The notes under the pieces were generated by a model. That model saw nothing but the letters and a program-made list of their open reading frames with translations. It did no database searches and was not told the DNA's origin. Shown in pieces: positions 1 to 64,000 of a stretch of DNA of 64,000 nucleotides. The stretch comes from Deltaproteobacteria bacterium HGW-Deltaproteobacteria-4. GTDB taxonomy: Bacteria > Desulfobacterota > Desulfuromonadia > Desulfuromonadales > UBA2197. How positions within the stretch are numbered: position 1 is the stretch's first letter; each line of letters opens with the position of its first letter. The position numbers were made by a program, and so were the translations under genes. The DNA lies in the NCBI GenBank assembly GCA_002841765.1, contig PHAV01000004.1:59075-123074 (forward strand), in the 5' to 3' direction.

Positions 1-693
1 CCGGATTTGCGTGAGCTGCTCTTTGCTATCAAGCAGAAGAACGAGCAGATCATCGACACCGTCAGCCTCGATACGGTCCTCTTCTCCGGTTTCACCGAGG
101 AGAAGGCCAAGGGGGTGGTTGAGTCCTTCGAGCAGTTTATCCTTGAGAACAAGGATGAGATCACCGCACTGCAGGTGCTCTACTCCAAGCCGTATAAACA
201 GCGCTTGAAGTTCGAGGATGTGCGCGAGCTGGCTGAGAAGCTGGTCGCCCAGGTCGAGCAGCTGCGTATCTACTCGACCCATCCGCAAGGGTGGGAGAAG
301 CGGGTGCCGGACGAGCTGTGGGCAGCGTATCAGAAGCTGGAGGCGGGCAAGGTGCGCGGGGCAGCGGCCAATCACATCTTGACCGATCTGGTCTCGCTGG
401 TGCGCTTTGCCATGCATCAGGAGAACGAGCTGGTGCCCTTTCCCGAGAAGGTGCAGGTCAACTTCCGCGCCTGGGTCGAGCAGCAGCAGGTCAGCGGGCG
501 GCGCTTTACCTCCGAACAGCGCAAGTGGCTGGAGATGATTCGCGATCATATTGCGGCGAATCTGCAGATCGAGACGGAGGATTTCGATTATGCGCCCTTT
601 GCGCAGGAGGGTGGGATTGGCAGGGTTTGGCAGCTGTTTGGGGATGATTTGAACGTGATTCTTGATGAATTGAACGAAACATTGGCCGCGTAA
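1..693 (+). CDS. hsdR: Type I restriction enzyme R subunit, C-terminal fragment (5' end is upstream of the window)
   Basis: Frame-1 ORF is open from base 1. The tail ...FTSEQRKWLEMIRDHIAANLQIETEDFDYAPFAQEGGIGRVWQLFG... resembles the EcoEI-type HsdR C-terminal domain. hsdS and hsdM follow on the same strand. Confidence 0.75.
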   Translation, partial: PDLRELLFAIKQKNEQIIDTVSLDTVLFSGFTEEKAKGVVESFEQFILENKDEITALQVLYSKPYKQRLKFEDVRELAEKLVAQVEQLRIYSTHPQGWEKRVPDELWAAYQKLEAGKVRGAAANHILTDLVSLVRFAMHQENELVPFPEKVQVNFRAWVEQQQVSGRRFTSEQRKWLEMIRDHIAANLQIETEDFDYAPFAQEGGIGRVWQLFGDDLNVILDELNETLAA

Positions 694-694
694 C

Positions 695-765
695 GTAGGG
701 GCACGGCGTGCCGTGCCCGATTGCAATTGTCGGTTGATTCAGGGCACGGCACGCCGTGCCCCTAC
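695..765. repeat. REP doublet 1: GTAGGGGCACGGCGTGCCGTGCCC (695-718) and its exact reverse complement (742-765), 23-nt spacer
   Basis: Read directly. Each unit folds as a 9-bp stem GGGCACGGC/GCCGTGCCC with a 2-nt loop. It sits between the hsdR stop and the RAYT start. Confidence 0.9.
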
Positions 766-776
766 GGAGGGGGAAC

Positions 777-1355
777 ATGACGTTTAATCCGAATTTTCAT
801 CGCCGGCGTTCCATCCGCCTTAATGATTACGATTACACCCGCGCCGGCGCGTATTTCGTGACGATTTGTGCGTTCGAACGGGAATGTCTGTTTGGCGAGG
901 TCGTGGACGGGGTGATGCGGTTGAACGTACATGGGAAAATCGCTCAGGAAGAATGGTTGTTGACCGCCGAATTGCGGGATTACGTGGTGTTGGACGAATA
1001 CATCGTGATGCCGAATCATTTTCATGCGGTATTGATGATCGATGATTGTAGGGGCACGGCGTGCCGTGCCCTTGATGATGACGTCGCGGTGGAACAGGGC
1101 ACGGCACGCCGTGCCCTTACGGTGGAATTTTTCGGTCAACCCGTCGCCGGTTCGTTGGCGACCATGATCCGGTCATTCAAATCCGCCGTTAGCAAACGCA
1201 TCAATATTCTGCACAACAATCCCGGCGCGCCGGTCTGGCAGCGTAATTATTACGAACGGGTCATCCGCAACGAACGTGAATTGGACGGTATCCGGCAATA
1301 CATTGCCGATAATCCGGCCAAATGGATCGAAGACGAAAACCACCCGACACGATAA
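777..1355 (+). CDS. REP-associated tyrosine transposase (RAYT, IS200/Y1 HUH superfamily)
   Basis: N-terminus YDYTRAGAYFVTICAFERECLFG, HUH motif in MPNHFHAVL, and Tyr motif WQRNYYERVIRNE. GGAGGGGG lies just upstream of ATG 777; the track's GTG at 756 is probably too early. REP doublets flank the gene. Confidence 0.8.
   Translation: MTFNPNFHRRRSIRLNDYDYTRAGAYFVTICAFERECLFGEVVDGVMRLNVHGKIAQEEWLLTAELRDYVVLDEYIVMPNHFHAVLMIDDCRGTACRALDDDVAVEQGTARRALTVEFFGQPVAGSLATMIRSFKSAVSKRINILHNNPGAPVWQRNYYERVIRNERELDGIRQYIADNPAKWIEDENHPTR
1048..1120. repeat. REP doublet 2, in frame inside the RAYT CDS (units 1048-1071 and 1097-1120)
   Basis: Same 24-nt unit plus inverted copy (tail TTAC). It translates as ...CRGTACRALDDDVAVEQGTARRALT... 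between the HUH and Tyr motifs. Confidence 0.9.
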
Positions 1356-1366
1356 AAACCATCATT

Positions 1367-1459
1367 GTAGGGGCACGGCGTGCCGTGCCCGGTTTTTCCG
1401 GGTTGATTGATCGGTATTATCAGGGCACAAAATCTGGGCACGGCACGCCGTGCCCATAC
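1367..1459. repeat. REP doublet 3 (units 1367-1390 and 1436-1459, 45-nt spacer containing a partial extra copy CAGGGCAC)
   Basis: Read directly. It lies between the RAYT stop and the hsdS start. Confidence 0.9.
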
Positions 1460-1490
1460 GAAATCGTTGGTGGAATGAGGCGTTGAAGGC

Positions 1491-3182
1491 GTGAGCGAAG
1501 AAGAAAAAATAGTTTTTGAACCAGACATTCCAAAGGTGCCAACTGGCTGGGACGTAGCGTCTTTCTTGGAAGTGGTGTCGGTCGCGTCTGACGCAGGTAG
1601 GCGGTTAAAGCAGCGCGATTATCTGGAACAGGGCAAAATCCCCGTTATTGACCAAGGCCAGGATTTCATTGGTGGCTATACCAACGATGATGACTTGGCG
1701 TTTGTCGGGGAACTACCTGTTGTTCTTTTTGGTGACCATACACGTGCAATTAAATTTGTAGATAAACGTTTTGCGGTAGGTGCCGAAGGCATCAAAATAC
1801 TAAAATCGGCAAATTGCTACGACTCAAAATTTTTCTATTATCTTCTGACATCTCTACAAATCCCAAGCCGTGGATACAGCAGACATTTTCAGTTTTTGAG
1901 GAAATTTAGTCTGCCAATTGCGCCTATGGCGCAACAAACCCGCATCGTCGCGGAGATCGAAAAACAATTCTCTCGCCTCGACGAAGCTGTTTCCAACCTC
2001 AAGCGCGTCAAGGCCAACCTCAAGCGCTACAAAGCCGCCGTCCTCAAGGCCGCCGTCGAAGGCAAGATCACCGAAGAATGGCGTAAGCAACATCCTGATG
2101 TTGAACCTGCCGACAAACTGCTGGAGCGGATTCTGTCCGAGAGGCGCAAGGTGGTGGGGAAGTTCAAAGAATCCGTTGAGCTGGATACGATCAATCTTTC
2201 GGAATTGCCGACAGGGTGGGTGTGGGCGAGATATGGGCAAGTAGGACGTCTGAATCTCGGTAGACAGCGTGCCCCCAAGTACCACACGGGCGCGAACATG
2301 CGAAAATATCTAAGGGTTCAAAATGTATTCGAGGATCGGATTGATCTCAGCGACGTGATGGAAATGGATTTTCCTCCGGACGATTTTGAAAAGTACGAGC
2401 TTAAAACTGGCGACTTACTTCTCAATGAAGGACAAAGCCCTGAGTTGTTAGGACGTCCAGCGATTTATCGCGGAGAGTTGCCAGGTGCTTGTTTTACAAA
2501 TACATTAATTCGATTCAGGGCCGTTGAAGGTGTTAGTGTTGAGTTCGCACTTATTGTTAGTCGCCATAATATGCGTGCTGGAAGATTTGTCGATGAAGGT
2601 ACGATTACAACGAATATTGCACATTTAAGTCTTGGTAGGCTTTCGACCGTTGAGTTCCCTCTTCCGCCATATACAGAACAACTTCGAATCGTTGCCGAAG
2701 TAGAACGATGCCTCACAATCGTTGCTAATGCCGAAGCCCAGGTCGACGCCAACCTCCGCCGCGCCGACCGCCTGCGCCAATCGATCCTCAAACAAGCCTT
2801 CTCCGGCCAACTTGTTCACCAGGATCCCAACGACGAACCGGCCAGCGTGCTGCTGGAGCGGATACGGACGAATGCAAATGTAGGGGCACGGCATGCCGTG
2901 CCCTTGTCTCAATCCGAACGTTCAAAGCGGGCACGGCACGCCGTGCCCCTGCGAGAAACCGCACCGGCACCTGCAGTCAGCGACAATTTCACCTGCCTCG
3001 ACGACATCACCGCCGCTCTTTTCGCCGCCATGCACTCCGGCCGCGATTATGCCCGCCCCGACTTGGCCGATCCTCTGGGTCTCTCCACCGGCCAGTGGAA
3101 TGCGGCGATTCAGGAACTGAAGCGGCAAGGGAAGGTGCGGCAGACGGGGGAGAAGCGCGGTGCGCGGTATCAAGTCGTGTAA
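1491..3182 (+). CDS. hsdS: Type I restriction-modification specificity subunit with a C-terminal extension
   Basis: Two variable target-recognition regions are separated by conserved helical spacers (QTRIVAEIEKQFSRLDEAVSNLKRVKANLKRYKAAVLKAA and QLRIVAEVERCLTIVANAEAQVDANLRRADRLRQSILKQAF). GTG start. The ~110-aa tail contains a REP doublet and a possible winged-helix end. Confidence 0.85.
   Translation: MSEEEKIVFEPDIPKVPTGWDVASFLEVVSVASDAGRRLKQRDYLEQGKIPVIDQGQDFIGGYTNDDDLAFVGELPVVLFGDHTRAIKFVDKRFAVGAEGIKILKSANCYDSKFFYYLLTSLQIPSRGYSRHFQFLRKFSLPIAPMAQQTRIVAEIEKQFSRLDEAVSNLKRVKANLKRYKAAVLKAAVEGKITEEWRKQHPDVEPADKLLERILSERRKVVGKFKESVELDTINLSELPTGWVWARYGQVGRLNLGRQRAPKYHTGANMRKYLRVQNVFEDRIDLSDVMEMDFPPDDFEKYELKTGDLLLNEGQSPELLGRPAIYRGELPGACFTNTLIRFRAVEGVSVEFALIVSRHNMRAGRFVDEGTITTNIAHLSLGRLSTVEFPLPPYTEQLRIVAEVERCLTIVANAEAQVDANLRRADRLRQSILKQAFSGQLVHQDPNDEPASVLLERIRTNANVGARHAVPLSQSERSKRARHAVPLRETAPAPAVSDNFTCLDDITAALFAAMHSGRDYARPDLADPLGLSTGQWNAAIQELKRQGKVRQTGEKRGARYQVV
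2880..2952. repeat. REP doublet 4, in frame inside hsdS (units 2880-2903 with loop AT, and 2929-2952)
   Basis: Translates as NVGARHAVPLSQSERSKRARHAVPL. The loop change GT->AT keeps the stem intact. Confidence 0.9.
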
Positions 3183-3313
3183 GATCGGAATGCATCTGTT
3201 ATCCGGAATTTCCGTATAACTTTCTCTGTTGTTGCATTTTTTGCACGAACTGGAACTACCGATAAATTCACGGTAGTTCAGTAATGACGTAACAGTCAAA
3301 GGAACGTTGTAAT

Positions 3314-4309
3314 ATGGACTCCGAGAAAGGCGATATCGTCATTTATCAGGCAGAAACCGGCGCAACAGCGCTCGAGGTTCATCTTGATCACGATACTGTT
3401 TGGCTGACTCAAAAGCAATTGGCCGATCTTTTTGACGTCAAGGTCCCCGCGATTTCCAAGCATGTGCGTAACATTGTCGTTTCCGGAGAACTTGCTGCCG
3501 AGGCAACTGTTTCCAAAATGGAAAGAGTTCGTCGCGAAGGCGAGCGCTCGGTGAGCAGAACCGAAGTTGCGTACAATCTGGACATGATCATTTCGATCGG
3601 TTATCGGGTGAATTCTGACAAAGCGACCCGGTTTCGCATCTGGGCAACCCAGGTTCTTAAAGATCATCTGGTCAAGGGCTACACCATCCATGAGCAGCGA
3701 CTGCACGATGAAACCGCCAAACTCCACGATCTGCGCCAGACTGTCGATCTCCTCGCCCGTACCCTGATGACGCAGGAGCTGGTCACCGAGACCGGCAAGG
3801 ATGTGCTGCGGGTGATCAACGATTACGCCTACGCCCTCGCCACCCTCGACCGTTACGATCACGGCACCCTGAGTATCGAGGGGACGACCGGCCAGACGCT
3901 GCGCGTCATCGACTACGCAGAGGGAATCTCTCTGGTCAAGGCGATGAAGGGGGAGTTCGACGGGCTCTTTGGCATCGAGAAGGATCAGGGATTCAAGAGT
4001 GCCCTCGGCACCATCTACCAGACCTTCGACGGTAAAGAACTTTACCCCAGCGTCGAGGAGAAGGGGGCCAACCTCCTTTACTTCGTCGTCAAGAACCACG
4101 CTTTCAGCGACGGCAACAAGCGCATCGCCGCTGCCCTCTTTATCTACTTTCTCGCCGGCAACGCCATCCTCTATCGACCTGACGGCTCCAAGCGCCTCGC
4201 CGACAATGCCCTGGTGGCGCTGACGCTCCTCATCGCCGAGAGCCGTCCCGACGAGAAAGAGACCATCGTTAAAGTCATTGTCAATCTCATCAACCGGAGC
4301 AACGATTAA
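3314..4309 (+). CDS. RhuM-like N-terminal domain fused to a Fic/Doc domain
   Basis: N-terminus IVIYQAETGATALEVHLDHDTVWLTQKQLADLF...IGYRVNSDKATRFRIWATQVLKDHLVKGY is RhuM-like. The C-terminal motif HAFSDGNKRIAAAL is Fic/Doc-like (HxFxDGNKR). Confidence 0.8.
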   Translation: MDSEKGDIVIYQAETGATALEVHLDHDTVWLTQKQLADLFDVKVPAISKHVRNIVVSGELAAEATVSKMERVRREGERSVSRTEVAYNLDMIISIGYRVNSDKATRFRIWATQVLKDHLVKGYTIHEQRLHDETAKLHDLRQTVDLLARTLMTQELVTETGKDVLRVINDYAYALATLDRYDHGTLSIEGTTGQTLRVIDYAEGISLVKAMKGEFDGLFGIEKDQGFKSALGTIYQTFDGKELYPSVEEKGANLLYFVVKNHAFSDGNKRIAAALFIYFLAGNAILYRPDGSKRLADNALVALTLLIAESRPDEKETIVKVIVNLINRSND

Positions 4310-4311
4310 AC

Positions 4312-5799
4312 ATGACCCCCGCCGCAATTGTCAGCAAACTTTGGAACTTCTGCAACGTCCTGCGCGACGACGGCATGAGCTACGGCGACTACGTCGAACA
4401 GCTCACCTATCTCCTCTTCCTCAAGATGGCCGATGAGCGCACCAAAGCGCCCTACAACCATCCCAGCACCGTCCCGCTGAAATGGGCCTGGCCGACGCTG
4501 GTGAAGAAGGACGGCGATGAGCTCTTCGACCACTACCGCCACACCCTGGAAAACCTCGGCAACGAGAAGGGCCTGCTCGGGCTGATCTTCAATAAGTCGC
4601 AGAACAAGTTTCAGGACCCGGCCAAGCTACGCCGTCTGATCGTCGATCTCATCGACAAGGAGAACTGGTCGGTGATGAGCGCCGATGTCAAGGGGGACGC
4701 CTACGAAGGGCTGCTGGAGAAGAATGCCCAGGACACCAAGAGCGGTGCCGGGCAGTACTTTACCCCACGGCCGCTGATCCAGGCGATCGTCGACGTCATT
4801 GCCCCGAAGCCGGGGGAGACAATCTGCGACCCGGCCTGCGGCACTGGCGGCTTTCTCCTTGCCGCCCACGATGCCATCGTTGCCGGTCATCCGCACATGA
4901 CCAAGGACGAGCTCAAGAATCTCAAAGAAGGGACCTTTAAGGGTTGGGAGCTGGTGCAGAGCACGGCGCGCCTGTGCGCCATGAACCTGATGCTGCACGG
5001 CATCGGCGGACTCGATACCGACCTGCCGCTGCTGGTATCCGATTCGCTCGCCGCCGATCCGGGGACGAGGTTCGACATCATCCTCACCAATCCCCCCTTC
5101 GGCAAGAAGAGCAGCACCACCATCGTCGCCGAAGACGGCAAGATCAACCGCGAGACCGAGACCATCGAGCGCGACGACTTCTGGGCCACCACCTCGAACA
5201 AGCAGCTCAACTTCATGCAGCACGTAAAGACTTTGCTCAAGCAGCACGGCCGCGCCGCCGTGGTCGTCCCCGACAACGTGCTCTTCGAAGGCGGGGCAGG
5301 AGAGACCATCCGCCGCAAGCTGCTGCATGAGTGCGACGTCCACACCCTGCTGCGCCTGCCGACTGGCCTCTTCTATGCCCAAGGAGTAAAGGCGAACGTC
5401 CTCTTCTTCACCCGCAAACCGGCCAGCGAGACGCCGTGGACGCGCAAGCTGTGGATCTACGACCTGCGCACCAACCAGCATTACACCCTCAAGACCAATC
5501 CGCTGCAGCGCAAAGACCTCGACGAGTTCGTCCAGCTCTGCACCGCGCCGACTCGCACCGCCACCTGGAGCGCCGAGACCCCCGACGGCCGCTGGCGCTG
5601 TTACGACTACGCCGATCTCGTCGTCCGCGATAAAGCCAGTCTCGATCTCTTCTGGCTCAAGGACGATTCGCTGGAAGATTCGGACAACCTGCCGGCACCG
5701 GGCATCCTGGCGCTGGAGATCGTTGAGGATCTCCAGGCGGCGCTGGAGCAGTTCCGGCTGATTGCCGAAGATTTGGGGGAAGAGGTGGAGGAGGTCTGA
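4312..5799 (+). CDS. hsdM: Type I R-M N6-adenine DNA methyltransferase subunit
   Basis: HsdM N-terminal helix (KLWNFCNVLRDDGMSYGDYVEQLTYLLFLKMADER), AdoMet motif DPACGTGGFL and catalytic NPPFGKK. Confidence 0.92.
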   Translation: MTPAAIVSKLWNFCNVLRDDGMSYGDYVEQLTYLLFLKMADERTKAPYNHPSTVPLKWAWPTLVKKDGDELFDHYRHTLENLGNEKGLLGLIFNKSQNKFQDPAKLRRLIVDLIDKENWSVMSADVKGDAYEGLLEKNAQDTKSGAGQYFTPRPLIQAIVDVIAPKPGETICDPACGTGGFLLAAHDAIVAGHPHMTKDELKNLKEGTFKGWELVQSTARLCAMNLMLHGIGGLDTDLPLLVSDSLAADPGTRFDIILTNPPFGKKSSTTIVAEDGKINRETETIERDDFWATTSNKQLNFMQHVKTLLKQHGRAAVVVPDNVLFEGGAGETIRRKLLHECDVHTLLRLPTGLFYAQGVKANVLFFTRKPASETPWTRKLWIYDLRTNQHYTLKTNPLQRKDLDEFVQLCTAPTRTATWSAETPDGRWRCYDYADLVVRDKASLDLFWLKDDSLEDSDNLPAPGILALEIVEDLQAALEQFRLIAEDLGEEVEEV

Positions 5800-5964
5800 A
5801 TGTTTGAGATGCAGTACAACGAAGAGATGGAGCAGGAGGTTCTGAGGCTTGAAGCCCTCAAACGGGCGAACGATGCCGGTCACCCGGAATGGTTGAATGC
5901 TTGTGCTGTCTGTCACTGTCAGTTAATCGGCATCAACAGCAACCGTTGCGAACAGTGTCGCTAA
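5800..5964 (+). CDS. Small (54 aa) Cys-rich ORF, possible zinc ribbon; hypothetical
   Basis: ATG overlaps the hsdM stop (TGAATG). MFEMQYNEEMEQEVLRLEALKRANDAGHPEWLNACAVCHCQLIGINSNRCEQCR carries CxxCxC...CxxC. It is below the ORF-track cutoff and I translated it by hand. Confidence 0.3.
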   Translation: MFEMQYNEEMEQEVLRLEALKRANDAGHPEWLNACAVCHCQLIGINSNRCEQCR

Positions 5965-5980
5965 GGGAGTACTGACGTCC

Positions 5981-6394
5981 ATGCCGAAATCGCCGCAATT
6001 CCCGATCAGGATCTTCTATGATGGGTCATGCTCTGTCTGCGCCAGGGAGATCCGTCATTATTTGCAGCGGCAGCATGGCGGTAAACTCCTGGGCGTGGAT
6101 ATTAGCGCTCACGATTTCGACCCAGAGCCTTATCGCATCCCCCTGGATGTTTTTATGTATGAGCTGCACGTTATTGACCAGAAGGGGGAGACATATAAAG
6201 GAGTCGAGGCCTTCTGGGCTATCTGGCAGGCGTTTCCAGCTCGCACAGTCTATGGTTTGATGGGGACGATCATCACCCTGCCGGTCGTGAACCCTATTGC
6301 ACGTCTTGTGTATAAGGGCTTCGCGGCAATCCGTCCCTTTTTGCCGAAAAGACACAACTGTGACAGCGGAACCTGCAAGATCGGTAAACATTGA
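5981..6394 (+). CDS. Thiol-disulfide oxidoreductase, DCC family (DUF393)
   Basis: N-terminal IFYDGSCSVCAREI CxxC motif and size are typical of DCC proteins. Confidence 0.75.
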   Translation: MPKSPQFPIRIFYDGSCSVCAREIRHYLQRQHGGKLLGVDISAHDFDPEPYRIPLDVFMYELHVIDQKGETYKGVEAFWAIWQAFPARTVYGLMGTIITLPVVNPIARLVYKGFAAIRPFLPKRHNCDSGTCKIGKH

Positions 6395-6522
6395 GAAAAG
6401 AGGGACACAAAAGGGGAAAGACTTTCTTTGGAACTGGCTTGGAAAAGTAGCCTGCCCCCTTTAACGTCCCCGATCTTGCCATCCAAATCGTCGTGACAAT
6501 CGGCCACTACAGGAGATCCTCC

Positions 6523-6882
6523 ATGGATTTCAACACCCTCCGCACGTACCTGCTGAGCAAGCCGGGCGCCGTCGAAGACTTCCCCTTTGACACTGTCACC
6601 CTGGTGGTCAAGGTCGGTGGCAAGATGTTCGCCTTGGTCGGGATCGATGAAGAGCCGCTGCGCCTCAACCTCAAAGCGCTGCCGGAACAGGCCGAAGTGC
6701 TGCGCGAACTATATCCGGCCGTTATTCCCGGCTACCATATGAACAAGCGTCACTGGAATACCGTCATCCTCGATGGCTCCCTGCCGGACGAGGAGGTGCA
6801 GGGGATGATAGACGAATCGTACCGGCTGGTGGTGCAAGGGCTTCCGCGGGCGCGCCGTCCGGCTGTTCCTGGTTCTCGATAG
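6523..6882 (+). CDS. MmcQ/YjbR family DNA-binding protein
   Basis: MDFNTLRTYLLSKPGAVEDFPFD...GYHMNKRHWNTVILDGSLPDEEV is typical of YjbR. AGGAGA lies upstream of ATG 6523. Confidence 0.8.
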   Translation: MDFNTLRTYLLSKPGAVEDFPFDTVTLVVKVGGKMFALVGIDEEPLRLNLKALPEQAEVLRELYPAVIPGYHMNKRHWNTVILDGSLPDEEVQGMIDESYRLVVQGLPRARRPAVPGSR

Positions 6883-6985
6883 GGGTAATTGCCGAGTTTC
6901 CCGGTTTGAAGTATTAGGAACATATTGAATCAGGATAACGTGTGACGACCGCAGGGAGATCGTGCCGTTTTCATTGAAGGGAAAG

Positions 6986-7768
6986 ATGATGTATTGTCAG
7001 CGACTGAAGTCCACCGCTCTGTTCCTCTCTGCTTTTTTTGCCCTTGTCACGATGACTCTTTCCGGCTGTAATCCCGCTGTCCCTGCAAGATTGTCCGCTG
7101 AGACCGGCAGATCGCCGCTCATTACCGCCATGCTCGACGCCTATGGCGGCAGCAAGGCGCTGTCAGAAGTGCGCACGGTCGTGGCGCGGGGCCGGATCAA
7201 TGATGACCTGCGCCAGGTGTCCGGCGGCTACGCCCGCATTATGCAGCGTCCCGGCTCTTTGCGGATCGAGATCCGTCCGGAACAGGGGGGAGAGATTCGG
7301 GTTCTTGCTGGCGACCAAGGCTGGCAGGGGGCCGGTGACCGTTTCTATCCGGCCAAGCCGATCTCCCTCAGTTCGATGCGCTACCAGTACAGTTATCTGG
7401 ATGTTCCGATGTGTCTGGCCGATCTGAGTTGCACGGCGCAGGAGGGGGGAATAAAGGAGTTGGAGGGGCGCCTCTATGATCTTCTCTTGATCACGGCCGC
7501 CGGTGCTCCACAACTGCGGGTTTATGTCGACCGAGACAGCCATTTGATCCATCGGGTGGCGGCCGAGTTTTCGATGGGGACAATGGGGTCGACCGAACTG
7601 GCTACTGAATATGCCGACTTCCGCGCGGCCAACGGCGTCCTCTTCCCCAGGCTCCTGACCAACTTTGCCGGTGGGAGTAAGATTTCCCTTCTGACCATTG
7701 AAACGTTGGAGGTCAATGGGCCGTTAGCGGCGGAGGTTTTTATTTTTCCTGCACTCCTTGCTCGATAG
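6986..7768 (+). CDS. Hypothetical lipoprotein (LolA/outer-membrane-lipoprotein-sorting-like fold possible)
   Basis: Signal peptide with lipobox MTLSG|C. The start is chosen at the MMYCQRL Met. No catalytic motifs recognised. Confidence 0.55.
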   Translation: MMYCQRLKSTALFLSAFFALVTMTLSGCNPAVPARLSAETGRSPLITAMLDAYGGSKALSEVRTVVARGRINDDLRQVSGGYARIMQRPGSLRIEIRPEQGGEIRVLAGDQGWQGAGDRFYPAKPISLSSMRYQYSYLDVPMCLADLSCTAQEGGIKELEGRLYDLLLITAAGAPQLRVYVDRDSHLIHRVAAEFSMGTMGSTELATEYADFRAANGVLFPRLLTNFAGGSKISLLTIETLEVNGPLAAEVFIFPALLAR

Positions 7769-8184
7769 GAGTATCCACAGTCCATCCGCAGCATTGACGA
7801 TGACAGGCCTGCGCTTGCCACTGTGAACAAGTCGGTTATACTTTCGGTCAGCGGTCGTCAAAGGGGCGGCTGATTGACAGGTTGGCAAGACAGCTTTATA
7901 CGGAGAGGTATTCGAGTCAAGACGTTTGATGAGCCACTGTCCCCCTTCCGGTCTCGCCGTTGTCATGTATTCCCACCGACTGGCTGGGAACTTAGTCGAT
8001 AAATCATTAAAAAATTTTCTTTATCGTAAAATCAAAGGGTTATCAAATATTTTAAGGCGTAATTTAAATTATTAAAAAAACATTGAAAAACATACAGTTA
8101 TCTTCTGTGTAATAAATAGGCAAAATCCTATTCCCTCCATTTATCCGGACTTGTCACCCCTTAGTTGTATCTTTTCCCGCAATG

Positions 8185-8207
8185 TTATCCACAGGGGATG
8201 TGGATAG
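8185..8207. promoter_or_regulatory. Perfect 8-bp inverted repeat TATCCACA-N5-TGTGGATA containing a consensus DnaA box (TTATCCACA) and a near-consensus inverted box (CTATCCACA)
   Basis: Read directly. It lies at the edge of a ~300-bp AT-rich non-coding island (about 7980-8280) with further TTATC cores. Confidence 0.35.
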
Positions 8208-8312
8208 AGTGCTAGAAATTGTGCTGGTCAGGATGTAACTGATTTTGTATATTGCTCCCCTGCGCCCGGCCTGAATTTATTGCCGCCGTTTATTTCGATG
8301 AAGGGAAACAGG

Positions 8313-8609
8313 ATGAAACACAATCAGCGATTGCAACGCGCCATTATTGAAGTTGTCGAAAATCAAATTGAAGCCAATGACCCGCCGGAAATCAAGCAAA
8401 CTTTAGCTCGTCTGGTTTCGGAAGGGTTTTCAATCCAAGCCGGGAAAGAGCTGATCGGTAATGTTGTTGTTGTCGAAGTTTTCGAGGTGCTCAAGGAGGG
8501 CAGACCTTTTGATCTTGATAGATATGTCGCCGCCCTCAACCGGCTTCCGGAACTGCCGCCGCTGCCAACAGCTGAATTGCCTACTGCACCTGTCACCTCG
8601 TCAAATTAA
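8313..8609 (+). CDS. Hypothetical small protein with Pro-rich tail
   Basis: ORF MKHNQRLQRAIIEVVENQIEANDPPEIKQTLARLVSEGF...LPELPPLPTAELPTAP. Start uncertain (8298 or 8313). Confidence 0.5.
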   Translation: MKHNQRLQRAIIEVVENQIEANDPPEIKQTLARLVSEGFSIQAGKELIGNVVVVEVFEVLKEGRPFDLDRYVAALNRLPELPPLPTAELPTAPVTSSN

Positions 8610-8626
8610 GGGTCAATGCCCCCTGG

Positions 8627-9382
8627 TTAGATGTTTAAAGGAGGATTGAGCTCCTGTTTGTCATTTAAGATGTTGAGCAGGAGGGGATGGAAGAAGGCGC
8701 TGGATTGCACTTTCTGCGTCCAGGTCTTCGCCATTCCATTGTTGATCTGGGCTGCAAGGTTGGTGGTGTAGGCAAGATAAACGAGCAAGGGGAAGTTGCC
8801 GCTGATCGCCCCTCCGGGGAGCAGGGTTTCCATCTGTTTGAGCACCCGTGTTTCGGCGTGCTGTGCGGCATTTTGTGTGCTTGCAACATAGTGCACGGGA
8901 TAGGCCACCACCGAACGCTCCAGAGATTCCAGATAAAGACGCTTCTCGAGCGGATCGAGGGTCGAAAAATCGACACAGCACCATTCAGCCGGTTTGGTGG
9001 AGAGGAGGGCACGACAGGCAAGGGGGCGCTGCGCATAGATACTGCAACAACCGCTGCCGTCAAGAAAAGGGCAGGGGCCGATAGCCGAGCGCTGCTTGCG
9101 CAGGACACTGAGAAAGTCGCCGGCACCGGACAGGCTCTCCCGCTGTCGCAAAACATATTCCTGCAGCTTGTACGCTTGCATCGCATCGAGTTCCTCGGCA
9201 ACGAGTAGCGCTTCCACCAGGGTCGACTGCACAAAGAGAGTGCAACAGTTCGAGCATTGCGCCGCACAGAAAATACGTCTTCCCTTTGTAGTGTACTCTT
9301 TCTGCCATTCCGCTATGAGCCCGTCGAGATCAGCCGCCTCGTTTTTTACCGTTTCCTTTAAGTTTTCCCACTGTTCTTTCAA
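8627..9382 (-). CDS. YkgJ-family cysteine-cluster (CxxCxxCC-type) putative Fe-S/Zn protein
   Basis: CAAQCSNCCTLFV cluster near the N-terminus plus a second Cys group (GPCPFLDGSGCCSIY). Confidence 0.7.
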   Translation of the reverse strand: MKEQWENLKETVKNEAADLDGLIAEWQKEYTTKGRRIFCAAQCSNCCTLFVQSTLVEALLVAEELDAMQAYKLQEYVLRQRESLSGAGDFLSVLRKQRSAIGPCPFLDGSGCCSIYAQRPLACRALLSTKPAEWCCVDFSTLDPLEKRLYLESLERSVVAYPVHYVASTQNAAQHAETRVLKQMETLLPGGAISGNFPLLVYLAYTTNLAAQINNGMAKTWTQKVQSSAFFHPLLLNILNDKQELNPPLNI

Positions 9383-10956
9383 CGTAAGACTCCAATAATA
9401 TTATTTTTTTCTAGAAGATTAAGCAAAATCACCTGGATGTTGTCGTGGCACTCCCTGCCGGTATCGATGGTGATGGCATTCTCTTTGGCCGTGGGACGAA
9501 CGAAGCTGCTCAGCTGCTGCTGCAAAATTTCCGGTCGGCCGTCCGAGGAATCAGTCCCCTCCTCCCAGCGTTGTGTCAGGCGTTGGCGGGTCAGTTCTTC
9601 GTCACAATGAAGATAAAGCAGGACAAAAGGAAGACCGGCGGCGGATGCGAGTTGACGGAAGCGCTGGCGTTCTTCTTGATCGCCAAAGGCGGCATCGACA
9701 ATCACGCTCTGTCCGGTGGCAATTTCGCTGCCAGCTAGTTTAAGCAACTGCTCATAGGTCTGGCGCGAACGGACCGGAGCATACAGTCCCTCACCAAAGG
9801 CCGCGGGGTGATGCTGGCGGGGATCGAGTCCGAACAACTCCTTGCGGACGATGTCAGAGCGCAGATGCGTCCCTCTGACCGCCAGGGACAAGGCACGACT
9901 GAGCGTGGTCTTGCCGACCCCCATCGTGCCGCAGGTAATGAAGAGGGTGGGAGGAACCAGATAACCGAGGGCGAGGTCAAAGTATTCTTTGGCGCGTTGT
10001 CTTGCCGCCATCTGCTCTTTTTCCGGCAGTTCCGGATCATCGACGAGGAAGCTGTTTACCTTGCCGCGCACAAAAGCCCGATAGATTTCGTAAAAACGCA
10101 GCAGGGCCGGGTCGATCTCCTCACCCAGAAGGGAGCTCCAGGTCTGTTCGATGATCCTGGCGAGATCCTGCCTCCCCCGTTTGTCGAGATCCATCAGCAA
10201 AAAGGCAAGGTCGGCAAGGATATCACCGACACGAAAGCGGCGGTTGAATTCGATGCAATCGTAGATGCAGATCGGATAGGTGAGGCAGATATGGTCGGCG
10301 TGCAGATCGCCATGCCCGTCGCGTACCCGGCCGGCGGCTTCCCGCTCCTGCATCTGGCGTCGCAGATTATCGATGGCCAGATGCATGCGCTCCCGGAGCA
10401 GGTCGAGAGCCTCCGATCGAATCGTCACACCGGCGTACTGTTCAGTCTGGTTAAAGTTCTCTTCCCAGTTGCGTTGCACCACCGTTGCCACATCCTCAGC
10501 ATCTCCCCGACAGATCTGACAGTCCTGATGCATCTGCGCCAGAGAAGTGCCGAGCCGCACCACTTCCTCCGGCAGACTCGGATCGTTGCGTTCGACGAGG
10601 CGGTCGAGCATCCGCTCTTCCGGGAGGCGGCTCATGACCACGGCGTATTCGATAATCTCCCCCTCCTGGCCGTCGATCAAGAGCTCGCCGTTATGGAGGC
10701 GGATCGGCACGACGCCAAGGTAGGTATCCGGCGCAAAACGGCGATTGAGCAGGATTTCCTGTTGACAAAAATGGTGGCGCCGCTCAAGGGTGCTAAAGTC
10801 GAGAAAGCCGAGATTGACCGGTTTTTTGATCTTGTAGACCTTTTGATCGGTCAGATAAACACAGGAAGCATGGGTTTCGCGAAGTTCGATCGTGCCGGGC
10901 GGGGAGGGGTAGACATGCGGATCAAGCAGGCGCTGATGCAGTTCTTCCGGGGTCAT
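9379..10956 (-). CDS. Bifunctional aminoglycoside-phosphotransferase-like kinase / P-loop ATP-binding protein
   Basis: N-terminal APH/kinase-like region (HGDLHADHI catalytic-loop-like, DCIEFNRRFRVGDILADLAFL). C-terminal P-loop CGTMGVGKTT. 4-nt overlap with the downstream ykgJ-like gene. Confidence 0.8.
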   Translation of the reverse strand: MTPEELHQRLLDPHVYPSPPGTIELRETHASCVYLTDQKVYKIKKPVNLGFLDFSTLERRHHFCQQEILLNRRFAPDTYLGVVPIRLHNGELLIDGQEGEIIEYAVVMSRLPEERMLDRLVERNDPSLPEEVVRLGTSLAQMHQDCQICRGDAEDVATVVQRNWEENFNQTEQYAGVTIRSEALDLLRERMHLAIDNLRRQMQEREAAGRVRDGHGDLHADHICLTYPICIYDCIEFNRRFRVGDILADLAFLLMDLDKRGRQDLARIIEQTWSSLLGEEIDPALLRFYEIYRAFVRGKVNSFLVDDPELPEKEQMAARQRAKEYFDLALGYLVPPTLFITCGTMGVGKTTLSRALSLAVRGTHLRSDIVRKELFGLDPRQHHPAAFGEGLYAPVRSRQTYEQLLKLAGSEIATGQSVIVDAAFGDQEERQRFRQLASAAGLPFVLLYLHCDEELTRQRLTQRWEEGTDSSDGRPEILQQQLSSFVRPTAKENAITIDTGRECHDNIQVILLNLLEKNNIIGVLR

Positions 10957-11070
10957 GGCTACCTTCTGGAGTCAGATTTGATGCAATCGTTCCAGTTTAG
11001 CACGGCTTTATTCTCTGTAAAGGTCTTTTGTGCTGACTTCATTTCACTGTTAGTGAGTTGGCTACGTGAC

Positions 11071-11105
11071 AGGGGCGGCTCCCTGTGGCTGCCCGCTTTG
11101 TCCTT
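11071..11105 (+). repeat. Second-family REP-like hairpin unit, copy A (AGGGGCGGCTCCCTGTGGCTGCCCGCTTTGTCCTT)
   Basis: A direct repeat of copy B lies 296 nt downstream. The hairpin GGGCGGCT/GGCTGCCC is imperfect. Confidence 0.55.
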
Positions 11106-11239
11106 CCGATTTCAACCGAACAAGTTCCGGGGGTTGCGCCCCCAACGACGCCCTACTTCTTTTCCTTGCCGGAAAGAAGTAGGCAAGAAAAGGCACCCCA
11201 ATCGTCTGGCCCTCTACGCGGGTTCCCTGCGTCCGGCAG

Positions 11240-11303
11240 ACGTTTGGCGGGCGGACAAAAACTCGCTGCGCTCAGACATTTGTCCGCCGTTATCGCCAAA
11301 CGT
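11240..11303. repeat. Long imperfect hairpin: ACGTTTGGCGGGCGGACAAA ... TTTGTCCGCC(GTTAT)CGCCAAACGT
   Basis: 20-bp arms with a 5-nt bulge and 19-nt loop, read directly. Non-coding context. Confidence 0.6.
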
Positions 11304-11367
11304 CCACCGCGCTCCGGCGGCGGCGAAAGGGGGGAAGACCAATCCCGAAATCCTATAGATTATTGAT

Positions 11368-11401
11368 AGGGGCGGCCCTTGTGGCCGCCCGTTTTGGTCT
11401 T
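11368..11401 (+). repeat. Second-family REP-like hairpin unit, copy B (AGGGGCGGCCCTTGTGGCCGCCCGTTTTGGTCTT)
   Basis: Perfect 8-bp stem GGGCGGCC/GGCCGCCC with a 5-nt loop. Same orientation as copy A. Confidence 0.6.
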
Positions 11402-11784
11402 AAGCTCACCTCCTTGCTTAAGGAGGACCCAAACAACGGGACTAAGGGGCCGGGGGTGGTAGGTTTCGCCGTCTACTGGGGATCTCGGCTGACAGCCTCA
11501 ATCACCGGCCACAAGCCAGCATCCCGCCGGGATGCGACAGCAGAACCCGGAGGGTTCACAGCAATTAGCCGGTGGTCGAGCGAAGCGATACCACCGGGTC
11601 ACGTGGACGCCGCCGCGCCGATAACATTGGTCACCGGGCGCGATGGTTTTTCCAATGTTGACGCAATGTTGCATTGACATGTCGGGTGTCGGCAGTGTAA
11701 ATAGTCAGGACATTTTTCATGCGCCTGGTTTAAGGCGGTTAAAGTGAGGGATTTGAGATGGGTAGAGGGATAATGGATCGATAA

Positions 11785-11826
11785 TGCCGCCTGGTCAGCA
11801 ATGTGCTGATGGATGGCATTTTTTTT
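11785..11826 (+). terminator. Candidate Rho-independent terminator or attenuator 170 nt upstream of the GGDEF gene
   Basis: TGCCGCCTGGTCAGCA-ATG-TGCTGATGGATGGCA followed by T8. The stem is imperfect. Confidence 0.45.
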
Positions 11827-11995
11827 GAGCGATGATTTGGGGATTTCCGTTTGTCAAGTTTGACCCCTTAGACTCATTTCAGCAGGACCCGGTCGCAACC
11901 TTCTGGAGTCGTGGCTCAGATATTGTGAAGTAATATAGTCAGGTTGGCGTAGTATGTTTGGTCGGGAATACTCTGGAGTCGGAAGGTAAGAGAAC

Positions 11996-13744
11996 GTGGC
12001 CGCAAATCTCCACAAGACAAAAATCAGGCAGATAGTTTCACGGCAAGTCATCAGCGTCAGCGCCGATGCGACCGTGGCCGAGGCAGTTGGCATCATGTCC
12101 CGCAACGGCATAAGCTGTGTGGTTGTAGAAGAAAAGAAAAAGCCTCTCGGTATATTCACGGAGCGGGACCTGGTGAAGCTATCCGACCGCTATGAAGCCT
12201 CCAAAAATCTTCCCATCTGCTCATTCATGTCCAGTCCGGTGGTCTCAATTGCCGGACATCTGACGGTATTTGAGGCCTACAGTCTCTTGATAGCCAACAG
12301 GATTCGCCATCAAGTGGTGGTGGACAAAGGCGGCAGGCTGCTGGGGGTTCTGAGCCAGTCCGATATCATAAGCTTCCTTGGCCTCGAATATTTCATGGAG
12401 CTGAGGAAGATTCAGCAGATAATGACAAGTGATGTCGCCTGCATCGCACCTGGAGCAAAACTTTCTGAAGCGCTGGCGATCATGGCCCGGTCCGATATCA
12501 GCTGCGTGATTGTGGAACAAGCCGGCCGGCCGGCCGGCATTATCACGGAGCGGGATGTAGCCAGGTTGGTGGCTGAGGGGGTTCAGTCGGAGACGGTCTC
12601 GGCAGGATCTGTCATGAGCAGTCCGGTACGGGTCATTCAGGCCGGTGATACGGTCCACAAGGCTGCCGCCCTCATGAAACAGGAGGGGATACGGAGGGTC
12701 GTGGTGGTGAACGACGAAGGGGGGACCGCCGGCATCATTACCCAGACCGATGTGATTAAGGGTCTGGAAGGGGAGTACATCGAATCCCTGAAGGAGATCA
12801 TTCGGGAAAAGGAGGATATTTTTCAGCAGACCGCCAATGATCTCCTGAACAAGTCAGCCTTTCTCGACAGCATTCTCAGATCGGTAACCGACACGGCTAT
12901 CATAGCCACTGATTCGGAGTTTGGTGTCAAGTATTTAAATCCGGTGGCAGAGCAGGTACTTGCCTGTTTCCCTTTTTCGGCCACCGGCAGCAAGATTTTT
13001 GAGCTGAAGGCACTGGAAGGCGAAATCGCCGAAACTCTGCAGGGCGCTCTTGAGCATGCCTGTAAGCGAGGCAAGGCGTCCTTTGTCGGCCAAATTTCGC
13101 AAAACGGGCAGACCCGTTACTATCAGACCAATCTGTCAAGTATACTGAACCGTCAGGCGGCATTGGTGGGGTATGTCATCATGATGAATGACATCACCGA
13201 ACAACGGCAGCAACAGGAGACTATCCGGCACCTAGCATTCCATGACGCCCTGACCGGCCTTCCAAACAGGGTGCTTCTCAGCGAGCGACTGAACCAGGCG
13301 CTGGTTTCCTGTCACCGCAGCGGCACCAGGGGGTCGCTTATGATTCTTGATCTCGATCGCTTCAAGGATATCAATGATACCCTGGGACACAGCATGGGTG
13401 ACCTGCTCCTGAAGGGGGTGGCCGAGAGGCTCAACACCCTGTTACGAAAAAGTGACACGGTCTCTCGCATGGGTGGCGATGAATTTGTGATATTGTTTCC
13501 CCTTGTTAATCACCCGGACGGGGTGTCCGTGGTAGCCGGCAAGATAGTGGAAGCCTTTCGGGAACCCTTTGTCTGCGACGGCCATGTCTTGAGTGTCACA
13601 GCAAGTTTGGGTATAGCCGATTTTCCCGATGATGGTGACGACAACGATACCTTGCTGAAAAAGGCCGACATCGCCCTTTATCGTGTCAAGGAGGCTGGGA
13701 GAAACGGTTTCCAGCGTTATGCCGAACAGGTGACCGTTGACTGA
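11996..13744 (+). CDS. Diguanylate cyclase with two CBS pairs, PAS domain and GGDEF domain
   Basis: Repeated CBS-like segments in the N-terminal half and a PAS-like middle. The GGDEF domain has DLDRFKDINDTLGHSMGD...RMGGDEFVILF. The specificity position is a canonical Asp (GHSMGD), so it is not a Hypr/cGAMP-type GGDEF. GTG start. Confidence 0.9.
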   Translation: MAANLHKTKIRQIVSRQVISVSADATVAEAVGIMSRNGISCVVVEEKKKPLGIFTERDLVKLSDRYEASKNLPICSFMSSPVVSIAGHLTVFEAYSLLIANRIRHQVVVDKGGRLLGVLSQSDIISFLGLEYFMELRKIQQIMTSDVACIAPGAKLSEALAIMARSDISCVIVEQAGRPAGIITERDVARLVAEGVQSETVSAGSVMSSPVRVIQAGDTVHKAAALMKQEGIRRVVVVNDEGGTAGIITQTDVIKGLEGEYIESLKEIIREKEDIFQQTANDLLNKSAFLDSILRSVTDTAIIATDSEFGVKYLNPVAEQVLACFPFSATGSKIFELKALEGEIAETLQGALEHACKRGKASFVGQISQNGQTRYYQTNLSSILNRQAALVGYVIMMNDITEQRQQQETIRHLAFHDALTGLPNRVLLSERLNQALVSCHRSGTRGSLMILDLDRFKDINDTLGHSMGDLLLKGVAERLNTLLRKSDTVSRMGGDEFVILFPLVNHPDGVSVVAGKIVEAFREPFVCDGHVLSVTASLGIADFPDDGDDNDTLLKKADIALYRVKEAGRNGFQRYAEQVTVD

Positions 13745-13774
13745 CCTCCCCTTAGACAATCCGTAGCGATTATC

Positions 13775-13813
13775 GAAAATTCGCCGCCCTCCAGCCGAGG
13801 GCGGCGAATTTTC
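13775..13813. terminator. Bidirectional intrinsic terminator between convergent GGDEF and lutB/A genes
   Basis: GAAAATTCGCCGCCCT-N7-AGGGCGGCGAATTTTC, a 16-bp perfect stem flanked by A/T runs. Confidence 0.8.
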
Positions 13814-13816
13814 TCT

Positions 13817-15928
13817 TCAACCCATCCGTTCCCGCACCAGCGTCGCGGTATGTTCAACCCGAATCTTGCTGCCGCTCGCCTCCAATCCCCCCTCAATCTG
13901 CAACTTGCAACCAGGACAATCGACCGCAAGAATACCAGCCCCGGTCTCGTTAATATTCGCCAGCTTATTCTTCAACACTTCCTGTGAAATCTCCGGATAT
14001 TTGATGCTGTAAGAACCGCCAAAACCACAGCACTTGTCGCAGTCGGTCATCTCCTGAATCTCGGCATTTGCCAATTCCCGCAACACCTGCCTCGGCTCTT
14101 CATGGATCCCGCAGCCCCGTTTCAAATGACAGGCATCGTGGTAGGTCACGACCTGTTTCTCGCCGCCTTCCTGCCCTTTGCTCGCATCGATCTTCCGCGC
14201 CGCCAGCTCCGAATAATTGAAGGTCTTCGCTGCCAATTTCTGCGCCTTCTCCGCATAAAGCGGATCATCTGCCAAGAGTTTCACGAAGTCGTGGGTGATC
14301 GACATGGTGCAGGTCGGGCAGATGGTGACGACAAAATAGGCCTCTTCGCTGAGGAGAACGTCGATGTTGAGCTTGGCCATCTCCCGCGCCGCATCCATTT
14401 CGCCGGAATAACGGGCAGGGATGCCGCAGCAGGATTGTTCCTGCGGGAAGGCGACGCTGTAGCCGAGCTTCTCCAACGATTCGACGGTGTCACTGCACAT
14501 CTCCGGGTAGACAAAATCGGCGAGACAGCCGGAGTAGAAGAGGACCTTTTCCTGCTGCGGGGCGAGGGCAGGGGTGGTTGGCCGTTTGAGCATCAGATCG
14601 CGAAACGGGACTTCGGCAATCGGCGGCAGCGAACGGTTGGCGGTTTCGCGATTAAGCACCATCGGCAGGTGACGAATCCGTCCGCCGGCGCTCTGGAAGG
14701 GTTTCTGGGCGAGATAAGCGGCGCGCAGGGCGGCATGGAAGAGTTTGCGGTTCTTCATCATCGTCCCGAACATGAACTTCTGGCCAAAGGGTTTGCGGAT
14801 CTTGTCGCGCAGATCGACGATCAGCCCTTCGATATCGATCTCGGCAGCGCAGACTTCGTTGCATTTGCGGCAGCCGATGCAGAGTTTGAGGATCTCTTCG
14901 GCTTTGTCGAAGCCGTGGAAGAAGGGGGTGAGGACCAGGCCGATGCCGCCGACGTAGATATGGCCGAAGACATGACCGCCGACGATTTCGTAGATCGGGC
15001 AGACGTTGGCGCAGGCGCCGCATTTGACACATTGCAAGGCGGTCTGGAACTCCGGGTTGGCGGCGAGAGCGACGCGGCCGTTGTCGAGGAGGACGATGTG
15101 CAGTTCGCGGCCATCGCCCCCGGTCGGCCCTTTGATGAAGGAGAGGTAGGAGGTGAGCTTCTGGCCGGTGGCATTCTTGGGGAGGACTTCGATGACATCG
15201 AGAGCTTCGTCGAGGGAGGGGACGATCTTTTCGACGCCGATCAGGGCAATGTGGGTCTGGGGCAGGGTGGTGACGAGGCGGGCATTTCCCTCGTTGGTGA
15301 TGAGCGCTATGGCGCCGCTGTCGGCCATGGCCACGTTCGCCCCGGACATGCCGACCTGACCGGTGAGAAAGCCGCTGCGCAGAGTTTCGCGGGCCTTTTG
15401 CACAAGAAAGGGGATATCAGCCGGGCAGTCGCTGCCGATCTCCTTGGCGAAGAGTTCTGCCACCTCTTCCTTGTTTTTGTGAATCGCCGGCATGACCATG
15501 TGCGAGGGCCGCTCGCCGGCGAGTTGGATGATCCATTCGCCGAGATCGGTCTCCAGACAGCGGACGCCGCGCGCTTCAAGGTAGTGATTAAGTTCGATCT
15601 CTTCTGAAGTCATCGCTTTCGATTTGACAAGAAAATCGGCGTTTTTGCTCTGGATGATCTCAAAGATAGTGCGGTTGGCGTCTTCCGGGGTGCGGCAGAA
15701 ATGGACGATAGCGCCGGCCTTTTCTGCGCTGGCGGTGAACTGGGCGATCAGCTCCAGTAACCGCTGGAGTCCTGCCAGCTTGCTGACGGCGATGCGATGG
15801 CGCAGCGCTGCAAAGTCGATCCCTTCAAAGGCCTTGGCCCGGGCGATCGGGTAAGCGGTGGCAAAATTCTTCAATGCTTTGCGCAGGAAGGTGTTGTTGA
15901 TATTGGTGTTGATCCGTTTGTCAGCCAT
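13817..15928 (-). CDS. lutB: Lactate utilization Fe-S protein, LutB (LUD + 2x[4Fe-4S]) fused to LutA-like CCG-domain protein
   Basis: N-terminal LutB-like LUD region, CVKCGACANVCP and CIGCRKCNEVC ferredoxin motifs, and two C-terminal CCG cysteine-rich repeats (...SCCGIPARYSG, ...DKCCGFGGSYS). Confidence 0.85.
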   Translation of the reverse strand: MADKRINTNINNTFLRKALKNFATAYPIARAKAFEGIDFAALRHRIAVSKLAGLQRLLELIAQFTASAEKAGAIVHFCRTPEDANRTIFEIIQSKNADFLVKSKAMTSEEIELNHYLEARGVRCLETDLGEWIIQLAGERPSHMVMPAIHKNKEEVAELFAKEIGSDCPADIPFLVQKARETLRSGFLTGQVGMSGANVAMADSGAIALITNEGNARLVTTLPQTHIALIGVEKIVPSLDEALDVIEVLPKNATGQKLTSYLSFIKGPTGGDGRELHIVLLDNGRVALAANPEFQTALQCVKCGACANVCPIYEIVGGHVFGHIYVGGIGLVLTPFFHGFDKAEEILKLCIGCRKCNEVCAAEIDIEGLIVDLRDKIRKPFGQKFMFGTMMKNRKLFHAALRAAYLAQKPFQSAGGRIRHLPMVLNRETANRSLPPIAEVPFRDLMLKRPTTPALAPQQEKVLFYSGCLADFVYPEMCSDTVESLEKLGYSVAFPQEQSCCGIPARYSGEMDAAREMAKLNIDVLLSEEAYFVVTICPTCTMSITHDFVKLLADDPLYAEKAQKLAAKTFNYSELAARKIDASKGQEGGEKQVVTYHDACHLKRGCGIHEEPRQVLRELANAEIQEMTDCDKCCGFGGSYSIKYPEISQEVLKNKLANINETGAGILAVDCPGCKLQIEGGLEASGSKIRVEHTATLVRERMG

Positions 15929-15930
15929 GA

Positions 15931-16545
15931 CTATTCCCCCTCCAGCAGCAGAATGTGCAGTTCTTTGGGGCCGTGCACACCGATGGTCAGCACCCGTTCG
16001 ATATCAGCGGTGCGGGAAGGGCCGGTGGTGATCGAAAAATAAGTCGGGCCGGCTCCAAGAAGTTGTGCTTTGAGGGACGCGCTGAGGTCACGCAGGGTCG
16101 GAACGATCGATGAAGTGCGGAGAAAGACCGCATGCTTGGTCGCCAGGGCGGTGGCGGCGCGCTCGGCCGGATCAGTGAGTTGCACCAGGATGCTGCCGGT
16201 CGCGGCAATCCCCGCTTCCGCAAAGCTGATACAGAGCGTGGCATCCGCCGCCGTGCTCAGGTCGCTTAGAATCAGGCCCGCAAGGTGCGCATTCAGTTCA
16301 TCGGGGAGAGTGGAAGCGCAGATGCTCCCGCCGGCGGCAAGCTCCTGTAAAAGCGAACTCAGTTCCTTCGATGTAGAGAAGTGCCGCCCGGCTGCGTTTG
16401 CAGCCCCCAGGCCTGAACCGCAGCTGTGGACCTCTGCTCCGATCACCTGTGCTGCGACCCTGAATTTTTCGACCGTGGTTTCATTCATTGAATTCTTCTC
16501 CGGCGCTGTTGCTGGAATCTGGCAGTTAAGTAGAGGTCTTACCAT
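15931..16545 (-). CDS. lutC: Lactate utilization protein C (LUD domain)
   Basis: Size, position directly upstream of lutB, and the C-terminal ...TGPSRTADIERVLTIGVHGPKELHILLLE motif typical of LutC/YkgG. Confidence 0.8.
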   Translation of the reverse strand: MVRPLLNCQIPATAPEKNSMNETTVEKFRVAAQVIGAEVHSCGSGLGAANAAGRHFSTSKELSSLLQELAAGGSICASTLPDELNAHLAGLILSDLSTAADATLCISFAEAGIAATGSILVQLTDPAERAATALATKHAVFLRTSSIVPTLRDLSASLKAQLLGAGPTYFSITTGPSRTADIERVLTIGVHGPKELHILLLEGE

Positions 16546-16864
16546 TTATAGTTATCTGATAATAGGTGGAAAAATGAGGAGATGTCAATTGCGAAAATAA
16601 CAATGTTTCTGCTTTCTTTGTTTGAATAGGGTTTGCATTCCCGCCTATTCACGAAATTATTATCGTTTTAGCATTTTTTCTGGTTCTATTTTTATAGATA
16701 CAGAACGTCTTTCTATTTTCCGCTTGACAGAAGACGGGCACCTCATTAATCTGGTAAAAAAATAAATGGTAAGGCCAATTATTTGAAATGTCATTTCCCC
16801 CTTGGCCGCCAGTCTTAACGTTGAGGAATTCAGAACCGCACCGCACCGAGGAAAGGAACCTGTC

Positions 16865-18460
16865 ATGCCTGTCCTGTTGTCGTTGTTCCCCATTGTCTTT
16901 TTGATCTACCTGATGACCAAAAAGAAGAGTGTCCCTTCCTTTCGGGCTCTGCCGATCGTCGCTGTCATCCTTTATCTCCTCAAGCTCACTTATTTCGGCG
17001 CCGATGCCAACCTGGTCAACGCCAGCGTCATCAGCGGCCTACTCACCGCTCTGGTCCCGATTTCCATCATCTGGGGAGCGATCTTCTTCTTCAAGACGAT
17101 GGAGTATACCGGGGCGATGGATACCATCCGCACCTGGCTGAACGGGGTGACGACCAACAAGGTCGCTCAGGCGATGATCGTCGGCTGGGCTTTTGCCTTC
17201 CTGATCGAGGGGGCGAGCGGCTTCGGCACACCGGCGGCGATCGCCGCCCCGATCCTTGTCGGCCTCGGCTTCCCCGCGGTGCGGGTGGCGATGCTCTGCC
17301 TGATCATGAACAGTGTGCCGGTTCATTTCGGCGCTGTCGGCACCCCGGGATGGTTCGGCCTTGGCCAGCTCCCCGGCATCGGCCACGAACAGCTCCTTGA
17401 TATCGGTTTCCGCGCTGCGATTATCCACTCCGTCGCCGCTCTGGTCATCCCGGTCATCGCCCTGACCTTTGCCCTGTCTTTTGCGGAGGTCAAGAAGAAT
17501 ATCCTCTTTGTTTACCTGAGTATCCTTTCCACCATGATCCCTTACCTGATAGCCGCCCGTTTCGATTATGAATTCCCCTCGGTCGTTGCCGGCACTGTCG
17601 GCCTTATCTTCTCGGTCGTCATCGCTAAGCAGGGGATCGGTCTGGTCCGTGAAGAGGGGAGCAAGGGGCCTAACTCGATTTCGATTCCCGCTTTAATCAA
17701 GGCCTCGTTCCCCCTCTGGGGAACTGTTATCATCTTGCTGCTGACCCGAATCAAGCAGATCGGCATTAAGCCTCTCCTCACCGGCAGCAACACCTGGATT
17801 GAAGCGTCCCTTGGCACGCTCGGCGACTTTTCCCTGAGTTCTTCGCTCGTCATCACCCTTAAAACCATCTTCGGCACTGACACCGATTGGAAATACCAGA
17901 TTCTCTATGTCCCCTCCCTGGTCCCCTTTATTCTCATTTCCGTCATCACCTTCTTCATGTTCAAGGCGAATAAAGAGGCGATCAGCCGCACGGTCAGTGA
18001 ATCGTTCCTGCAGATGCAAAAACCGGTCATCGCCCTTTTGGCCGCCCTTGTCTTTGTCAAACTTTTGATGCTCAAGACCCCTGGCGTCGACGCCAACACC
18101 ATTCTTATCGGCAAGGCTCTCGCCGACACCATGGGCGCACAGTGGCAGTTCTTTGCCAGTTATCTCGGCGCCCTCGGTGCCTTTTTTTCCGGCTCTAACA
18201 CCGTCTCTAACCTGACATTCGGCGGCATACAGCTCGCCATTGCCAAAGATCTCGGTCTGCATACTAACACCATTCTCGCCATGCAGTCCGTCGGTGGCAG
18301 TATGGGGAATATGGTCTGCATCAACAATATTGTAGCGGTCTGCTCGGTCCTTGGTCTCTCGGCCCAGGAGGGCTTTATTATGAAGCGCACGGTTGTGCCG
18401 ATGCTGATCTACGGCGTCATCGCCGGAATTGTCGGCTATATCCTTTCGCAGGCATTCTAA
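16865..18460 (+). CDS. lctP: L-lactate permease (LctP family)
   Basis: Polytopic membrane protein with LctP-like N-terminus (LSLFPIVFLIYLMTKKKS...) and length ~530 aa. The start is taken at MPVLLSLFP after GGAAAGGAA. Confidence 0.88.
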   Translation: MPVLLSLFPIVFLIYLMTKKKSVPSFRALPIVAVILYLLKLTYFGADANLVNASVISGLLTALVPISIIWGAIFFFKTMEYTGAMDTIRTWLNGVTTNKVAQAMIVGWAFAFLIEGASGFGTPAAIAAPILVGLGFPAVRVAMLCLIMNSVPVHFGAVGTPGWFGLGQLPGIGHEQLLDIGFRAAIIHSVAALVIPVIALTFALSFAEVKKNILFVYLSILSTMIPYLIAARFDYEFPSVVAGTVGLIFSVVIAKQGIGLVREEGSKGPNSISIPALIKASFPLWGTVIILLLTRIKQIGIKPLLTGSNTWIEASLGTLGDFSLSSSLVITLKTIFGTDTDWKYQILYVPSLVPFILISVITFFMFKANKEAISRTVSESFLQMQKPVIALLAALVFVKLLMLKTPGVDANTILIGKALADTMGAQWQFFASYLGALGAFFSGSNTVSNLTFGGIQLAIAKDLGLHTNTILAMQSVGGSMGNMVCINNIVAVCSVLGLSAQEGFIMKRTVVPMLIYGVIAGIVGYILSQAF

Positions 18461-18492
18461 CCATTATTTGATTCATAGAGACGGGGTGATTT

Positions 18493-19866
18493 ATGGACAG
18501 TTCATTGCTCAAGGAATTTAAACAGATCGTCGGTGCAGAATACGCCTTGAGCGATCGGGAGTCGCTTGCGGTCTACGGTTACGACTCGACCCCGGAACTG
18601 GAGAGCCGTCCCGGCGTCGTCCTCCTCCCGGCCTGCCGCGATGAGGTTGTCCGGATCATGGGGCTTTGTGCCGCTGCCGGGGTGAGCGTCACGCCGCGCG
18701 GCTCCGGTACCAACCTTTCGGGCGGGTCGATCTCCAGCGATGGCGGTGTCGTCCTCCAGACCAGCCGGTTGAACCGGATTATAGAGATCGACGAGGAGAA
18801 TCTCACCGCCACCGTAGAGCCCGGCGTTATTACCAGCACGCTGCATCGGCAGGTCGAGGCGCGCGGACTCTTTTATCCGCCCGACCCCGGCAGCATGCAC
18901 ATCTCCACCATGGGGGGGAATGTCGCGGAAAACTCCGGCGGTCTGCGCGGCCTCAAGTACGGGGTCACTGCCGATTACGTTATGGGGCTGGAGACAATCC
19001 TGGCGAACGGCGACCTCCTTCGCACCGGCGGCAAGGTGGTCAAGGATGTGGCCGGCTACAATCTCAATCCCCTCCTCGTCTCCTCGGAAGGGACGCTTGG
19101 GATCTTCACCGGCATTACCGTCAAGCTTATCCCCAAACCGCAGGCGAAGATCACCATGCTCGCCCACTTCCCGGCGATGAGCGATGCCGCCCTGGCGGTC
19201 TCGGCGATTATCGCTGCCAAGGTTATCCCGGCGACCCTGGAGTTTCTCGACAAGGTGACGATCAAGTGTGTCGAGGATTACGCTCACGTCGGTCTCCCCC
19301 TTGATGTCGATGCTGTCCTCCTGATCGAGGTTGATGGCCATCCGGTCGTTATTGCCGAGGAAGCCGCCGCTGTCGCCGAGATCTGTAAAAAGCACCGCTG
19401 CTCCTTCTTCCAGACCGCCAAAGATGCCGATGAAGCTCTCAAACTGGCGACAGCCCGGCGCACCGCCCTTTCGGCCCTGGCGCGACTGCGGCCGACGACG
19501 ATTCTGGAGGATGCGACTGTGCCGCGCAGTTGTATCGCCGCCATGTTGCAGGTGATTCAGGATGCAGCGAAGAAATACGACGTGACCATTGGTACCTTCG
19601 GTCATGCCGGCGACGGCAATCTCCATCCCACCTGTCTGACCGATGAGCGCGATCAGGACGAAATCAAGCGGGCGCATCAGGCCTTTGAAGTCATCTTTGA
19701 TGCCGCTATTGCCATGGGCGGGACGATTACCGGTGAGCACGGGGTCGGGCTGGCGAAGAAGAAGTACCTGCCGCGTCTAGTTGGCGAGTCGGGTGTGCGG
19801 GTGATGCGCGGTATCAAACAGGCCTTTGATCCGCAGGGGATTCTTAATCCCGGGAAGGTCTTTTGA
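18493..19866 (+). CDS. glcD: FAD-binding oxidoreductase, GlcD/D-lactate dehydrogenase-like
   Basis: FAD_binding_4-type N-terminus (VLLPACRDEVVRIMGLCAAAGVSVTPRGSGTNLSGG). C-terminal GTITGEHGVGLAKKKYL...NPGKVF. Confidence 0.88.
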   Translation: MDSSLLKEFKQIVGAEYALSDRESLAVYGYDSTPELESRPGVVLLPACRDEVVRIMGLCAAAGVSVTPRGSGTNLSGGSISSDGGVVLQTSRLNRIIEIDEENLTATVEPGVITSTLHRQVEARGLFYPPDPGSMHISTMGGNVAENSGGLRGLKYGVTADYVMGLETILANGDLLRTGGKVVKDVAGYNLNPLLVSSEGTLGIFTGITVKLIPKPQAKITMLAHFPAMSDAALAVSAIIAAKVIPATLEFLDKVTIKCVEDYAHVGLPLDVDAVLLIEVDGHPVVIAEEAAAVAEICKKHRCSFFQTAKDADEALKLATARRTALSALARLRPTTILEDATVPRSCIAAMLQVIQDAAKKYDVTIGTFGHAGDGNLHPTCLTDERDQDEIKRAHQAFEVIFDAAIAMGGTITGEHGVGLAKKKYLPRLVGESGVRVMRGIKQAFDPQGILNPGKVF

Positions 19867-19867
19867 G

Positions 19868-21127
19868 ATGGATGAGGTCAAGCTGATCAACTGCATGCGC
19901 TGTGGCATGTGTCTGCCGCACTGTCCGACCTACAAGGAGACCTTCCTGGAGACCGCCTCACCGCGCGGCCGGGTGGCGCTGATCCGTAAAGTGTCGGAAG
20001 GGGAACTCGACCAATCGGAGCGCCTCCTCGACTATCTGTCCCTTTGTCTTGATTGTCAGGCCTGCGCTTCGGCCTGCCCCTGCGGCGTTAATGCCGGCGA
20101 ACTTGTGGCGGAATTCAGCTGCGAACGGAAGGGCGGGGAGGGGTTGAACTTCATGGAGGATCTCGTCCTGCGCAAGCTGGTGCCGCATCCTGATCGTCTT
20201 GAGATTTCGATGGTGCCGATGCGTCTGTATCAACGCAGTGGCCTACAGAAGCTGGTGCGGAGCCTCGGGGTGATGAAGATGTTCCCCAAGCCCCTTGAGC
20301 GGATGGAAGGGCTGCTGCCAGAGCTGCCGAAGAAGCCGCTGCGCCAGGAGATCTTCGAGATCACCCCGGCGATCGGCGCGGAGCGCGGCACCATCGGTTT
20401 CTTTCTCGGCTGCGTCATGAGTCTGATCTTTAGTGATGCCAGTCGGGCGACGATCAAACTCCTGTCTTCCCTCGGTTACAAAGTGATCACTCCGAAGAAT
20501 CAGGTCTGCTGTGGCGCCCCGAATATGCTGGGCGGTGATTTCGCTGGTCTGCAGGAGGCAGCCCGCACCAATGTTGAGATTTTCGCTGGTTATGATCTTG
20601 ATTTTATCGTCACCGATTGCGGTGGCTGCGGCGCCGAGTTGAAGAAGTACGAGCATCATATTGACGGGGAAGGGGCGAAAAAATTTAGTGACAAGGTGCG
20701 GGATATCTCTGAAGTCCTCGCCCTGCATGCCGACGAGTTGGCCGCACTCCTTAATCCGTTGCCGCTGAAGGTCACTTATCACGACCCCTGCCATATCGCT
20801 CATTGTCAGGGGATCCGGCAGCAGCCGCGGCAGTTGTTGCAATTAGTTCCCGGCCTCGATTATCAGGAGTTGGCATCGGCCGACGCTTGCTGCGGCAGTG
20901 CCGGGACCTACAATATCTCCAAGCCGTCGATGTCCGACCGCATTCTGCAGCGCAAACTCGATACGATTGCCGCCAGTGGCGCCGACGTGCTGGTGACGAG
21001 TAATCCCGGCTGCCTTCTGCAGCTGAAGAAGGGTCTGGCGGAGCAGTTGCCCGGGGTCAGGATTCTCCATCTCACCGAGCTTCTTCTTCAATCTCTCCTG
21101 GCACCATTGCCGAAGAACCCTTCTTAA
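19868..21127 (+). CDS. glcF: (Fe-S)-binding oxidoreductase, GlcF-like (2x[4Fe-4S] + 2 CCG domains)
   Basis: CMRCGMCLPHCPTY and CLDCQACASACPCG motifs plus CCG repeats (QVCCGAPNM, DACCGSAGTY). ATG 19868 follows the glcD stop (TGAGATG). Confidence 0.88.
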   Translation: MDEVKLINCMRCGMCLPHCPTYKETFLETASPRGRVALIRKVSEGELDQSERLLDYLSLCLDCQACASACPCGVNAGELVAEFSCERKGGEGLNFMEDLVLRKLVPHPDRLEISMVPMRLYQRSGLQKLVRSLGVMKMFPKPLERMEGLLPELPKKPLRQEIFEITPAIGAERGTIGFFLGCVMSLIFSDASRATIKLLSSLGYKVITPKNQVCCGAPNMLGGDFAGLQEAARTNVEIFAGYDLDFIVTDCGGCGAELKKYEHHIDGEGAKKFSDKVRDISEVLALHADELAALLNPLPLKVTYHDPCHIAHCQGIRQQPRQLLQLVPGLDYQELASADACCGSAGTYNISKPSMSDRILQRKLDTIAASGADVLVTSNPGCLLQLKKGLAEQLPGVRILHLTELLLQSLLAPLPKNPS

Positions 21128-21348
21128 AGAGATCTTGACACTTATATTTTATTTATGATAATAATATTTATTATAAATAAAATTATTTCCTAACATCATG
21201 ATTTGTAACAGTAAAAATAAGCCTTGCTGATTATTTCGCATTTGTTAAAATGTTAAATTCTTTCAGCTTGGCAAAGAGCTTGTCCTCTGCCAGCAACGCC
21301 GATTATTGGTTCTTTTCTTTGCCTCCTCCCGGAACGGTCTTTCCTTTC

Positions 21349-22950
21349 ATGGAAATAATCGAAATGCAAGGAGTTGAGTTTACGCATGCTCCGGGCGAGG
21401 GTGCCGGGAAGCCCGCGAAAGCTCTGGATAATGTTTCCCTGTGTATTAATAGGGGTGATTTTGTCGCCATCCTTGGCAGCAAGGGTTCGGGCAAATCAAC
21501 TCTGGCGCGGCTGCTTAATGCCCTGTATCTTCCAACGGCCGGGCGGGTGCGCATTCATGGGATTGACAGCTGCGATGCCAGCCGTCTTTGGGAGATCAGA
21601 CGGTTGACCGGGATGGTCTTTGCGGATACAGCCAACCAGATTGTCGGCACCACGGTCGAGGAAGATGTCGCCTTTGGTCCGGAAAATCTCGGGTTGCCCG
21701 CGGCGGAGATCCTGCTTCGCGTTGAAAGCGCTCTTCAGGCCGTCGGTCTGATGGACTTTGCCGGACGCGCTCCCCATACCCTGAGCGCTGAAGAGCAGCA
21801 GCGTCTGGCGCTGGCCGGGATTCTCGCCATGCAATCCGAGTGTATCATTCTCGATGAAGCGACCACCCGGCTCGATCCGGCGGGGCGGCAGGAGATCATG
21901 CGCTTGCTGCGCCGTCTCAACCGGGAATTGGGGCTGACCATTCTGCACATCACCCGTCACCGGGACGAAGCGGTTCTGGCGGATCGCGTCCTTGTTCTGG
22001 AGTCAGGACAGATCGTTCTCGATGGGACACCGGCGGAGGTCTTCGCTGATGATGCGCGCCTTGCGGCGCTTGGCCTTGCAGAGCCACTGCCGCTCCGTCC
22101 CCCGAAACAGGATGGCGCTGCTATCGATAGTCAAAAGGCCTGGAGCTATCCGCTGGTCATGATGGGGGGCTATGCACCAGGGGACTCGCTTTTGCACCGG
22201 ACCGATGCGCGCAGCAAGATCCTTCTGGCGCTCCTCTTTATGGTGCTTTTGTATAGTGTGGAGAGCTATGGGGCGCTCTTCCTCCTATGCGCCTTTATGC
22301 TGCTGCTGACACTGGGGATCGGGCGTTCACTCAGCGATTCCTGGCGCGGTCTGCGTCCGATCTTGTGGCTGGCGGCCTGTGCTGCTTTTTTCAACATTTT
22401 CTTTGTTTCGGGGGCACCGCTCGCGACTTCCGGGATCTTGAGTTATCTCTCGTATGAAGGGCTGCACCGCTCGGCGAAAATGATGCTGCGCCTGATTCTG
22501 CTGGTGAGCAGTGCCACGCTGCTGACGGCGACGACGTCTCCACTTGCCCTGACTTCCGGGTTGGAGAGTCTTTTGCAACCGTTGAAACGCATCAAGATAC
22601 CGGTTCAGCAATTAGCCATGCTCTTCGCCCTGGCCTTGCGTTTTATCCCGGTGATCGTCGAAGAAGCGGCAAAGAGTATTCAGGCCCGGGCCTCTCGCTC
22701 CCCGGCCTTTCATATCGGCGGCTTACGGCAAAGACTGCAAGGGTATATCCCCCTGCTCTTTCCTCTCTTTGTGGCGATTTTTCGTCGCGGCGAGGCTCTG
22801 GCTACGGCGATGGAGGCACGCTGTTACCGGGGAGATCTGCAACGGACGAGGATGCGACCGTTGCAATTTTCCTCAGCGGACCTGTTCAGCAGTGCTGTGC
22901 TGCTGGTTTTGTTGACCGTGCTGTTTTTTGTTGAAGTTAAAGTTGTATAG
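21349..22950 (+). CDS. ECF-transporter ATPase (EcfA-like) fused to transmembrane T component (EcfT/CbiQ-like)
   Basis: Walker A GSKGSGKST, signature LSAEEQQRLALA and Walker B IILDEAT, followed by a ~270-aa multi-TM EcfT-like region (...ARCYRGDLQRTRM). Start uncertain (21349 or 21364). Confidence 0.8.
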   Translation: MEIIEMQGVEFTHAPGEGAGKPAKALDNVSLCINRGDFVAILGSKGSGKSTLARLLNALYLPTAGRVRIHGIDSCDASRLWEIRRLTGMVFADTANQIVGTTVEEDVAFGPENLGLPAAEILLRVESALQAVGLMDFAGRAPHTLSAEEQQRLALAGILAMQSECIILDEATTRLDPAGRQEIMRLLRRLNRELGLTILHITRHRDEAVLADRVLVLESGQIVLDGTPAEVFADDARLAALGLAEPLPLRPPKQDGAAIDSQKAWSYPLVMMGGYAPGDSLLHRTDARSKILLALLFMVLLYSVESYGALFLLCAFMLLLTLGIGRSLSDSWRGLRPILWLAACAAFFNIFFVSGAPLATSGILSYLSYEGLHRSAKMMLRLILLVSSATLLTATTSPLALTSGLESLLQPLKRIKIPVQQLAMLFALALRFIPVIVEEAAKSIQARASRSPAFHIGGLRQRLQGYIPLLFPLFVAIFRRGEALATAMEARCYRGDLQRTRMRPLQFSSADLFSSAVLLVLLTVLFFVEVKVV

Positions 22951-22978
22951 AAATGACCTTCTCCTGGAGTCAATAGAG

Positions 22979-24298
22979 ATGAAGAGAAGTACTTTTAAAG
23001 GCGGGATCCACCTGGACGGGCACAAGGAGTTGACCAGCAACCTGCCGACGGTTGTCGCCCTGATCCCCGACCGGGTCTACATTCCCTTGTCCCAACATAT
23101 CGGCGCCCCCTGTGTCCCTCTGGTCGTCGCCGGTGATGAGGTCAAGAAGGGGCAGAAGATCGGCACGGCCAAGGGGTTTGTTTCCGCCCCCATCCATGCC
23201 AGCGTCAGCGGCAAAGTCGTCGGCATTGAAGTCATGGAGCACCCCGGCGGCAGTTTTGTCCCTTGTATCATCATTGAGAACGACCACCGGGAAGAATGGG
23301 CGGAAACAGTGCAGCCGGCTGCTGATCCGGCGACTTTGACCCCTGATGAACTGCGCGCGATTCTTCTCGAAGCCGGCATCGTCGGCCAGGGGGGGGCGAC
23401 CTTCCCGACCCATGTCAAGTATGCCCCGGTCGCAGGGAAGAAGATCGACACGGTCATCCTCAACGGCGTCGAATGCGAGCCCTACCTCACCGCGGATCAC
23501 CGCCTGATGCTGGAAAGAGCGGAGAGGATCGTTGCCGGTCTCGGTTATATGATCCGCAGTATCGGCTGCACGCAAGGGGTCATCGCCATTGAAGAGAACA
23601 AGATGGATGCGGTTGCGGTGATGGAGAAGGCGGTTGCCAACCAGCCGAACCTTCGGGTTGTCGTCCTCAAAGAAAAATATCCGCAAGGCTCGGAGAAGCA
23701 GCTCATTTACGCTTGCACCGGAAAAGAACTCCCGGTCGGTGAGCTGCCGTTGTCGGTGGGGGTGATCGTCAATAATGTCGGAACCGCCGCGGCTTTCGCC
23801 GACGCTGTCGAGTTGGGAATTCCCCTGATCGAACGCTACGTCACCGTCAGCGGTCCCGGTATCTGTCATCCTGCCAACTACCTGGTGCGCATTGGCACCC
23901 TCTTCAGTGAATTGATCAAACAGAGTGGCGGTTATCTCGGCGAAGTCGAGAAGATCATTGCCGGTGGCCCGATGATGGGGAAGACTGTTTTCTCCGATGA
24001 ACTGCCGGTGGTCAAAGGGACTTCCGGCATTGTCCTCCTTCATAAAGAGCCCCATCGGGCGCAGAAGGAATACCCCTGCGTACGTTGCGCCAAATGTATC
24101 GACGCCTGTCCCGCCTTTCTCGAACCGACTTCTCTGGCGCGACTGGCCAAGCGCAGTGCCTGGGAAGAAGCGGAAAAAGCCGATGTCATGAGCTGTATAG
24201 AGTGCAGTTCCTGTGTTTATGCCTGTCCCGCCCAGATTCCGTTGATCCAGTATATCCGCCGGGCCAAGCAGGCCATTCTCGCTGCCAAGGCGCGTTAA
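22979..24298 (+). CDS. rnfC: Rnf electron-transport complex subunit C
   Basis: MKRSTFKGGIHLDGHKELT N-terminus, GIVGQGGATFPTHVK NADH/FMN site, and CVRCAKCIDACP / CIECSSCVYACP clusters. Confidence 0.92.
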   Translation: MKRSTFKGGIHLDGHKELTSNLPTVVALIPDRVYIPLSQHIGAPCVPLVVAGDEVKKGQKIGTAKGFVSAPIHASVSGKVVGIEVMEHPGGSFVPCIIIENDHREEWAETVQPAADPATLTPDELRAILLEAGIVGQGGATFPTHVKYAPVAGKKIDTVILNGVECEPYLTADHRLMLERAERIVAGLGYMIRSIGCTQGVIAIEENKMDAVAVMEKAVANQPNLRVVVLKEKYPQGSEKQLIYACTGKELPVGELPLSVGVIVNNVGTAAAFADAVELGIPLIERYVTVSGPGICHPANYLVRIGTLFSELIKQSGGYLGEVEKIIAGGPMMGKTVFSDELPVVKGTSGIVLLHKEPHRAQKEYPCVRCAKCIDACPAFLEPTSLARLAKRSAWEEAEKADVMSCIECSSCVYACPAQIPLIQYIRRAKQAILAAKAR

Positions 24299-24312
24299 GG
24301 GAAGGAAGCCGG

Positions 24313-25272
24313 ATGATTCCGCAGAAAAATCTTATCGTTGTCACCTCCGCACCGCATGTGCACAGTCCGGACAACGTCCCGACCGCCATGCGCGATGTCC
24401 TCATCGCCTTGACGCCGGCGCTGCTGGCCGCCCTCTACTTCTTTCGATTGCCGGCATTACTGGTGATCCTGGCCTGCGTGATCAGTGCCTACGCTGCCGA
24501 GATTGTCTGCCTGAAGATCATGAAGCGGGAATCACCGACCCGGGAGAGCAGCGCCATTATCACCGGCCTCCTTCTCGCCTTCTGTCTGCCGCCGTCGTTA
24601 CCGCTGTGGATGGCGGTCCTCGGTACGATCTTCGCCATTGTTGTTGCCAAGCATCTCTTTGGCGGCCTCGGCCAGAATATCTTCAATCCCGCCCTGATTG
24701 GCCGGGCTTTCCTCCTCGCGTCATTTCCGGTGGCGATGACCAACTGGACCAACCCCCTTGACGGCTTGAGCACCGCCTCCCCCCTCGGGATTATGAAAGA
24801 GGCGGGCGGGGAGATCCTCCCTCCGCTCCGAGATATCTTCCTCGGCTCGGTCAGCGGCAGTATCGGCGAGACCAGTGCTCTGGCTCTGCTCCTTGGCGGT
24901 GCTTATCTCCTGTACCGCAGGCAGATCGACTGGCGCATACCCGGCACCTTCCTCGGCACCGTCTTTCTCCTCACCGCCATGATCGGCGGGATAAAAGGGG
25001 AGGGACTGTGGTATCCCGTTTATCACCTTTGTGCCGGCGGCCTCCTTCTCGGCGCCTTTTTCATGGCGACCGACTGGGTCACCTCACCGGTGACCAAGCT
25101 GGGGCGCATCCTCTTCGGTATCGGCTGCGGTCTTTTGGTCGTCCTGATCCGTCTCAAAGGGGGCTATCCGGAAGGGGTGGCCTACTCGATCCTGTTGATG
25201 AACGTCGTCACCCCGCTGCTCGATCGCTATACCAAATCGCGGGTATTCGGGAGGGTGAAGAGCCATGCGTGA
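24313..25272 (+). CDS. rnfD: Rnf complex subunit D
   Basis: NqrB/RnfD-type polytopic protein (VTSAPHVHSPDNV...). Flavinylation region DGLSTASPLG. Confidence 0.92.
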   Translation: MIPQKNLIVVTSAPHVHSPDNVPTAMRDVLIALTPALLAALYFFRLPALLVILACVISAYAAEIVCLKIMKRESPTRESSAIITGLLLAFCLPPSLPLWMAVLGTIFAIVVAKHLFGGLGQNIFNPALIGRAFLLASFPVAMTNWTNPLDGLSTASPLGIMKEAGGEILPPLRDIFLGSVSGSIGETSALALLLGGAYLLYRRQIDWRIPGTFLGTVFLLTAMIGGIKGEGLWYPVYHLCAGGLLLGAFFMATDWVTSPVTKLGRILFGIGCGLLVVLIRLKGGYPEGVAYSILLMNVVTPLLDRYTKSRVFGRVKSHA

Positions 25273-25852
25273 TATTTTAAAGCTCGGTCTTTTTCTGCTG
25301 CTGGTCGCCGGTGTCGCCGGTGCCGGCCTCAGTTATGTCAACAGCCTCGCCAGTCCGCTGATCGCCCAGCAGATTTTGCAGAACAAGCTTGACAGTTTCA
25401 AGGAAGTTTATCCCCAGTCCGACCGGGTTGTCGACGAAACCGCCACCTATCTCACGTCTCCCTACGATCCGGTGATCAAAGAGGTGAATATCGCTTATCG
25501 CGGCACCGATCCGGTCGGAGTCATCTATGCGGTCGAGACCAAGGGCTACAGCGGGCCGATCGCTCTTCTTGCCGGCTTTGATATCGCGACGGCAAGGATC
25601 ACCACGATCAAGGTCCTTAGCCAGCGGGAAACACCGGGACTCGGCGCCAAAGCGACCGAGAGCAAATTTTATGACCGTTACAAGGATAAAGGGATCGACC
25701 TTGCCCTCGAAGTGACCAAGACCCCGCCGGTCAAGGAGAATCAGGTGCAGGCGATCACCGCCTCCACCATCACCACCAAGGCGGTGACCAAGGGGGTCAA
25801 TGCCGCCCGCGAGCACTTTATTGCCCACTTCGCCGCGGCGAAACAGCCATGA
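25265..25852 (+). CDS. rnfG: Rnf complex subunit G (FMN-binding)
   Basis: N-terminal TM anchor and FMN_bind domain ETPGLGAK...AITASTITTKAV. Confidence 0.9.
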   Translation: MRDILKLGLFLLLVAGVAGAGLSYVNSLASPLIAQQILQNKLDSFKEVYPQSDRVVDETATYLTSPYDPVIKEVNIAYRGTDPVGVIYAVETKGYSGPIALLAGFDIATARITTIKVLSQRETPGLGAKATESKFYDRYKDKGIDLALEVTKTPPVKENQVQAITASTITTKAVTKGVNAAREHFIAHFAAAKQP

Positions 25853-25877
25853 AAAATTTGTCGTGGAGGTCTATCCT

Positions 25878-26468
25878 ATGAACTTGAAGGATCAATTTAG
25901 CAAAGGGCTGGTTCAGGAGAACCCCCTCTTTCGCCTGCTGCTCGGCATGTGCCCGGCCCTGGCTGTGACCACCTCAGTCAATAACGGTCTCGGCATGGGG
26001 GTGGCGGTGACCGGTGTCCTTTTGGCCTCCAATATTGTCGTCTCGGCAATGCGTAAGGTCATCCCCTCCAGCGTCAGGATTCCTGCCTTTATCGTCATTA
26101 TCGCCACCTTTGTCACCATTACCGATATGCTGATGCATGCCTTTACCCCGGCGCTTTACACGGCCCTGGGGATCTTCATCCCCCTGATCGTCGTTAACTG
26201 CATCATCCTCGGTCGGGCGGAATCTTTTGCCAGCCGCAACACCATGCTCCCCGCCATAGTCGATGCCCTCGGTATGGGAATCGGTTTTACCGTGGCGCTG
26301 GTCATGGTCAGTGCGGTCCGCGAAGTCCTCGGCGCCGGGACCTTTTTCGGCCTGCAGCTCCTGCCGGAGAACATTCCTGCCCTGATCATGATCCTTCCGC
26401 CCGGCGGATTCATTGCCCTCGGCTGCCTGTTGGGCCTGATGAACAAATTCCAGAAAAAAACCGCATAA
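25878..26468 (+). CDS. rnfE: Rnf complex subunit E
   Basis: ENPLFRLLLGMCPALAVTTS motif typical of RnfE/NqrD. Confidence 0.92.
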   Translation: MNLKDQFSKGLVQENPLFRLLLGMCPALAVTTSVNNGLGMGVAVTGVLLASNIVVSAMRKVIPSSVRIPAFIVIIATFVTITDMLMHAFTPALYTALGIFIPLIVVNCIILGRAESFASRNTMLPAIVDALGMGIGFTVALVMVSAVREVLGAGTFFGLQLLPENIPALIMILPPGGFIALGCLLGLMNKFQKKTA

Positions 26469-26487
26469 GGGAAGGGGAACCTGTCAG

Positions 26488-27063
26488 ATGCAAGAATATT
26501 TCATCATTATTATCAGCGCCGTCCTGGTTAATAATATCGTCCTGTCGCAGTTTCTCGGGATCTGCCCCTTTCTCGGCGTCTCGAAAAAACTCAGCGCCTC
26601 GCTGGGGATGGGGGGAGCGGTCTCCTTTGTCCTCATCATCGCCAGCCTTATCACCTGGGCGCTCCAGACTTACCTTTTGACTCCGCTCAACATCACTTAT
26701 CTGCAGACGATCGCCTTTATTCTGGTCATCGCTTCGCTGGTGCAGTTTGTCGAGATGGTGATTAAAAAATTCAGCCCGCCGATGTACAAGGCCCTGGGGA
26801 TCTTTCTGCCGCTGATCACCACCAACTGTGCGGTCCTCGGTGTGGCGATTATCAACATTCAGAATGAATACTCCCTCGGCAAGGTTATGGTGCACAGCCT
26901 CAGTCATGCCGCCGGCTTTACCCTCGCTCTCCTCCTCATGTCGGGGATTCGCGAGCGGCTGGAAGATGCTGATATCCCCGAGAGTATGCGGGGAACCCCG
27001 ATCGCCCTTATCGTCGCGGCATTAATGTCCATCTCGTTCCTCGGTTTTTCCGGTTTGACCTAG
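26488..27063 (+). CDS. rnfA: Rnf complex subunit A
   Basis: VNNIVLSQFLGICPFLGVSKK motif typical of RnfA/NqrE. Confidence 0.92.
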   Translation: MQEYFIIIISAVLVNNIVLSQFLGICPFLGVSKKLSASLGMGGAVSFVLIIASLITWALQTYLLTPLNITYLQTIAFILVIASLVQFVEMVIKKFSPPMYKALGIFLPLITTNCAVLGVAIINIQNEYSLGKVMVHSLSHAAGFTLALLLMSGIRERLEDADIPESMRGTPIALIVAALMSISFLGFSGLT

Positions 27064-27076
27064 TGGAGGCGTATTG

Positions 27077-27958
27077 ATGCTAGTTGCAATTTTAAGTCTC
27101 GGGGCCATTGGTGCCGTCTTTGGAATCATTCTCGGCTTTGCCGGCAAGAAGTTTGCCGTCGCCGTCGATCCCCGTGTTGAAGCCCTGCTGCAAATCATGC
27201 CCGGCGCCAATTGCGGCGCCTGCGGGCTGCCGGGTTGCGCAGCCTTTGCCGAGGCAATCGTCGCCGGAAGCGTCAAACCGACTGATTGTGCTCCAGGCGG
27301 AGCGACTCTGTACGAACAGATTGCCGCGATCATGGGGACGGAAGTCTCGGCCTATGAAGAGCGCAAAGTCGCGCAACTCCTGTGTCAGGGGGGCTACGGT
27401 CGGACCCGGATGCTTTATCGCTACGAAGGGATCAAGGATTGTCGTGCCGCCCTCGCCAACTTCAAAGGGCCGAAAGCCTGCGACTTCGGTTGTGTCATGC
27501 AGGGTTCCTGTTTCAAGGTCTGCCCCTTTGGCGCTATCGAGATGGGGGCTGACGGTCTGCCGGTCATCGATTACTACCGCTGCACCGCCTGCAACAAATG
27601 CGTCGTCGAATGTCCGCAGCAGATCCTGAAGCTGATCGGCGTGTCGCATCTGGTCACGGTCCGCTGCGTCAATACCGAAAAGGGCAAAGAGGCCAAGGCC
27701 AACTGTTCCGTCGCCTGCATCAAGTGTAAAATCTGTGAAAAGAACTGCCCGGAAGATGCCGTGCATGTCGTGGCCGTCGGGGAAGGGAGCGTCGCTGTCA
27801 TCGATGTCGAGAAATGCACCAACTGCGGCATCTGTGCCGCCAAATGTCCGACCAAGTCGATTGACATGATTTCACCCCTGTCGGAACATGTTGTTCTTGA
27901 AATCGGCACGACTCCGGACGCCGGTTGTCAGGCCTGCGGCGTCTGCAAGACGGAATGA
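27077..27958 (+). CDS. rnfB: Rnf complex subunit B (polyferredoxin form)
   Basis: N-terminal TM helix, the CGACGLPGCAAFAEA Fe-S motif, and several CxxCxxCxxxCP ferredoxin motifs. Confidence 0.9.
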   Translation: MLVAILSLGAIGAVFGIILGFAGKKFAVAVDPRVEALLQIMPGANCGACGLPGCAAFAEAIVAGSVKPTDCAPGGATLYEQIAAIMGTEVSAYEERKVAQLLCQGGYGRTRMLYRYEGIKDCRAALANFKGPKACDFGCVMQGSCFKVCPFGAIEMGADGLPVIDYYRCTACNKCVVECPQQILKLIGVSHLVTVRCVNTEKGKEAKANCSVACIKCKICEKNCPEDAVHVVAVGEGSVAVIDVEKCTNCGICAAKCPTKSIDMISPLSEHVVLEIGTTPDAGCQACGVCKTE

Positions 27959-29019
27959 CCAGGCGCAGCAATCTCTTGCTGATACTTTGTCTCGGCTTGC
28001 TGGTCGTCGGGGTGAGCGTGTTCCTGTCGGAACACCGGATAAAGGAATACCGCAGCGAGCAGTTTCTCATGGATACGCTGGTCAGTATCAAGGTCTACGG
28101 TGACGATGTCGCGACCTTGCCGGTGGCGGTTACCGCGGCTTATGGCGAGATGCATCGTATTGCTGCTCTTGTCGATCGCTTTCCGTTGCCAGGGACGGAG
28201 GACTGTCGCCGCAGCGATGTCTGTCGCATCAATGAAATGGCCGGAATTAGTCCGGTGCGCGTTGATGCTGACACTCTGGCGATGCTGCTGCTGGCGAAAA
28301 AATATCACAATCTGAGTGCCGGCGCCTTTGACGTGACGATCGGACCGGTGATGGACCTTTGGGACTTTGCCGGGGAAAATCCCAAAATTCCCGCATCTTC
28401 GATCATTGTCGAGACACTGCCGCTGGTCGATATCGAGAATTTAGTGGTCAATGATGTCGAATCGACGGTCTATCTGCGCAACGTCGGAATGAAACTCGAT
28501 CTCGGTGCTCTGGCTAAAGGTTATGCGACTGAAAAGGCGCTGCAGGCTCTTGCCAAACAGGGGATCAAGAAAGCCCTGATCGATGCCGGCGGGAATATTC
28601 GCGTCCTTGGCAGCAATGCCAGCAATGCTCCCTGGCGCATCGGTATCAAGGATCCTCGCAAAGCCGGCGGCCTGATTGCTATTGTCGCCCTTGAGGATGC
28701 TGCGGCCGTGACTTCGGGCGATTATTACCGTTATTTTGAGGTGGCCGGCCAACGTTACCATCACATCCTTGATCCACGCAGCGGTTATCCCGCCAGTGAA
28801 AATATGAGTGTGACGGTGGTGAGCCAGGACGCCGGTCTTGCCGATCTCCTGTCGACAACCTTTTTCGTCATGAAGGGGGAGGAGGCATTGGCTCTGGCGG
28901 AAAAACTCGGCGTCAACCTGGTTTTGGTGAACGTTGACGGGCGCATTTTTCATACCCCCGGCCTTGCTGCTCACCTCGAAGTTCTGCCCGGAGGGGCGTA
29001 TCGCTATGACCCGCGCTGA
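27955..29019 (+). CDS. apbE: FAD:protein FMN transferase (ApbE family)
   Basis: ATGA overlap with rnfB, a signal anchor, and ApbE motifs FDVTIGP, DLGALAKGYA, SGDYYRYFE...YHHILDPRSG. Confidence 0.9.
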   Translation: MTRRSNLLLILCLGLLVVGVSVFLSEHRIKEYRSEQFLMDTLVSIKVYGDDVATLPVAVTAAYGEMHRIAALVDRFPLPGTEDCRRSDVCRINEMAGISPVRVDADTLAMLLLAKKYHNLSAGAFDVTIGPVMDLWDFAGENPKIPASSIIVETLPLVDIENLVVNDVESTVYLRNVGMKLDLGALAKGYATEKALQALAKQGIKKALIDAGGNIRVLGSNASNAPWRIGIKDPRKAGGLIAIVALEDAAAVTSGDYYRYFEVAGQRYHHILDPRSGYPASENMSVTVVSQDAGLADLLSTTFFVMKGEEALALAEKLGVNLVLVNVDGRIFHTPGLAAHLEVLPGGAYRYDPR

Positions 29020-29389
29020 TAAGCTACTGATCGCCGCGATCCTGTTTTGTGCACTATTAGGACTGCTGACGATCTATCGACACTTCTTTACTTCTTCAGA
29101 CCAGCTTTTACCAGCGCAGGCGACGATCACGGTTGAAGGGAAAGTTCTCCGGACTATCGACCTTGACCCCGCCAGCGGTAAAGAGATGATGCAAATTGTC
29201 GGACGTCTAGGCCCGGCAACAGTGGAGGTCGCTGAGGGCAGGATTCGCATGCTCGAAGCGAACTGTCCCGAACAGATCTGTGTCAAGCAGAGCTGGATTC
29301 AGTCGCCGGGTGCGACGATAGTCTGTCTCCCCGGCGAAATCATCATTCATATCGACGGTCCCGCCCCGGTGGATGCCGTCACCCGCTAA
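29006..29389 (+). CDS. NusG domain II-containing membrane-anchored protein (DUF1312-like)
   Basis: TM anchor followed by ...ATVEVAEGRIRMLEANCPEQICVKQSWIQSPGATIVCLPGEIIIHIDG, which is typical of the family. Confidence 0.7.
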   Translation: MTRADKLLIAAILFCALLGLLTIYRHFFTSSDQLLPAQATITVEGKVLRTIDLDPASGKEMMQIVGRLGPATVEVAEGRIRMLEANCPEQICVKQSWIQSPGATIVCLPGEIIIHIDGPAPVDAVTR

Positions 29390-29407
29390 CCGGAGGCGAG
29401 CCCACCC

Positions 29408-29935
29408 ATGTTCAGTACCCGCCGCCTCGTCTACCTTGCTTTATTACTCGCCATGGCCACCACCCTGCATGTCCTTGAAGGGCTGTTCCCTATTCCTTTA
29501 CCCTTCCCCGGGGTTAAACTTGGTTTAGCGAACATTGTGACTTTGCTGGTCCTGTATCTTTATGATCTGCGCGCCGCCATGACCGTGGCGATCGCCCGGG
29601 TCTTTCTCGGGTCATTGCTGGGGGGAACCTTCTTTGCGCCCGCCTTCTTCCTGGGTCTGACCGGGGCTCTGATCAGCACGCTGGTAATGGCTCTACTGGT
29701 TAAAAAGACCACCTTTTTCAGCCCCCTCGGAATCAGTCTGTCCGGTGCCGTCAGCCATAATCTCGGGCAGTTGCTGATGGCGTCCTTCCTTCTGCAGAAT
29801 CAGGCGATCTTTTTCTATCTCCCCATTCTTCTTCTCGGCGCTATACCGACCGGTCTGATGACCGGCTATCTTTTGCAGGGATTACTTGAACGGCTGGAGG
29901 CGACAGGAATTTTAGCGGAATTGACCAAAAATTGA
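29408..29935 (+). CDS. Gx-transporter family membrane protein (annotated historically as heptaprenyl diphosphate synthase component I; ECF S-component-like fold)
   Basis: ~175-aa 5-6 TM protein with GVKLGLANIVTLLVLY...SGAVSHNLGQL motifs. Confidence 0.7.
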   Translation: MFSTRRLVYLALLLAMATTLHVLEGLFPIPLPFPGVKLGLANIVTLLVLYLYDLRAAMTVAIARVFLGSLLGGTFFAPAFFLGLTGALISTLVMALLVKKTTFFSPLGISLSGAVSHNLGQLLMASFLLQNQAIFFYLPILLLGAIPTGLMTGYLLQGLLERLEATGILAELTKN

Positions 29936-30007
29936 AGCGAACTGCAGATTGCACCATCCCGGAAAATAGTGTATTGAAAGCGGATATTAATCTCCTGTGA
30001 TTGCCGG

Positions 30008-30742
30008 ATGACGACTATGACCTTTACGCCGATCAGGCCGAAAAAAATTTCCGCACAGATTGCCGAGCAGATCCGAAACTCGATCATGTCCGGTGAATTT
30101 GTCCCCGGTGACCGCCTCCCTCCAGAGCGGGAACTCGCAGAGATGTTTGGCGTTTCCCGTCCATCTGTCCGGGAGGCCCTGAATATTCTCGGCGCGTCAG
30201 GACTGGTCGAAGCACTGCAAGGGGGCGGGACGACGGTTCTGTCTCTCATGGAACAGGGGAGCGGAAATGCCCTGAGTGATATGATTCGTATCGAGCAGGA
30301 GCGGGCCCTGGACGTCATCGAGGTGCGCAAATGTATGGAGAGCTGGACTGCCTACTTTGCTGCGCAGCGCGCTTTGCCGGAAGATTTACGGCGCATGGAG
30401 GAGATTGTCGACGGCATGCGACAAAATCTGGAGACATTACAGCCCTCAGAAGATCTTGATGCCAACTTTCACATTGTTATTGCCCGAGCGACTCATAACG
30501 TCGTCTGGCTCCATCTTATGCAGAATATTTTTGACGCGATGAAAGAGTTTCAGCGGGGGGTGTGGCGGGCGGTTTATCTGACCGAAGACGATCAAAAGCA
30601 GCTGTTCAATCATCATCACAGTGTCTTTCAGGCTATAAGAAGTGGCGATGCCGAGCGTGCCAGGGTTTTGATGCTTGAACATCTCGGCTTTGCCGAGGAG
30701 CGAAGCAACCTCTATCTGAAGAAGATCAGAGAAGGCCTCTGA
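30008..30742 (+). CDS. GntR/FadR-family transcriptional regulator (wHTH + FCD domain)
   Basis: GDRLPPERELAEMFGVSRPSVREALNIL wHTH and a C-terminal FCD-type helical domain with His residues (DANFHIVIARATHN..., NHHHSVFQAI). Confidence 0.85.
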   Translation: MTTMTFTPIRPKKISAQIAEQIRNSIMSGEFVPGDRLPPERELAEMFGVSRPSVREALNILGASGLVEALQGGGTTVLSLMEQGSGNALSDMIRIEQERALDVIEVRKCMESWTAYFAAQRALPEDLRRMEEIVDGMRQNLETLQPSEDLDANFHIVIARATHNVVWLHLMQNIFDAMKEFQRGVWRAVYLTEDDQKQLFNHHHSVFQAIRSGDAERARVLMLEHLGFAEERSNLYLKKIREGL

Positions 30743-30837
30743 TATATGGTTATCTGTATATTCTCAATGATTGCTTGCACTTCTCTTTTTTTTTGTTAAG
30801 ATAAAGGTGTATTTAATCTCTTGCAGGAGGTGATGTC

Positions 30838-31134
30838 ATGACCGATATTTGGAAAGAACGCGAAAGAGCTCTGGAGAATGAGTACATCTACAAAAGAGAA
30901 AAGTTACTCATCGAGAAGATGAAGCAGATGGAAGAGAAAGAGAAGCTGGCTATCTGTCGTAATCACTGCCCGAAATGCAGCGAAAAATTAGTACCGATGG
31001 ATTTTCGCGGTGTTCCGCTTGATCAGTGCCCCGGCTGCAAGGGAATCTGGCTGGGGCCCAAAGATCTGGCGATCCTTGCAGAAAAAGATCACCGCAACTG
31101 GTTCGATAAATGGTTCAAGGGTGAATTTGAATAG
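30838..31134 (+). CDS. TFIIB-type zinc-ribbon domain protein
   Basis: CPKCSEKLVPMDFRGVPLDQCPGCKGIWLGPKDL. Confidence 0.7.
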   Translation: MTDIWKERERALENEYIYKREKLLIEKMKQMEEKEKLAICRNHCPKCSEKLVPMDFRGVPLDQCPGCKGIWLGPKDLAILAEKDHRNWFDKWFKGEFE

Positions 31135-31175
31135 TCCGTCAGTCAATATTTTTTGTATACGACCAGGAGAATTTT

Positions 31176-32132
31176 ATGTCTGCAGCCCCGGGCAAGACCA
31201 AGTTTCAAGTTGATCTGCGTTGTTATCTGCGTGATTCCAATGTTGATCGTGACTTGACCCGACTGATCTGCGAAATTGCCGATGCCTCGAAATATATCAT
31301 CAACTCCATTCGCACCGGCGATCTCGGGGTCGCAGGAACGTCCAACCTTTACGGCGAAGAGCAGTTGGCCCTCGATGTCCTCTCTGATCGCATCCTGCGC
31401 AAGCGCTTGATCCATTCTGGTGTGGTTTCGACCATTGTCTCCGAGGAGACCAACGAAATCATCAGCGTTGATCATTCCAATAATCAAAATGGTTGCCGCC
31501 GCTTCTCAGTGGCTTATGATCCCCTCGACGGTTCGTCCCTCGTCGATGTTAATCTGGCTGTCGGTACGATCGTCGCAATTTACGACGGGGAGAATATCCT
31601 GCAAGCCGGCCGCCATCAGGTCGCCGCCATGTATATTCTTTACGGGCCGAGGACGACCCTGGTCCTTTCGACAGGCAACGGCGTCCAGGAATTTGCCATG
31701 AACGCACTGATGGAATATACCCTGGTCAATGAAAATATCCGCTTGGCCCAGTGCGGCTCAATCTACTCTCCCGGCGGCCAGCGCAACAAGTATACGGCCG
31801 GGACTGAAAAGTTTGTCCGCCAACTCGAAGAGAAAGGAGCCAAGCTCCGTTATAGCGGCGGCTTTGTTCCGGATATCAATCAGATCCTGATCAAGGGGAA
31901 GGGGATCTTCCTTTATCCGCATCTGCAGGGGGCACCGCAAGGGAAGCTCCGTCTCCTTTATGAATTGTATCCGATGGCTTTTCTGGTTGAACAGGCCGGT
32001 GGCGCGGCCTCGACCGGCAAGGAAAGGATTCTCGATATCATTCCGGCGCAAATTGATGATCGCGCTCCGGTCTTCATCGGCTGCAAAGAGGACGTTGCTC
32101 TGGCGGAAGCTTATATCGCCGAACATGGTTAA
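31176..32132 (+). CDS. fbp: Fructose-1,6-bisphosphatase class 1
   Basis: EEQLALDVLSD, YDPLDGSS metal site, LRYSGGFVPDINQIL...GIFLYP. Confidence 0.9.
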   Translation: MSAAPGKTKFQVDLRCYLRDSNVDRDLTRLICEIADASKYIINSIRTGDLGVAGTSNLYGEEQLALDVLSDRILRKRLIHSGVVSTIVSEETNEIISVDHSNNQNGCRRFSVAYDPLDGSSLVDVNLAVGTIVAIYDGENILQAGRHQVAAMYILYGPRTTLVLSTGNGVQEFAMNALMEYTLVNENIRLAQCGSIYSPGGQRNKYTAGTEKFVRQLEEKGAKLRYSGGFVPDINQILIKGKGIFLYPHLQGAPQGKLRLLYELYPMAFLVEQAGGAASTGKERILDIIPAQIDDRAPVFIGCKEDVALAEAYIAEHG

Positions 32133-32139
32133 TCAATTA

Positions 32140-32176
32140 AAAGGTCAGGCATCGTTATCCGCCTGACCTTTTTTAT
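32140..32176 (+). terminator. Rho-independent terminator after fbp
   Basis: AAAGGTCAGGC-N10-GCCTGACCTTTTTT. Confidence 0.8.
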
Positions 32177-32209
32177 AAACTTAAAAATAACCATATTGGT
32201 AATAATTTC

Positions 32210-32237
32210 TTGACAACGTTTTTTTCATGTGTAGACT
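32210..32237 (+). promoter_or_regulatory. Candidate sigma70 promoter of the peroxiredoxin gene (TTGACA-N16-TAGACT)
   Basis: Perfect -35 at 32210-32215 and a weak -10 at 32232-32237, ~50 nt upstream of the ATG. Confidence 0.35.
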
Positions 32238-32289
32238 GCGAACATTGCTGAGACCACATCTTAAACATCCAATCAAAGGAGTCAAAACA

Positions 32290-32892
32290 ATGGGAGTTCT
32301 TGTCGGGAAAAAAGCCCCGGAATTTAAAACATCTGCGGTCATGGCCGATGGCACGATCAACGACAACTTCAGCCTCTCCGATTACGCCGGTCAGTATGTT
32401 GTCCTTTTCTTTTATCCCCTCGATTTTACCTTTGTCTGCCCGACCGAGTTGATTGCTTTTTCCAAACGCATCGACGAATTCACGTCACGCGGGGTGCAGG
32501 TGATCGGTTGTTCTATCGATTCGCAGTTCACCCACGTTGCCTGGCGCAATACGCCGATCGATGATGGCGGCATCGGTCCGGTGGCTTATCCCCTGGTTGC
32601 CGACGTCAAACACGAAGTTTGCAAAGCCTATGATGTCGAATTCGAGCAGGCCGGGGTTGCCTACCGCGGCTCCTTCCTCATCGATACCAAAGGCGTCGTT
32701 CGGCATCAGGTCGTCAACGATCTCCCCCTCGGCCGTAATGTCGATGAGATGCTGCGCATGGTCGATGCCCTGCAATTTACTGAAAAGTACGGCGAAGTTT
32801 GCCCGGCCGGCTGGAATAAAGGCGAGAAGGGGATGGTTCCTGACAAAGCTGGCGTAGCCTCCTATCTGGCGGCTGAGTCTGGGAAACTGTAA
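32290..32892 (+). CDS. ahpC: 2-Cys peroxiredoxin (AhpC/Prx1 type)
   Basis: LFFYPLDFTFVCPTE peroxidatic Cys motif and resolving Cys in GEVCPAGW. AAGGAG precedes ATG 32290. Confidence 0.9.
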   Translation: MGVLVGKKAPEFKTSAVMADGTINDNFSLSDYAGQYVVLFFYPLDFTFVCPTELIAFSKRIDEFTSRGVQVIGCSIDSQFTHVAWRNTPIDDGGIGPVAYPLVADVKHEVCKAYDVEFEQAGVAYRGSFLIDTKGVVRHQVVNDLPLGRNVDEMLRMVDALQFTEKYGEVCPAGWNKGEKGMVPDKAGVASYLAAESGKL

Positions 32893-32910
32893 TTTTTACA
32901 TACCATCTCT

Positions 32911-32963
32911 GACGTCCATAAAAAAGAGCAGCCTCTTATCGGGGCTGCTCTTTTTATGGACGT
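32911..32963. terminator. Bidirectional intrinsic terminator shared by ahpC (+) and the DUF11 operon (-)
   Basis: GACGTCCATAAAAAAGAGCAGCC-N8-GGCTGCTCTTTTTATGGACGTC, an extended palindrome with A/T runs on both sides. Confidence 0.85.
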
Positions 32964-32971
32964 CTTTCTGA

Positions 32972-35809
32972 CTACTTAATCCTGACTCTGAATTTGACGT
33001 TAAAGGCCGGGTGATTCGTGCCATCTGATCCGTTGAAGGTTCCGCTTAAGGGAATCTTGATATCGGTAACAGACGGGTCGCACTGGTTACTGTCCGGCGC
33101 GGTATTGCTCTTGAGGTAGATATCTGCACCGTTATTTCCGGAGAAGGCAAGGTTGTCCGTTGTGCTGGCCAGACTGGTAAAGGTGTAACTGAGGCCGCTC
33201 GGAATGGGACCATCGGTAAAGAGGACCGGTCCGGAACCGGCCCCATTGATATCACCGACAAAAAGTTCGGTGTTGGCCGGAATCGGGTCGGTAATGACGG
33301 TGCTGTTGTTGTCAACGGCTCCGGGGCCGGTATTGCTGACCGAAATAGTGTATGTCATAAAAGCGCCGGGAATCGCTTTGGGCAAGCTTGTACCGTTGAT
33401 CGGGTCGGAAAAGGTCTGCGCTGATTTAATCACCAGGAGACTCGGTAACGGACTGATCACGGAGGCGCTTTTTATGCCGTAATCGCTGACCGTCCCTTCC
33501 GTCCCCTCGAAAGCATGAACCAGTGCGGTCCAGTTGCCAGAAGTGTTGAGCGTATAGGGGCCATATTCGAAGGTTTTAGTTGCCGGGGTGGTCAGGGCGC
33601 TGAGTTCTGTCATCGGTCTGGCTGTGACCGCGACCGTGCCGTCAGGTTTGGTGAGCGTGAGGGTTGGTAGTGTAGTCGGCTGACTGGCGTTGATGTCATA
33701 ACTGCCGAAGGGATCGCTGATTGTGCTGCGGATGTAGACAATTTTCCCTGGAGCGGCAGAGGTGACAACGCTCCCGGCCGGGTAGGCAGCGTCGTAGTAG
33801 GTAATGGAGTCGACATTGATGACGGTGCTGGCCGGGAGTTCGACCCGCGATCTCCCCCAGGTGGGGTTGGTGATGTAAACGCGCATACTATCAGTCACTG
33901 CGGCGGCAGTGTTGGTGACAGTTAACTCCCACCGGTTGCCTGCGGCACAGGTGACTGGTGTTGTCCAGGGTGGTGTCGGCGTTGACAAATCGAATCGTAC
34001 CATATCCTGATTGATGGTTAAATTGATCGTCTTGGTGTTGGTAAGGGTCGTCCCTCCCGAGGAACATTGCAGATCAACCTTGACGGTGCGGTTGCCGGGG
34101 TTGCTGTTGTACCGCAGGAGCAGATAGACCGGAACTGTGCTGTTGACCTTCGGATCGATAGTGATAGCCGCGGCGGCACCCGGATCCATCGTCCAGCGCT
34201 GCAAACCAGAGAGGGCGATTGTTGCATAGGATGTTGAGCTGTTGGGGGTGCGTGAGAGTTTATGCGCCGGTGTTGAAGTGCTATCGTACAGATAGAGCAG
34301 CTTGTTGCCGCTCCCTGTGACCGTCGCCGCCTGAACGGTGAGTGTCGGCGCTGCTGGTGTCCCCCCGAGGCCGCCGGGATTAGTGACGGTGGCGCTGTTG
34401 GCGATCGGTGTCCCTGCCGGGGTGGCGGCGGCAACGGTGACTTCGAAGACGATGGTTACGCTCCCTGACGCCGGCACAGTAATGCCGGTGAGATTAAGGT
34501 AGCCGGTGCCATTGGTCCCGCCGCCGGTTGTCGAGCTATTGCCGGCTCCGGCGGGGATACTTATAACCGTAAAGTTGTTGACATTGGCGGGGATATTGTC
34601 AGTAACAGAGACGCCGGTGGCAGTGTACCCCGAGTTCTCCTTGAGAGTGATGGTATAGCGCAGGACATCGCCGGGTTGAAGATCATCACCGTTCTTGTCA
34701 AGGACCCCCTTGGTCGAAGTCGAGAGGTCGGGAAAGTTTGCACCGATAATAGTATTGGTGTCACTGGCGCTGGTGCTTTTGTCGGTGACGGAGACAGAGG
34801 CGGTATTGGTGACGGTTCTCGTTCCTGAAGGGGCGGGACTGGCGGCCAGGGTCGCGTTAATGGCGAAAGTCACGCTGCTGTTAACCGGCATGGCAGGAAT
34901 GGTGATTCCGGCCCCCTGCATCGCGGCCACGGTCGTGGCCGGACAGGTCGTCCCGATCGCGCTGCATGAGACGGTGCTGACGGTGAGGTTAGGGGCAACC
35001 GGGTCGGTGAAGACGACATTGCTCAGAGCTGCACCGGTGGTGTTGGTAATTACGACTGTGTAGGTGGTGGCGGCGCCAGGGCTAAGCGCCGTCTTACCGT
35101 CGCTTTTACTGATGGAGGGGAGGACTACGACGTTGATCGAACCGTATTCGACATTAGTGGCGAGCAAGGTGTTCGGCGAGTTGCATTTAGAAGTCGTCCC
35201 GGGGAGGGCATCGGCAATCGAAGTGCAATTGGCTCTTTTTTGATGATCCCAGCTGACGACAAAGGGAATAAAGAGTTTGCCATTACTCAGGTCGACGGCT
35301 TGGCAAAGGACCGGGACATCGTAGAGTCGCACGATGCCCGAGCCTGTGCCGCCGTTAATAGTAGGATTGCCGTCGCCGCAGGTATCGGTGCTGCCGTACT
35401 GTTCGATATCGGTAAAGGGGCTAATAGTTGGCAGGATGCCGACAGTGCAGCTATCAGCGCCGCCACTGGCAGGGAGGAGCTTCGGCGTCTTGCCGTCCCG
35501 GGAAAGGAAGATGCCGACATCATAACGATCAGGCTGGGCAAAATTAACCGTAATATCGAGGTTGGCGGTGAAGGAGCTACCACCGACACAAGCGGTGGGG
35601 GTTCCCGGCGCAACAGAGATGCCGGTAATAGACACATCAGCGGCCGTGCACCCCAGATTTGAGTTGTAGCGCGCCGCCACACATTCGTTGTCGCCGTAGG
35701 CCATTACTGCCGACGCCAAGGTAAGTATGAAGGCACATGTTAAAGCGACAGCGATCAGTGCAGAGCGCAAGAGTTGTCGCCGGTGTAGACCATTATTTGC
35801 AAAGATCAT
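32972..35809 (-). CDS. Secreted 945-aa DUF11-repeat protein (protein J), paralog of the 1389-aa protein but lacking the lectin-like head
   Basis: Signal peptide with an RR motif (NNGLHRRQLLRSALIAVALTCAFILTLASAVMA). DUF11-type repeats (e.g. LQPGDVLRYTITLKENSGYTATGVSVTDNIPANV). The C-terminal ~230 aa are near-identical to protein E and end in FNVKFRVRIK. Confidence 0.85.
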   Translation of the reverse strand: MIFANNGLHRRQLLRSALIAVALTCAFILTLASAVMAYGDNECVAARYNSNLGCTAADVSITGISVAPGTPTACVGGSSFTANLDITVNFAQPDRYDVGIFLSRDGKTPKLLPASGGADSCTVGILPTISPFTDIEQYGSTDTCGDGNPTINGGTGSGIVRLYDVPVLCQAVDLSNGKLFIPFVVSWDHQKRANCTSIADALPGTTSKCNSPNTLLATNVEYGSINVVVLPSISKSDGKTALSPGAATTYTVVITNTTGAALSNVVFTDPVAPNLTVSTVSCSAIGTTCPATTVAAMQGAGITIPAMPVNSSVTFAINATLAASPAPSGTRTVTNTASVSVTDKSTSASDTNTIIGANFPDLSTSTKGVLDKNGDDLQPGDVLRYTITLKENSGYTATGVSVTDNIPANVNNFTVISIPAGAGNSSTTGGGTNGTGYLNLTGITVPASGSVTIVFEVTVAAATPAGTPIANSATVTNPGGLGGTPAAPTLTVQAATVTGSGNKLLYLYDSTSTPAHKLSRTPNSSTSYATIALSGLQRWTMDPGAAAAITIDPKVNSTVPVYLLLRYNSNPGNRTVKVDLQCSSGGTTLTNTKTINLTINQDMVRFDLSTPTPPWTTPVTCAAGNRWELTVTNTAAAVTDSMRVYITNPTWGRSRVELPASTVINVDSITYYDAAYPAGSVVTSAAPGKIVYIRSTISDPFGSYDINASQPTTLPTLTLTKPDGTVAVTARPMTELSALTTPATKTFEYGPYTLNTSGNWTALVHAFEGTEGTVSDYGIKSASVISPLPSLLVIKSAQTFSDPINGTSLPKAIPGAFMTYTISVSNTGPGAVDNNSTVITDPIPANTELFVGDINGAGSGPVLFTDGPIPSGLSYTFTSLASTTDNLAFSGNNGADIYLKSNTAPDSNQCDPSVTDIKIPLSGTFNGSDGTNHPAFNVKFRVRIK

Positions 35810-35907
35810 GATTTTCCAGACAATTGGTCAGGACAATAATTCATCGAGTATAAGATGGTGGCTGATGATAAGCCGCTGTCGTTGCACCGGCATAAGGAAT
35901 GTAACTT

Positions 35908-38900
35908 TTAAAACTGTTGCAGTGCCTCACGCACTGAATTCTGGTCGAACTTGAAGCGGAACTTGACGAACGGTCCCTGGGCGGTGAAGTCAGCGGCAGA
36001 GAAGTCGCGGTCGGTAAAGCCGATAAAGTTATAGCCGACACTGAACCAGGCATTCTTGACCAGATTGTAACCGATGGAGGCGCCACTACCGTATTTTAAT
36101 TGTTTCGCCTGCCAGGAATGAAGCACCTTACCGGTGACGCCGACATCCCATTTACTTGTGAGATCATAGCGCCCTTCCAATCCCGTCAGGTCGGTGTAGC
36201 CGCTGTAGTCGTGTTCATCGATCGTTTCATTAACGTACTTGGCGCCGTATTGCAGCGAAAGCTGCGTCTTGCGATTATGACTCTTCCAGTTAGCGTTGAT
36301 ATTGTTGATCAGCCGCCAGTTGTCATAATTAAAGTCGCCGCCCTGCTGCTTGTCGAAGAGATAATCGAGACGGTTCAGCACAATCCAGGCAGTCTCTTGC
36401 GGCCGATAAGCGAGACTGAAACGGAGATCGCCGTTGGTCTCCTTGGCACCGGCAATACCGTTGGTTTTAAAAATCTGAGCGGCAGCCCCTAAACCAAGAC
36501 CGTCCTGAACTTCGCCGTAGATGCCGGTAAAGAGACCGAACTTGTCTTCCTCATCCGAGGTCCGCATCTCCAGACGACCGGTCCAGGACCAGTTTTCTTC
36601 CTTATACGAAGCCCCGCCAGTGATGGCCGTATAGTCCGAGGTGCCGGCAGCGGCCGGGACATTGACGTTAAAAGGTGCAGTCCCTGATTTTCTGATGGTG
36701 TCGCTCCGGTCGAGTCCGGCGTCAACACTCCATTTCTTCGAGATTTGCCAGGACTGTTTGAGCCCGCTTACCGAGAAGACACGCGTACCATTCTCTGAAG
36801 ATTGCTGTTCCATGGACGAACTGACCTGTCCCCCTGCCCACGGTGAAGATCTCAGGCCGATCCGCGTCATCTGCGTCCGTTCCAGCGAACCCCGGCTCAA
36901 TTCGTGGGCAATAAAGAAGCTCACGCTTTCGCTTAACCTGTAATCAGCACCGATCAAAGTTCGCGTCGGAAAGTCGGCGTTGTCATTGCTGTTGTGCAGC
37001 GATTGGTCATGTTCCGCTCGCAGGGTCAATTTGTCGCCAAAGAGGCTATAGGTGCCGCCGCTGATAAATTGGTCTGAAGTATTATTCTCACCATTTCCCA
37101 AATTATCCTGGGCGTGTCTCAACCCTGCGCGCAGGGAATAACCCTTTTCACTGAAAGCGGTTTGAACTTCAGCCATATCCCTGACAGCGTCCGTGCCAAG
37201 ATTGTTTTGGCGGAAGGCTCCGGTCTGCAAGCTGACCTTTTCATTCCAGCGGTAAGTTCCATCCACGCCGATCTTTCTCGTACCGCTTTCACTTCCCATC
37301 TGTTGACCCAGACCGAAATCATTATCCTGTTCACGCAGATAAATCTTGCCATCGACGACCTTGGTCCGGTGCGAAATTTCTGCCAGATAAGCGATACCGC
37401 TGGCGCTGCTGCCAACGAAGTCGTTTTCGGTTGTTGCCACTTCCGCTTTGATGATCGTCTCTTCCGTGAGCTTGATGGTGGTATCGAGCCCGGAGAGATT
37501 ACCTTCGCCGCCAACACGACCTTCATGGACATGAGTGGCGCCGACTTCGACGCGCTTATCCATGAAGCGCAGTGCTCCTCGTCCGCCGTAATTGTAGGAT
37601 TTGTCGCCGGTATCTACGGATTCATAGTTAATGACGATGTAGATCGGATTAAAGTTTTCATCACGATGGTAAACAGGGCTCTTGAAGAAGAGGGTCCCCT
37701 TTTCGTAATCGATGTCGTAGTCGATATGCCGGTTCAGCTTTTGTGAAGAGATCACCACTTCACTTTTGAACCGATCGCGACTTTCGATGGTGATCGTCTC
37801 GGAGTTAATGACGAGATCTGTTCTTGACAAGCGGTAAAGACCGGAAGTGCCGTCGCCGCGCAGTTCATCCTTGACAAAGGCCTGGTTGGTGTCGCTGACA
37901 AAGAGATTGAAATCAAGATTTTCGCTCTTCATCTCCGACTTCAGACCGTTAAAATTCCGGCTGTAGCGGGAAAGTTCGGTCACCGAGAGCCCGGTATCAT
38001 AATCACCAAAGAGCGCATAGAACTGATCGCGCTCAATCTTGAGATAAAGACTGCGGGCACTGGCGGCCTCATACTGTTGTGACGAAGCGTCGCCGTAAAG
38101 GGTGTAATACTGCTGCGGGTCGATCGTGCCGTAGAGACTTCCGGCCTGACGCATTCCCGCTTTAGCGCTGTCGTAGGCTGCGGTCAGAAGCCATTTCCCC
38201 TGGATCATCCCTTTGGCAAAGAAGGCGAGTCGGCCATCTTCATAATATTCATCATCGATCTGCGAAGCTTTGATGTTCTCCAGATTTCCCGAGAGGGAGT
38301 TATATCCCGCTGTCCCTTCGGCAAAACCGACAATGATCCATTCCCGTTCACCCGGAGTCAGCCAGGCGCGCACTTCGCTTTCTCCCTTAACGAAATTGAA
38401 GCGCAGGGTCGCCTCGCCGGTCTGGGTGGTCGGTTGCAATTCAATGCGGGCGATACCGTCTTCGTCGACCAGATACTTCAGGCGTGCACTCTTGGCAAGC
38501 AGCAGCGGGTTCTCTTTGAGGTCTTTTTCCAGTTGCAAAGGGAGGTAAGGGGGGTCGAGTTGATACTCACCGACCAGTCCTGCACGGGCAGGGTGGCCGT
38601 CTTTGTCGGTCAAACGGACAGCGATCACCGAAGGGAATTTGCCATCTGCGGTCAGCCGCGATTGACCCGGCATCACTTCAGCTTTAACCGGAGAGGTCGA
38701 ATAGTGCAGAGTGCGGGCAACACGGCGCACTTCCTGGCCATCGACAGAGCTTTCAACCGCTTCAAAGAGGTTGTCACCGTCGCTCAGGTGAATGCCGATC
38801 CAGAGGCTAATTGCGACCTGGTTGTCACCCCGCTTTTTGGTGCCGTCAAGATAAAGGGGATCGACCTCTTTACCGTTGAGCAACAGTTTGAGTCTCTTCT

Positions 38901-41682
38901 GCGGATCATGAGTCACAGCGATCTTGGCACTGGGGATGGCGGGATAAAAACCGTTATAGGGCCAGACAAAATTGAGACTGGGCTGAGCTGTTTCGAGCCA
39001 CGTATTATCGAATTCCGGCATGGTGCGGGCGATTTTACGCTCTTTTCTGACCTTCTCCGCCGCCGAGACTTCGGCCAGTTTCAAGGCAGTGACATCGACC
39101 GTTTTAAGGCCACTGTATTCCTTGATATTTTCGAGTTTGGTCCATTGATTGACCAATTCTGTCAAAATCTTTAATTCCACCCGGCGATTCAGTGCGCGGC
39201 CTTCTGCGGTTTCATTGCTGGCGATCGGTTCATCCGGACCCTTGCCGGCAATCGTCACTTGCTCCGGCAACAGGTTAAGGCCGGCCTGCAGATAATCGAC
39301 GACTGATTTCGCCCGGGCCTTCGAGAGTTCATAGTTGTCGGCCATGATGTGTCGACTGCGAGGGGCGATGCGGGTGCTATTGGTATGACCGGTGGCAGAG
39401 ATCTGGCTCACATGCACATTTTTAAATTCGGCGATGATCCCGTCGAGAACTTTTTTGTCAGGATCGGAAAGCTCGTAACCAAACTCATCAAAATACGGGC
39501 GCAGAATAATCGCCGGGATCGACCTGCGTTCGCTGGTGGATTCATTCTTAAGGATATTATCGACCAGCGGCGTGCGCTTGTTCTTCTCTTCGCTGGTATT
39601 GAAGGTCAGCAGCGCTTTCGCCGTCAACTCGCCGTTCTTGAGATGTGGAACCAGTGTCCCCTTTAATCTGATCTTGCCTGTCCAATCCGCCGGACTGTCT
39701 CCCAGGCGATAGGTGAGAACACTTTCCGTCACTTCCGGGTCGGCCAGAGCAAGACCATCGCGGCTGCTGCTAGCGCCTTGATAAATCACCCCATCGGGGA
39801 GGATCACTGTCAAGCGCATATTCGTCGTCGGCACTGCGCCGACATGGAGTGTCACCGTATAAGTGACGTCATCACCGAGCGTGCTTGCCAACTCAAGTCC
39901 GACAGATCCCTGCACCGGTGGGGCTTCCGGCTTTTTCTTGGTGTAAAAATCAGCGCGCCAGAGGGTTCCGCCTTGCAGATCGACAAATTGGGAGAAGGGC
40001 GTCCCGGCAAAGCGACTATTCTCTTCACAGCTGATGAGTTCATACTCGTTCGGAATCGTCTCCAGGTCGAGTTGAACAACATGCGTCCCGGCCTGAATTC
40101 CTTCAAAGTGATACATCCCCTGCAGGTCGGTGATGACGTAAGTACCATTTTCCAGGTAAAGACGTACGCCGGCAAGTCCATCACCCTCTGCGCCGTCATT
40201 CGGGCAGCCGTTGGGATAGACGCGACCGACAATCGTCGTCTTGCTGGAGAAGAGATCCTCTTTAACGACTATTTCGAACTTGGCAATATTGGAAGTGATG
40301 CCGCCGCTGCCGGTGGCGGTGGCAATATTGACCGCCGGTCCCAAGGGTGCCGCGACTGCCACTTCGACGACATAAGTGATGGTCATACTCTGCCCGGCGG
40401 CGAGAGTGCCGACGGTAAAGAGCATGCTTCTGCCGTCGGTTGAGAGCGTCGGGTCGGCAGCACTGACGCCATCGATTTTGGTCGAGCCTTTGCGGTAGCG
40501 CAGGCCAAGGGGGAGGCGGTCGCTGAGCACAACGCTGTTGACAGCGAGAGTCCCGGTATTCTCGGCGGCAATGCGATATTGCAGGAAATCACCGATGGCG
40601 ACGATCGTTTTCGAGGCGGTTTTGTTCAGACGCAGCCAGGTCTGCTGGGGATCGAGAGGGATATCGATATGGAGCGCCGGCCCGGGATTGATCAGGAAGA
40701 CCTCGCCACGGGATCCGGGGTTAATGGCAAAGGGGGCACCGGGGAGGGTCTGAATCTCACTGGTGGAGACCGTCGAGGGGGCAAGATAGCCCGAACCCGC
40801 TGGCGGTGTCACTACGAGGAGATATCTTCCCGGCTCGACAAAAGGAAAACGATAAAATCCATCCGGGAAGGTATAGATGCGTCCAGAGCTGTCGGTGACT
40901 GTTCCCCCTGAAGTTATCGTCGAGGGATAGATGCTGACACCGTCATCGCCGTAAATAGTCGCCGGCAGACCGGTAGCGGCATTGATGAAGGTAATGGTCG
41001 CACCATTCACCGGCAAACCGGTCATGCTGTCAAAGACTATCCCGTAGGGGTCAACAAGGGCACTCGCCGCCGAACTGTCAGTGCCATCGACGACATCAGT
41101 GTAACGCCCCTGAACCCGTGTATTCTGCTGGACGAAGAGGAGACCGTTCCCGGAGGTACTGGTGCCGGTGGTTGTTGACTGGATATAACCGGTGAAGATG
41201 CCGGTATCCGGACCGGTCTCAGTGAGACGCAAGATCTCGGATTCACTCGTTCCCGGAATGGTCAGGGTGACAATGACTGACTCGGCGACGGCGGGGTCAA
41301 GATTTTGGTCGAGGTCGCTCAAACGCAGAAAGAACGGCTCGTTTTCATGGTAGACCGTTGCCAGCACCAGCGGCAGGGTGCCGAGAGTCAGGGGTGCCGA
41401 TGCGCCGAGGGGAAGGGGGGGCGGCATCGGGATAAAGCTGCCGGCAGCAAAATAGCTGGTCGTTGCCACTGGCAGGAGTAAGAGTTTTTCGGGATCAGTG
41501 ACTGAGGGGGCATAAGTCAGGAAATCGAGTTGCGACGGGGTGCGGATGACGGTTGAGACCAGGTTCGATTCTCTAGTCTGGGGCAGAGTGTCGACGTGAT
41601 AGCTGGCATAGGCGGTATTGTCGACAGTTACGGCGGCATGAGCAGAAGGAGCGAGGAGAACAAAAGCCAATAAGAACGTCAT
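35908..41682 (-). CDS. Giant (~1924 aa; up to 2004 aa if TTG 41922 is used) outer-membrane protein (protein I): DUF11 / SdrD-B-like modules + internal OmpA-C peptidoglycan-binding domain + large C-terminal beta-barrel-like region
   Basis: Signal peptide MTFLLAFVLLAPSAHA|A at ATG 41682. DUF11 (IVAIGDFLQYRIAAENTGTLAVNSVVLSDRLPLGL). SdrD-B/CarboxypepD-like (IVGRVYPNG...GVRLYLENGTYVITDLQGMYHFEGIQAGTHVV). OmpA-C (SATGHTNSTRIA...LSKARAKSVVDYL...AEGRALNRRVELKI). About 850 C-terminal aa are rich in alternating-strand patterns, Gly/Tyr/Asp turns, and end ...GPFVKFRFKFDQNSVREALQQF. Confidence 0.85.
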   Translation of the reverse strand: MTFLLAFVLLAPSAHAAVTVDNTAYASYHVDTLPQTRESNLVSTVIRTPSQLDFLTYAPSVTDPEKLLLLPVATTSYFAAGSFIPMPPPLPLGASAPLTLGTLPLVLATVYHENEPFFLRLSDLDQNLDPAVAESVIVTLTIPGTSESEILRLTETGPDTGIFTGYIQSTTTGTSTSGNGLLFVQQNTRVQGRYTDVVDGTDSSAASALVDPYGIVFDSMTGLPVNGATITFINAATGLPATIYGDDGVSIYPSTITSGGTVTDSSGRIYTFPDGFYRFPFVEPGRYLLVVTPPAGSGYLAPSTVSTSEIQTLPGAPFAINPGSRGEVFLINPGPALHIDIPLDPQQTWLRLNKTASKTIVAIGDFLQYRIAAENTGTLAVNSVVLSDRLPLGLRYRKGSTKIDGVSAADPTLSTDGRSMLFTVGTLAAGQSMTITYVVEVAVAAPLGPAVNIATATGSGGITSNIAKFEIVVKEDLFSSKTTIVGRVYPNGCPNDGAEGDGLAGVRLYLENGTYVITDLQGMYHFEGIQAGTHVVQLDLETIPNEYELISCEENSRFAGTPFSQFVDLQGGTLWRADFYTKKKPEAPPVQGSVGLELASTLGDDVTYTVTLHVGAVPTTNMRLTVILPDGVIYQGASSSRDGLALADPEVTESVLTYRLGDSPADWTGKIRLKGTLVPHLKNGELTAKALLTFNTSEEKNKRTPLVDNILKNESTSERRSIPAIILRPYFDEFGYELSDPDKKVLDGIIAEFKNVHVSQISATGHTNSTRIAPRSRHIMADNYELSKARAKSVVDYLQAGLNLLPEQVTIAGKGPDEPIASNETAEGRALNRRVELKILTELVNQWTKLENIKEYSGLKTVDVTALKLAEVSAAEKVRKERKIARTMPEFDNTWLETAQPSLNFVWPYNGFYPAIPSAKIAVTHDPQKRLKLLLNGKEVDPLYLDGTKKRGDNQVAISLWIGIHLSDGDNLFEAVESSVDGQEVRRVARTLHYSTSPVKAEVMPGQSRLTADGKFPSVIAVRLTDKDGHPARAGLVGEYQLDPPYLPLQLEKDLKENPLLLAKSARLKYLVDEDGIARIELQPTTQTGEATLRFNFVKGESEVRAWLTPGEREWIIVGFAEGTAGYNSLSGNLENIKASQIDDEYYEDGRLAFFAKGMIQGKWLLTAAYDSAKAGMRQAGSLYGTIDPQQYYTLYGDASSQQYEAASARSLYLKIERDQFYALFGDYDTGLSVTELSRYSRNFNGLKSEMKSENLDFNLFVSDTNQAFVKDELRGDGTSGLYRLSRTDLVINSETITIESRDRFKSEVVISSQKLNRHIDYDIDYEKGTLFFKSPVYHRDENFNPIYIVINYESVDTGDKSYNYGGRGALRFMDKRVEVGATHVHEGRVGGEGNLSGLDTTIKLTEETIIKAEVATTENDFVGSSASGIAYLAEISHRTKVVDGKIYLREQDNDFGLGQQMGSESGTRKIGVDGTYRWNEKVSLQTGAFRQNNLGTDAVRDMAEVQTAFSEKGYSLRAGLRHAQDNLGNGENNTSDQFISGGTYSLFGDKLTLRAEHDQSLHNSNDNADFPTRTLIGADYRLSESVSFFIAHELSRGSLERTQMTRIGLRSSPWAGGQVSSSMEQQSSENGTRVFSVSGLKQSWQISKKWSVDAGLDRSDTIRKSGTAPFNVNVPAAAGTSDYTAITGGASYKEENWSWTGRLEMRTSDEEDKFGLFTGIYGEVQDGLGLGAAAQIFKTNGIAGAKETNGDLRFSLAYRPQETAWIVLNRLDYLFDKQQGGDFNYDNWRLINNINANWKSHNRKTQLSLQYGAKYVNETIDEHDYSGYTDLTGLEGRYDLTSKWDVGVTGKVLHSWQAKQLKYGSGASIGYNLVKNAWFSVGYNFIGFTDRDFSAADFTAQGPFVKFRFKFDQNSVREALQQF

Positions 41683-41934
41683 GCAGAGATGACGGCAAAG
41701 TTCAGCGCGTTTCGCGAACACTTCACTGCAGGAAGGACTCGCGGTACGGTCTGAAAGAAGCCCCGCAGCGAAGGAAGAACGACGGCTTTGCATCGCCACT
41801 CTTCCCCCGATGCGGGTCATGATGAAGTGTGCAGCACAAAGGCGCAACACGGCGCTGCCGCCGGGAATGATCCCGGCGGTGAAGCGTCGTATTACTGCCT
41901 TTATGCTGCTCAGAGTCGACAAACTGTTTCCTGA

Positions 41935-43179
41935 TTACTGAATAATAACGTTGAAAGTTAATGTGAAGACTTCACCAGGCTTCAATTCCCCGACCGTGTA
42001 ACTGGCTTCGGCGGGGAGCAAGGTTGCAAGGGTGGCCGTGATTGCCTGCCCCGAAAGCTCAACACCATCGGCATCGCTGGTCGTTGTGTAGTACTTAGCA
42101 ACATTTCCGCCAGCAAGGCCGCTACCGGCATTGCCGATTCGACTCCCGGTCACTGATGCCTTGAAACCAGATCCTGCTGCAGATTCAGCTGCAGGCGTTG
42201 CCGGCGTGCTGAAATCAGTCAACAAATCAGCATCCATGAGCAAGCTGGCAATCAGGGTGTCACCGATGCTGGTGAGGGTCGCGGAGGAGGGAGCTCCCGC
42301 GTCATTGGTAATCGTCACAACATATTGCACAATGGCACCGGGGATCGCTTTCGGAGTGGTGGTGTAATTGATCGGATCCCAGAGCGTCGTTGCTACTTTA
42401 TTGACAGAAATATCAGCCGAGGAAACAACGAAGACGCTATAAGCCGAATCTGCCCCATCAAGATTGCCATCTTCTGGACCCGTCCCGGCAGCCGTATCAG
42501 CCAGAACAACGGGGACCGCTGCCGTACAGCCCGGACCATTATAAGTCGATGCATTGGTCGTCTCTGCACCCAGGGCAGCTGCAGTACCACCGGCAGCTGT
42601 ATTTGCATTCAGCGCATAAACCGCTTTACTGCCATTGGCCAAGGCAACAGCAATAGCCGGGGTTCCGGTGGCAACGATATAAACGGTTCTAGATGTATCT
42701 GGTGCAAGTTCGTCGATGTAAGTGGCAACATCTAATACGTCATAACCGACTGCGTCGCCCGATTCGACAACGACGACGACGCCGGAAGCGTTAAAGGTAT
42801 CGACGGAATCGTTCGCTGCCCAGACGGTGTAAGTGCCATTTGCTTTAGTGACCGGGGTAAGGATGTAATCCTGAACGGTATTACCAATATTTGTGACGGT
42901 AAATTCTAACACCGCTTGCAGGGTGCCGGTGCCGGGCACAACAGAGACCCCGGGAGCCGCGTCTGCCGTTATGACCGTGAGATTGACCTTACTCGCGACC
43001 TCAAAAGGTGTAGCAGTGCCATTTTCTACAGGTTGAGTCACTCCTCCGACAGCGTAGGTAAGGGATGCCGTGTTCGTGATGTCTGTACAGACCGGTGTGC
43101 CTGCGGCCAATGCCGATAGCGGCGTCATTGCCGCGAAAGCGGCAGCCAAAAGAAATGCTGATAAACGGGTTCTTTTCAT
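41935..43179 (-). CDS. Secreted 415-aa DUF11-type pilin-sized protein (protein H)
   Basis: AGGAGAG lies before ATG 43179. Signal peptide MKRTRLSAFLLAAAFAAMTPLSALA|AGTP. The mature N-terminus TDITNTASLTYAVGG is shared with protein F. Terminal module WDPINYTTTPKAIPGAIVQYVVTITN. Ends FTLTFNVIIQ. Confidence 0.85.
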   Translation of the reverse strand: MKRTRLSAFLLAAAFAAMTPLSALAAGTPVCTDITNTASLTYAVGGVTQPVENGTATPFEVASKVNLTVITADAAPGVSVVPGTGTLQAVLEFTVTNIGNTVQDYILTPVTKANGTYTVWAANDSVDTFNASGVVVVVESGDAVGYDVLDVATYIDELAPDTSRTVYIVATGTPAIAVALANGSKAVYALNANTAAGGTAAALGAETTNASTYNGPGCTAAVPVVLADTAAGTGPEDGNLDGADSAYSVFVVSSADISVNKVATTLWDPINYTTTPKAIPGAIVQYVVTITNDAGAPSSATLTSIGDTLIASLLMDADLLTDFSTPATPAAESAAGSGFKASVTGSRIGNAGSGLAGGNVAKYYTTTSDADGVELSGQAITATLATLLPAEASYTVGELKPGEVFTLTFNVIIQ

Positions 43180-43263
43180 GGTGCTCTCCTTTTTTGCTGG
43201 TTGTAGTTGTTCTTGCGGGACAATTCCCAGGTGTAAAAGCCAACCCCCTATTTCCAATGTTCG

Positions 43264-43758
43264 TTATTTCACTTTAGCTTTGTAAGAGACGCTGCCCTTG
43301 GCGCCGTCTTGCAGGGCTCCTTCGAATGTCCAGCGGATGTGGGTGTAGTCCGCTGCGCTGGCCGGTTGCTCCTTTCCTTCGGCATCCTTGATCTTCAATT
43401 TGTCGGCCGCGGCGAAGATTTGACCCTTATCAACAGAGAAATCGATGCGCGCCCCTTTCCCCTCGGCCGTATTGTCAAGATAGAGCATATGCTCCGGCAG
43501 CGGATTGTTGATGACCACATTCGTTGCCGGTTTATCTCCCTGGTACTCATAGTGCGTAGTAAAGATGATCGTATCGCCGGGGGTAACATTGGTATCTGCG
43601 GCGGAGACACGAACGGTCTCCTGCTCCCCTTTATCATTCTTGACGATGATATCGATCTCGGCGGTTGACTTGAGTTCGATCCCTTTTTTCTCGGCGGCAC
43701 TGGCGGGGAGGGCGACCAGCACGAGAAGGGATAAAATGGCTAGCAATTTTTTTGTCAT
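43264..43758 (-). CDS. Secreted single-domain DUF11 protein, 164 aa (protein G)
   Basis: Signal peptide MTKKLLAILSLLVLVALPASA|AEKK. One DUF11 repeat (VTPGDTIIFTTHYEYQGDKPATNVVINNPLPEHMLY). Ends SVSYKAKVK. Confidence 0.85.
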   Translation of the reverse strand: MTKKLLAILSLLVLVALPASAAEKKGIELKSTAEIDIIVKNDKGEQETVRVSAADTNVTPGDTIIFTTHYEYQGDKPATNVVINNPLPEHMLYLDNTAEGKGARIDFSVDKGQIFAAADKLKIKDAEGKEQPASAADYTHIRWTFEGALQDGAKGSVSYKAKVK

Positions 43759-43808
43759 AAGTGACTCCTATCTGTCTGGTTCTCTTGAAAAATTTTACGT
43801 TTATCGCT

Positions 43809-44822
43809 TTAGTTGATCGTCACATCGAAGGTGATAGTCTGCTCCGGGGAAGCATTGGTCAGATCGCCGAGACCGACGGTGACCGTCACTGGCGCGCCAG
43901 CGACACTGCCGACATCAAGATCAGCGCCATCGCTTAGCGGTGCGCCGTTTAATTTAAGGGAGCTAACGACATAGGTGGAGTTATCAGGTATTTCGTCGGT
44001 GATCACCACGTCTGCGGCAGTACCGACACCGGTGATGGAGGCTTTGATGCTGTAGGTAAGGATGGCGCCGGGGATTGCCTTCGGAGTGACGAAGAGATTA
44101 GTCGGGTCCCAGGTAATTACCACCGATTTGTTCAAAACCAGAGAAAGGAGGTTGACGGTATAGGTCCCTTCTGACGAGTGTTTTCCGTCACGAGTAGTAT
44201 CACCGGCGGCACTGCCGGCATTATCGGCAAAGATGACATCAACGCCGGCGGTATTAGGGCCGACAGTTGCAGTTGTCACAGTCGTGGTGCCGGCATCGAC
44301 TGTCGTAGCAACAAGTTGATAATCTGATATGTCCCCACTGACCGCCCCTGCCGGGGTGTCGGCAATGATCAAGATTGCAAGGCTGTCATCCGCATCAACG
44401 TCACCAAAGGTGGCAGCGTTGACATAGAGAGTGTCACCGGCATCCAGAACGCCGGGAGTGGTGCCGTTGTCGAGGAAGATGCGGACATTATCCATGACAA
44501 TGCCGGCGCTGTTGGTTGCGTCCAGGGCATAGCGCTGCGTGGTATTGCCTTCGTTCTTGACTGAAAAGACAAGGGCTTGATCGGTTGATCCGGGTAAAAC
44601 AGTGGCGTCACCATTTTTAGTCACCGTCAGGTTGACCTTGTTGTCGACAACGATATTCGGAGCCGATGCGGTCTTGGTCACCGGAGTAGCGCCATCGTTA
44701 TAGGTGGCGGTTGCCGTGTTAGAGATATCCGTCCCCGACGGGGTTCCGGCTGCATAGGCCGCTTGAGTGAGCGGATAGCAGAGCGCCAGGAGCAGAGCGA
44801 TGGTGGCAATCTTTTTTGTCAT
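43809..44822 (-). CDS. Secreted 338-aa DUF11-type pilin-sized protein (protein F)
   Basis: AGGGAGG lies before ATG 44822. Signal peptide MTKKIATIALLLALCYPLTQAAYA|AGTP. TDISNTATATYNDG. Terminal module WDPTNLFVTPKAIPGAILTYSIKA. Ends QTITFDVTIN. Confidence 0.85.
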   Translation of the reverse strand: MTKKIATIALLLALCYPLTQAAYAAGTPSGTDISNTATATYNDGATPVTKTASAPNIVVDNKVNLTVTKNGDATVLPGSTDQALVFSVKNEGNTTQRYALDATNSAGIVMDNVRIFLDNGTTPGVLDAGDTLYVNAATFGDVDADDSLAILIIADTPAGAVSGDISDYQLVATTVDAGTTTVTTATVGPNTAGVDVIFADNAGSAAGDTTRDGKHSSEGTYTVNLLSLVLNKSVVITWDPTNLFVTPKAIPGAILTYSIKASITGVGTAADVVITDEIPDNSTYVVSSLKLNGAPLSDGADLDVGSVAGAPVTVTVGLGDLTNASPEQTITFDVTIN

Positions 44823-44907
44823 GGTGTACCTCCCTTTCTTTTCTTGTGTTGAACCGGGTTTGAAAAGTTGTGAGCGAATAAAAAATCCATATCTTGTTCC
44901 TTTCTGA

Positions 44908-47900
44908 TTATTTGATCCTGACTCTGAATTTGACGTTGAATGAGGGGTGATTGGTTCCATTTGAACCATTAAAGATGCCGATTAAGGGGATTTTTATATT
45001 GGTAACTGTCGAGTCGCAGCCGTTAATGTCCGGTGCTGTATTGCTTTTGTCGTAATTCGTGCCGCCATTGCCGGAAAAGGCGAGATTGTCAGTGGTGCTG
45101 GCCAGACTGGTAAAGGTGTAGCTGAGGCCGCTCGCAGTCGTGCCATTGTTAAAGAGGACAGGACCGATCGATGGCCCGGCACCGTCGAAGTCGTCGACAA
45201 AGAGTTCGGTGTCGGCCGGAATCGAATCGGTAATGACGGTGGTGTTGCTGTCAACTGCGCCGGCGCCAAAGTTGGTGACCTGGATGGTGTAGTCGACAAA
45301 AGCGCCGGGAATTGCTTTGGCTCCTGCTCCTTCACCATTAACCGGGTCGGAGAAGACCTGTGATGATTTGACCACCAGCAGGTTCGGCATCGGCACGATG
45401 ACGCTCAAGGCTTGCAGTGCGTAATCACTGACCGTCCCCTCGGTCCCCTCATTGGCAACGACGCGGGCGGTCCAATTTCCGGCCGGGCCGCCGGCCGGGA
45501 TGGTGTAGGGGCCGTACTGGTAGATCTTGGTGGCGGCGTTTGAATCGTAGGCTACGCTCATGGCGACCGGAGCAGGCGAACCAATCCGGGTAACACCGGA
45601 GGGGTCAGTCAAAGTCAGGGTGGCGCCGGTGATATCGTAACTGCCGAAGGGGTCACTGACCGTGGCGCGGATATAGACCGTGCTTCCGACAGTCAGCGAG
45701 GTAACGCTGCTGCCGCCAGGGTAGAGGGCAGTATGGAAGGTGATGTCGCTGTTATTGATGTTGATGACGTTTTTCGAGTTGATAGTGACCATCGACGAGT
45801 TTCCGGTCGACGGCGCTGGGTAGACGTTGATGTTGCGTCCAGTTCCGGTGCCTCCCTGGGTGTTGGTGATGTCCATGATCAGGGCGTTGCCGCTGGCACA
45901 GGTGTAATCAGTTGACGATACAGGAGTGAGGGTAAAGTCGTAGCGGACGGCGCCTCCGACGACTAAGTCGGCGCTTAGTGAGGTTGTGGCGACGCTCGTT
46001 CCGCCGCACGTCAGCGTAATCGGGATGGTATAGGTACGGTTGCTGTTGGTCGAGAGCCAGAGGGTCACCGGAATATTGCCGTTGCTGATCGTCACATCCG
46101 ACTGCAGGGCCGGGTTGAGCGTCCAACTCTGGGTAATGCTGCCGCGGGGGATCGCGACAATAGAGCCGGCTGCGGTCGGCATCGGTGTGCGCGAGAGTTT
46201 ATAGCTGGGGGTTGAGCTGTTGTTATAGAAGTAGAGGGGTTTGTTCCCGGAACCCGGTAGCGAGCCGCTATTGACGATCAGTGCTGGCGCATCGGGATTG
46301 GCGCCGATGCCGCCGGGGACGGTGACCGTGGCACTGTTGTCGATGACCGTCCCCGTCGCGGTGCCGAGGGGGATGGTGACATCGTAAATGAGCGTGACGC
46401 TGCCGCTGGCCGGGACGGTGATGTTGGTGATATACAGGTAGCCGGTACCATTACCGCCGGTACCGAAGGGGGTCGAGAGGTTGGTGGCGCCGCCCGGCAG
46501 GGGGAGAATGACACTAAAACCGCTAGTGTTGTTGGGGATGGTGTCGGTCACCGACACGTTGCTGGCGCCAACTCCGGCAGTTTCAGTCAGGGTGATAGTG
46601 TAGCGGATGACATCACCGGCCAGGGGGTCGCCGCCGCTGGTGCGGTTAATCCAGTTTTTCGTTGAGGTCGAGAGGTTAGGAATAGCGACAGTTGTGGTGT
46701 CGCTGACGTCACGGGTCTGGCTCGCCAGGCCGGTGGTATATGTGGCGCGGGTAACGACAGTGTCAATCGTTCCGTTCGTGGCGCTGCCCGGAATCGTCTC
46801 ACGCACCAGGATGCAGATATTTTCGTTGGCTTCGAGATTGACCGCCGCAGTGATATCCGATTCGCCGGCATCGAAGCTGCCGTTGCAGTTGTTGTCGCGC
46901 ACATAGGTAATCGCCGGCCAACCCCCCTGGGTACGGCTGTTTGTGGTAAACGTGACATTGCCGCGGGCTGTGGCGGTGAAGATATGCGCGTAGTAGACCG
47001 GTGTTGATGAGTTGCCGACTGCGCTTAAAGGGGTCGGTGTGAAGTTGATAGTGATCGGCGGCGGTATATCGCCGAAAATGAGATTGAAGTAGTCGGTATA
47101 GAGGGTATAGGCAAACTGCTGATATTCACCGGCAATGGTGTAAGTACTGCCGGTCGTGCCGGAGTTATAGCTGACCGAGGTGTAGCCGGCGAGATTGTTT
47201 TCATAGATACGCAGGGTGGCGCTGGCGGTGTTGGTGAAGAGGGCGAAGTTGCCGCCGGCATCGGTGGTGACGGTATCGTAGGTGGTGGTTCCGGTGCTAT
47301 TGCGCAGCGTCAACGTCACCCCGGCGATGCCGGTCTCGGCGGCATTGAGAATACCGTCATAAGCGGTGGTGATACTGCCGTTGAAGCCGTCATCCTTGAT
47401 CACTTTGCCGCTGATGCGACTGCCGTTGTAAAGGAAGAAGTTCCGGTTGGTCAGATTGGCGCCGCTGGCGACAACTCCGCTCAGGGTATAGTTGATGGGG
47501 GTGACATAGATCCAGTTGGCGCTCGGAAAGCTCGGGTCGTAGACATTGACGGTGTTGGTGGAGCTGAGAATGACGACATAATCACCGTAGCTCGGGACTC
47601 CGGAAAAAGTGTAAGTGCCGAGAGTAGTGCTGACCTGCACAGGGGCGACGACAGTGGTACTCAGGTCGCTGGCGCGAAAAAGTTTGGCATAATAGGTCTG
47701 GCCAGTGACCTGGGATTCGCCGCCGTCGCGCACGCCGTTGTGGGCGATGCCGCCGCTAAAACCGTTGTCATTGTACACCGTGCCGCTGATGCTGATCGTG
47801 CCGCTGCTGACGGTGGTGCTGACACTGGCGCTGTTGTCGGCCGGCAGATAGTCAATGATGCCGGCCGGCGGCGTCAGGGTGGCGGTGTTGACCAGGACCG

Positions 47901-49077
47901 TGCCCTGTGGGGTAGCGGCGGCGACCGTGCCGGTGATGGTATAGGTGGCAGCGCCGTTAAAGGGGAGGGTGGCCGTGGTGTTAATGTTGTTGCCGCTCCC
48001 TGCAGCGGCGCCGCAGGTTCCGCCACCGGAGCCGGCGCAGGTCCAGGTAACACCGGTTAACGCTGCCGGGACAGTATCGACGATCGGTACGTTGTTGGCG
48101 ACGGTCACCAGGTTGGGGCCGTAGTTGCGGGCGGTGACGGTATAGGTCAATGCGCCGCCGGGAGCGACGGTCGGGGCAGAAGCGGTTTTCGCGATAGCGA
48201 GATTGATGTTTATCGGTAGGTTGTCGATGGCGAGATTGCGGATTTCGTGATAGTTGGTCGAACCGCCGGTACTGGCGGCATAGCCGACCTTGACCGTGCT
48301 CGGGATCGGCCGCATGGTGTAAAGGGTGTCGACCAGATAGGTCAGGGGCTGGTTGTAGCCAAATTGCATAAAGACATCGACACGCATGTATTCCGGTGCG
48401 GCGACCGGCGTCAGGTAGATGACGACCTTGCGATACTGGCTGCTGAGTTGGCCGGGGCGAAAGGCCTGATTGTACCAGAGGGTGCCGATGTTGGCAGCCG
48501 TGCCGCCAATGTAGTAATAGGCGCCGAGGGAGTGGTCGTAGGGGCCGCGCACTGCCACTGAATTTTGCCGCTGGCCCGGACCACCCAGCCGACCTTCGGT
48601 CGGATTGGAAAAATTGCCGTACTCGTCGATACCGACACCGATATAGCCGCCACTGAGACCGGGGGAAACAGGCGCGACGGTCTTTTTATCGTAGCCAAGG
48701 GAGCCGCCCGAGGCGCCGACCTGAAAGGTTGTAGCGTTATAGGCGCCGTCAAAGAGATAAATACTGTAACCGTCGGCACCGTTGCCGCCCCAGGTGGCGT
48801 AGTCGAACTGGATGACGACTCCCTGTGAAATGTCGAAGGAGCTGTCATACATGGCAAAGCCGGATTGGTTGCCGGTCGGTTCGGTCAGACGCAGCCAGCC
48901 GTTGCCGGGGGCGTCGACACCTGTGCTGGCGGTGAGGTAGGCTGCACCGCCAATGACCCAGCCGGGGGCGGTGGCACCGGTCATTGGCTGGTCGAGGAGG
49001 GCAGCCTGACCCGGCAAAGCCAGGCCGATGGCCAGGATCAGGATTGCGATAATAATTAATGGGTTTCGATTTTTCAT
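44908..49077 (-). CDS. Secreted 1389-aa adhesin-like protein (protein E): L-type-lectin-like head + DUF11 + two SdrD-B-like modules + shared C-terminal region
   Basis: Signal peptide MKNRNPLIIIAILILAIGLALPGQA|A. Lectin-like motifs (GWLRLTEPTGNQSGFAMYD..., GADGYSIYLFDG, GGYIGVGIDEYGNFSNP). DUF11 (VAPGGALTYTVTARNYGPN). SdrD-B-like (ISGTVYNDNGFSGGIAHNGVRDGGE...GTYTFSGVPSYGDYVV; ISGKVIKDDGFNG...GNFALF). Ends FNVKFRVRIK. Confidence 0.85.
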   Translation of the reverse strand: MKNRNPLIIIAILILAIGLALPGQAALLDQPMTGATAPGWVIGGAAYLTASTGVDAPGNGWLRLTEPTGNQSGFAMYDSSFDISQGVVIQFDYATWGGNGADGYSIYLFDGAYNATTFQVGASGGSLGYDKKTVAPVSPGLSGGYIGVGIDEYGNFSNPTEGRLGGPGQRQNSVAVRGPYDHSLGAYYYIGGTAANIGTLWYNQAFRPGQLSSQYRKVVIYLTPVAAPEYMRVDVFMQFGYNQPLTYLVDTLYTMRPIPSTVKVGYAASTGGSTNYHEIRNLAIDNLPININLAIAKTASAPTVAPGGALTYTVTARNYGPNLVTVANNVPIVDTVPAALTGVTWTCAGSGGGTCGAAAGSGNNINTTATLPFNGAATYTITGTVAAATPQGTVLVNTATLTPPAGIIDYLPADNSASVSTTVSSGTISISGTVYNDNGFSGGIAHNGVRDGGESQVTGQTYYAKLFRASDLSTTVVAPVQVSTTLGTYTFSGVPSYGDYVVILSSTNTVNVYDPSFPSANWIYVTPINYTLSGVVASGANLTNRNFFLYNGSRISGKVIKDDGFNGSITTAYDGILNAAETGIAGVTLTLRNSTGTTTYDTVTTDAGGNFALFTNTASATLRIYENNLAGYTSVSYNSGTTGSTYTIAGEYQQFAYTLYTDYFNLIFGDIPPPITINFTPTPLSAVGNSSTPVYYAHIFTATARGNVTFTTNSRTQGGWPAITYVRDNNCNGSFDAGESDITAAVNLEANENICILVRETIPGSATNGTIDTVVTRATYTTGLASQTRDVSDTTTVAIPNLSTSTKNWINRTSGGDPLAGDVIRYTITLTETAGVGASNVSVTDTIPNNTSGFSVILPLPGGATNLSTPFGTGGNGTGYLYITNITVPASGSVTLIYDVTIPLGTATGTVIDNSATVTVPGGIGANPDAPALIVNSGSLPGSGNKPLYFYNNSSTPSYKLSRTPMPTAAGSIVAIPRGSITQSWTLNPALQSDVTISNGNIPVTLWLSTNSNRTYTIPITLTCGGTSVATTSLSADLVVGGAVRYDFTLTPVSSTDYTCASGNALIMDITNTQGGTGTGRNINVYPAPSTGNSSMVTINSKNVININNSDITFHTALYPGGSSVTSLTVGSTVYIRATVSDPFGSYDITGATLTLTDPSGVTRIGSPAPVAMSVAYDSNAATKIYQYGPYTIPAGGPAGNWTARVVANEGTEGTVSDYALQALSVIVPMPNLLVVKSSQVFSDPVNGEGAGAKAIPGAFVDYTIQVTNFGAGAVDSNTTVITDSIPADTELFVDDFDGAGPSIGPVLFNNGTTASGLSYTFTSLASTTDNLAFSGNGGTNYDKSNTAPDINGCDSTVTNIKIPLIGIFNGSNGTNHPSFNVKFRVRIK

Positions 49078-49170
49078 GTCATTTATGCCAAAGACTGCCC
49101 GGATAAAATGTTTATGCTTCTATCCATCTGAATTTGTAAAACTTTTGTTTCATGTTATTTGTGGAAAAAA

Positions 49171-49208
49171 CAATAAAAAACGCTCATTTTCATCCCCGAA
49201 AATGAGCG
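49171..49208 (-). terminator. Intrinsic terminator in the 5' leader of the DUF11 operon (riboswitch expression platform)
   Basis: Minus strand reads CGCUCAUUUU-CGGGGAUG-AAAAUGAGCG followed by UUUUUUAUUGUUUUUU. It lies ~95 nt upstream of ATG 49077 and ~35 nt downstream of the aptamer. Confidence 0.8.
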
Positions 49209-49244
49209 CCTGAATAACTGCTTTTTCTGCGCAGTTAGATCATT

Positions 49245-49340
49245 CACTTTGTCTTCGGTAGCCCGGCTGTCCGTTCATGAAACGGATCCTGAGCTTTGCG
49301 TCGCCGGATTACTCCGGTTTTGCTTTTATCGGAATAAGTG
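49245..49340 (-). promoter_or_regulatory. GEMM-I class cyclic-dinucleotide riboswitch aptamer (c-di-GMP-I family; A at the Vc2 G20-equivalent position suggests the Geobacter-type cGAMP-sensing GEMM-Ib variant)
   Basis: Minus strand reads CACUUAUUCCGAUAAAAGCAAAACCGGAGUAAUCCGGCGACGCAAAGCUCAGGAUCCGUUUCAUGAACGGACAGCCGGGCUACCGAAGACAAAGUG. It has GCAAAA, a CCGGA-GUAA(GNRA)-UCCGG hairpin, the ACGCAAAGC core, a second hairpin (UCCGUU/AACGGA), CAGCCGGGCUACC, and closing pairing CACUU/AAGUG. I aligned it by eye to the V. cholerae Vc2 aptamer. Confidence 0.75.
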
Positions 49341-49357
49341 AAACTAAGATTATTATA

Positions 49358-49387
49358 GTTATAGAACTTTAGACGTTAAATTGTCAA
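49358..49387 (-). promoter_or_regulatory. Candidate sigma70 promoter for the riboswitch/DUF11 operon (TTGACA-N18-TATAAC)
   Basis: Minus strand has TTGACA (49387-49382), an 18-nt spacer and TATAAC (49363-49358). The aptamer starts ~17 nt downstream of the -10. Confidence 0.5.
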
Positions 49388-49848
49388 GTCATTAGGAGCA
49401 GGTTCTGTGCCAATTCAACCTATTGTAAAATCGAGTTTCTTTGGCCTTTTCATGGGGGTGGTGAAAGCTGTGGGGCAGGGGGGTGATCGCCTTAAAAGGA
49501 GGATTATTGCGAGCTGAATGACCAAGGTAAATATCTGAAAAAAGGAGTAGAAACGTTTCAACTATCGGTACAGACACGGTTAAACCTTTGTATTGTCCGG
49601 CTTTAGCAGGATTAGGCCCGAAATACGCGGCGAGTTGTACGAAGACAAAGAGTCTTTTGTGGTCGTGAACTGGCGAGCCGTGACGTGATTTGCCGGTGCC
49701 GTCTCAGCTTGAACCGGCAAATCACGTTGACCGGTTGGTGGGCACGGATCAAGTCGCACCCCTTGAGGGAAGAGCTCCTTTGGCGCAATTTGTCGTTTGT
49801 CCCAATTTGACCTGCCATAAATTGTCATGCGCTCGACTCGCCGCAAGC

Positions 49849-50622
49849 TCAAGGCCTTTTCCCTTGTTGGAGAATCGGGATCATGGCGTCGTGAATCAAG
49901 CCGTTGCTGGCCAGGCATTCGAGTTGGAATGGAGAGAAGGGAGCACCATCGAAATTGCTGACCCGACCGCCGGCCTCGGTGACCAGCAGTATGCCGGCGG
50001 CGGTATCCCAGGGTTTGAGTTTCATCTCCCAGAAGCCGTCAAAGCGGCCGGCGGCAACGCAGGCAAGATCGAGACTGGCAGCTCCGGGGCGGCGGCAGGC
50101 CTGGGCCTTTTCCTGGAAATGGATAAAGTGGTCAAAATTGTTGGTCAGGGAGGAGGAACTGGCCGGCGCGAAACCGGTGGCGAGGAGGGCGCGATCAAGG
50201 CGGTTGATCGCGGAGACCTGCAGGGGGTGGCCATTGAGGGTTGCGCCTTGACCCTTTACCGCAACAAAGAGTTCTTCGTACATGGGGTTGTAAACGATGC
50301 CGAGGATCATCTCGCCGGCATTTTCGAGGGCGATGGAGACGGCGAACCAGGGGAAGGTGTGGGCAAAGTTGGTGGTGCCGTCGAGGGGGTCGATGATCCA
50401 GCGAAAGGGGCTGGAGGTCTGCGGGTAAGCCCCTTCTTCGGCAAGGATATTGTGCTCGGGATAGTTTGCCTGAATAACTCCGACAATCGCTGCCTCGGCT
50501 TCGCGGTCCGCTTCGGTGACGAGATCTTTGGCGCTCTTCTCTTCGATGTGCAGCCGGGTGCCGAATTTGCTGCGCAGGACTGCGCCGCCGGCGCGGGCCG
50601 CGGCCAGAGCGGTCTCTTTCAT
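49849..50622 (-). CDS. suhB: Inositol monophosphatase family protein (SuhB-like)
   Basis: Motifs AEEG, WIIDPLDGTTNF and WDTAAG. ATGA overlap with the upstream radical SAM gene. Confidence 0.9.
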   Translation of the reverse strand: MKETALAAARAGGAVLRSKFGTRLHIEEKSAKDLVTEADREAEAAIVGVIQANYPEHNILAEEGAYPQTSSPFRWIIDPLDGTTNFAHTFPWFAVSIALENAGEMILGIVYNPMYEELFVAVKGQGATLNGHPLQVSAINRLDRALLATGFAPASSSSLTNNFDHFIHFQEKAQACRRPGAASLDLACVAAGRFDGFWEMKLKPWDTAAGILLVTEAGGRVSNFDGAPFSPFQLECLASNGLIHDAMIPILQQGKRP

Positions 50623-51533
50623 GGGGAATTCCTTTTCTCCTGGTCCTCGAACCCCCGCAGATAGAGGGTCCCACAGCCACCATCGGTGTTGCTGCGCCAG
50701 CGATTGGGGCGGCGAACCGAGATGCCCTTTTCGTGTAGATAGTCGTGCCAGTGATCCATATTATCCGGATCGCTGTGAAAGTCCATCCCGACTACCGGAT
50801 TGTAGCGCAGCAGGTGCAGGGTGAAATCCGGCCAGCGTTGCATCAGCCGCTGAAGGGCGAGGAGGTCAGCTTCACGGTCATTCACACGACTGAAGAGGAG
50901 GTAGTTGATGCCGATCTTGCGGCGCTTGCGACGTGAAATCAGATGATAAATCCGGTCAATTTCAGTGCAGAGCAGCTCGAAGTCCGGCCCCTTGGGGATG
51001 AGTTGCTGGTGGATCTCTGCATCGGCGGCATGTAGCGAGATCATGACACCGTTTTCGGCGAGTTCGACCAACTCTGCGAGATGTTTTAAAACAACCCCGG
51101 TGGTGGTGACCGAGATCCCCGGTCCATTTTTCTGGCAAGCAAGCATGTAACTGCGGACATTCTCCCAGTTATGCAGGGGTTCGCCGATTCCCGAGATGGT
51201 CAGGCGCTGTGGTTCGAAGCCGTTCTGTCGCAATCGTTGAAGCTGCAAGTGCAGCTCGGCAGCGGTGAGTTGCCGCTTCAGCCCCTGGCTGCCAGAGGCA
51301 CAGAAGGGGCAGGCCAGAGCGCAGCCGGCCTGAGATGAAATACAGAGGGTGCCGGAGCCGTAATAAACCGCTTCGATAACCAGGCCGTCGTTGAGGCTGA
51401 TCGGGAATTTGAAGTTAAGGGGAGAATGCGAAGGGTTAGTTCTGATTGGACAGCCTGAGGTAGCAGTCAGCTTTGTAGAGACTGGCATCCGGTGCAAGGG
51501 GTGACGACTGGTTTTTTGTGAGAAAAAGGTCAA
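50619..51533 (-). CDS. RlmN/Cfr-family radical SAM enzyme lacking the usual N-terminal accessory domain
   Basis: TLCISSQAGCALACPFCASGSQGLKRQLTAAEL is RlmN-like, including the upstream Cys and the CxxxCxxC cluster. The C-terminal GGCGTL corresponds to the RlmN second catalytic Cys region. Start uncertain (TTG 51533 or ATG 51488), and both overlap the upstream gene by 53-98 nt. Confidence 0.7.
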   Translation of the reverse strand: MTFFSQKTSRHPLHRMPVSTKLTATSGCPIRTNPSHSPLNFKFPISLNDGLVIEAVYYGSGTLCISSQAGCALACPFCASGSQGLKRQLTAAELHLQLQRLRQNGFEPQRLTISGIGEPLHNWENVRSYMLACQKNGPGISVTTTGVVLKHLAELVELAENGVMISLHAADAEIHQQLIPKGPDFELLCTEIDRIYHLISRRKRRKIGINYLLFSRVNDREADLLALQRLMQRWPDFTLHLLRYNPVVGMDFHSDPDNMDHWHDYLHEKGISVRRPNRWRSNTDGGCGTLYLRGFEDQEKRNSP

Positions 51534-52032
51534 ATGATTTCAATGCAGCGCGACAATCATCCCGCCGATAGGCCTTGACAGCCTGCTCAAACAGTTTCTG
51601 CCCGGCTGTGGCGTTAGCGGCAAGTGCCGCACGGTGTTTATTAGTTGATGGCTTAGCGGCAACCGACTTTTTATGTACTTTTTTGCCACCATACAACGGC
51701 GCCTTAGCGTCAGGACGCGGTATTCTCTTTTGTGCAACCGGTACCTTGAACACATCCCCGGGATAAATCTTGTTGGGATTCTTGATGTCGTTAAAGAGTA
51801 AAATCTGGGGGTAATAAGAACCGTATCCGCTGAATCTGCGCGAGATTTTGTAGAGGGTATCTCCCTTTTTTACCGCCACCTCCTGAACCAGAATGGCATC
51901 CTTGCTCTGCGTGGTACTCCCGGACGCCACCACTGCTGCGGGAGAATAGAGATACTGCTGTTGACTCCATCCTGATGGCACATCCACAAATAGGAGTGTC
52001 GCCATAACCATTACAAATACATATCGCATCAT
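51436..52032 (-). CDS. Secreted LysM-domain protein with TPR-like C-terminus
   Basis: Signal peptide MMRYVFVMVMATLLFVDVPSGWS. LysM (VKKGDTLYKISRRFSGYGSYYPQILLFNDIKNPNKIYPGDVFKVP). TPR-like end (GQKLFEQAVKAYRRDDCRAALKSFDLFL...). The start is 2 nt after the upstream stop. Confidence 0.8.
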   Translation of the reverse strand: MMRYVFVMVMATLLFVDVPSGWSQQQYLYSPAAVVASGSTTQSKDAILVQEVAVKKGDTLYKISRRFSGYGSYYPQILLFNDIKNPNKIYPGDVFKVPVAQKRIPRPDAKAPLYGGKKVHKKSVAAKPSTNKHRAALAANATAGQKLFEQAVKAYRRDDCRAALKSFDLFLTKNQSSPLAPDASLYKADCYLRLSNQN

Positions 52033-52033
52033 G

Positions 52034-54373
52034 TCAGTACCTGTTCCCGATTTGATCTTCATATGTCAGAATGTTTTTAATCTGAATATTGGTCCCCATC
52101 CCGGTCCCCGGCTTCACCCGGAACGAGACCTTGATCACACGCTTCTCTCCAGCACCCAATTCACTGAATTCCCAGAGAAGTGTGCCGTCGTCGGCCGAAT
52201 TGGTTGCCGGGTCGGTTGCAACCAACTCAAGCTGTTCCGGCCAGACACTCTTCAGCTCGACAATCCGTGCCAGATTAGATCCACGGTTGGTGATGGTCAG
52301 ATCCGTTGATACAACTTCACCCGGCAAGAGTTTGCCGTCACGACCGCTCATGGCCATCTCTAGAATCGGTCGCGAATAGACCAGACGGGTAACACCGGCA
52401 AAGGAGCGAGCAGGCTCTCCCTCGGAAAGGAACGTAATCTGGGCGTTCTCTTCCGAACCGTCACTGGCTTCACGGGGAGTCTTAATCTCCATGACAATGC
52501 TGGCTTCCTCTTTAGCTGCCAGTGGACCGATCTCTGTGATGACCGGTTCATTGGCCTGCCTGATGCCATCATGGTTAAGATCATGGAAGATTGTTACGGC
52601 CTGCCGGGCATCCCCGCCAGGGACAATGCTGAACTTTTCGCGCACGTTACCGCTGTTAGTCACCACAAATGGCACCGATACCGTCTGGCCGGGGATCACC
52701 ACCAGTCGTTCAGAACCGGTGTGAACCTGAAGCCCGTGTTGCGGTTGAACATAGATAGCAGAAGAGACAATAACGGTTGTCGTTTTCAAAAGGTTGTTGT
52801 GCAACTCGGCCCTGGTCAAGATCTCCTGACCGGCCAATGAGTCCTCCTTGAGCTGAAAGGTCAGATTGAATTCCCGACTTTCACCGGACTTGAGCTGCAC
52901 GCCATCCATCACAAGTGCTGCTTTCATTTCCTGACGGAAACCATTTTTTTCATAGTCGATCGGCTCCAGTTGGGGCGGGAAGTTCAGCCGGAAAGTGACA
53001 TTGCCAGCCCCGGCTGAGCCGATATTCATAATTGTTACTTTATAAGTAATCTTCGCACCAGGCAGCAGGTCGCTGTGATCTGCCTTAACGGTCGCACGTA
53101 GCAGTGGAGCCGAAGCGATGACTTTCACCTCGCGAGATTGTGAAGCCTCACTCACTGTCCGTGAGGCGGCCTTGACCGGGTAAGAAAAGCGCAGGCCGTC
53201 GATACTGGTTGCGGGGATCGTCAGATGGATGAGGCCTTTAAAGGATTCACCGGGGGCCAGCAGGCTGGTCTGATTAATGGCTTGGGCAGGGGATGCGGCA
53301 GAAGAGAATTCTGTTGAAAAGTTAACCGGGAAACCGGATTCCAGATAGAAAGAGTCGCTGCCATTGCCCTGGTTGATGATTTCAAAGGGGAGGCTGACTC
53401 GTTGAGCAACATTGAAGGACTGTGCCTGGGGTGGCAGGTTGAACTCAATTCCTGCCAACTGGGCAACTTCGAGACGCAGTATCTGGGATGTTTCTGAGGG
53501 AGGGTCTGCGACAGCAGTCCGTTGAGGCAGAGCAAATGCTACCCCCAGTTCTTTCAGTTTGACGGCGGCAGTCTCCGCCGCCTTGCTGTTTGGATAGTCG
53601 ACAAGTATCGACTTATATTGTGCAATCGCCTTCTCGCGCAGATCAGACTTGGCATTGCGGGTCTTTTCTTCAGACGCCTGCTGTGTTGCTTGGCGCTGCT
53701 TATCTGCCAAGGTGGGGGCCTGCTTGTCAACCTCAGTCATGCCAGCGTTTTTCATTGTCTGCAATTGCAGGCGATCCTGCGTGGCAGACTCCCTTGGGCG
53801 CGCCTCGGCGACAACGGTGTGCGTCAGTTCGGCCTTTTCAGCCGCTGCGCGTTCTTCTGTCATGCTGGAAGTTTCAAGGCGTTTGATTATACCGGCGGGG
53901 AAGGGCCTTTGTTCTTTACCTATGTCAGTTGTGCCAACAAGCTGAGGCGCGGCACCATCGGCTGTTGTCGGCAAGCCGGTCGGCAATTCTTCGCCTTGAT
54001 CATAACGGGCGGTCAGTGCAAGCAGTTCCTCATCGACTGTTGCCTTGATCGGGTTATCGGGATATTCCTTCAAAAACTGGGACATGACCCTGGCGGCATC
54101 CTGTTGGTTGCCGTTCTTGTAATAGGCGTTGGAAAGCCAGAACAGCACCATGTCACGCAAGGGCGTATCAGGGGCCTTTTGCAAGACCTCGTTCATTTTG
54201 AGAATAGCGACAGGATAGTTTTTCTGAAGGCTGGCGTTGAACCCTGAAATGAAAATCAAGCCATGTGAGTCTTCCGCATCCAGGCTGTAGGCAGGAAGAT
54301 TAGGAGTTGAAGAAATTATAGCCAGTACGATAACTAACCTGATCAGGGTATTACGGCATAATTTCAGAGACAT
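52034..54373 (-). CDS. Secreted TPR + multi-DUF11/CARDB-like repeat protein (~780 aa)
   Basis: Signal peptide MSLKLCRNTLIRLVIVLAIISS. TPR-like N-terminus (KNYPVAILKMNEVLQKAPDTPLRDMVLFWLSNAYYKNGNQQDA...). A Gln/Ala/Glu-rich linker. At least 4 beta-sandwich repeats (LLPGAKITYKVTIMNIGSAGAGNVTFRLNFPPQLEPI; LLPGEVVSTDLTITNRGSNLARIVELKSVWPEQLELV). Start 54373 or 54391. Confidence 0.8.
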   Translation of the reverse strand: MSLKLCRNTLIRLVIVLAIISSTPNLPAYSLDAEDSHGLIFISGFNASLQKNYPVAILKMNEVLQKAPDTPLRDMVLFWLSNAYYKNGNQQDAARVMSQFLKEYPDNPIKATVDEELLALTARYDQGEELPTGLPTTADGAAPQLVGTTDIGKEQRPFPAGIIKRLETSSMTEERAAAEKAELTHTVVAEARPRESATQDRLQLQTMKNAGMTEVDKQAPTLADKQRQATQQASEEKTRNAKSDLREKAIAQYKSILVDYPNSKAAETAAVKLKELGVAFALPQRTAVADPPSETSQILRLEVAQLAGIEFNLPPQAQSFNVAQRVSLPFEIINQGNGSDSFYLESGFPVNFSTEFSSAASPAQAINQTSLLAPGESFKGLIHLTIPATSIDGLRFSYPVKAASRTVSEASQSREVKVIASAPLLRATVKADHSDLLPGAKITYKVTIMNIGSAGAGNVTFRLNFPPQLEPIDYEKNGFRQEMKAALVMDGVQLKSGESREFNLTFQLKEDSLAGQEILTRAELHNNLLKTTTVIVSSAIYVQPQHGLQVHTGSERLVVIPGQTVSVPFVVTNSGNVREKFSIVPGGDARQAVTIFHDLNHDGIRQANEPVITEIGPLAAKEEASIVMEIKTPREASDGSEENAQITFLSEGEPARSFAGVTRLVYSRPILEMAMSGRDGKLLPGEVVSTDLTITNRGSNLARIVELKSVWPEQLELVATDPATNSADDGTLLWEFSELGAGEKRVIKVSFRVKPGTGMGTNIQIKNILTYEDQIGNRY

Positions 54374-54703
54374 CACGATAAACAACCTCATTCTTGGCCG
54401 GTACGTAAAGAAACACACGGAGGGCGGAGAAATATTTAGATAAATAGATCGTTTTGATAGCAACTCTCCGCATCCTTGTCAAGATGAAAAAGAACATATG
54501 AAAAAGGATAGTGGGCAGCGGGTGAAGAGCGTGCAAGTTGAAAAGTTATTTGGGAAATCATGTTACTCAGTGAGTACTTTGCAAAGTAGGTGCGCTGCCA
54601 TTTTTTTTATCATACCATTAAAAAAGTGCATTTTATTTATGCATTATCCTGAAATGTCGATTGTTTTTTCATTAAATTAACCTCTGGCTGTTACTATTTT
54701 ATT

Positions 54704-54718
54704 TGGCATGAAATTTGT
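54704..54718 (+). promoter_or_regulatory. Candidate sigma54 (-24/-12) promoter upstream of the glutamate synthase genes: TGGCAT-N5-TTGT
   Basis: TGGCATGAAATTTGT lies ~50 nt upstream of ATG 54770. The -24 GG is good but the -12 element is GT rather than GC. Confidence 0.3.
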
Positions 54719-54769
54719 TATTAAATGACATCAGGTAAGCGTTGTCACTCCAAAGCGGAGGTTAAAACT

Positions 54770-55876
54770 ATGTGTCGAATCGGCGCCATCAAAAGTCGTA
54801 ATTACGTTCATCCCAGCCTCGCCCTGCTTCTCATGCAATCCCAACAAAAAGGGCACGACAATTCGGGCTTCGCCATGGTCATGCAAGACCTCGGTGGCCT
54901 CTTCGAAGGGTACAAGCATCTCCCGACCCTCTCCATGGCCTGTACTGACGAAGGGCTGAAGCTCGCCGAGGATATTCTGCACGCGGCCGGCTTCAACCGG
55001 GTGTTGCAGTGGGTCCCCGAAACCAACAATCTTCCCGGTCTCGATATTATCGCCATGCCTAACTATGTCTTCGAGACCTTTCAATATCCGAAAAATTACC
55101 GGTCTGCACCGCAGAAGGAGAAGGAAGAGCTCCTTCTGGAGATGCGTCTTAAGCTGCGTGAGGCACTGGAAGAGGATGAAGAAGGTTTTGTCTATTCCTT
55201 CTGGCCCGATGTCATCACTCTCAAGGAGATCGGCAACCCCAAGGATATCGGCACCTATTTCAACCTTTGGGAGCCGGATAACAGGTTCACCGCCAAGGTT
55301 ATTACCGCCCAGTGCCGGCAGAATACCAATTACGACATTGTTCGTTATGCCGCGCACCCCTTCTTTCTACAGGGGTATACCGCTCTGGCGAATGGAGAAA
55401 ATACCTTTTATCAAAAGAATAAAGAGTTTCAAGCCAAGCTGCATTACGGCTACATCGGTTTTGAGTCGGACTCCCAGTGTTTCCTTTACACTATGCACTA
55501 TATTCACCGGGTTCTCGGTTGGCCCCTCAATTATTACAAGCATGTCATCACTCCCCTCCCGTTTGAGGAGTTGAGTACCCGCAATGACAGCGACGTCCTC
55601 CTCGCGATTCGGCAGTCGTTGGCCCATCTGGAGATCAACGGCCCTAACACGATTATTGGTGTCCTTCCCGACAGCACTCTCTTTACCTGCTGTGATGCCA
55701 AGAAGTTGCGCCCCATCGTCATTGGTCGTTCCGATGAGATGGTTGTCTTTTCGTCCGAGGTCTGCGGCATCAATGAACTCCTTCCCGATCGCAATTGGGA
55801 GGATGATATCTATCCCCATGAGCGCGAAATGATCACGATCGATGCTAATCTGGAGGTGCAGAGATGGAAACAGTAA
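54770..55876 (+). CDS. Class II glutamine amidotransferase subunit of a split (archaeal-type) glutamate synthase
   Basis: The mature N-terminal Cys (MCRIGAIKS) is typical of Ntn class II amidotransferases. GGAGG lies before ATG 54770. FMN and GXGXG subunits follow. Confidence 0.8.
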   Translation: MCRIGAIKSRNYVHPSLALLLMQSQQKGHDNSGFAMVMQDLGGLFEGYKHLPTLSMACTDEGLKLAEDILHAAGFNRVLQWVPETNNLPGLDIIAMPNYVFETFQYPKNYRSAPQKEKEELLLEMRLKLREALEEDEEGFVYSFWPDVITLKEIGNPKDIGTYFNLWEPDNRFTAKVITAQCRQNTNYDIVRYAAHPFFLQGYTALANGENTFYQKNKEFQAKLHYGYIGFESDSQCFLYTMHYIHRVLGWPLNYYKHVITPLPFEELSTRNDSDVLLAIRQSLAHLEINGPNTIIGVLPDSTLFTCCDAKKLRPIVIGRSDEMVVFSSEVCGINELLPDRNWEDDIYPHEREMITIDANLEVQRWKQ

Positions 55877-57507
55877 AAGTCCAGGATCTGACCGCCAACG
55901 ACCTCCCCTGGAAGATCCGTTACGACGCTAGTCGCTGCACTCTTTGCGGTTCCTGTGTCGCCACCTGTTCTTTTCGCGCCATTGAAGCCAAGGTCGAGCG
56001 CCGGCGCATGGTCTTTTCCGAAGGGGACTTCCCTGATCCGCAGCAGCGTTTCTCGGCGGTTCCGGTCATCCGTCAGATCAGTACCCTCGTCAGTCACTGT
56101 CGGGGTTGTGGCGCCTGTGAAAAGGTCTGTCCCAACGATGCGATCGGTCCGGTGCGAAATATCGACAATCGCCTGCCGATCGTCACTCGCTGCCTCTCTG
56201 GCGATTCGATCAAGCGAGGCGGTCGAAAGAATCTCGAATCGACGGTACGGACCCTTGACAAGATGCGCGTCGGTCGAATTTCCCAGATGACTGACCCCAG
56301 TCTCGACGCCCAACGTCACACCTTTGATCTCCTTGCTCCCTTTGGCCGGATTCTCCCGGCCGGGAAACTTCCGTTTCACCTCGGTACTGACGGCGAACTT
56401 GTCAAGGATGGTCAGGCACCGCCGGTCCGCTGGATCTATCCGGTCGTCATTGGCGACATGTCGATCGGCGCCCTTTCCTGGCGGATGTGGGAAGCGATCG
56501 CTATGGCCGTCGCCTACCTCAATGAAGAGTGCGGCTTGCCGGTGCGGATGTGTACCGGGGAAGGAGGGGTCCCGGTTCGTCTCCTCAAGAGCAAATACCT
56601 CAAATACATGATTCTGCAGATCGCTTCCGGCCACTTCGGCTGGAACCGTATTGCCAACACCCTGCCGCACATGGTTGAAGATCCTTGCGGCATCATTATC
56701 AAAATCGGTCAGGGGGCGAAGCCGGGGGATGGGGGCTTGCTTATGGCGCAGAAGGTGGCGGATCATATTCAAGCGATTCGCGGCGTTCCCAAGGCGGATC
56801 TCTTGTCGCCCCCCAACCATCAGGGTCTCTACTCCATTGAAGAGAGCGTCCAGAAGATGTTCCTCTCGATGAATGCCGCATTTAAGTTTCGGGTGCCGGT
56901 GGCGATCAAGGTGGCGGCTTCGGCAACGTCGGTTTCGGTCTTTAACAATCTTGTGCGTGACCCTTACAACATCGTCGGCGGCTTCTTCCTCGACGGCGTC
57001 GACGGCGGGACCGGCGCAGCCCACGAGGTCTCCCTCGACCATACCGGTCATCCCATCGTCTCGAAGTTGCGGGATTGTTACCTTGCCGCTGTGACTCAGG
57101 GACGCCAGGAGCAGATCCCTCTCTGGGCTGCCGGCGGTCTCGGTCGCACCGGTGATCTTGCCGCTGACGCTTTCAAGATGATGTGTCTTGGCGCCAATGG
57201 CGTCTTTGCCGGCAAGTTGATCTTGCAGATGGCAGGGTGTATCGGCAACGAGATGGGGCGCTGTAATGCTTGCAACACTGGCCTCTGTCCGGTCGGGATT
57301 ACCACTCAGAACCCGACGCTGGTGCGGCGCCTCGATCCGGAAAAAGCGGCACAGAATATCGTCAACTACTACCTGGCGATGGATCAGGAGTTGAAGAAGT
57401 TGATGGCGCCGATCGGCAATTCGTCGCTGCCGATCGGACGTTCTGATGCGCTGATCACCACTGATCGAGCCGTGGCCGAGCGTCTGAAAATCCAATATGT
57501 CTGTTAA
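55864..57507 (+). CDS. Glutamate synthase FMN-binding (GltB central/TIM barrel) subunit with N-terminal 2x[4Fe-4S] ferredoxin
   Basis: CTLCGSCVATCSF and CRGCGACEKVCPN clusters. GltS FMN-domain motifs (IKIGQGAKPGDGGLL, LSPPNHQGLYSIEE, GLGRTGDLAADAFKMMCLGANGV). Confidence 0.85.
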   Translation: METVKVQDLTANDLPWKIRYDASRCTLCGSCVATCSFRAIEAKVERRRMVFSEGDFPDPQQRFSAVPVIRQISTLVSHCRGCGACEKVCPNDAIGPVRNIDNRLPIVTRCLSGDSIKRGGRKNLESTVRTLDKMRVGRISQMTDPSLDAQRHTFDLLAPFGRILPAGKLPFHLGTDGELVKDGQAPPVRWIYPVVIGDMSIGALSWRMWEAIAMAVAYLNEECGLPVRMCTGEGGVPVRLLKSKYLKYMILQIASGHFGWNRIANTLPHMVEDPCGIIIKIGQGAKPGDGGLLMAQKVADHIQAIRGVPKADLLSPPNHQGLYSIEESVQKMFLSMNAAFKFRVPVAIKVAASATSVSVFNNLVRDPYNIVGGFFLDGVDGGTGAAHEVSLDHTGHPIVSKLRDCYLAAVTQGRQEQIPLWAAGGLGRTGDLAADAFKMMCLGANGVFAGKLILQMAGCIGNEMGRCNACNTGLCPVGITTQNPTLVRRLDPEKAAQNIVNYYLAMDQELKKLMAPIGNSSLPIGRSDALITTDRAVAERLKIQYVC

Positions 57508-57520
57508 CGGGAGGAAGATA

Positions 57521-59833
57521 ATGCCCGCTCTAATTAATGGTTTTGACCATAACAAGAAAAGAATTTCGACTCAGGAACTCCTCGAACAGATCTATCAGGG
57601 GTTAGACGCCGGCGAGACCGAGTTCGAGGTCCTCTCCTCCGGTCATCATGACATCGGCGGGCCCCTGTGGTCGACAGATGGGCAAACTCTGCGCTTCAAG
57701 GTGAAAAATCCCGGGCAGCGGGTTGGTTCCTTTGGCCTCGCCGGAACCGAGATCATCGTCGAGGGATCTGCACCGGCGGATGCCGGTTGGCTCAACTCCG
57801 GTGCGATCCTGACCGTGCGCGGCGATGGTGGTGATACCACGGCGCATTGTGCGGCCGGCGGGAAAATCTATATCGGCGGCCGCGTCGGTACCCGTTCCGG
57901 TTCATTAATGAAGCATGACCCGGCTTTCCCTGCCCCGGAATTCTGGGTGCTGAAGAATACCGGTTCCTTCTCCTTCGAGTTCATGGGGGGCGGCACCGCG
58001 GTTATCTGTGGACTCGGTTGCGAGGATCTCGATTCCATCCTTGGTGACCGTTCCTGTATTGGTATGGTCGGTGGGACGATCTATGTGCGTGGTCCGGTGC
58101 AGGGGATTCCCGACGATGTCTGGCTTCTGGATCTCGACGAAGGCGATTGTGAATTCCTTCGTAACGGTCTGCAGACCTTCCTGCAACAGATTGAACGTCC
58201 GCAGCATCTCGCGACTCTGTCTGACTTCTCCGTCTGGCGCAAGATCGTCGCCAAGACCCTGGAGGAGCGCAAGCACATTCACCGCGTGACCATGCGTGAA
58301 TTCCGTCTCAATAAATGGGTCGAAGGCGGGATTTTCGGTGATATTCTTGATGACGATTATGCCCGGGTGAGTGGTCTGGTCGGCATTGGTGAGGATCGTC
58401 TCAAGATTCCGCACTGGCAGGACAAGCGTTATGGCGCCCCCTGTCAGACCTCCTGCCCGAGCGGTATTCCGACCCAGGATCGCATTAATCTGCTGCGCGC
58501 CGGAAAGACTCAGGAAGCCCTGGAATTTGTGCTGCGCTACTCACCTTTCCCCGGTTCGGTCTGCGGCGAAGTCTGTCCGAATCTGTGCATGGATGCCTGT
58601 ACCCGTCGTTTTATCGACCATCCCGTCGCCATGAAGGAGCTTGGGCGCCTCTCCATCGATGCTGTCGCCCCAGCCATTAAAGAAGCGACCGGCAAGTCGG
58701 TGGCAGTCATCGGCGGTGGTCCCGGCGGTCTCTCGGCGGCGTGGCAACTGCGTCTGGCCGGGCATGCTGTCACCGTTTATGAGTCCGATGTCGAAGTCGG
58801 CGGTAAATTGCGTCAGGTCATCCCCACCGAGCGTCTCCCCGCGGAAATCCTCAGTTCGGAGATAAAGCGGATCAAGCAGAGCGGCATTACCGTCAAGACC
58901 TCGACCAAGGTCGATGCGCCGCTCTTTGCACAAATTCGTCAGGAGCATCATGCAGTTGTTATTGCCAGTGGTGCCCATAATCCGGTGATCATCCCCTTTA
59001 GCGGCCATGAGCGCTTGGTGAAAGGCCTTGATTTTCTCAAGGCAATCAACAACGGCCAGCGTCCGGTCATTGGTGAACGGGTTGTCGTCCTCGGCGCTGG
59101 CAACGCCGGCATGGATGTCTGTCTCGGTGCCTACGCCATGGGCGCTAAACAGGTCACTTCTATCGATATCCAGCGTCCGGCGGCGTATCGTCATGAAATC
59201 GACCGCGTCGAATACCTCGGCGGCAAAATTATCTGGCCCTTCTTTACGGCCAAGGTCGATGAAAAAGGGGTGCATGGCAAGGACGGCCGCCTGCTTGAAG
59301 CTGATACCGTTATCATCGCCGTTGGTGAGCGTCCGGATCTTTCCTATGTGCCGCGGGAGATCTTGAATGACAAGGGGATGGTTGATGTTGACAGCTGCAA
59401 TCAGTCAATCAAGATGCCGGGGGTCTTTGCCATCGGTGATTCGATCAAACCCGGCCTGCTCACTCATGCCATTGGTGACGGAGCAGATGTGGCGCGCTAT
59501 ATTGATGATTTTATTAGCGGTAAAGAGCTTCAGTCGATCATCAAGCCGCAATTGATTCCGCAGAGTTGTTTGTCAAAGGAGCTCTTCCGCCCGCGCAACC
59601 GTGGTCGGCATCGCCCCGGCGATCCCAAGGATGAGACCAATCGTTGTCTGTCCTGCGGTACCTGTCGCGACTGTAAAATGTGTCTGGAGGCCTGCCCGGA
59701 AGGAGCGATCCGCCGCGTCGAACTCCCTAACGGCAAGTTCGAGTACGTCTCCGATGCTGAGTATTGCATCGGTTGCAGCATCTGTGCAGGGATCTGTCCC
59801 TGCGGGATCTGGGCAATGGAGGTTTTGGTTTAA
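57521..59833 (+). CDS. GXGXG-motif (GltB C-terminal) domain fused to GltD-like NAD(P)H-dependent FAD oxidoreductase and C-terminal ferredoxin
   Basis: GDGGDTTAHCAAGGKIYIGGRVGTRSG repeat region, the CPxxC...C GltD Fe-S region, Rossmann motifs VAVIGGGPGGLSAA and VVVLGAGNAGMD, and terminal CLSCGTCRDCKMC / CIGCSICAGICP. GGGAGGAAG lies before ATG 57521. Confidence 0.85.
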   Translation: MPALINGFDHNKKRISTQELLEQIYQGLDAGETEFEVLSSGHHDIGGPLWSTDGQTLRFKVKNPGQRVGSFGLAGTEIIVEGSAPADAGWLNSGAILTVRGDGGDTTAHCAAGGKIYIGGRVGTRSGSLMKHDPAFPAPEFWVLKNTGSFSFEFMGGGTAVICGLGCEDLDSILGDRSCIGMVGGTIYVRGPVQGIPDDVWLLDLDEGDCEFLRNGLQTFLQQIERPQHLATLSDFSVWRKIVAKTLEERKHIHRVTMREFRLNKWVEGGIFGDILDDDYARVSGLVGIGEDRLKIPHWQDKRYGAPCQTSCPSGIPTQDRINLLRAGKTQEALEFVLRYSPFPGSVCGEVCPNLCMDACTRRFIDHPVAMKELGRLSIDAVAPAIKEATGKSVAVIGGGPGGLSAAWQLRLAGHAVTVYESDVEVGGKLRQVIPTERLPAEILSSEIKRIKQSGITVKTSTKVDAPLFAQIRQEHHAVVIASGAHNPVIIPFSGHERLVKGLDFLKAINNGQRPVIGERVVVLGAGNAGMDVCLGAYAMGAKQVTSIDIQRPAAYRHEIDRVEYLGGKIIWPFFTAKVDEKGVHGKDGRLLEADTVIIAVGERPDLSYVPREILNDKGMVDVDSCNQSIKMPGVFAIGDSIKPGLLTHAIGDGADVARYIDDFISGKELQSIIKPQLIPQSCLSKELFRPRNRGRHRPGDPKDETNRCLSCGTCRDCKMCLEACPEGAIRRVELPNGKFEYVSDAEYCIGCSICAGICPCGIWAMEVLV

Positions 59834-59844
59834 AAGATGAACGG

Positions 59845-59877
59845 ATCGGGCGACGCTTGCGTCGCCCGATTTATTTT
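59845..59877. terminator. Intrinsic terminator between convergent glutamate synthase and SNF2 genes
   Basis: ATCGGGCGACG-CTTG-CGTCGCCCGAT followed by TTATTTT. Confidence 0.8.
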
Positions 59878-59882
59878 CAGCG

Positions 59883-62882
59883 TCACCCCTCGATCAAAAA
59901 TTCGAAATCTGCCCGCGTCAACGGCACATCCCCGGCATCCCGTCCTTCCTCCAGCAGGGCTTTAAAGAGCTTTTCCTTGCGGCTCTTGAGCATCATCATC
60001 TTCTCTTCGACAGTGTGCTGCATCAACAAACGCAACACGGTCACAGTACGCGTCTGGCCGATACGGTGGGCGCGGTCGGAAGCCTGATTCTCGACCGCCG
60101 GATTCCACCAGGGGTCGAGGTGGATGACGTAACTCGCCCGGGTGAGGTTGAGGCCGCGTCCGCCGGCTTTGAGGCTGAGCAGAAAGACTTGCGGGACTTT
60201 GCTCCCTTGAAAACGATGGACAAGATCCTTGCGCTGCGCCACCGGGGTCGACCCGTCGAGCCGCAGCCAGGGGATCCCCTCAGCAGCGAGGGCCGGTTCG
60301 ATAAGGTCGAGAAAAGTGGTGAACTGGGAGAAGACGAGGACGCTGTGCCCTTCCTCCATAAGTTCCTGGAGTTGTTCGCAGAGGGCGGTAATCTTCGGTG
60401 CTGCCCCTTCGATTTCGGCGCCGACCAGGCGCGGATCGAGGCAGAGGCGGCGCAGGCGGGTGAGGGCGGCGAGGGCGGTGATGCGGGCCTGGCCGGCGTT
60501 CTGTTGGCTATAAGCAGAGGAGACCGTCCCGCGCAGTTCGTTGACCGTCTGCTGATACAGGAGTTTTTGCGCTTCGTTCATCTCCAGGCGGAGCTCCATT
60601 TCGATCTTGGCCGGGAGCTCGTCGGCGATCATATCCTTGCTGCGGCGCAACACAAAGGGTTTGGTCCGGGCGATGATGGTGGTGAGGCGCTGTTCTTCAT
60701 CTTTGCTGCGAGCGCCGCCAAAGTCCTTTTCATCGCCAAGAAGGCCGGGGAGGACGAGGTCGATAATTGACCAGAATTCGCCCAGGTGATTCTCGACCGG
60801 GGTGCCGGTGAGGGCAAGTTTGAAGGTCCCTTGCAGGCGCCGGGCCGCGGCAGTGATGCCGGTACGGAGATTCTTCACCGCCTGAGCTTCGTCAAAGATG
60901 ATGACATGGAAGGGGAGCTTTGTCAGCTTTTCGATATCGCGGCGCACGAGGTCGTAAGAGGTGAGGACGACATCGGTATTTCTAAAGTCGGTGCTGCGGT
61001 CAAGGCCGCGGTAGATGGTGGTGCGCAGCTCCGGGGCAAAGCGGGCAATTTCACTTTCCCAGTTAAAGAGGAGGCTCGGCGGCATGACGACGAGATGCGG
61101 CAGCGCCTTTTTTTTCGGGGTGCGACTGCTGAGCACCCCCTGCTGCAAGGCGGCTAGGAGGCTGATCGCTTGCAGGGTCTTGCCGAGGCCCATGTCGTCG
61201 GCGAGGCAGGCGCCGAATTTGTGCTCGTAGTGGAAGGCGAGCCAGTCGTAACCATGGCGCTGATACTCGCGCAGCTGCGCCTGGAGTTGCGGCAGGGGGC
61301 GAGAGGGCAGGTCGGAAAAGTGTTCGAGATCATGAAGGATTTTCGCATCGTCCGCGGCGAGTTCGAGGCTGGCACCGAGGCGGCGGAGGGCGAGGCAATC
61401 GAGGATGTGCAGGCGGGGGATGCGCAGGACATCTTCCCCTTTCCGTTGGCGCTGGGTCGGTGCCATGGCGGCGAGGAGGGAGAGGGCCTGCAGGCTGAGA
61501 GCATCAAGGAGATGGAGCTCGCCACCGGCTTCAAAGAGACCGTCAGCGAGGGCGCGGCGCCACTCATCTTCACTGAAGAGGGTACCGTTGTAACGGATCT
61601 CCGGACGGAGTTCAAACCAGTCGATGCCGGCGGCAGTAGCGTTGATCTTGATCTCGATTGCGGCCGGAACCGTCGTTTGGCCAGCCAGGGAGAGTTCAAC
61701 GCCAATCTCTTGCAGGGCCGGCAACAGCATCGGTAAGGAGCTGAAGAAGGAGCGGCGCGGCACCACCAGTTCGCCGGGGATCTGGGCATCGCGCAGGGCG
61801 GTGACACCGAAGTGCTGGTAAAGGATCTCCAGCAGCGCCACTTCTTTCTGGTGGTTACGCTGTTGCAGCACCCAGTTGGCTCCGTCGAGCTGCAGCAGCC
61901 AGTTCTCCTGCTGATCGCGGCTGAGAGCTTCTTCTATCATCCCCTTGGCTTCGCGCACCACGGCCCGTTTACGAAAATCCGGTCCCTGTAAAAAATTGCG
62001 CAGGACGCGGCGATGGGCGGTGATGCCGCTTTCACGGCGGGCGGCGAAGTAAGCATCATAAATGACACGGCGACGCTTCAGGGTGCGCAGCGGCGCCGCG
62101 ACCACAGCAAAGCTCGCTTCACAAAAAAGGGCAAGGGCATGCTGGTCAAGGGGGAATAATCGGTTGGCTGTCTGGGTGACGGCGTGAATAAAGAGTTGTT
62201 CGCTATCTGTCGCATCGAGGATGACATCGATTTTATAATCGTTGAGCAAGCGCTGCTCCGGCGATTGGGCGTTCCCGGTGATGGCCAGGGTTAGGTCGTC
62301 CAGTTGCGGCGTTTGACCGGCGGCAGCGATCAGTTCGATGCCACTGAAACGCTGGGGGGGGATCAGGCAGCTGCCATCGTCCTGGAGGATTCCGTCGAGG
62401 ATGAGGGTGTCCCAGAGCTGCCAGTTGTCGCTTGCCAGGCGCACGAAGCGTTTTGCTGCAAAGTCGGCCAGCCAATCCCGGATGCGCGCGGTGCGGGGGC
62501 TGATATGGCTGCCGTCATCCAGCAGGCGGCGAATAATCAGTCCTTCCAGTTGGAGATCGAGGTGGAGGGTTCCATGCCGTGGTTCCTTGTCAATCCGTAC
62601 TTGCGTAAAGGTATCACCCTCCTGCATCAACAATGGCCAGCAGAAGGTGTCGTTGTCGAGGATTTGCGTGAAATGATTGGCCAGGAGGTAGCGATAATGG
62701 GCATATTCCATTGTCAGCGGTCGTAGCAGAAAAGGGATATCCGCTGTCGAGCTGTCGACCGGCTGGCCGTTGCGCAGCACCGTGAGCGGCAGGGGGTGGT
62801 CAATTTCATGGAGAAGAACGGTATAGACTGACGGACTCTTTTTCGCTGCTAAAGATTTTATGTCGTAGTGCTGCAAATTCAT
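59883..62882 (-). CDS. SNF2-family DEAD/DEAH-box helicase (~1000 aa) with long N-terminal SNF2-associated region
   Basis: LREYQRHGYDWL, ADDMGLGKTLQ, IIFDEAQAVKN, ALTGTPVEN and the C-terminal helicase motifs LVFSQFT and HLDPWWNPAVENQASDRAHRIGQTR. The start is taken at MNLQHYDIKS; the upstream extension to 63041 looks non-coding. Confidence 0.88.
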   Translation of the reverse strand: MNLQHYDIKSLAAKKSPSVYTVLLHEIDHPLPLTVLRNGQPVDSSTADIPFLLRPLTMEYAHYRYLLANHFTQILDNDTFCWPLLMQEGDTFTQVRIDKEPRHGTLHLDLQLEGLIIRRLLDDGSHISPRTARIRDWLADFAAKRFVRLASDNWQLWDTLILDGILQDDGSCLIPPQRFSGIELIAAAGQTPQLDDLTLAITGNAQSPEQRLLNDYKIDVILDATDSEQLFIHAVTQTANRLFPLDQHALALFCEASFAVVAAPLRTLKRRRVIYDAYFAARRESGITAHRRVLRNFLQGPDFRKRAVVREAKGMIEEALSRDQQENWLLQLDGANWVLQQRNHQKEVALLEILYQHFGVTALRDAQIPGELVVPRRSFFSSLPMLLPALQEIGVELSLAGQTTVPAAIEIKINATAAGIDWFELRPEIRYNGTLFSEDEWRRALADGLFEAGGELHLLDALSLQALSLLAAMAPTQRQRKGEDVLRIPRLHILDCLALRRLGASLELAADDAKILHDLEHFSDLPSRPLPQLQAQLREYQRHGYDWLAFHYEHKFGACLADDMGLGKTLQAISLLAALQQGVLSSRTPKKKALPHLVVMPPSLLFNWESEIARFAPELRTTIYRGLDRSTDFRNTDVVLTSYDLVRRDIEKLTKLPFHVIIFDEAQAVKNLRTGITAAARRLQGTFKLALTGTPVENHLGEFWSIIDLVLPGLLGDEKDFGGARSKDEEQRLTTIIARTKPFVLRRSKDMIADELPAKIEMELRLEMNEAQKLLYQQTVNELRGTVSSAYSQQNAGQARITALAALTRLRRLCLDPRLVGAEIEGAAPKITALCEQLQELMEEGHSVLVFSQFTTFLDLIEPALAAEGIPWLRLDGSTPVAQRKDLVHRFQGSKVPQVFLLSLKAGGRGLNLTRASYVIHLDPWWNPAVENQASDRAHRIGQTRTVTVLRLLMQHTVEEKMMMLKSRKEKLFKALLEEGRDAGDVPLTRADFEFLIEG

Positions 62883-63080
62883 ACCTGTCAGCTCGTCTGG
62901 ACTGGATTTGTGCCAGCCCCGAAAGGTCAAGGGGGGAGGGCGAAAGCGGTTTTTTTTCAAAAGGTAAATTATAACACTGCCGCTGTAAGTTACAAAGTTT
63001 TTTTGTCCTTCCTTTCTCTTGACAGTCGTCGATGAAGCCATTACATTGACGCCCGAAACAAGCTCAGGAGGTTGTTAGCT

Positions 63081-63335
63081 ATGCCGATGTATGAATACGA
63101 ATGTCAGGCCTGCGGTAATAATTTTGAGGCCCGGCAGAAATTTTCCGATGCGCCTTTGACTGTCTGTCCCAAGTGCCAGGGTGAAGTGCGCAAGCTGATT
63201 TCTCAGGCAGGATTTGCCCTTAAAGGGGGCGGCTGGTACCAGCAGAGTTACGGCAATGGCGGTGCCGCTCCGTCTTGTGCTGCCAAAGCCGAGGGTGGCG
63301 GCTGCGCCGGTTGCCCCAAAGCGGCGCAAGAATAG
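63081..63335 (+). CDS. FmdB-family zinc-ribbon regulatory protein
   Basis: MPMYEYECQACGNNFE...CPKCQG is the canonical FmdB motif. AGGAGG lies upstream. Confidence 0.85.
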   Translation: MPMYEYECQACGNNFEARQKFSDAPLTVCPKCQGEVRKLISQAGFALKGGGWYQQSYGNGGAAPSCAAKAEGGGCAGCPKAAQE

Positions 63336-63337
63336 AT

Positions 63338-63372
63338 AAAGCCCCCCGACTCAAAGTAGCCGGGGTTTTTTA
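63338..63372 (+). terminator. Probable Rho-independent terminator after the FmdB-like gene
   Basis: AAAGCCCCCCGAC...GCCGGGG followed by TTTTTT. The stem is short. Confidence 0.5.
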
Positions 63373-63454
63373 TTTGCTCACAGGAGGTTTTCGGTATGGA
63401 TAATCAGCGCAGGTCCGGGCCGGAATCCTTTTTTTGCGTTCAGCAGTTCTTGCC

Positions 63455-64000
63455 ATGAAGCGGGCCATGCTGCTCTTCTCCAGTCTCTGCGGTTTGGTTT
63501 TCTGTACTCCGGGACTGGCTCTGTGCAGCGATCTTGGCTATTATGCCCAGGCAATACAGGGACATGTAAAAATTCTCCTGGCGCGCCGGCCGATTGAACA
63601 ACTCCTTGTCGAGTCGAAAATTACTCCTGCACTTAAAGAGCGGCTGCAACTGGTGCTGGAAATTCGCGATTTTGCCAGTCATGAGCTGGACCTGCCGGAG
63701 AATGATAGCTATCGCAGTTATGCCGATATTCAGCGCGCCGCTGTCGTCACCAATGTGATTGCCGCCAAGGAGTTCTCTCTGCAGCCCCTGATCTGGTGCT
63801 TTCCTTTTGCCGGTTGCGTCAGTTATCGCGGATATTACGATCCCCGCAAGGCCGAGAGCTTTGCAGCTGGCTTGCGCGATCAGGGCTATGAGACCGATCT
63901 TTATGGGGTCAGTGCCTACTCGACCCTCGGCTGGTTTGACGATCCGGTTCTCAATACTTTTATCGATTGGCCGGAAGCGGCGCTGGCAGGACAGATCTTT
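63455..64000 (+). CDS. Putative aminopeptidase (DUF2265/PF10023-like) lipoprotein, 5' portion; continues past the window end
   Basis: Hand-translated: MKRAMLLFSSLCGLVFCTPGLALC|SDLGYYAQAIQGHVKILLARRPIEQLL...SYRGYYDPRKAESFAAGLRDQGYETDLYGVSAYSTLGWFDDPVLNTF. There is no stop codon before base 64000, which is why it is absent from the ORF track. Confidence 0.7.
   Translation, partial: MKRAMLLFSSLCGLVFCTPGLALCSDLGYYAQAIQGHVKILLARRPIEQLLVESKITPALKERLQLVLEIRDFASHELDLPENDSYRSYADIQRAAVVTNVIAAKEFSLQPLIWCFPFAGCVSYRGYYDPRKAESFAAGLRDQGYETDLYGVSAYSTLGWFDDPVLNTFIDWPEAALAGQIF

Follow-up and report, generated by a model that had tools for sequence, protein, structure and literature searches.

How does a gene for a REP-associated tyrosine transposase (RAYT), accompanied by eight copies of a short hairpin repeat, come to lie inside a type I restriction-modification (R-M) operon, and has it broken that operon or found a settled place within it? 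The locus stands at the left end of a 64-kb stretch of DNA (the window), and its features are given below (L and P numbers in the text are our own labels).

7 to 693, forward strand: 3' end of hsdR, encoding the EcoEI_R_C C-terminal domain (Pfam E=6e-39) and running off the left end of the window.
695 to 765: REPIN 1, REP 695-718 (+) and REP 742-765 (-), 23-nt spacer; predicted fold -40.5 kcal/mol, z=-11.5.
777 to 1355, forward strand: tnpA_REP (RAYT) gene, 192 aa, subclass 2.4 (RAYT group 4), intact.
1048 to 1120: REPIN 2, REP 1048-1071 (+) and REP 1097-1120 (-), 25-nt spacer; in frame within the RAYT gene.
1367 to 1459: REPIN 3, REP 1367-1390 (+) and REP 1436-1459 (-), 45-nt spacer; intergenic, downstream of the RAYT gene and upstream of hsdS.
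1491 to 3182, forward strand: hsdS, 563 aa, Pfam Methylase_S.
2880 to 2952: REPIN 4, REP 2880-2903 (+) and REP 2929-2952 (-), 25-nt spacer; in frame within hsdS.
3314 to 4309, forward strand: RhuM/Fic-family cargo gene between hsdS and hsdM, Pfam Virulence_RhuM and Fic.
4312 to 5799, forward strand: hsdM, 495 aa, Pfam N6_Mtase (E=1.4e-68) and HsdM_N.

An independent Logan assembly contains this locus with 100% identity, and a second NCBI assembly carries the RAYT gene, indicating that the arrangement is not an assembly artefact. The full HsdR has 948 aa and is found on the same contig in L216.

The REP unit is a 24-mer, GTAGGGGCACGGCGTGCCGTGCCC, and a search of the window allowing up to 3 mismatches returned exactly eight matches, at 695 (+), 742 (-), 1048 (+), 1097 (-), 1367 (+), 1436 (-), 2880 (+) and 2929 (-), four of them exact and four with one mismatch, where 100 shuffles gave an expectation of 0. 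A search with the 20-nt core, GGGCACGGCNNGCCGTGCCC, again with up to 3 mismatches, recovered the same eight sites only in the whole 64 kb. These form four inverted doublets (REPINs) within 2.26 kb, two of which (1 and 3) are intergenic and flank the RAYT gene while two (2 and 4) are in frame inside genes. The doublets had been described at these positions in a sequence-only reading of this DNA and are confirmed here, as are its spacers of 23-45 nt (23, 25, 45 and 25 nt by measurement) and its restriction of variation to the loop and the 4-nt tail: the central dinucleotide is GT/AC, but AT at 2884, and the tag reads GTAG, GTAA, GTAT or GCAG. The 9-bp stem with a 2-nt loop that it assigned to each repeat stands as a formal palindrome, but a terminator scan gives 8 pairs and a 4-nt loop at 1371-1390, and this form is the likelier on steric grounds. 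Each doublet consists of inverted REPs with a short spacer and is predicted to fold as one long hairpin (-40.5, -35.0, -36.8 and -29.9 kcal/mol with DNA parameters; z-scores from -11.5 to -7.2, with zero shuffles folding equally well), as expected of a REPIN in the sense of Bertels & Rainey; sharing of the whole unit, spacer included, by which a REPIN population is recognised, was not seen among the four.

An intact REP-associated tyrosine transposase is encoded at 777-1355. It belongs to TnpA_REP subclass 2.4 (Quentin, Siguier, Chandler, Fichant 2018, PMC6006769), which corresponds to RAYT group 4 (Bertels, Gallie, Rainey 2017, PMC5581495), and has 100% identity with a protein that NCBI lists under Deltaproteobacteria bacterium HGW-Deltaproteobacteria-4. 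The published signature of the subclass is NH[IFV]H, WQ and YIxNNP with a median length of 194 aa (Table 1, PMC6006769), together with a variable beta3-alphaC insertion and the presence of REPs within tnpA_REP. The window protein carries the first motif as MPNHFHA, with H81 and H83 invariant across 29 homologues, and W154-Q155 is its WQ motif. The third reads YIADNP, a 5/6 match that departs from the signature by D for N; close homologues read YIVNNP and YIINNP, and Y175, N179 and P180 are invariant. At 192 aa the protein is close to the ~194 aa of the subclass and ends 9 residues past a conserved W183, without a conserved C-terminal extension. The sequence-only reading had taken HFH and YYE as the transposase motifs, apparently intact. 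The first of these is correct, but YYE is not the tyrosine motif: a homologue-profile alignment places QYIADNP on DYIYINP of the E. coli TnpA_REP structure (4ER8) and makes Y175 the catalytic tyrosine, whereas YYE falls in WQRNYYERVIR, which aligns with the GTAG-recognition stretch W94-Q95...E100-H101...R104 of the E. coli protein (WQPRFWEHAIR). The GTAG-recognition residues (W94, Q95, E100, H/R101 and R104 in E. coli TnpA_REP) are reported to be conserved in subclass 2.4, and the window protein agrees. As judged from these alignments, the RAYT retains both HuH histidines, the catalytic tyrosine and the GTAG-reading residues known from E. coli TnpA_REP.

Two family models evidently capture subclass 2.4 poorly. 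The RAYT scores 20.9 bits against a cut-off of 23 with Pfam Y1_Tnp, and NCBIfam REP_Tyr_transpos (E=5e-14, 52.3 bits against a cut-off of 80) matches its C-terminal half only; an in-frame insertion splits its Y1 domain, and many homologues do have a precomputed PF01797 match. A PDB search with the single sequence gave zero matches, and a profile built from its homologues found 4ER8 (E=6e-5), in an alignment that matched the HuH, WQ..E.R and Tyr motifs. The AlphaFold model (pLDDT 77.7) confines disorder to the REP-encoded loop, and its best Foldseek match in the PDB is again 4ER8 (E=2.5e-6, TM 0.62, probability 1.00), followed by the IS200/IS605 transposases ISDra2, IS608 and IS200. The protein thus has the HuH/Y1 fold of the IS200-like transposase superfamily. 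Motifs, repeat search and the 4ER8 match all agree with the earlier proposal of an intact RAYT with its REPs as inverted doublets.

REPIN 2 encodes aa 91-115 of the RAYT (CRGTACRALDDDVAVEQGTARRALT), between the HuH strand and helix alphaC, and residues 93-120 have pLDDT <50 in the model, as a disordered loop. This places an in-frame REP in the beta3-alphaC insertion, and REPs carried in frame between these HuH and Tyr motifs have been published as a hallmark of the subclass (PMC6006769), so that the window RAYT is a further case of a known kind. A GT[AG]G hairpin occurs inside the gene at the same place in 25 of the 33 homologue loci examined; its sequence varies by lineage and often equals that of the flanking REPs. 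To say that the pairs invade the gene, as had been done, is therefore misleading, since the internal doublet is in frame at a position typical of subclass 2.4.

Doublet 4, which lies in frame within hsdS, is a point missed by the sequence-only reading. Besides its two target-recognition domains and conserved regions, HsdS has a linker and, at the C-terminus, a conserved tail of ~75 aa (aa 489-563); the PADLOC Specificity_I model PDLC03127 spans residues 134-553, reaching into the tail. REPIN 4 encodes aa 464-488 (VGARHAVPLSQSERSKRARHAVPLR), which lie in the variable linker joining ...LLERIR to the tail, and like REPIN 2 it contributes 25 aa. Within the same tail family, L128, P0125 and P0133 have linkers without a REP, and in P0121/L122, P0124 and P0122/L121 this site is taken by other REP doublets. 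The class of REP at the site differs between loci with flanks of 75-90% identity, which points to one REP having replaced another at a fixed position, and not to point mutation. We also considered whether the hsdS core, with REPINs 3 and 4 at its borders, is a mobile cassette of general occurrence; the other R-M loci do not bear this out, L127 carrying the internal REP only and L203 showing another pattern.

Does the RAYT disrupt the operon? The hsd genes in the window are all intact and co-directional. In L121, DNA identity of ~90% extends across the hsdR 3' end and hsdM, homology stops exactly at the hsdR stop codon, and a 23S_rRNA_IVP gene stands in the slot of the RAYT. HsdM is 94-95% identical at the aa level to that of L128, L121 and L122, and in this R-M family the slot contains a RAYT (L128, L210), the IVP (L121) or MazG plus a helicase (L122). 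No gene-free, RAYT-free hsdR-hsdS junction was found among the relatives compared; there was always some gene there, RAYT or alternative cargo. The operon is an EcoEI-like type I R-M operon, and on these comparisons the RAYT appears to occupy a variable cargo slot in it whose left edge is the hsdR stop codon. The view that the RAYT splits the operon, in the sense of disruption, is not supported.

An account in which recent, active REP/RAYT invasion split a contiguous hsdR-hsdS operon and is now damaging the RAYT gene is for the same reasons very improbable and already largely contradicted: no ORF is broken, both intragenic doublets keep the frame, the internal REP is a conserved feature of the subclass at a fixed position, and same-family relatives invariably have a gene in the slot. 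The near-identity of the eight REPs could suggest recency. In addition, the RAYT is 71% identical to that of L128, against 94% for HsdM and 89% for the HsdR C-terminus, and the cassette may therefore have been exchanged.

A second alternative is that the REPs are fixed local structural elements (mRNA hairpins, terminators, insulators) that tune hsdR, RAYT and hsdS or are tolerated as linkers, with the RAYT domesticated or idle. The placement of the intergenic doublets is in keeping with this. REPIN 1 begins 1 nt past the hsdR stop and ends 11 nt upstream of the RAYT ATG, abutting the ribosome-binding site (a GGAGG Shine-Dalgarno sequence at 768-772 lies between them). REPIN 3 begins 11 nt after the RAYT stop codon and has a T-run inward of each REP, making it terminator-like on both strands; the terminator scan reports it at 1371-1390 (+, tail GGTTTTTCCG) and 1456-1435 (-, tail GATTTTGTGC). 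The differing spacers and the confinement of the repeats to one cluster also favour such a role, zero further copies being found outside the 2.26-kb cluster in ~71 kb of contig (the 64-kb window and 9.2 kb upstream); published group 4 flanking 16-mers are likewise rare, at about 14 per replicon. Terminator-like sites overall are, however, not above chance in number (10 found against 7.7 expected), and the catalytic and GTAG-reading residues of the RAYT are all intact. Moreover, the REP arms are near-identical among the four doublets (0-1 mismatch in 24) while the spacers are largely unrelated, REPINs 1 and 3 alone sharing an 18-nt stretch (D6) of 78% identity at the junction of spacer and right REP. 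This pattern fits poorly with simple recent copying of one whole REPIN unit and points to ongoing homogenisation, or to selection by a sequence-specific factor. We consider a purely structural role for the REPs to be rather unlikely.

The occurrence of the hairpin elsewhere also bears on this alternative. In other genomes the same hairpin core carries the GT[AG]G/C[TC]AC tag in 115 of the 140 occurrences among the matches listed, and these occurrences include many far from RAYT genes: among the matches listed, which represent at least 120 loci, 117 of 120 loci are without a RAYT in the 8-kb stretch, indicating that this REP type does disperse. Most copies elsewhere are accordingly not the RAYT-internal copy, an explanation that we rejected; among the matches listed a RAYT is present at 3/120 loci and 1/140 hairpins lies inside one. 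For the genome studied here, the earlier proposal that this is the home locus of an active or recently active REP family gains no support from the ~71 kb of contig, with zero copies beyond the cluster, and current mobility and a dispersed REP population stay conjectural. The second REP class that had been suggested at 11071 and 11368 amounts to one perfect hairpin at 11370-11390 and, at about 11073-11094, one imperfect relative, both without a GTAG tag; the search gave 1 match, 7 of 100 shuffles gave at least one, and the count is thus at most about that expected by chance. Neither the REPs nor the 10.8-11.7 kb hairpin region matches any Rfam family. The sole Rfam match in the window is a c-di-GMP-I riboswitch.

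Taken together, the locus is probably what may be called a 'REPtron', an intact subclass 2.4 RAYT with GTAG-tagged REPs that forms one alternative cargo in the hsdR-hsdS slot of an EcoEI-like operon. By analogy with E. coli TnpA_REP and IS200/IS605 elements, the transposase would bind the folded REP on single-stranded DNA, reading the 5' GTAG, and would then cut and rejoin the strand via a 5'-phosphotyrosine intermediate. Such activity would seed or exchange REPs preferentially near its own gene, and copies in coding DNA would survive only where the frame is kept and a loop or linker is hit. The intergenic doublets probably double as RNA or DNA hairpins, REPIN 3 being an apparent two-way terminator that would insulate the RAYT from hsdS.

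Relatives of this RAYT lie in type I R-M operons unexpectedly often. Type I hsd genes were present on the strand of the RAYT at 12 of 80 metagenomic RAYT loci (directly adjacent at 11) against none of 120 control loci that together span 878 kb (Fisher p=1e-5), although the 80 are the best of 577 matches to a query that is itself R-M embedded and the sample may be biased accordingly. Restricting this best-80 set to loci having 1.5 kb or more on each side gave 6 of 21, and among loci examined through their proteins, the window included, 5 of 8 are in R-M operons. Three gene orders were seen (R-RAYT-S, S-RAYT-R and M-RAYT-S), the start and stop codons of the RAYT and hsdS overlap as GTGA/ATGA in L127, L131, L144, L156 and L212 and there is a 1-nt TAATG overlap in L203, and R-M-embedded RAYTs are scattered across the RAYT tree. 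Other cargo in such slots is of defence type: the RhuM/Fic gene, which in the window matches the PADLOC candidate defence family PDC-S23 (E=2.6e-131), GmrSD, an SLFN-like helicase and MazG. A specific attraction of the RAYT to hsdS was rejected as uninformative, because hsdS is the middle hsd gene in every order seen and any internal slot abuts it. Carriage by phages or plasmids was also rejected, with relatives on just 2 viral contigs and in 4 plasmid records, all non-mobilizable.

These observations allow, tentatively, the reading that many subclass 2.4 RAYTs are non-randomly placed, co-transcribed and often translationally coupled in type I R-M operons of several architectures and phyla, the operon acting as vehicle/shelter or as partner. 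As vehicle, it would carry a selfish gene whose deletion would cost the host its addictive R-M system and which travels with that system; this could also explain the same REP hairpin across phyla. As partner, it might undergo REP/RAYT-mediated exchange of a cargo-plus-hsdS cassette, or the RAYT might be an HUH nuclease that adds a single-strand-DNA arm to restriction. The different REP classes at the hsdS linker site fit this R-M-niche reading.

As an account of the present locus, we regard it as unlikely that the RAYT is a functional accessory of the R-M system (a defence HUH nuclease acting on single-stranded hairpin DNA, or a driver of hsdS cassette exchange) or a selfish gene protected by the addictive operon. 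The linkage counts, gene orders, start-stop overlaps, scatter over the RAYT tree and defence-type cargo argue for it. Against it, the association is not obligate, most evaluable RAYT loci sitting in housekeeping neighbourhoods, the RAYT has no PADLOC match, and the sampling may exaggerate the linkage. Genes of mobile elements are, moreover, generally enriched near defence genes. Restriction-linked ORFs are known from type I R-M loci, such as the rlo genes of Campylobacter and prrC in the EcoprrI locus. The window resembles these in having an unrelated co-directional gene between hsd genes and alternative cargo in the same slot of related loci; a RAYT was not found among the restriction-linked ORFs listed in the literature searched, and our literature searches returned nothing relevant on a link between RAYTs and type I R-M. 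The recurrent embedding may be new.

The element itself is an ordinary example of an already described RAYT subclass. Besides the motifs, length and insertion of in-frame REPs, it shares with subclass 2.4 GT[AG]G REPs on either side of the gene whose stems have three G-C pairs at their foot (here the stems start GGGC and lie within +/-1000 nt of the RAYT), a patchy spread across phyla and, within the ~71 kb of contig, a low REP copy number. Its internal REP takes the form of a complete inverted doublet (25-nt spacer), whereas many relatives have a single 'double-foot' REP, and the type I R-M setting and the extra in-frame hsdS doublet are absent from the text of PMC6006769. E. coli TnpA_REP (subclass 2.2, 4ER8; Ton-Hoang 2012, Messing 2012) has the same HuH/Y1 fold, aligned HuH, W-Q...E-(H/R)...R and Tyr motifs, and GTAG-tagged REP hairpins flanking the gene, but sequence identity is about 15%, its REPs number in the hundreds and have stems that are longer and bulged, and its gene is without an internal REP or an R-M context. 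Inverted doublets folding as one long hairpin beside a RAYT recall the REPIN-RAYT system of Pseudomonas fluorescens (group 3; Bertels & Rainey 2011), in which REPINs form populations of hundreds with conserved spacers, in contrast to the four local doublets with unrelated spacers found in ~71 kb of contig here. Intragenic GTAG/CGTC REPs (Di Nocera 2013, PMC3733652), whose dimers encode 20-30 aa and often lie in DNA-metabolism genes, and the Rickettsia palindromic elements (Ogata 2000) are similarly in frame and tolerated in functional genes. Unlike in those cases, the hosts in the window are the transposase itself and its operon neighbour hsdS, and the class of REP at that hsdS site varies among relatives.

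The locus clearly shows REP doublets carried in frame in a transposase and in a neighbouring gene, neither of which is broken. If the R-M embedding holds in a census, it would give the poorly understood group 4/subclass 2.4 RAYTs a concrete ecological niche, provide a route for their patchy spread across phyla, and add a new class of gene to the 'restriction-linked' cargo.

A scan of the window with the 24-mer GTAGGGGCACGGCGTGCCGTGCCC recovered eight copies, none with more than one mismatch, at 695+, 742-, 1048+, 1097-, 1367+, 1436-, 2880+ and 2929-, where shuffled sequence is expected to give none. They form four inverted doublets (REPINs 1 to 4) with spacers of 23, 25, 45 and 25 nt, and each doublet folds into a single long hairpin (-30 to -40 kcal/mol) whose energy is 7 to 11 standard deviations below that of shuffled sequence. 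Scanning and folding therefore confirm the eight near-identical, pairwise inverted REPs described in the sequence-only reading. The REP region is 100% identical in an independent Logan assembly and the RAYT gene is also found on a second NCBI assembly, so the repeats are real. Allowing three mismatches in a 20-nt core gave no site beyond the eight in the 64 kb, and no REP copy was found in the 9.2 kb upstream of the window on the same contig, which makes approximately 71 kb of contig outside the REP cluster without a copy.

Apart from these REPs, the window has no perfect hairpin with a GT[AG]G tag. What had been taken for a second REP class at 11071 and 11368 resolves into one perfect GC hairpin (11370-11390) and, about 300 nt upstream, a related but imperfect one (approximately 11073-11094); both are untagged, their number is compatible with chance, and they lie between divergent genes, in an intergenic region of 1 kb (10957-11995) whose hairpins have no match in Rfam. 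Elsewhere, the window carries a c-di-GMP-I riboswitch (49254-49334, minus strand; Rfam RF01051, 59.6 bits, E=3.9e-9) and a direct duplication of about 0.8 kb (32964-33739 and 44900-45678; 79-83% identity, 11.9 kb apart) whose copies are probably paralogous genes.

The genes surrounding the REPs are as follows.

7-693, plus strand: 3' end of hsdR, with an EcoEI_R_C domain
777-1355, plus strand: RAYT
1491-3182, plus strand: hsdS
3314-4309, plus strand: RhuM/Fic gene between hsdS and hsdM, PADLOC candidate defence family PDC-S23 (E=2.6e-131)
4312-5799, plus strand: hsdM

REPIN 1 takes up the spacer between hsdR and RAYT, and REPIN 3 that between RAYT and hsdS. REPIN 2 is read in frame as RAYT residues 91-115 (CRGTACRAL...GTARRALT) and REPIN 4 as HsdS residues 464-488 (VGARHAVPL...RARHAVPLR). 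The doublets had been described as bracketing and invading the RAYT gene, and their positions stand, but the in-frame nature of REPINs 2 and 4 had been overlooked. Their reading frames differ, so it is the DNA that is conserved rather than a peptide. Ordinary genes with in-frame REP dimers encoding 20-30 residues are already on record (Di Nocera, 2013). The eight arms are nearly identical whereas the four spacers are largely unrelated, a pattern that speaks against a whole REPIN having been copied recently and would point instead to single-REP events or homogenisation of the arms. REPIN 3 (1367-1459) also has inward T-runs after both REPs, GGTTTTTCC on the plus and GATTTTGTG on the minus strand, and is predicted to be a terminator-like structure for both strands between RAYT and hsdS.

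The RAYT protein is 100% identical to an NCBI 'transposase' of Deltaproteobacteria bacterium HGW-Deltaproteobacteria-4, and its homologues number in the thousands. M78-P79-N80-H81-x-H83, W154-Q155 and Y175-I-x-x-N179-P180 are invariant in the aligned homologues. The homologue profile matches E. coli TnpA_REP (4ER8) with the HuH strand aligned, and in this profile search WQRNYYERVIR aligned to the GTAG-reading stretch of 4ER8 and QYIADNP to the catalytic DYIYINP. The catalytic tyrosine is therefore Y175, and YYE, previously proposed as the tyrosine motif, falls in the GTAG-reading stretch. An AlphaFold model (pLDDT 77.7) has low confidence only at the N-terminus and in residues 93-120, the REP-encoded loop, and its best PDB match is again 4ER8, followed by IS200/IS605 transposases. 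RAYT scores just under the Pfam and NCBIfam cut-offs, probably owing to the insertion that splits the domain. In one homologue (P0047; L211, 5001-5795) a tandem repeat of 'TLGTAPT' beside the REP-encoded peptide expands the beta3-alphaC loop to about 70 residues.

TnpA_REP subclass 2.4, equivalent to RAYT group 4 (Bertels et al., 2017, PMC5581495), is characterised by the motifs NH[IFV]H, WQ and YIxNNP, a variable insertion between beta3 and alphaC, a median length of 194 aa, GT[AG]G REPs on either side whose stem foot has three G-C pairs, 'double-foot' REPs and a patchy, multi-phylum distribution (Quentin et al., 2018, PMC6006769); group 4 flanking 16-mers are scarce, at about 14 per replicon (Bertels et al., 2017). 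The window RAYT shows all the sequence features of this subclass, and 25 of 33 homologue loci have a tagged hairpin inside RAYT at the position of REPIN 2, so that the core of the finding belongs to a kind already described. Across the 33 loci this internal hairpin is often, not always, equal to the flanking REPs, and it differs by lineage (GGGCACGGC, GGGCACGTTG in Meiothermus, GGGCGACCGG, GGGCGGTTCG and others). The sequence-only interpretation is thus borne out in part, and we consider it likely that an intact type I R-M operon here carries a REPtron with a subclass 2.4 RAYT as cargo. Upstream of RAYT in two related loci (L210, approximately 4850-5000; L128, 5900-5990), a REP plus 27-nt spacer is tandemly duplicated (REP-spacer-REP-spacer-REP).

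REP sequences are usually considered species- or genus-specific. A scan of a genome collection for the hairpin core gave at least 120 loci with at least 140 hairpins, the source genome not being among the matches listed; a dispersed, active REP family in that genome is putative. The identical core is spread very widely over the phyla, with at least 70 different assemblies among the 80 matches listed. Among the matches listed, 115 of 140 hairpins carry the GT[AG]G/C[TC]AC tag, 25 of these being double-foot, and a RAYT adjoins the core in 3 of 120 loci. The core thus occurs in many phyla and almost never beside a RAYT, indicating that this REP type spreads within genomes. The exact core GGGCACGGCNNGCCGTGCCC, mostly GTAG-tagged, was listed in MAGs of Acidobacteriota, Chloroflexota, Planctomycetota, Nitrospirales, Omnitrophota and Deinococcus, and in one Methanosarcinales bin (L064) in which contamination is possible.

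The R-M operon had been read as split by the element; it is unbroken, and RAYT sits in a variable cargo slot that holds other genes in relatives. One of these, L121, is about 90% identical to the window in DNA over hsdM and the 3' end of hsdR (93-95% for the proteins), and has a 23S_rRNA_IVP gene in the RAYT slot and GmrSD in the RhuM/Fic slot. The cargo of L122 is MazG plus an SLFN-like helicase, and RAYT occupies the matching slot in L128 and L210. In aligned junctions homology extends to the hsdR stop codon and cargo begins after it; in L210 the stop is the TAG of the first REP's GTAG. RAYT is therefore one of several alternative cargo genes. Identity to L128 is lower for RAYT (71%) than for HsdM (94%) and the HsdR C-terminus (89%), so recombination in the conserved hsd genes on either side may have exchanged the cassette. 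The RhuM/Fic position, which related loci fill with a DEAD-box helicase or GmrSD, is a second variable cargo slot of this operon family.

The conserved C-terminal tail of HsdS, about 75 aa long, belongs to the normal make-up of one HsdS subfamily, as it is covered by a PADLOC Specificity_I profile; L128, P0125 and P0133 have the same tail after a REP-free Lys/Arg/Pro-rich linker. In four members the linker contains a REP doublet, each of a different class.

REP doublets in the hsdS linker.
Window, 2880-2952: class GGGCACGGC
P0121/L122, 4560-4632 of L122: class GGGCGATTC, also 73 bp
P0122/L121, approximately 8200-8260 of L121: degenerate GGGCGAGTC type
P0124: class encoding VGAQFIAP...RAQSIAPL

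The DNA flanking these doublets is 74-76% identical, and the hairpin arms differ at four of nine positions, every arm being altered in concert. Orthologous RAYT genes whose flanking REPs belong to different classes, although their positions are orthologous, have been described (Nunvar, 2013); here the class difference lies within a coding sequence.

Embedding in R-M operons recurs. In 12 of 80 metagenomic RAYT loci, the best 80 of 577 matches and possibly biased toward kin of the R-M-embedded query, hsd genes lie on the RAYT strand (directly adjacent in 11), against none of 120 control loci with the same hairpin (878 kb; p=1e-5). Of the 21 loci that extend 1.5 kb or more to each side, 6 are in type I R-M context and two more lie beside Eco57I-type methylases, and five of eight loci reached by protein search, the window counted, are within R-M operons, including Meiothermus ruber (hsdM-hsdS-RAYT-hsdR) and Desulfoferrobacter suflitae (hsdM-RAYT-hsdS-hsdR). 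The embedded loci are window 1-5799 and L127, L128, L130, L131, L138, L144, L156, L158, L168, L178, L203, L206, L207, L210 and L212. RAYT is co-directional in three gene orders (R-RAYT-S, S-RAYT-R and M-RAYT-S), start and stop codons of RAYT and hsdS overlap as GTGA or ATGA in five loci and by 1 nt in a sixth, and the embedded RAYTs are spread across the RAYT tree. In L203, double-foot REPs of two classes (2166-2193 and 9386-9413) lie in frame within intact hsdM (792-2447) and hsdR (8162-11305) ORFs.

The association is not obligate, the remaining loci being in housekeeping neighbourhoods, and few RAYT relatives are located on viral contigs or plasmids. We found no mention in the literature of an association between RAYTs and type I R-M operons. 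We conclude that RAYT relatives are embedded in these operons far above chance, which is possibly a new lead. The element alone is of modest interest; it is R-M embedding, together with REP replacement at the hsdS linker, that merits a systematic census.

What the first reader, a model, noticed from the sequence alone, without database searches (positions are those of the whole stretch)
32972..49077. Six-gene operon of secreted DUF11-repeat proteins plus a giant OmpA/beta-barrel protein: candidate uncharacterised Gram-negative surface-fibre or adhesin assembly system
Seen in sequence: six co-directional CDSs run from 49077 down to 32972. The gaps between them are 50-98 nt, except before the giant protein, whose start is ambiguous. 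One promoter/leader lies upstream and one strong bidirectional terminator lies downstream. All six proteins have N-terminal signal peptides. Protein E (1389 aa) has an L-type-lectin-like head, DUF11, two SdrD-B/CnaB-like modules and a shared tail. Proteins F (338 aa) and H (415 aa) are pilin-sized, and both mature N-termini start at A|AGTP followed by TDI(S/T)NTA. Protein G is a 164-aa single DUF11 domain. Protein I (~1.9-2.0 kaa) has DUF11/SdrD-like modules, a mid-protein OmpA-C peptidoglycan-binding domain, and ~850 C-terminal aa of beta-barrel-like sequence ending in an aromatic residue. Protein J (945 aa) is a headless paralog of E. Proteins E, F, H and J share a terminal module with the motif DPxN-x(3-6)-(P/A)KAIPGA-x3-Y. 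Established knowledge: DUF11 (TIGR01451-type) and SdrD-B/CnaB folds build Gram-positive pili and MSCRAMMs and chlamydial OmcB, and OmpA-C binds peptidoglycan. I recognise no chaperone, PapC/FimD-type usher, sortase, or T1SS, T2SS, T5SS or T9SS component in or next to the operon. Inference: structural subunits (F, H, G), tip or alternative adhesins (E, J) and a dedicated envelope-spanning platform (I) form a self-contained assembly pathway. I cannot map it to a described pilus or secretion class.
Basis: partly seen in the sequence, partly recalled or inferred. Interest (0 to 1): 0.85.

Follow-up and report, generated by a model that had tools for sequence, protein, structure and literature searches.

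The report
Riboswitch-controlled split-domain surface fibre operon
This six-gene operon, switched by a cyclic-dinucleotide riboswitch, appears to build a so far undescribed kind of bacterial surface fibre: each subunit seems to supply the strand missing from its neighbour's last domain, and a giant outer-membrane barrel protein that also binds the cell wall anchors the chain.

Summary
Six co-directional secreted-protein genes (32972-49077, minus strand) lie between a leader and a strong terminator, and both flanks are housekeeping genes. The "leader" is a GEMM-I cyclic-dinucleotide riboswitch plus an intrinsic terminator. It carries the A20 signature of cGAMP-type switches.

The new finding is a donor/acceptor grammar.
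- E, F, H and J end in a CLIPPER (DUF11) domain. It keeps the isopeptide Lys and Asp but stops before the last (G) strand.
- Mature F, H and I begin with exactly that missing strand (GTxIxNxAxxxY, carrying the Asn).
- E and J are therefore acceptor-only (tips), F and H are both (shaft), and I is donor-only (anchor).
- G is a free-standing acceptor that mostly lacks the Lys and Asp.

A complex prediction places I's N-terminus into E's tail (score 0.72, best control 0.08).

Protein I also has an OmpA-like peptidoglycan-binding domain and a C-terminal barrel of about 32 or more strands with no family assignment.

The F-G-H-I order recurs in distant phyla, with more than 1,600 I homologues, and two other loci also carry GEMM-I riboswitches. 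The operon has no chaperone, usher or sortase.

All evidence is computational. I found no description of this system in the searchable literature.

The parts
49352..49379 (-). Sigma-70-like promoter (TTAACG, 16-nt spacer, TATAAT) just upstream of the riboswitch
   Evidence: 10 of 12 consensus matches. This is a consensus match only.
49254..49334 (-). GEMM-I (c-di-GMP-I, RF01051) riboswitch aptamer. It has A, not G, at the unpaired position just 5' of the G-C pair (Vc2 position 20), which is the GEMM-Ib/cGAMP signature.
   Evidence: 59.6 bits, cut-off 35, full model 1-87; alignment with the genome's nine other copies; PMC6456294 and PMC6140456 for the role of A20.
49178..49211 (-). Intrinsic terminator hairpin (14-bp stem plus U-run), the expression platform of the riboswitch
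44908..49077 (-). E: 1389-aa secreted adhesin with a weak L-type-lectin-like head, CLIPPER/SdrD-like stalk and an acceptor tail. It has no N-terminal donor strand, so it is a candidate tip.
44911..45390 (-). E acceptor tail: a CLIPPER domain with Lys1237 and Asp1284 that ends after the F strand (no G strand)
   Evidence: (the Lys is invariant; the Asp is conserved in at least 90% of 43 sequences)
43809..44822 (-). F: 337-aa subunit made of a donor hairpin, an Ig-like domain and an acceptor tail (Lys281, Asp325 in longest-ORF numbering)
44664..44753 (-). F N-terminal donor hairpin (mature N-terminus, motif GTDISNTATATY, Asn84)
43264..43758 (-). G: 164-aa stand-alone E/J-type acceptor domain. 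The catalytic Asp is replaced by Asn, and the first-strand Lys is not conserved among its homologues.
41935..43179 (-). H: 414-aa second subunit with a donor hairpin (motif CTDITNTASLTY) and an acceptor tail
35908..41922 (-). I: ~1.9-2.0 kaa anchor/platform protein. In order it has a donor hairpin, a CarboxypepD_reg/CLIPPER/SdrD-like stalk, an OmpA-like domain, Ig-like domains and a giant C-terminal beta-barrel. It has no acceptor tail.
41488..41637 (-). I N-terminal donor hairpin (mature from Ala96; Asn102 and Ala104 are invariant in 39 homologues)
39157..39510 (-). I OmpA-like peptidoglycan-binding domain (residues 805-922)
   Evidence: Z 14 to TagL, MotB and Pal
35953..37947 (-). I C-terminal beta-barrel region (residues ~1326-1990; about 32 confident long strands from 1427). 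No Pfam family matches even at E <= 5.
32972..35809 (-). J: 945-aa paralogue of E (51% identity over 626 aa) with a different N-terminus and the same acceptor tail (33442-32975). It has no donor strand, so it is an alternative tip.
32911..32964 (.). Strong bidirectional terminator hairpin flanked by an A-run and a U-run
   Evidence: -37.9 kcal/mol, z -9.6

Best explanation
The operon encodes a self-contained surface-fibre (pilus-like adhesin) system of diderm bacteria. I propose it is assembled by donor-strand complementation of a split CLIPPER (DUF11) domain.

Shown by computation:
- E, F, H and J end in a CLIPPER domain that keeps the first-strand Lys and the catalytic Asp but lacks the last (G) strand.
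- Mature F, H and I begin with a hairpin whose first strand is the CLIPPER G-strand consensus, including its isopeptide Asn.
- The bookkeeping gives the chain a polarity. E and J are acceptor-only (distal tips with variable heads). F and H are donor plus acceptor (shaft or adaptor). I is donor-only (base).
- I carries an OmpA-like peptidoglycan-binding domain and a very large C-terminal outer-membrane barrel.
- A GEMM-I riboswitch with the cGAMP-type A20, followed by a terminator, sits in the leader.

Inferred:
- Subunits cross the inner membrane by Sec. Each incoming N-terminal hairpin completes the tail of the previously added subunit, so the fibre grows from its base.
- The Lys-Asp-Asn triad, reconstituted across two chains, may then form a spontaneous intermolecular isopeptide bond. 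That would be a natural SpyTag/SpyCatcher reaction.
- I's hairpin terminates the chain and fixes it to the outer membrane and the cell wall. I's barrel is the likely export conduit.
- G mostly lacks the Lys and Asp. It probably binds donor strands reversibly, as a chaperone, primer or cap.
- Transcription reads through the leader terminator when the cyclic dinucleotide is bound, as in the Geobacter cGAMP regulon. That would tie the fibre to a surface-attached lifestyle.

My sub-probabilities:
- Co-functional conserved cluster: 0.95.
- Trans strand complementation: 0.7.
- Covalent intermolecular bond: 0.45.
- I's barrel as export conduit: 0.4.
- G as chaperone or cap: 0.25.
For: 1. Layout and regulation. 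Six co-directional ORFs with signal peptides and 50-98 nt gaps lie between a riboswitch with terminator and a strong terminator. Both flanks are housekeeping genes.

2. Conservation of the cluster. The order [tail-bearing adhesin]-F-G-H-I recurs in L003, L004, L005, L006, L007, L008 and L011, and in part in L009, L010 and L018. These come from MAGs labelled Deltaproteobacteria, Nitrospirota, Thermoanaerobaculia and Proteobacteria.

3. Donor motif. It lies directly after the signal peptide in F-, H- and I-like proteins of every locus examined. It was present in all 101 I homologues that aligned. Asn7 and Ala9 are invariant in 39 aligned I N-termini.

4. The donor is the missing strand. Complete CLIPPER domains within E, I and J end in '...GTxIxN(S/T)ATVT'. 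The tails stop one strand earlier, at '...TITFDVTIN*' or '...FNVKFRVRIK*'.

5. Catalytic residues in the tails. Lys and Asp are invariant in 46 F/H-type tails. In 43 E-type tails the Lys is invariant and the Asp is conserved in at least 90%. No conserved Asn lies inside the tails.

6. Bookkeeping. None of 77 full-length proteins with E-type tails has the donor motif; the background rate is 2 of 1975 windows. In about 147 of the 150 best library hits, the tail match ends at the protein's C-terminus. I homologues have the donor but no tail.

7. Depth of the pattern. The same grammar holds in systems whose barrel is only 26-31% identical.

8. Complex prediction of E tail plus I residues 96-145. 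The score was 0.72 and the best of 3 controls 0.08. That mark was reached by 58 of 80 solved complexes and 2 of 110 mismatched pairs. The counts hold only roughly here, because my own alignments were used. The runs agree in at least 91% of contacts, and partner pLDDT is at least 68. Donor residues 9-14 pair with the tail strand 85-90 that carries the Asp. Lys43 touches donor residues 8 and 9, next to Asn7.

9. Protein I. The OmpA-like domain scores Z 14. The barrel is about 32 strands at pLDDT 70-86. Its best structural neighbours are very large barrels: SlpA, LptD, TonB-dependent receptors, and MtrB at Z 12.3 over 413 residues.

10. Protein G. It is homologous to E-type tails, but the Asp is replaced by Asn in most copies.

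11. Riboswitches elsewhere. GEMM-I riboswitches also precede the homologous clusters in L004 (a tandem pair) and L009.

12. No sortase was found in a genome that is 100% complete.
Against: - There is no experimental evidence of a fibre, of surface exposure or of a covalent bond. No RNA data could be found.
- The complex score may simply reflect the model's knowledge of the intact CLIPPER fold. It shows that the hairpin fits the empty slot, not that the two proteins meet in the cell.
- Coordinates of the models were not available. I could not measure the Lys-Asn distance, confirm that the barrel closes, or see whether the F monomer model (pLDDT 94, pTM 0.77) places its own hairpin in its own tail.
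- The donor Asn is below 90% conservation in the 46-sequence F/H alignment, and at least three F-like proteins visibly lack it. A covalent bond therefore cannot be universal.
- The topology is awkward. The OmpA-like domain should be periplasmic, yet I's N-terminal stalk would have to reach the fibre. That requires the chain to pass through the barrel lumen.
- Some I homologues lack the OmpA domain.
- No energy source or periplasmic chaperone has been shown.
Confidence: 0.6

Rival explanations
1. Display system without polymerisation. The C-terminal tail is a docking or sorting tag. Each tagged cargo (E, J, possibly F and H) is attached singly to the N-terminal hairpin of an I anchor, and no multi-subunit shaft forms. 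F and H would be small cargo or adaptors.
For: The E-type tail sits at the extreme C-terminus of very diverse proteins of 169-1841 aa, like a sorting domain. The only pair tested in silico was E tail with I hairpin, and it scored well. F-F and F-H pairing was not tested.
Against: F- and H-like proteins carry both a donor and an acceptor in every locus. That combination is needed only if they link two partners. Two such subunits are conserved side by side.
Confidence: 0.15
2. Cis-complementation. The N-terminal hairpin of F and H folds back into the same chain's tail, giving a circularly closed domain. All six products are then monomeric fibrillar adhesins or matrix proteins. I is an unrelated co-expressed outer-membrane/peptidoglycan tether or porin.
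For: The F monomer model is compact and confident, including the hairpin (pLDDT 94, pTM 0.77). Predictors often draw such 'closed' forms, and closed forms are proposed for archaeal TafA (PMC11821415). Large barrels with wall-binding domains, such as SlpA, act as tethers.
Against: I homologues carry a donor hairpin but no tail: all 101 that aligned have the donor. E/J-type proteins carry tails but never donors: 0 of 77. Cis pairing therefore leaves orphan halves in every locus. The hairpin joins domain 1 through only about 3 residues, at the pole I expect to lie far from the tail in a tandem Ig arrangement. That last point is my inference.
Confidence: 0.15
3. The subunits are substrates of an already known machine encoded elsewhere. 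One candidate is the genome's classical chaperone-usher operon on contig C23. Alternatively, I is a divergent usher or type V secretion barrel.
For: The genome has one PapD_N/Usher pair, also preceded by a GEMM-I riboswitch. The best AlphaFold-DB cluster hit of the I model carries the automatic name 'Outer membrane usher protein' (E 2.9e-38, 18% identity, TM 0.24-0.27).
Against: No Usher, PapD, autotransporter, intimin, LptD or T9SS-tail family matches any of the six proteins. In the ten conserved clusters that I screened, my own similarity search found no further conserved partner gene, and the Pfam calls available for three of them list no chaperone or usher. F and H are not Fimbrial or SCPU family members.
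Confidence: 0.05

Closest known systems
Chaperone-usher pili (type 1 and P pili: FimH/FimG/FimF/FimA, PapH, FimC, FimD)
   Same: - Ig-like subunits lack their last (G) strand, and the N-terminal extension of the next subunit supplies it.
- The tip adhesin has a lectin-type head and an acceptor but no donor.
- A donor-bearing terminator sits at the base.
- Growth from the base is implied.
- A large outer-membrane barrel is encoded in the operon.
   Different: - The operon has no PapD-like chaperone.
- There is no Usher-family sequence.
- The subunits are CLIPPER/CnaA-like domains with an isopeptide triad, not Fimbrial-family pilins.
- Anchor, terminator, wall-binding domain and barrel are fused in one ~2000-aa protein.
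Sortase-assembled Gram-positive pili (SpaA/RrgB type)
   Same: - They use CnaA/CnaB-type isopeptide domains. J matches TIGR04226.
- Covalent Lys-linked polymerisation is proposed here too.
- The basal subunit is tied to peptidoglycan.
   Different: - The genome has no sortase and there is no LPXTG motif.
- The proposed bond is Lys-Asn inside a reconstituted domain, formed autocatalytically.
- The organism is a diderm, and attachment to the wall would be non-covalent through an OmpA-like domain.
SpyTag/SpyCatcher (engineered split CnaB2 domain) and intact CLIPPER/DUF11 domains (PDB 9IFR, PMC12617251)
   Same: The last strand, bearing one partner of a Lys-Asp/Glu-Asn/Asp triad, is separated from the rest of the domain and added back in trans. 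The triad order (Lys on the first strand, Asp in the middle, Asn on the last strand) matches CLIPPER.
   Different: Here the split would be natural and would be used for head-to-tail polymerisation. Bond formation is untested.
Archaeal threads (Sulfolobus acidocaldarius; PMC9715654) and Tat-fimbriae (PMC11821415)
   Same: These filaments are built by donor-strand complementation without a chaperone-usher pair. The threads also have inter-subunit isopeptide bonds.
   Different: Their subunit families are unrelated. They have no outer membrane, no barrel/OmpA anchor and no riboswitch control.
Very large outer-membrane barrels: Deinococcus SlpA (7zgx, 8ae1), MtrB (6r2q), LptD
   Same: They are the best structural neighbours of I's C-terminal region. 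SlpA also joins a wall-binding domain to a giant barrel. MtrB sheathes a protein that crosses the membrane.
   Different: - TM-scores are low (0.16-0.3) and there is no sequence similarity.
- I's barrel appears larger (about 32 or more strands).
- I's barrel is preceded by an ~800-aa stalk with a donor strand.
Geobacter GEMM-Ib (cGAMP) riboswitch regulon (PMC6456294, PMC8835794)
   Same: It combines a GEMM-I aptamer with A at position 20 and an intrinsic terminator, placed upstream of genes for extracellular or surface proteins. In G. sulfurreducens the regulon includes a 'repeat-containing protein' (GSU1945) and two ~320-360-aa hypothetical proteins (GSU1947, GSU1948) that drop in a gacA deletion.
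   Different: Ligand selectivity of this copy is untested. Homology of GSU1945/1947/1948 to E/F/H was not tested.

Membership tests
GEMM-I / c-di-GMP-I riboswitch (RF01051) | Match to the covariance model above the gathering score, over the full aptamer | tested here: met
   59.6 bits against a cut-off of 35, model positions 1-87 of 87.
GEMM-Ib (cGAMP-selective subclass) | A instead of G at Vc2 position 20 | tested here: met
   A at the unpaired position 5' of the G-C pair, where the consensus and three other copies in this genome have G. Role of A20: PMC6456294, PMC6140456. My mapping of that column to Vc2 position 20 partly rests on memory.
GEMM-Ib (cGAMP-selective subclass) | Selective binding of 3',3'-cGAMP over c-di-GMP | not testable with these tools
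   Needs in-line probing or a reporter assay. Some A20 aptamers are bispecific (PMC6140456).
CLIPPER / DUF11 (PF01345, TIGR01451) | Profile match above the curated cut-off | tested here: met
   E, G, I and J pass in Pfam. F passes TIGR01451 (32.5 bits against 24) but not Pfam. H has no hit and is linked through F.
CLIPPER / DUF11 (PF01345, TIGR01451) | Complete fold with Lys (first strand), Asp and Asn (last strand) in one chain | tested here: not met
   This holds for the C-terminal tails of E, F, H and J: Lys and Asp are present but the chain ends before the Asn strand. Internal CLIPPER domains of E, I and J are complete.
Chaperone-usher pilus | PapD-like periplasmic chaperone encoded with the subunits | tested here: not met
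   No PF00345 in the window. The genome's only copy is on contig C23.
Chaperone-usher pilus | Usher-family (PF00577) outer-membrane barrel | tested here: not met
   No Usher match in I, even at E <= 5. At the fold level the result is inconclusive: an AlphaFold-DB cluster automatically named 'usher' is the top hit at 18% identity.
Chaperone-usher pilus | Subunits with an Ig fold lacking the G strand, completed by the next subunit's N-terminal extension | tested here: met
   By sequence logic and complex prediction only, and in a different domain family.
Sortase-assembled pilus | Pilus-specific sortase and an LPXTG sorting signal | tested here: not met
   No PF04203 in a genome that is 100% complete. 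The C-termini end in ...VTIN...VIIQ or ...VRIK.
Type V secretion (autotransporter / intimin-invasin) | Family barrel domain (12-16 strands), with LysM in the inverse type | tested here: not met
   No such Pfam or NCBIfam hit. The barrel region is ~680 aa with about 32 strands. The only related signal is a faint Invasin_D3 match (E 0.023).
Type V (Bacteroidota) pili and T9SS cargo | Lipoprotein pilin precursors of the FimA/Mfa family, or a Por_Secre_tail C-terminal domain | tested here: not met
   No such family hits. The signal peptides have no conserved lipobox.
OmpA-like peptidoglycan-binding domain (PF00691) | Profile match and fold | tested here: met
   (47 bits against 27.2), (Z 14, rmsd 2.6-2.8 Å to TagL and YfiB).

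The most novel reading that the evidence does not exclude
This would be a new, widespread class of diderm surface fibre. It would polymerise without chaperone, usher or sortase, using a naturally split isopeptide (CLIPPER) domain. Each subunit's N-terminal strand completes the previous subunit's C-terminal domain and locks it covalently through a spontaneous Lys-Asn bond. A single giant protein then terminates the chain. That protein would be at once the last donor, the peptidoglycan anchor and the outer-membrane export barrel. The whole system would be under cyclic-dinucleotide riboswitch control.
Probability: 0.4. Interest if true: 0.92.

Novelty: categorically new. Interest (0 to 1): 0.86.

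Why it matters
Diderm bacteria are known to build non-flagellar fibres by only a handful of routes: chaperone-usher, type IV, curli, type V and conjugative pili. Covalent pili are regarded as a sortase-dependent speciality of Gram-positive bacteria.

If it works as proposed, this locus adds a route with non-homologous machinery. The route is common in environmental anaerobes: more than 1,600 barrel homologues and about 1,360 clusters of tail-bearing proteins.

It would also be a natural counterpart of the SpyTag/SpyCatcher reaction, with many orthogonal donor/acceptor pairs available for protein engineering.

It gives a function to a large group of 'OmpA family' and 'TIGR01451 repeat' proteins. 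It also links cGAMP and c-di-GMP riboswitches in Geobacter-like organisms to a specific attachment organelle, which bears on mineral and electrode colonisation.

The mechanism can be tested directly with two purified fragments and three point mutations.

Tried and rejected
- **PDB sequence search.** For I it found only the OmpA-like domain. For F it found nothing meaningful.
- **Pfam on the barrel.** Residues 1330-2004 gave no family even at E <= 5.
- **Protein atlas.** It returned only unnamed 'outer membrane protein' clusters.
- **Fold searches with the 1200-residue I model.** Foldseek TM-scores were low because the model has several domains. VIA-align was dominated by the OmpA domain.
- **Model coordinates.** They are not exposed, so I could not check where the F monomer model puts its hairpin or measure the Lys-Asn distance.
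- **Literature.** Searches combined DUF11, CLIPPER, TIGR01451, OmpA, Geobacter, donor strand, isopeptide and pilus. They found the CLIPPER domain paper and archaeal analogues, but no description of this system. Subscription journals are not covered.
- **RNA evidence.** No RNA holder was listed for 41900-45000, so co-transcription is untested.
- **Link to G. sulfurreducens GSU1945/1947/1948.** I tried to recognise them by genome coordinates in a class-wide profile search, and no matching genome appeared in the sample. Homology is left open.
- **Second OmpA/barrel protein on contig C5 (L016).** I considered it a second copy of the system and rejected that. It has no donor hairpin, and the 2850-aa protein upstream of it has no acceptor tail.
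- **Regex for the donor motif.** A strict pattern undercounted the motif (74 of 114 I homologues), because one subfamily reads TVDNTA. The alignment-based count is the one to use.

Full report
**1. What is there**

The region 32972-49077 holds six minus-strand ORFs:

| Protein | Coordinates | Length |
|---|---|---|
| E | 44908-49077 | 1389 aa |
| F | 43809-44822 | 337 aa |
| G | 43264-43758 | 164 aa |
| H | 41935-43179 | 414 aa |
| I | 35908-41922 | at most 2004 aa |
| J | 32972-35809 | 945 aa |

- The F start is Met50 of the longest ORF, which agrees with the database record P0127. The H start is Met27.
- The start of I is ambiguous. Candidates are TTG at 41922, ATG at 41820 and ATG at 41793.
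- Gaps between genes are 50-98 nt.
- Each product has a Sec-type signal peptide by inspection.
- The flanks are housekeeping genes: peroxiredoxin, fructose-bisphosphatase and a GntR regulator on one side; inositol monophosphatase and a radical-SAM enzyme on the other.
- Downstream of J lies a strong bidirectional terminator at 32911-32964 (-37.9 kcal/mol, z -9.6).

**2. The leader is a riboswitch**

- Rfam finds one family in the whole window: a full-length c-di-GMP-I (GEMM-I) aptamer at 49254-49334 (-), scoring 59.6 bits against a cut-off of 35.
- A promoter-like site precedes it at 49352-49379. A 14-bp terminator hairpin with a U-run follows at 49178-49211, about 100 nt before E's start codon.
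- The unpaired position just 5' of the G-C pair is G in the consensus. It is A here.
- In Geobacter, an A at Vc2 position 20 defines the cGAMP-responsive GEMM-Ib subclass, and A20G switches selectivity. Some A20 aptamers bind both ligands (PMC6456294, PMC6140456).
- The genome has ten GEMM-I copies.
- GEMM-I riboswitches also precede the homologous clusters in two unrelated contigs: a tandem A20-type pair in L004 and a G20 copy in L009.
- Cyclic-dinucleotide control is therefore a recurrent trait of this system, though not a universal one.

**3. Domain content**

- Pfam/NCBIfam give DUF11/TIGR01451 in E, F, G, I and J. A 2025 study renamed this family CLIPPER and showed that a member carries an intramolecular Lys-Asp-Asn isopeptide bond (PMC12617251).
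- J also matches an isopeptide-forming fimbrial domain (TIGR04226).
- E has a weak L-type-lectin head, below the curated cut-off.
- I has CarboxypepD_reg, CLIPPER, a sub-threshold SdrD_B match and a clear OmpA-like domain at 810-913.
- J is 51% identical to E over 626 aa but has a different N-terminus.

**4. Protein I**

- An AlphaFold2 model of residues 805-2004 was built from 29 sequences (mean pLDDT 68.6). It shows:
  - the OmpA-like domain, which later scored Z 14 against TagL, MotB and Pal;
  - a disordered linker;
  - Ig-like sandwiches at about 985-1200;
  - a poorly predicted stretch at 1193-1327;
  - about 32 long antiparallel strands from 1427 to 1990 at pLDDT 70-86, plus some weaker strands before them.
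- The chain ends with a short helix and a terminal Phe.
- No Pfam family matches the last 675 residues even at E <= 5. PDB sequence search finds only the OmpA part.
- Structural neighbours are all very large barrels: Deinococcus SlpA, TonB-dependent receptors, LptD, and MtrB at Z 12.3 over 413 residues. TM-scores are low.
- The top AlphaFold-DB cluster is automatically named 'usher' at 18% identity. No Usher profile matches.
- I conclude that this is a giant outer-membrane barrel of an undescribed family. Strand number and closure could not be verified without coordinates.

**5. Distribution and co-conservation**

- The barrel region has more than 1,691 homologues among a capped candidate set. 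They are 53-68% identical across MAGs labelled Desulfuromonadales, Deltaproteobacteria, Nitrospirota, Thermoanaerobaculia and Proteobacteria. Their only names are 'OmpA family protein' or 'uncharacterized repeat protein'.
- Within the window's phylum the protein is patchy: 25 of 301 genomes match. Within its class, full-length F/H-like matches occur in 13 genomes besides the window's own, out of 151 searched.
- In ten fetched neighbourhoods, the order F-like, G-like, H-like, I-like is kept in seven and partly kept in three. In the five loci that extend far enough upstream, a large adhesin with varied heads (beta-helix, SpaA-like and others) but the same tail comes first.
- My own similarity screen of these ten clusters showed no further conserved partner gene. 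The Pfam calls available for three of them list no chaperone or usher.
- The window's genome has one ordinary chaperone-usher operon on another contig and no sortase.

**6. The donor/acceptor grammar (the main new result)**

- The mature N-termini of F, H and I share a motif directly after the signal-peptide cleavage site: GTxIxNxAxxxY, followed by a second short strand. The same holds for their counterparts in every locus examined.
- The motif was present in all 101 I homologues that aligned. Asn and Ala are invariant in 39 aligned I N-termini.
- Complete CLIPPER domains inside E, I and J end with exactly this sequence ('GTVIDNSATVT' and similar). There it is the last strand and carries the isopeptide Asn.
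- The C-terminal modules of E, F, H and J keep two CLIPPER features:
  - the first-strand Lys (phi-x-phi-x-K-S/T);
  - the catalytic Asp (I-T-D-x-I-P).
- Both residues are invariant in 46 F/H-type tails. In 43 E-type tails the Lys is invariant and the Asp is conserved in at least 90%.
- The polypeptide stops right after the penultimate strand. No conserved Asn lies within the tail.
- A scan of 1.84 billion cluster representatives with E's tail found 1,363 hits. In about 147 of the best 150, the match ends at the protein's last residue, on proteins of 169-1841 aa.
- None of 77 full-length proteins among these has the donor motif. The background rate is 2 of 1975 windows.
- The resulting bookkeeping:

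| Protein | Donor hairpin | Acceptor tail |
|---|---|---|
| E, J | no | yes |
| F, H | yes | yes |
| I | yes | no |
| G | no | yes (see below) |

- The same bookkeeping holds in three systems whose barrels are only 26-31% identical.
- G is homologous to the E-type tail and also ends after the penultimate strand. In most genomes its Asp is replaced by Asn and the Lys is not conserved.

**7. Test of the grammar**

- I folded E's tail (195 aa, 43-row alignment) with I's first 50 mature residues (39-row alignment).
- The score was 0.72 (runs 0.68-0.73), and the best of 3 controls was 0.08. That mark was reached by 58 of 80 solved complexes and 2 of 110 mismatched pairs. These counts hold only roughly, because my own alignments were used.
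- The runs share at least 91% of contacts, and the partner's pLDDT is at least 68.
- Donor residues 9-14 pair antiparallel with tail residues 85-90, the strand that carries the Asp. The invariant Lys43 touches donor residues 8 and 9, next to Asn7. The hairpin's second strand contacts the first tail strand.
- This is the geometry expected if the hairpin fills the empty G-strand slot. It may partly reflect the model's knowledge of intact CLIPPER domains. It supports fit, not binding in vivo.
- The F monomer model is very confident (pLDDT 94.3). It consists of the hairpin and two Ig-like domains that resemble the CNA, RspB, Cnm and antigen I/II adhesin domains (Z 7-8).
- I could not see where the hairpin sits in that monomer model.

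**8. Most likely mechanism**

Shown by computation: the operon structure, the riboswitch, co-conservation, the split-domain grammar, the predicted fit, the OmpA-like domain and the giant barrel.

Inferred:
- After Sec export, a tip protein (E or J) is the first unit. The hairpin of F or H completes its tail. Further F or H units add at the base in the same way.
- I's hairpin ends the chain and ties it to the outer membrane (barrel) and to peptidoglycan (OmpA-like domain).
- The Lys-Asp-Asn triad is then complete across two chains, so a spontaneous intermolecular isopeptide bond is plausible. It cannot be universal, because a few F-like donors lack the Asn.
- The barrel is the obvious candidate for the export pore. 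That requires I's own stalk to run through its lumen, since the OmpA-like domain should be periplasmic.
- G probably binds donor strands reversibly, as a chaperone, primer or cap.
- Expression would rise when the cyclic dinucleotide prevents termination in the leader, as in the Geobacter cGAMP regulon. There, a 'repeat-containing protein' and two ~320-360-aa hypothetical proteins fall about 4- to 22-fold in a gacA deletion (PMC6456294, supplement). Their homology to this locus is untested.

**9. Rivals**

- **Display without polymerisation.** The tail would be a docking tag, and single cargo proteins would attach to I.
- **Cis-complementation.** The adhesins would be monomeric, and I would be an unrelated tether.
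- **Assembly by a known machine encoded elsewhere.**

The first rival is hard to exclude without data. However, it does not explain why F and H always carry both halves. The second leaves orphan donors (I) and orphan acceptors (E, J, G) in every locus. The third lacks any family match or linkage.

**10. Comparison and novelty**

- Functionally, the system works like a chaperone-usher pilus: a missing G strand, an N-terminal donor, a lectin-headed tip without a donor, and a terminator at the base. It also resembles a sortase pilus in its isopeptide-domain subunits and basal link to the wall.
- It fails the defining tests of both. It has no PapD-like chaperone, no Usher family, no sortase and no LPXTG motif.
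- The nearest mechanistic parallels are the engineered SpyTag/SpyCatcher pair and the archaeal threads, which combine donor-strand complementation with inter-subunit isopeptide bonds (PMC9715654).
- I found no description of this gene cluster or of a split CLIPPER domain in the searchable literature. Subscription-only papers are not covered.
- I therefore rate it as a new kind of fibre-assembly system. The caveat is that every step beyond sequence and structure prediction remains to be shown.

Noticed in passing
window 51436-54463 (-): Just upstream of the operon's neighbours lie two more envelope genes. One is an 809-aa protein with TPR/YfiO-like repeats and two DUF11/CLIPPER domains (52034-54463). 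The other is a 208-aa LysM plus TPR protein (51436-52062). They may form another wall-associated CLIPPER system.
   Followed up: partly
own genome, contig C5:57534-66427 (L016, L020, L023): A tandem pair of GEMM-I riboswitches sits directly upstream of a 2850-aa repeat protein. The first has G at position 20; the other is partly masked by N. A 1741-aa protein follows, with an N-terminal OmpA-like domain and a barrel distantly related to I's (26% identity over 356 aa). It has no donor hairpin and no acceptor tail, so it is a different architecture.
   Followed up: partly
own genome, contig C23:93141-97218 (L022): The genome's only classical chaperone-usher operon (PapD_N at 94517-94852, Usher at 95956-97218) is also preceded by a GEMM-I riboswitch with A at position 20. 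At least three surface-structure loci in this 3.0-Mb genome are thus under cyclic-dinucleotide riboswitches.
   Followed up: partly
L004:2629-2975 and L009:1735-1829: Homologous fibre clusters in unrelated metagenome or genome contigs carry GEMM-I riboswitches: a tandem A20-type pair in L004 and a single G20 copy in L009. L004 also has a sigma-54 response regulator and an SCPU (sigma-fimbria) gene just upstream.
   Followed up: partly
window 41637-41922 (-), and I homologues in L003-L018: I and many of its homologues have an unusually long N-terminal extension (about 50-90 residues in the longest ORF) before the hydrophobic core of the signal peptide. It may be an annotation artefact or an extended signal region like those of large type V secretion proteins.
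   Followed up: no
PMC6456294, supplementary file 6 (G. sulfurreducens GSU1945, GSU1947, GSU1948): These cGAMP-riboswitch-controlled genes encode a ~1048-aa 'repeat-containing protein' and two ~320-360-aa hypothetical proteins. Their sizes resemble E/J and F/H. Whether they are homologues is unknown.
   Followed up: partly
I homologues P0018, P0019, P0022, P0026, P0030, P0033 and others; L011:9410-15016: A sizeable subgroup of I homologues (about 1650-1870 aa) lacks the OmpA-like domain but keeps the donor hairpin, stalk and barrel. Binding to the cell wall is therefore dispensable in some lineages.
   Followed up: no

Follow-up and report, generated by a model that had tools for sequence, protein, structure and literature searches.

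How could secreted adhesin- and pilin-like proteins be assembled on the surface of a diderm bacterium by an operon in which no chaperone, usher or sortase is recognizable? This question is raised by six co-directional genes for secreted proteins (E-F-G-H-I-J) in the 64,000-nt stretch of Deltaproteobacteria bacterium HGW-Deltaproteobacteria-4 DNA analysed here (the window). The ORF call placed them on the minus strand at 32972–49077, as an earlier annotation made from the sequence alone (the first-pass annotation) had done. The genes are listed below; "donor" and "acceptor" denote the two halves of a split CLIPPER (DUF11) domain.

44908–49077, minus strand: E, 1389 aa; lectin-like head, complete CLIPPER/DUF11 and SdrD_B stalk domains, C-terminal acceptor, no donor motif; candidate tip adhesin.
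43809–44822, minus strand: F, 337 aa (313 aa mature); pilin-like, with donor motif, Ig-like N-domain and C-terminal acceptor module.
43264–43758, minus strand: G, 164 aa, secreted; consists of one truncated CLIPPER-like domain; may act as chaperone or non-covalent cap.
41935–43179, minus strand: H, second pilin-like subunit and paralog of F; donor motif and C-terminal acceptor module.
35908–41922, minus strand: I, envelope protein of ~2000 aa; long leader, donor motif, stalk, OmpA-C, two Ig-like domains and a giant beta-barrel, no acceptor module.
32972–35809, minus strand: J, 945 aa, alternative tip candidate; Cys-rich head, isopeptide-forming fimbrial D2 domain and acceptor module, no donor motif.

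The longest ORFs of F and H cover 43809–44969 and 41935–43257, with likely starts MTKK at 44822 and MKRT at 43179. I has 2004 aa when read from a TTG that is served by an AGGA Shine-Dalgarno sequence, or 1961 aa from an alternative ATG at 41793. With the likely starts, the gaps from E to J are 85, 50, 84, 12 or 141, and 98 nt, in line with the close spacing (50–98 nt except before I) and the ambiguous start of the giant protein described earlier. The earlier lengths of E, G, J and I (~2 kaa) also stand, whereas F has 337 rather than 338 aa and H 414 rather than 415 aa. Read by eye, all six proteins possess an n-region, a hydrophobic core and an AxA-type N-terminus, as expected from the signal peptides assigned to them before.

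Pfam and NCBIfam scans refined the domain assignments. The operon had been described as one of secreted DUF11-repeat proteins plus a giant OmpA/beta-barrel protein; DUF11/TIGR01451 was indeed matched in E, F, G, I and J, while H lacks a Pfam match, yet is 38% identical to F. The L-type lectin match of the E head is significant, yet scores 33 bits against a cut-off of 78, and only one of the two SdrD_B modules proposed for E exceeds its cut-off. J had been described as a headless paralog of E. The paralogy is clear (51% identity to E 779–1389), but J has a Cys-rich head of its own, and its fimbrial D2 domain is of the isopeptide-forming TIGR04226 family. No PapD-like chaperone (PF00345/PF02753) was matched in the six proteins and ten flanking ORFs, no usher or secretion-system family was detected by the Pfam/NCBIfam scans, and no sortase family was found in the window flanks or related loci, in agreement with the earlier reading. 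The ends of E, F, H and J, which read ..F.V.I.x, are free of LPXTG motifs and transmembrane segments.

The C-termini of E, F, H and J, which share the previously noticed tail motif DPxN..PKAIPGA..Y, are a DUF11/CLIPPER domain cut just before its last strand, with the isopeptide Lys and Asp kept. The N-termini of F, H and I, right after the signal peptide, carry the very loop and strand that are lacking there, GTxAGTxIxNTAxxxY, with the isopeptide Asn among the residues. Both motifs had been picked out correctly by the first-pass annotation, the N-terminal one (AGTP..TDIxNTA) in F and H; it missed the same motif in I, and did not recognize the pair as a truncated domain and its missing strand. 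The two sets of segments are as follows.

44911–45402, minus strand: acceptor module of E (residues 1226–1389), a truncated CLIPPER domain with invariant first-strand Lys and TDxIP Asp; the protein stops at the penultimate strand.
43812–44147, minus strand: acceptor module of F (mature residues 202–313), with Lys208 and Asp252 invariant in 33 orthologs.
32975–33466, minus strand: acceptor module of J, the same module as in E.
44691–44750, minus strand: donor segment of F (mature residues 1–20), AGTPSGTDISNTATATY...
43045–43104, minus strand: donor segment of H, AGTPVCTDITNTASLTY...
41575–41634, minus strand: donor segment of I, AVTVDNTAYASY..., directly after the predicted signal-peptide cleavage site.

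In the solved CLIPPER (DUF11, PF01345) structure 9IFR, the triad is Lys715/Asp748/Asn806 (PMC12617251). The complete internal domains of E (293–420), I (430–545) and J (376–480) each have a full Lys-Asp-Asn triad, K...D...(V/I)xN(T/S/I)A, spaced as in 9IFR; the acceptor modules have Lys and Asp only, and the Asn strand lies on other polypeptides. F orthologs and all 32 E/J-like tails share one penultimate-strand endpoint (32/32 tails within 0–1 residue of a common point), an invariant first-strand Lys and a conserved TDxIP Asp. The donor signature [IVL]xNx[AV]xxx[YFW] was present in the first 150 aa of 33/40 F proteins (six more have Ser/Thr variants), 46/47 H and 51/57 I, always directly after the signal peptide; the same search gave 0/29 for E/J and 2/54 for G. 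We found no fused, unsplit relatives that would show the evolutionary origin of the split, which we regard as weak evidence against the split-domain reading.

The fit between the two halves was assessed with chimeras, in which the last 42 aa of an acceptor were joined to a natural donor or to 10 shuffled donors and scored with an HMM built on the second halves of complete CLIPPER domains. The natural donor beat all 10 shuffled ones in 244/314 combinations, against ~9% expected by chance. F acceptor with F donor was among the highest-scoring pairs, at 34.7 bits over HMM positions 20–124 of 128; the F acceptor scored 20.0 bits alone and 21–26.5 bits with shuffled donors. Complex prediction of the E tail with a 40-mer of F gave a median ipSAE of 0.46 (runs 0.43, 0.68 and 0.46) against 0.01 for the best control, with at least 93% of contacts agreeing and partner pLDDT of at least 70. 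The tool's verdict is weak support: in its calibration the mark was reached by 58/80 solved complexes and 2/110 mismatched pairs, counts that are approximate here as our own alignments were used, and at scores of 0.60 or below by only 7/80 solved complexes and both mismatches.

A truncated C-terminal domain and an N-terminal motif acting as its strand together imply an assembly logic and a polarity. We propose, on computational evidence throughout and with a probability of roughly 0.55, that the operon encodes a self-contained diderm surface-fibre system built on the split CLIPPER domain. After export of the subunits by Sec, each N-terminal strand would complete the C-terminal domain of the preceding subunit by donor-strand complementation. 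This would yield a polar chain running from a tip, E or J (acceptor only), through F/H (donor and acceptor, one or many copies), to I (donor only), which would terminate and anchor it. The distribution of other features is consistent with this order, with adhesin heads on acceptor-only proteins and the membrane anchor on the donor-only protein. E and J would fit as tips, F and H are compatible with shaft or adaptor subunits and I with an envelope platform, much as the first-pass annotation had assigned them. We lean towards strand exchange in trans between subunits. The reconstituted Lys-Asp-Asn triad could in addition ligate subunits covalently without a sortase, as in SpyTag/SpyCatcher, a step that we put forward more tentatively. 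Such linkage cannot be universal, since Ser or Thr replaces the donor Asn in 6/40 F orthologs, in loci whose acceptors keep the Lys.

Alternatively, E (or J), F, H and I might join at 1:1:1:1 by non-covalent strand complementation into a short stalk of fixed composition, not a pilus: in effect one long adhesin divided among four polypeptides, with neither homopolymerisation nor isopeptide ligation. The two distinct pilin paralogs stand in a fixed order at nearly all loci, which suggests adaptor roles as for FimG and FimF, and the terminator strand carried in cis by I favours short products; the F donors without Asn and the weak complex prediction (0.46 vs 0.01) also suit such a stalk. We nevertheless consider it unlikely, because the (near-)invariant acceptor Lys and Asp of E/J and F make little sense unless they act chemically, both F and H combine a donor with an acceptor, the hallmark of polymerising subunits, and the F–F pair ranks among the highest chimera scores.

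G is not the ordinary structural subunit that it had been taken for. Truncated and acceptor-only, its domain stops at the penultimate strand in 36 orthologs and has lost the cross-linking residues: Asp is replaced by Asn in more than 90% of orthologs and the Lys position is variable. Without Lys or Asp, G may bind donor strands in a reversible manner while they are in the periplasm, serving as chaperone or cap. Its mean column identity is higher than that of F (40% vs 33%), as expected of an assembly factor. The specific role of periplasmic chaperone is a possibility that we raise with some hesitation.

The remaining component, I, would hold the fibre through an OmpA-like peptidoglycan-binding domain and a giant C-terminal barrel. 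Its stalk comprises CarboxypepD_reg, complete CLIPPER and SdrD_B-like domains, followed by two regions.

39184–39495, minus strand: OmpA-C-like peptidoglycan-binding domain (residues 810–913); PF00691, 47 bits against a cut-off of 27.2, full-length profile.
35911–39162, minus strand: conserved C-terminal module (residues 921–2004); two Ig-like domains, a very conserved, poorly modelled stretch, and the barrel.

The mid-protein OmpA-C domain and the C-terminal barrel had both been anticipated. The barrel is predicted to have ~32 or more strands; the AF2 model, of medium quality (mean pLDDT 70, pTM 0.50), shows ~32 long antiparallel strands over ~570 residues. The C-terminal ~1080 aa are 49–90% identical across more than 1500 proteins, and no Pfam family covers residues 1200–2004 even at E ≤ 1. 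Pfam and fold searches returned no usher-, autotransporter- or LptD-specific match to the module, only generic large barrels being listed (rmsd 6–15 Å), although absence from such a fold list does not rule a family out. The best structural match is Deinococcus SlpA (7zgx; Z 15.8, rmsd 14.7 over 458 residues), and OmpM1 is also listed. SlpA, Veillonella OmpM and the translocon barrels LptD and SprA, the top structural matches, are like I very large single-chain barrels. SlpA and OmpM likewise combine a barrel with a cell-wall-binding domain, but bind peptidoglycan by SLH whereas I uses OmpA-C, and relative to all four I adds an adhesin-like N-terminal stalk of ~700 aa and the donor motif. Myxococcus TraB, of TraA/TraB outer-membrane exchange, was considered and rejected, as NF033763 reached 34 bits against a cut-off of 700 in the OmpA region only. 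In the proposed system the barrel of I would be the only candidate conduit across the outer membrane. A stalk outside and OmpA-C inside would, in the model, require the I chain to cross its own barrel; passage of the fibre through it is conceivable, and we suggest it with reserve.

These structural matches also bear on a reading without intersubunit assembly, in which E, F, H and J act independently as secreted or surface adhesins, the N-terminal motif is a first strand or a targeting signal recognized by I, and I is an outer membrane–peptidoglycan tether or large porin like SlpA or OmpM. The OmpA-C domain of I suits such a tether. The F monomer is modelled well (AF2 pLDDT 89), with a C-domain resembling the CnaA-like isopeptide pilin domains of SpaA, GBS104 and RrgA (3htl, 3txa, 5mkc; Z 7–7.4), a resemblance that favours the split-CLIPPER proposal. 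Its N-terminal 36 residues, however, are confidently placed (pLDDT 82–89) as a hairpin inside the monomer, so that the F motif could belong to its own fold or complement in cis. A paralogous OmpA-barrel protein of the same genome moreover has as its partner a giant adhesin in which no domain is split. Left unexplained would be why exactly one strand is missing from the CLIPPER domain at the end of every acceptor protein, why this strand and its isopeptide Asn are matched by the N-terminal motif, and why the anchor is so neatly donor-only, the tips acceptor-only and the shaft proteins dual; we judge this reading improbable. Least convincing, and very improbable, is that I is an autotransporter-like adhesin exporting only its own N-terminal stalk, with F, G and H periplasmic or accessory: its passenger-like stalk, C-terminal barrel and unusually long leader (50–100 aa) recall classical autotransporters, but it has no Autotransporter or inverse-autotransporter Pfam match (PF03797/PF11924), ~32 or more predicted strands rather than the 12 of T5SS barrels, and a periplasmic OmpA-C between stalk and barrel, and the donor and acceptor motifs would have no role.

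The gene order [E/J]-F-G-H-I(-J) recurs in ~45 loci of at least seven phyla (Desulfobacterota, Nitrospirota, Gammaproteobacteria, Lentisphaerota, Krumholzibacteriota, Latescibacterota and Eisenbacteria), upholding the earlier view of a self-contained, co-conserved cluster, here an F-G-H-I core joined by one or two genes of E/J type. I itself has relatives in the genomes of at least 569 species. Apart from these genes, just one neighbour recurs at the related loci, a sigma-54 activator; no other conserved assembly gene was found among the ~45.

How does the proposed split-CLIPPER fibre compare with known systems? Like chaperone-usher pili (Fim/Pap), it would use Sec-exported Ig-like subunits whose N-terminal donor strand completes the incomplete fold of the preceding subunit, a tip adhesin without donor, a donor-only terminator (PapH/FimI) or anchor at the base, and a dedicated outer-membrane barrel in the operon, with no ATP source. 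Those pili, however, have a PapD-like chaperone and an usher, to neither of which this operon has a match. The incomplete fold here is a separate C-terminal CnaA-like/CLIPPER domain with isopeptide residues, and one protein comprises both terminator and barrel. The usher barrel (PapC/FimD, PF00577) has 24 strands with plug, NTD and CTDs, compared with ~32 or more predicted strands and OmpA-C in I, and the candidate chaperone G would accept a strand where a PapD-type chaperone donates one.

Sortase-assembled Gram-positive pili (SpaA, RrgB, GBS104) and CLIPPER/DUF11 adhesins (9IFR) share the CnaA-like/CLIPPER and SdrD_B families with this operon, as well as the TIGR04226 domain present in J. Further features in common with the proposed fibre are the autocatalytic Lys-Asp/Glu-Asn triad, covalent subunit linkage and tip-shaft-base architecture. 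They differ in that our operon, from a diderm host, lacks LPXTG, sortase and the YPKN pilin motif, and known autocatalytic triads are intramolecular, whereas here the Asn strand belongs to another polypeptide. SpyTag/SpyCatcher is an engineered split of the CnaB2 domain of FbaB, in which a strand with one reactive residue and the remainder, with the other and the catalytic residue, reconstitute and ligate spontaneously. That split is man-made, in a CnaB fold, with an Asp-Lys pair; the one proposed here would be natural, CnaA-like and used for polymerisation.

A further parallel in mechanism is the archaeal thread filament (Saci_0406), which combines Sec export with N-terminal donor-strand complementation as proposed here (PMC9715654). 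Threads contain a sortase-independent intermolecular isopeptide bond, from the N-terminal amine of Asp24 to Asn57 of subunit n-2, and a donor-only paralog has been proposed as their cap (PMC9715654). This bond differs from the Lys-Asn pair of a reconstituted CLIPPER domain, and the archaeal system has neither outer membrane nor barrel. Type V (Bacteroidota) pili, whose pilins are made as lipoprotein precursors, mature by proteolysis and have a C-terminal donor strand, were rejected as a counterpart, as the signal peptides here end in AxA without a lipobox Cys and the donor-like motif is N-terminal, not C-terminal.

If the proposal is correct, diderms of at least seven phyla, including the environmentally important Desulfobacterota and Nitrospirota, would share an unrecognized route to mechanically robust surface fibres, and a bacterial counterpart to archaeal threads. 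It would provide the first case in nature of a split CnaA-like isopeptide domain ligating separate molecules, a new family of outer-membrane platforms with more than 1500 members, whose barrel currently has no Pfam model, and potential self-assembling, self-ligating protein parts for biotechnology. In its boldest form, which we regard as rather doubtful when taken whole, the operon would represent an undescribed Gram-negative pilus class. With no need of sortase, chaperone-usher or ATP, a split-catcher CLIPPER domain would polymerise pilins and link them covalently, in the periplasm or at the outer membrane; the fibre would be extruded through and anchored to a new family of giant OmpA-tethered barrels, and cGAMP riboswitches would switch it on in Desulfuromonadales, as part of a particle-attachment lifestyle.

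The regulatory elements at the two ends of the operon are as follows.

49352–49379, minus strand: sigma-70-like promoter candidate, TTAACG-16-TATAAT; 10/12 consensus matches, by consensus match only.
49254–49334, minus strand: GEMM-I (c-di-GMP-I, RF01051) aptamer; covariance model 59.6 bits against a gathering score of 35, E 3.9e-9.
49178–49211, minus strand: intrinsic-terminator hairpin and T-run, a 15-bp stem then TTTATTGTTT; candidate expression platform.
32911–32964, no strand assigned: bidirectional terminator, a near-perfect 22/23-nt palindrome with A/T runs between convergent J and ahpC, read from sequence.

The palindrome matches the strong downstream terminator described before; the consensus scan missed it. 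Upstream, the promoter and leader proposed earlier correspond to a promoter-like site and a leader that had not been recognized as a GEMM-I riboswitch with terminator. The order is promoter, aptamer, terminator, with the hairpin ~100 nt 5′ of the E start codon and a fold of −58.8 kcal/mol (z = −4.0). Position 11 of the aptamer model, equivalent to G20 of Vc2, is A, a GEMM-Ib/cGAMP-type signature according to the G20-to-A rule for GEMM-I riboswitches (PMC6140456). Judging from this signature, the ligand is probably 3′,3′-cGAMP or the riboswitch is bispecific, as A20 GEMM-I variants can be. Geobacter GEMM-Ib (cGAMP) riboswitches likewise have A at this position followed by a terminator, and their known regulons consist of surface and extracellular structures; an operon of the present type is absent from the regulon members named (PMC6456294, PMC6140456). 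In this genome, the GEMM-Ib-type riboswitch and terminator would gate transcription and tie the fibre to a surface-attachment programme, which would offer a concrete output for cGAMP/c-di-GMP riboswitch signalling in metal-reducing bacteria. GEMM-I matches above the gathering score, with the same A, also lie 5′ of E-like genes in three related loci (L065, L047 and L053), and the host genome, of Desulfuromonadales type, contains 10 GEMM-I copies.

Following the first-pass annotation, which had read the locus from sequence alone as a candidate surface-fibre or adhesin assembly operon, we analyzed it computationally throughout. ORF calling recovered the six co-directional minus-strand genes it had described (32972–49077), encoding the candidate tip adhesins E and J, the pilin-like subunits F and H, the 164-aa single-domain protein G and the ~2000-aa barrel protein I. 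With the most plausible starts, the genes are separated by 85, 50, 84, 12 (or 141) and 98 nt. For I the start is ambiguous, as had been noted, with two candidate codons:

41922, minus strand: TTG, first candidate start of I, with an AGGA Shine-Dalgarno sequence
41793, minus strand: ATG, second candidate start of I, with GGAAGAG

In nearly all I orthologs (L003–L080 among the fetched loci; 41634–41922 in the window), the signal-peptide cleavage site follows the first possible start codon by 50–100 residues, a long leader resembling the extended signal peptides that large autotransporters and TpsA proteins have. Typical Sec signal peptides, read by eye, begin all six products, as had been noted. 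The description of the products as DUF11-repeat proteins held in Pfam and NCBIfam for E, F, G, I and J (DUF11/TIGR01451) but not for H, which gave no Pfam match and is a paralog of F (38% identical). The same databases confirmed the OmpA-C domain of I (residues 810–913) and identified CarboxypepD_reg and SdrD_B-like modules in the operon proteins, as well as a TIGR04226 "isopeptide-forming fimbrial" domain in J. The L-type lectin-like head ascribed to E stood in part, its L-type lectin match being significant yet below the family threshold. J, taken for a headless paralog of E, shares 51% identity with the last 610 residues of E but has a head of its own. The bidirectional terminator downstream proved to be a near-perfect palindrome (32911–32964), which a consensus terminator scan did not pick up.

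DUF11 was recently renamed CLIPPER, a domain in which an autocatalytic intramolecular isopeptide bond links a first-strand Lys to an Asn near the domain end with the help of a catalytic Asp (Lys715/Asp748/Asn806 in 9IFR; PMC12617251). The complete internal CLIPPER domains of E, I and J contain ..xKTx.., ..(S/T)Dx(I/L)P.. and then, after the penultimate strand and a short loop, (V/I)xN(T/S/I)A(T). The C-terminal module common to E, F, H and J is also a CLIPPER domain. Its first-strand Lys is invariant and its TDxIP Asp conserved, but the chain ends with the penultimate strand, as seen in 32 of 32 E/J-like tails, whose end points differ by 0–1 residue, and in the F orthologs. The mature N-termini of F, H and I read GTxAGTxIxNTAxxxY, which is essentially the CLIPPER loop plus last strand (compare the internal J segment TPAGTPIANSATVT). 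We refer to the truncated domain as the acceptor and to the N-terminal motif as the donor. In mature F, the triad would comprise Lys208 and Asp252 of the acceptor and Asn11 of the donor.

The donor motif was found in 33 of 40 F, 46 of 47 H and 51 of 57 I orthologs, compared with 0 of 29 E/J-like proteins and 2 of 54 G proteins. Residue conservation and homology suggest that donor and acceptor would be covalently ligated; six more of the 40 F orthologs carry Ser or Thr in place of the donor Asn, and its loss in some F orthologs is a caveat for the covalent step. The fit of the two parts was assessed with chimeras of the last 42 acceptor residues and a natural donor, scored against an HMM of the second half of complete CLIPPER domains. 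In 244 of 314 combinations the natural donor outscored ten shuffled ones. With the full-domain HMM, adding the F donor to the F acceptor moved the alignment end from position 86 to 124 of 128 and raised the score from 20 to 34.7 bits. E/J tails did not extend in the whole-tail version of this test, because a mid-tail insertion breaks the HMM alignment. A search graded as weak evidence found no longer, fused relatives of F, and phmmer with the E tail against PDB sequences returned nothing meaningful.

An AlphaFold2 (AF2) model of F built on the ortholog alignment reached a pLDDT of 89 and comprises three parts:

residues 12–29: N-terminal hairpin
residues 37–201: Ig-like N-domain
residues 202–313: C-domain

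Solved folds closest to the C-domain include CnaA-like isopeptide domains from SpaA, GBS104 and RrgA (Z ~7–7.4). For the F model, all matches were generic tandem Ig-like folds, 9IFR not being listed; fold aligners follow sequence order and therefore cannot tell whether the C-domain takes up the N-terminal strand. That strand might instead pack in cis, within its own chain; judged by its scores only, the AF2 model does not settle the matter. For donation between chains, a complex prediction that paired the E tail and mature residues 1–40 of F gave "weak support": the median ipSAE was 0.46 (runs of 0.43, 0.68 and 0.46), while the best of three controls scored 0.01. Contact agreement between runs was at least 93% and partner pLDDT at least 70. 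In calibration, 58 of 80 solved complexes reached this mark, as did 2 of 110 mismatches; at scores of 0.60 or below, only 7 of the 80 complexes and both mismatches did so. These counts hold only roughly here since our own alignments were used.

Donor and acceptor are distributed with a clear polarity. The acceptor-only proteins E and J bear adhesin-type heads, the pilin-sized F and H possess both elements, and the donor-only I bears the peptidoglycan-binding domain and the barrel. In the proposed fibre, E/J would form the tip, F/H the shaft or an adaptor, and I the terminator or anchor, with growth at the base; this sorting follows the tip/shaft/terminator logic of chaperone-usher pili. G consists of one secreted CLIPPER-like domain, likewise ending at the penultimate strand. 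Across 36 G orthologs the Lys position is variable and Asn replaces Asp in >90%, so that G could accept a donor strand but not ligate it. Its mean column identity is 40%, versus 33% for F. G may act as a periplasmic holdase for donor strands or as a reversible cap.

The conserved C-terminal module of I was modelled by AF2 in three regions (pLDDT 70, pTM 0.50). The first contains two Ig-like domains matching intimin D00-D0 and Big-like folds (model residues 60–270). The second (~1190–1320 of I) is the most conserved stretch of the family and is poorly modelled. The third is predicted to form ~32 long antiparallel strands after several shorter ones, bearing out the barrel-like C-terminus at the level of prediction. 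Foldseek against the PDB and an exhaustive VIA search matched the model only to generic large barrels, among them Deinococcus SlpA (Z 15.8, rmsd 14.7), AlgE, OmpM, VDAC/Tom40, LptD and MtrB. No usher, autotransporter or intimin/invasin barrel was among the top rows of either search, although such absence is not proof, and Pfam assigned no family to residues 1200–2004 even at E ≤ 1. With only generic barrel matches and no Pfam family there, I shows no clear homology in these searches to a characterised class that could explain the locus in other terms. An ESM Atlas search likewise gave only unnamed barrel clusters of ~850 aa. Stand-alone Pseudomonadota proteins of ~845–860 aa in that database, unnamed or labelled "outer membrane protein family", look like the barrel of I on its own, so this module exists separately from the stalk and OmpA parts as well.

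Ushers are 24-strand barrels and SprA has 36 strands. By analogy, a barrel the size of that of I would be wide enough for folded Ig-like domains, and subunits may pass through I, as it is the sole outer-membrane protein of the cluster. A complete CLIPPER triad lies within the stalk of I and suits an extracellular load-bearing segment. With an extracellular stalk and a periplasmic OmpA-C domain, the proposed topology would require the chain of I to cross its own barrel ahead of that domain.

Among known systems, the proposed fibre would work like a chaperone-usher pilus in its donor strands, polarity, terminator and dedicated barrel, but neither a PapD-like chaperone nor an Usher-family match was found in the operon. 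The archaeal thread likewise pairs donor-strand complementation with sortase-independent isopeptide bonds (PMC9715654). Sortase pili use the same Gram-positive pilin domain families, whereas LPXTG motifs and a sortase are absent here. The operon also lacks the 12-strand barrel of T5SS and the lipobox of type V pili. Full-text literature searches yielded no description of the system, their DUF11 matches being archaeal adhesins. The operon is best read as a new variation on the donor-strand-complemented fibre principle, and there is a real chance that it represents a new pilus class.

The promoter and leader placed upstream of the operon were upheld as regards a promoter-like site, while the leader itself turned out to be a GEMM-I riboswitch followed by a terminator:

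49254–49334, minus strand: c-di-GMP-I (GEMM-I) riboswitch aptamer, 59.6 bits against a gathering score of 35

The promoter-like site lies 5′ of the aptamer, and a 15-bp terminator hairpin with a T-run (49178–49211) lies 3′ of it, ~100 nt before the E start codon; transcription-attenuation riboswitches are laid out in this order. At the position of G20 in Vibrio Vc2 the aptamer carries A, the change by which the GEMM-Ib class of Geobacter, cGAMP-binding and sometimes bispecific, is defined (PMC6140456; PMC6456294). From this one nucleotide, we infer a probable cGAMP-type ligand. GEMM-I-clan aptamers with the same A lie directly upstream of an E-like gene in three fetched loci, L065 and L053 (labelled Desulfuromonadales) and L047 (Deltaproteobacteria). 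The 3.0-Mb host genome has ten GEMM-I riboswitches above the gathering score, a density typical of Geobacter-like cGAMP/c-di-GMP signalling. NtrC-type sigma-54 enhancer-binding response regulators adjoin the cluster in ~21 of 80 loci:

L026 1–1347: sigma-54 regulator beside the cluster
L017 13790–15190: sigma-54 regulator beside the cluster
L027 13354–14757: sigma-54 regulator beside the cluster
L021 66–1484: sigma-54 regulator beside the cluster
~17 further loci: sigma-54 regulator beside the cluster

Sigma-54 regulators thus accompany the cluster in many phyla and GEMM-I aptamers in the window, L065, L053 and L047, indicating that regulation varies by lineage.

More than 1500 database proteins, annotated solely as "OmpA family" or "TIGR01451 repeat" proteins, match I along the whole of its C-terminal 1084 residues (49–90% identity), and a relative is encoded in at least 569 of 185,579 species genomes. 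In 80 fetched loci, all ORFs were searched with profiles; essentially all loci that extend far enough upstream (~45) have the gene order [E/J-like]-F-G-H-I, in some cases with a J-like gene after I. Ordered clusters occur in Desulfobacterota, Nitrospirota, Gammaproteobacteria, Lentisphaerota, Krumholzibacteriota, Latescibacterota and Eisenbacteria. Desulfatibacillum alkenivorans DSM 16219 (locus L070) is a carrier available in culture. All-against-all clustering of the loci revealed no conserved neighbour beyond the sigma-54 regulator. Occurrence within the host's order is patchy (47 of 201 genomes, 30 of 69 genera), and together these results mark the system as a self-contained accessory module. 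Two genomes of this order hold I homologs broken by four in-frame TGA codons or in pieces (G014:C2:217256–219756 and G182:C33:54547–57775), which may be pseudogenes or assembly/recoding artefacts.

The host is a groundwater MAG of a Desulfuromonadales-type lineage. A dataset search with the operon listed no RNA set, and its sole full match was a groundwater metagenome, the probable origin of the MAG. Upstream of the operon (51436–54463, minus strand) lies a gene for an 809-aa TPR and DUF11 (plus Chlam_OMP6-like) protein, overlapped by one for a 208-aa LysM-TPR protein, with radical-SAM and inositol-monophosphatase genes between this pair and the operon; other loci showed no link of the pair to the fibre system. 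The host also has a second riboswitch-controlled adhesin locus (L083, contig C5:47500–67000):

C5:66104–66181 and C5:66350–66427, minus strand: tandem GEMM-I aptamers directly upstream of the giant adhesin gene
L083 10035–18587, minus strand: 2850-aa DUF11/DUF7619/SdrD_B repeat protein
L083 4850–10075, minus strand: 1741-aa I paralog with N-terminal OmpA-C and barrel
L083 4289–4849, minus strand: 186-aa protein
L083 2395–4284, minus strand: 629-aa TPR-like protein

Its giant adhesin has no truncated CLIPPER end and its barrel protein lacks an NTA donor motif; the mechanism at this locus must therefore be a different one. In another MAG, a second, shorter variant cluster encoding a 186-aa G-like, a 621-aa F-like and an I-like protein (L027 16667–23049, plus strand) lies 3.6 kb downstream of the canonical one, which suggests a family of related G-pilin-barrel modules.
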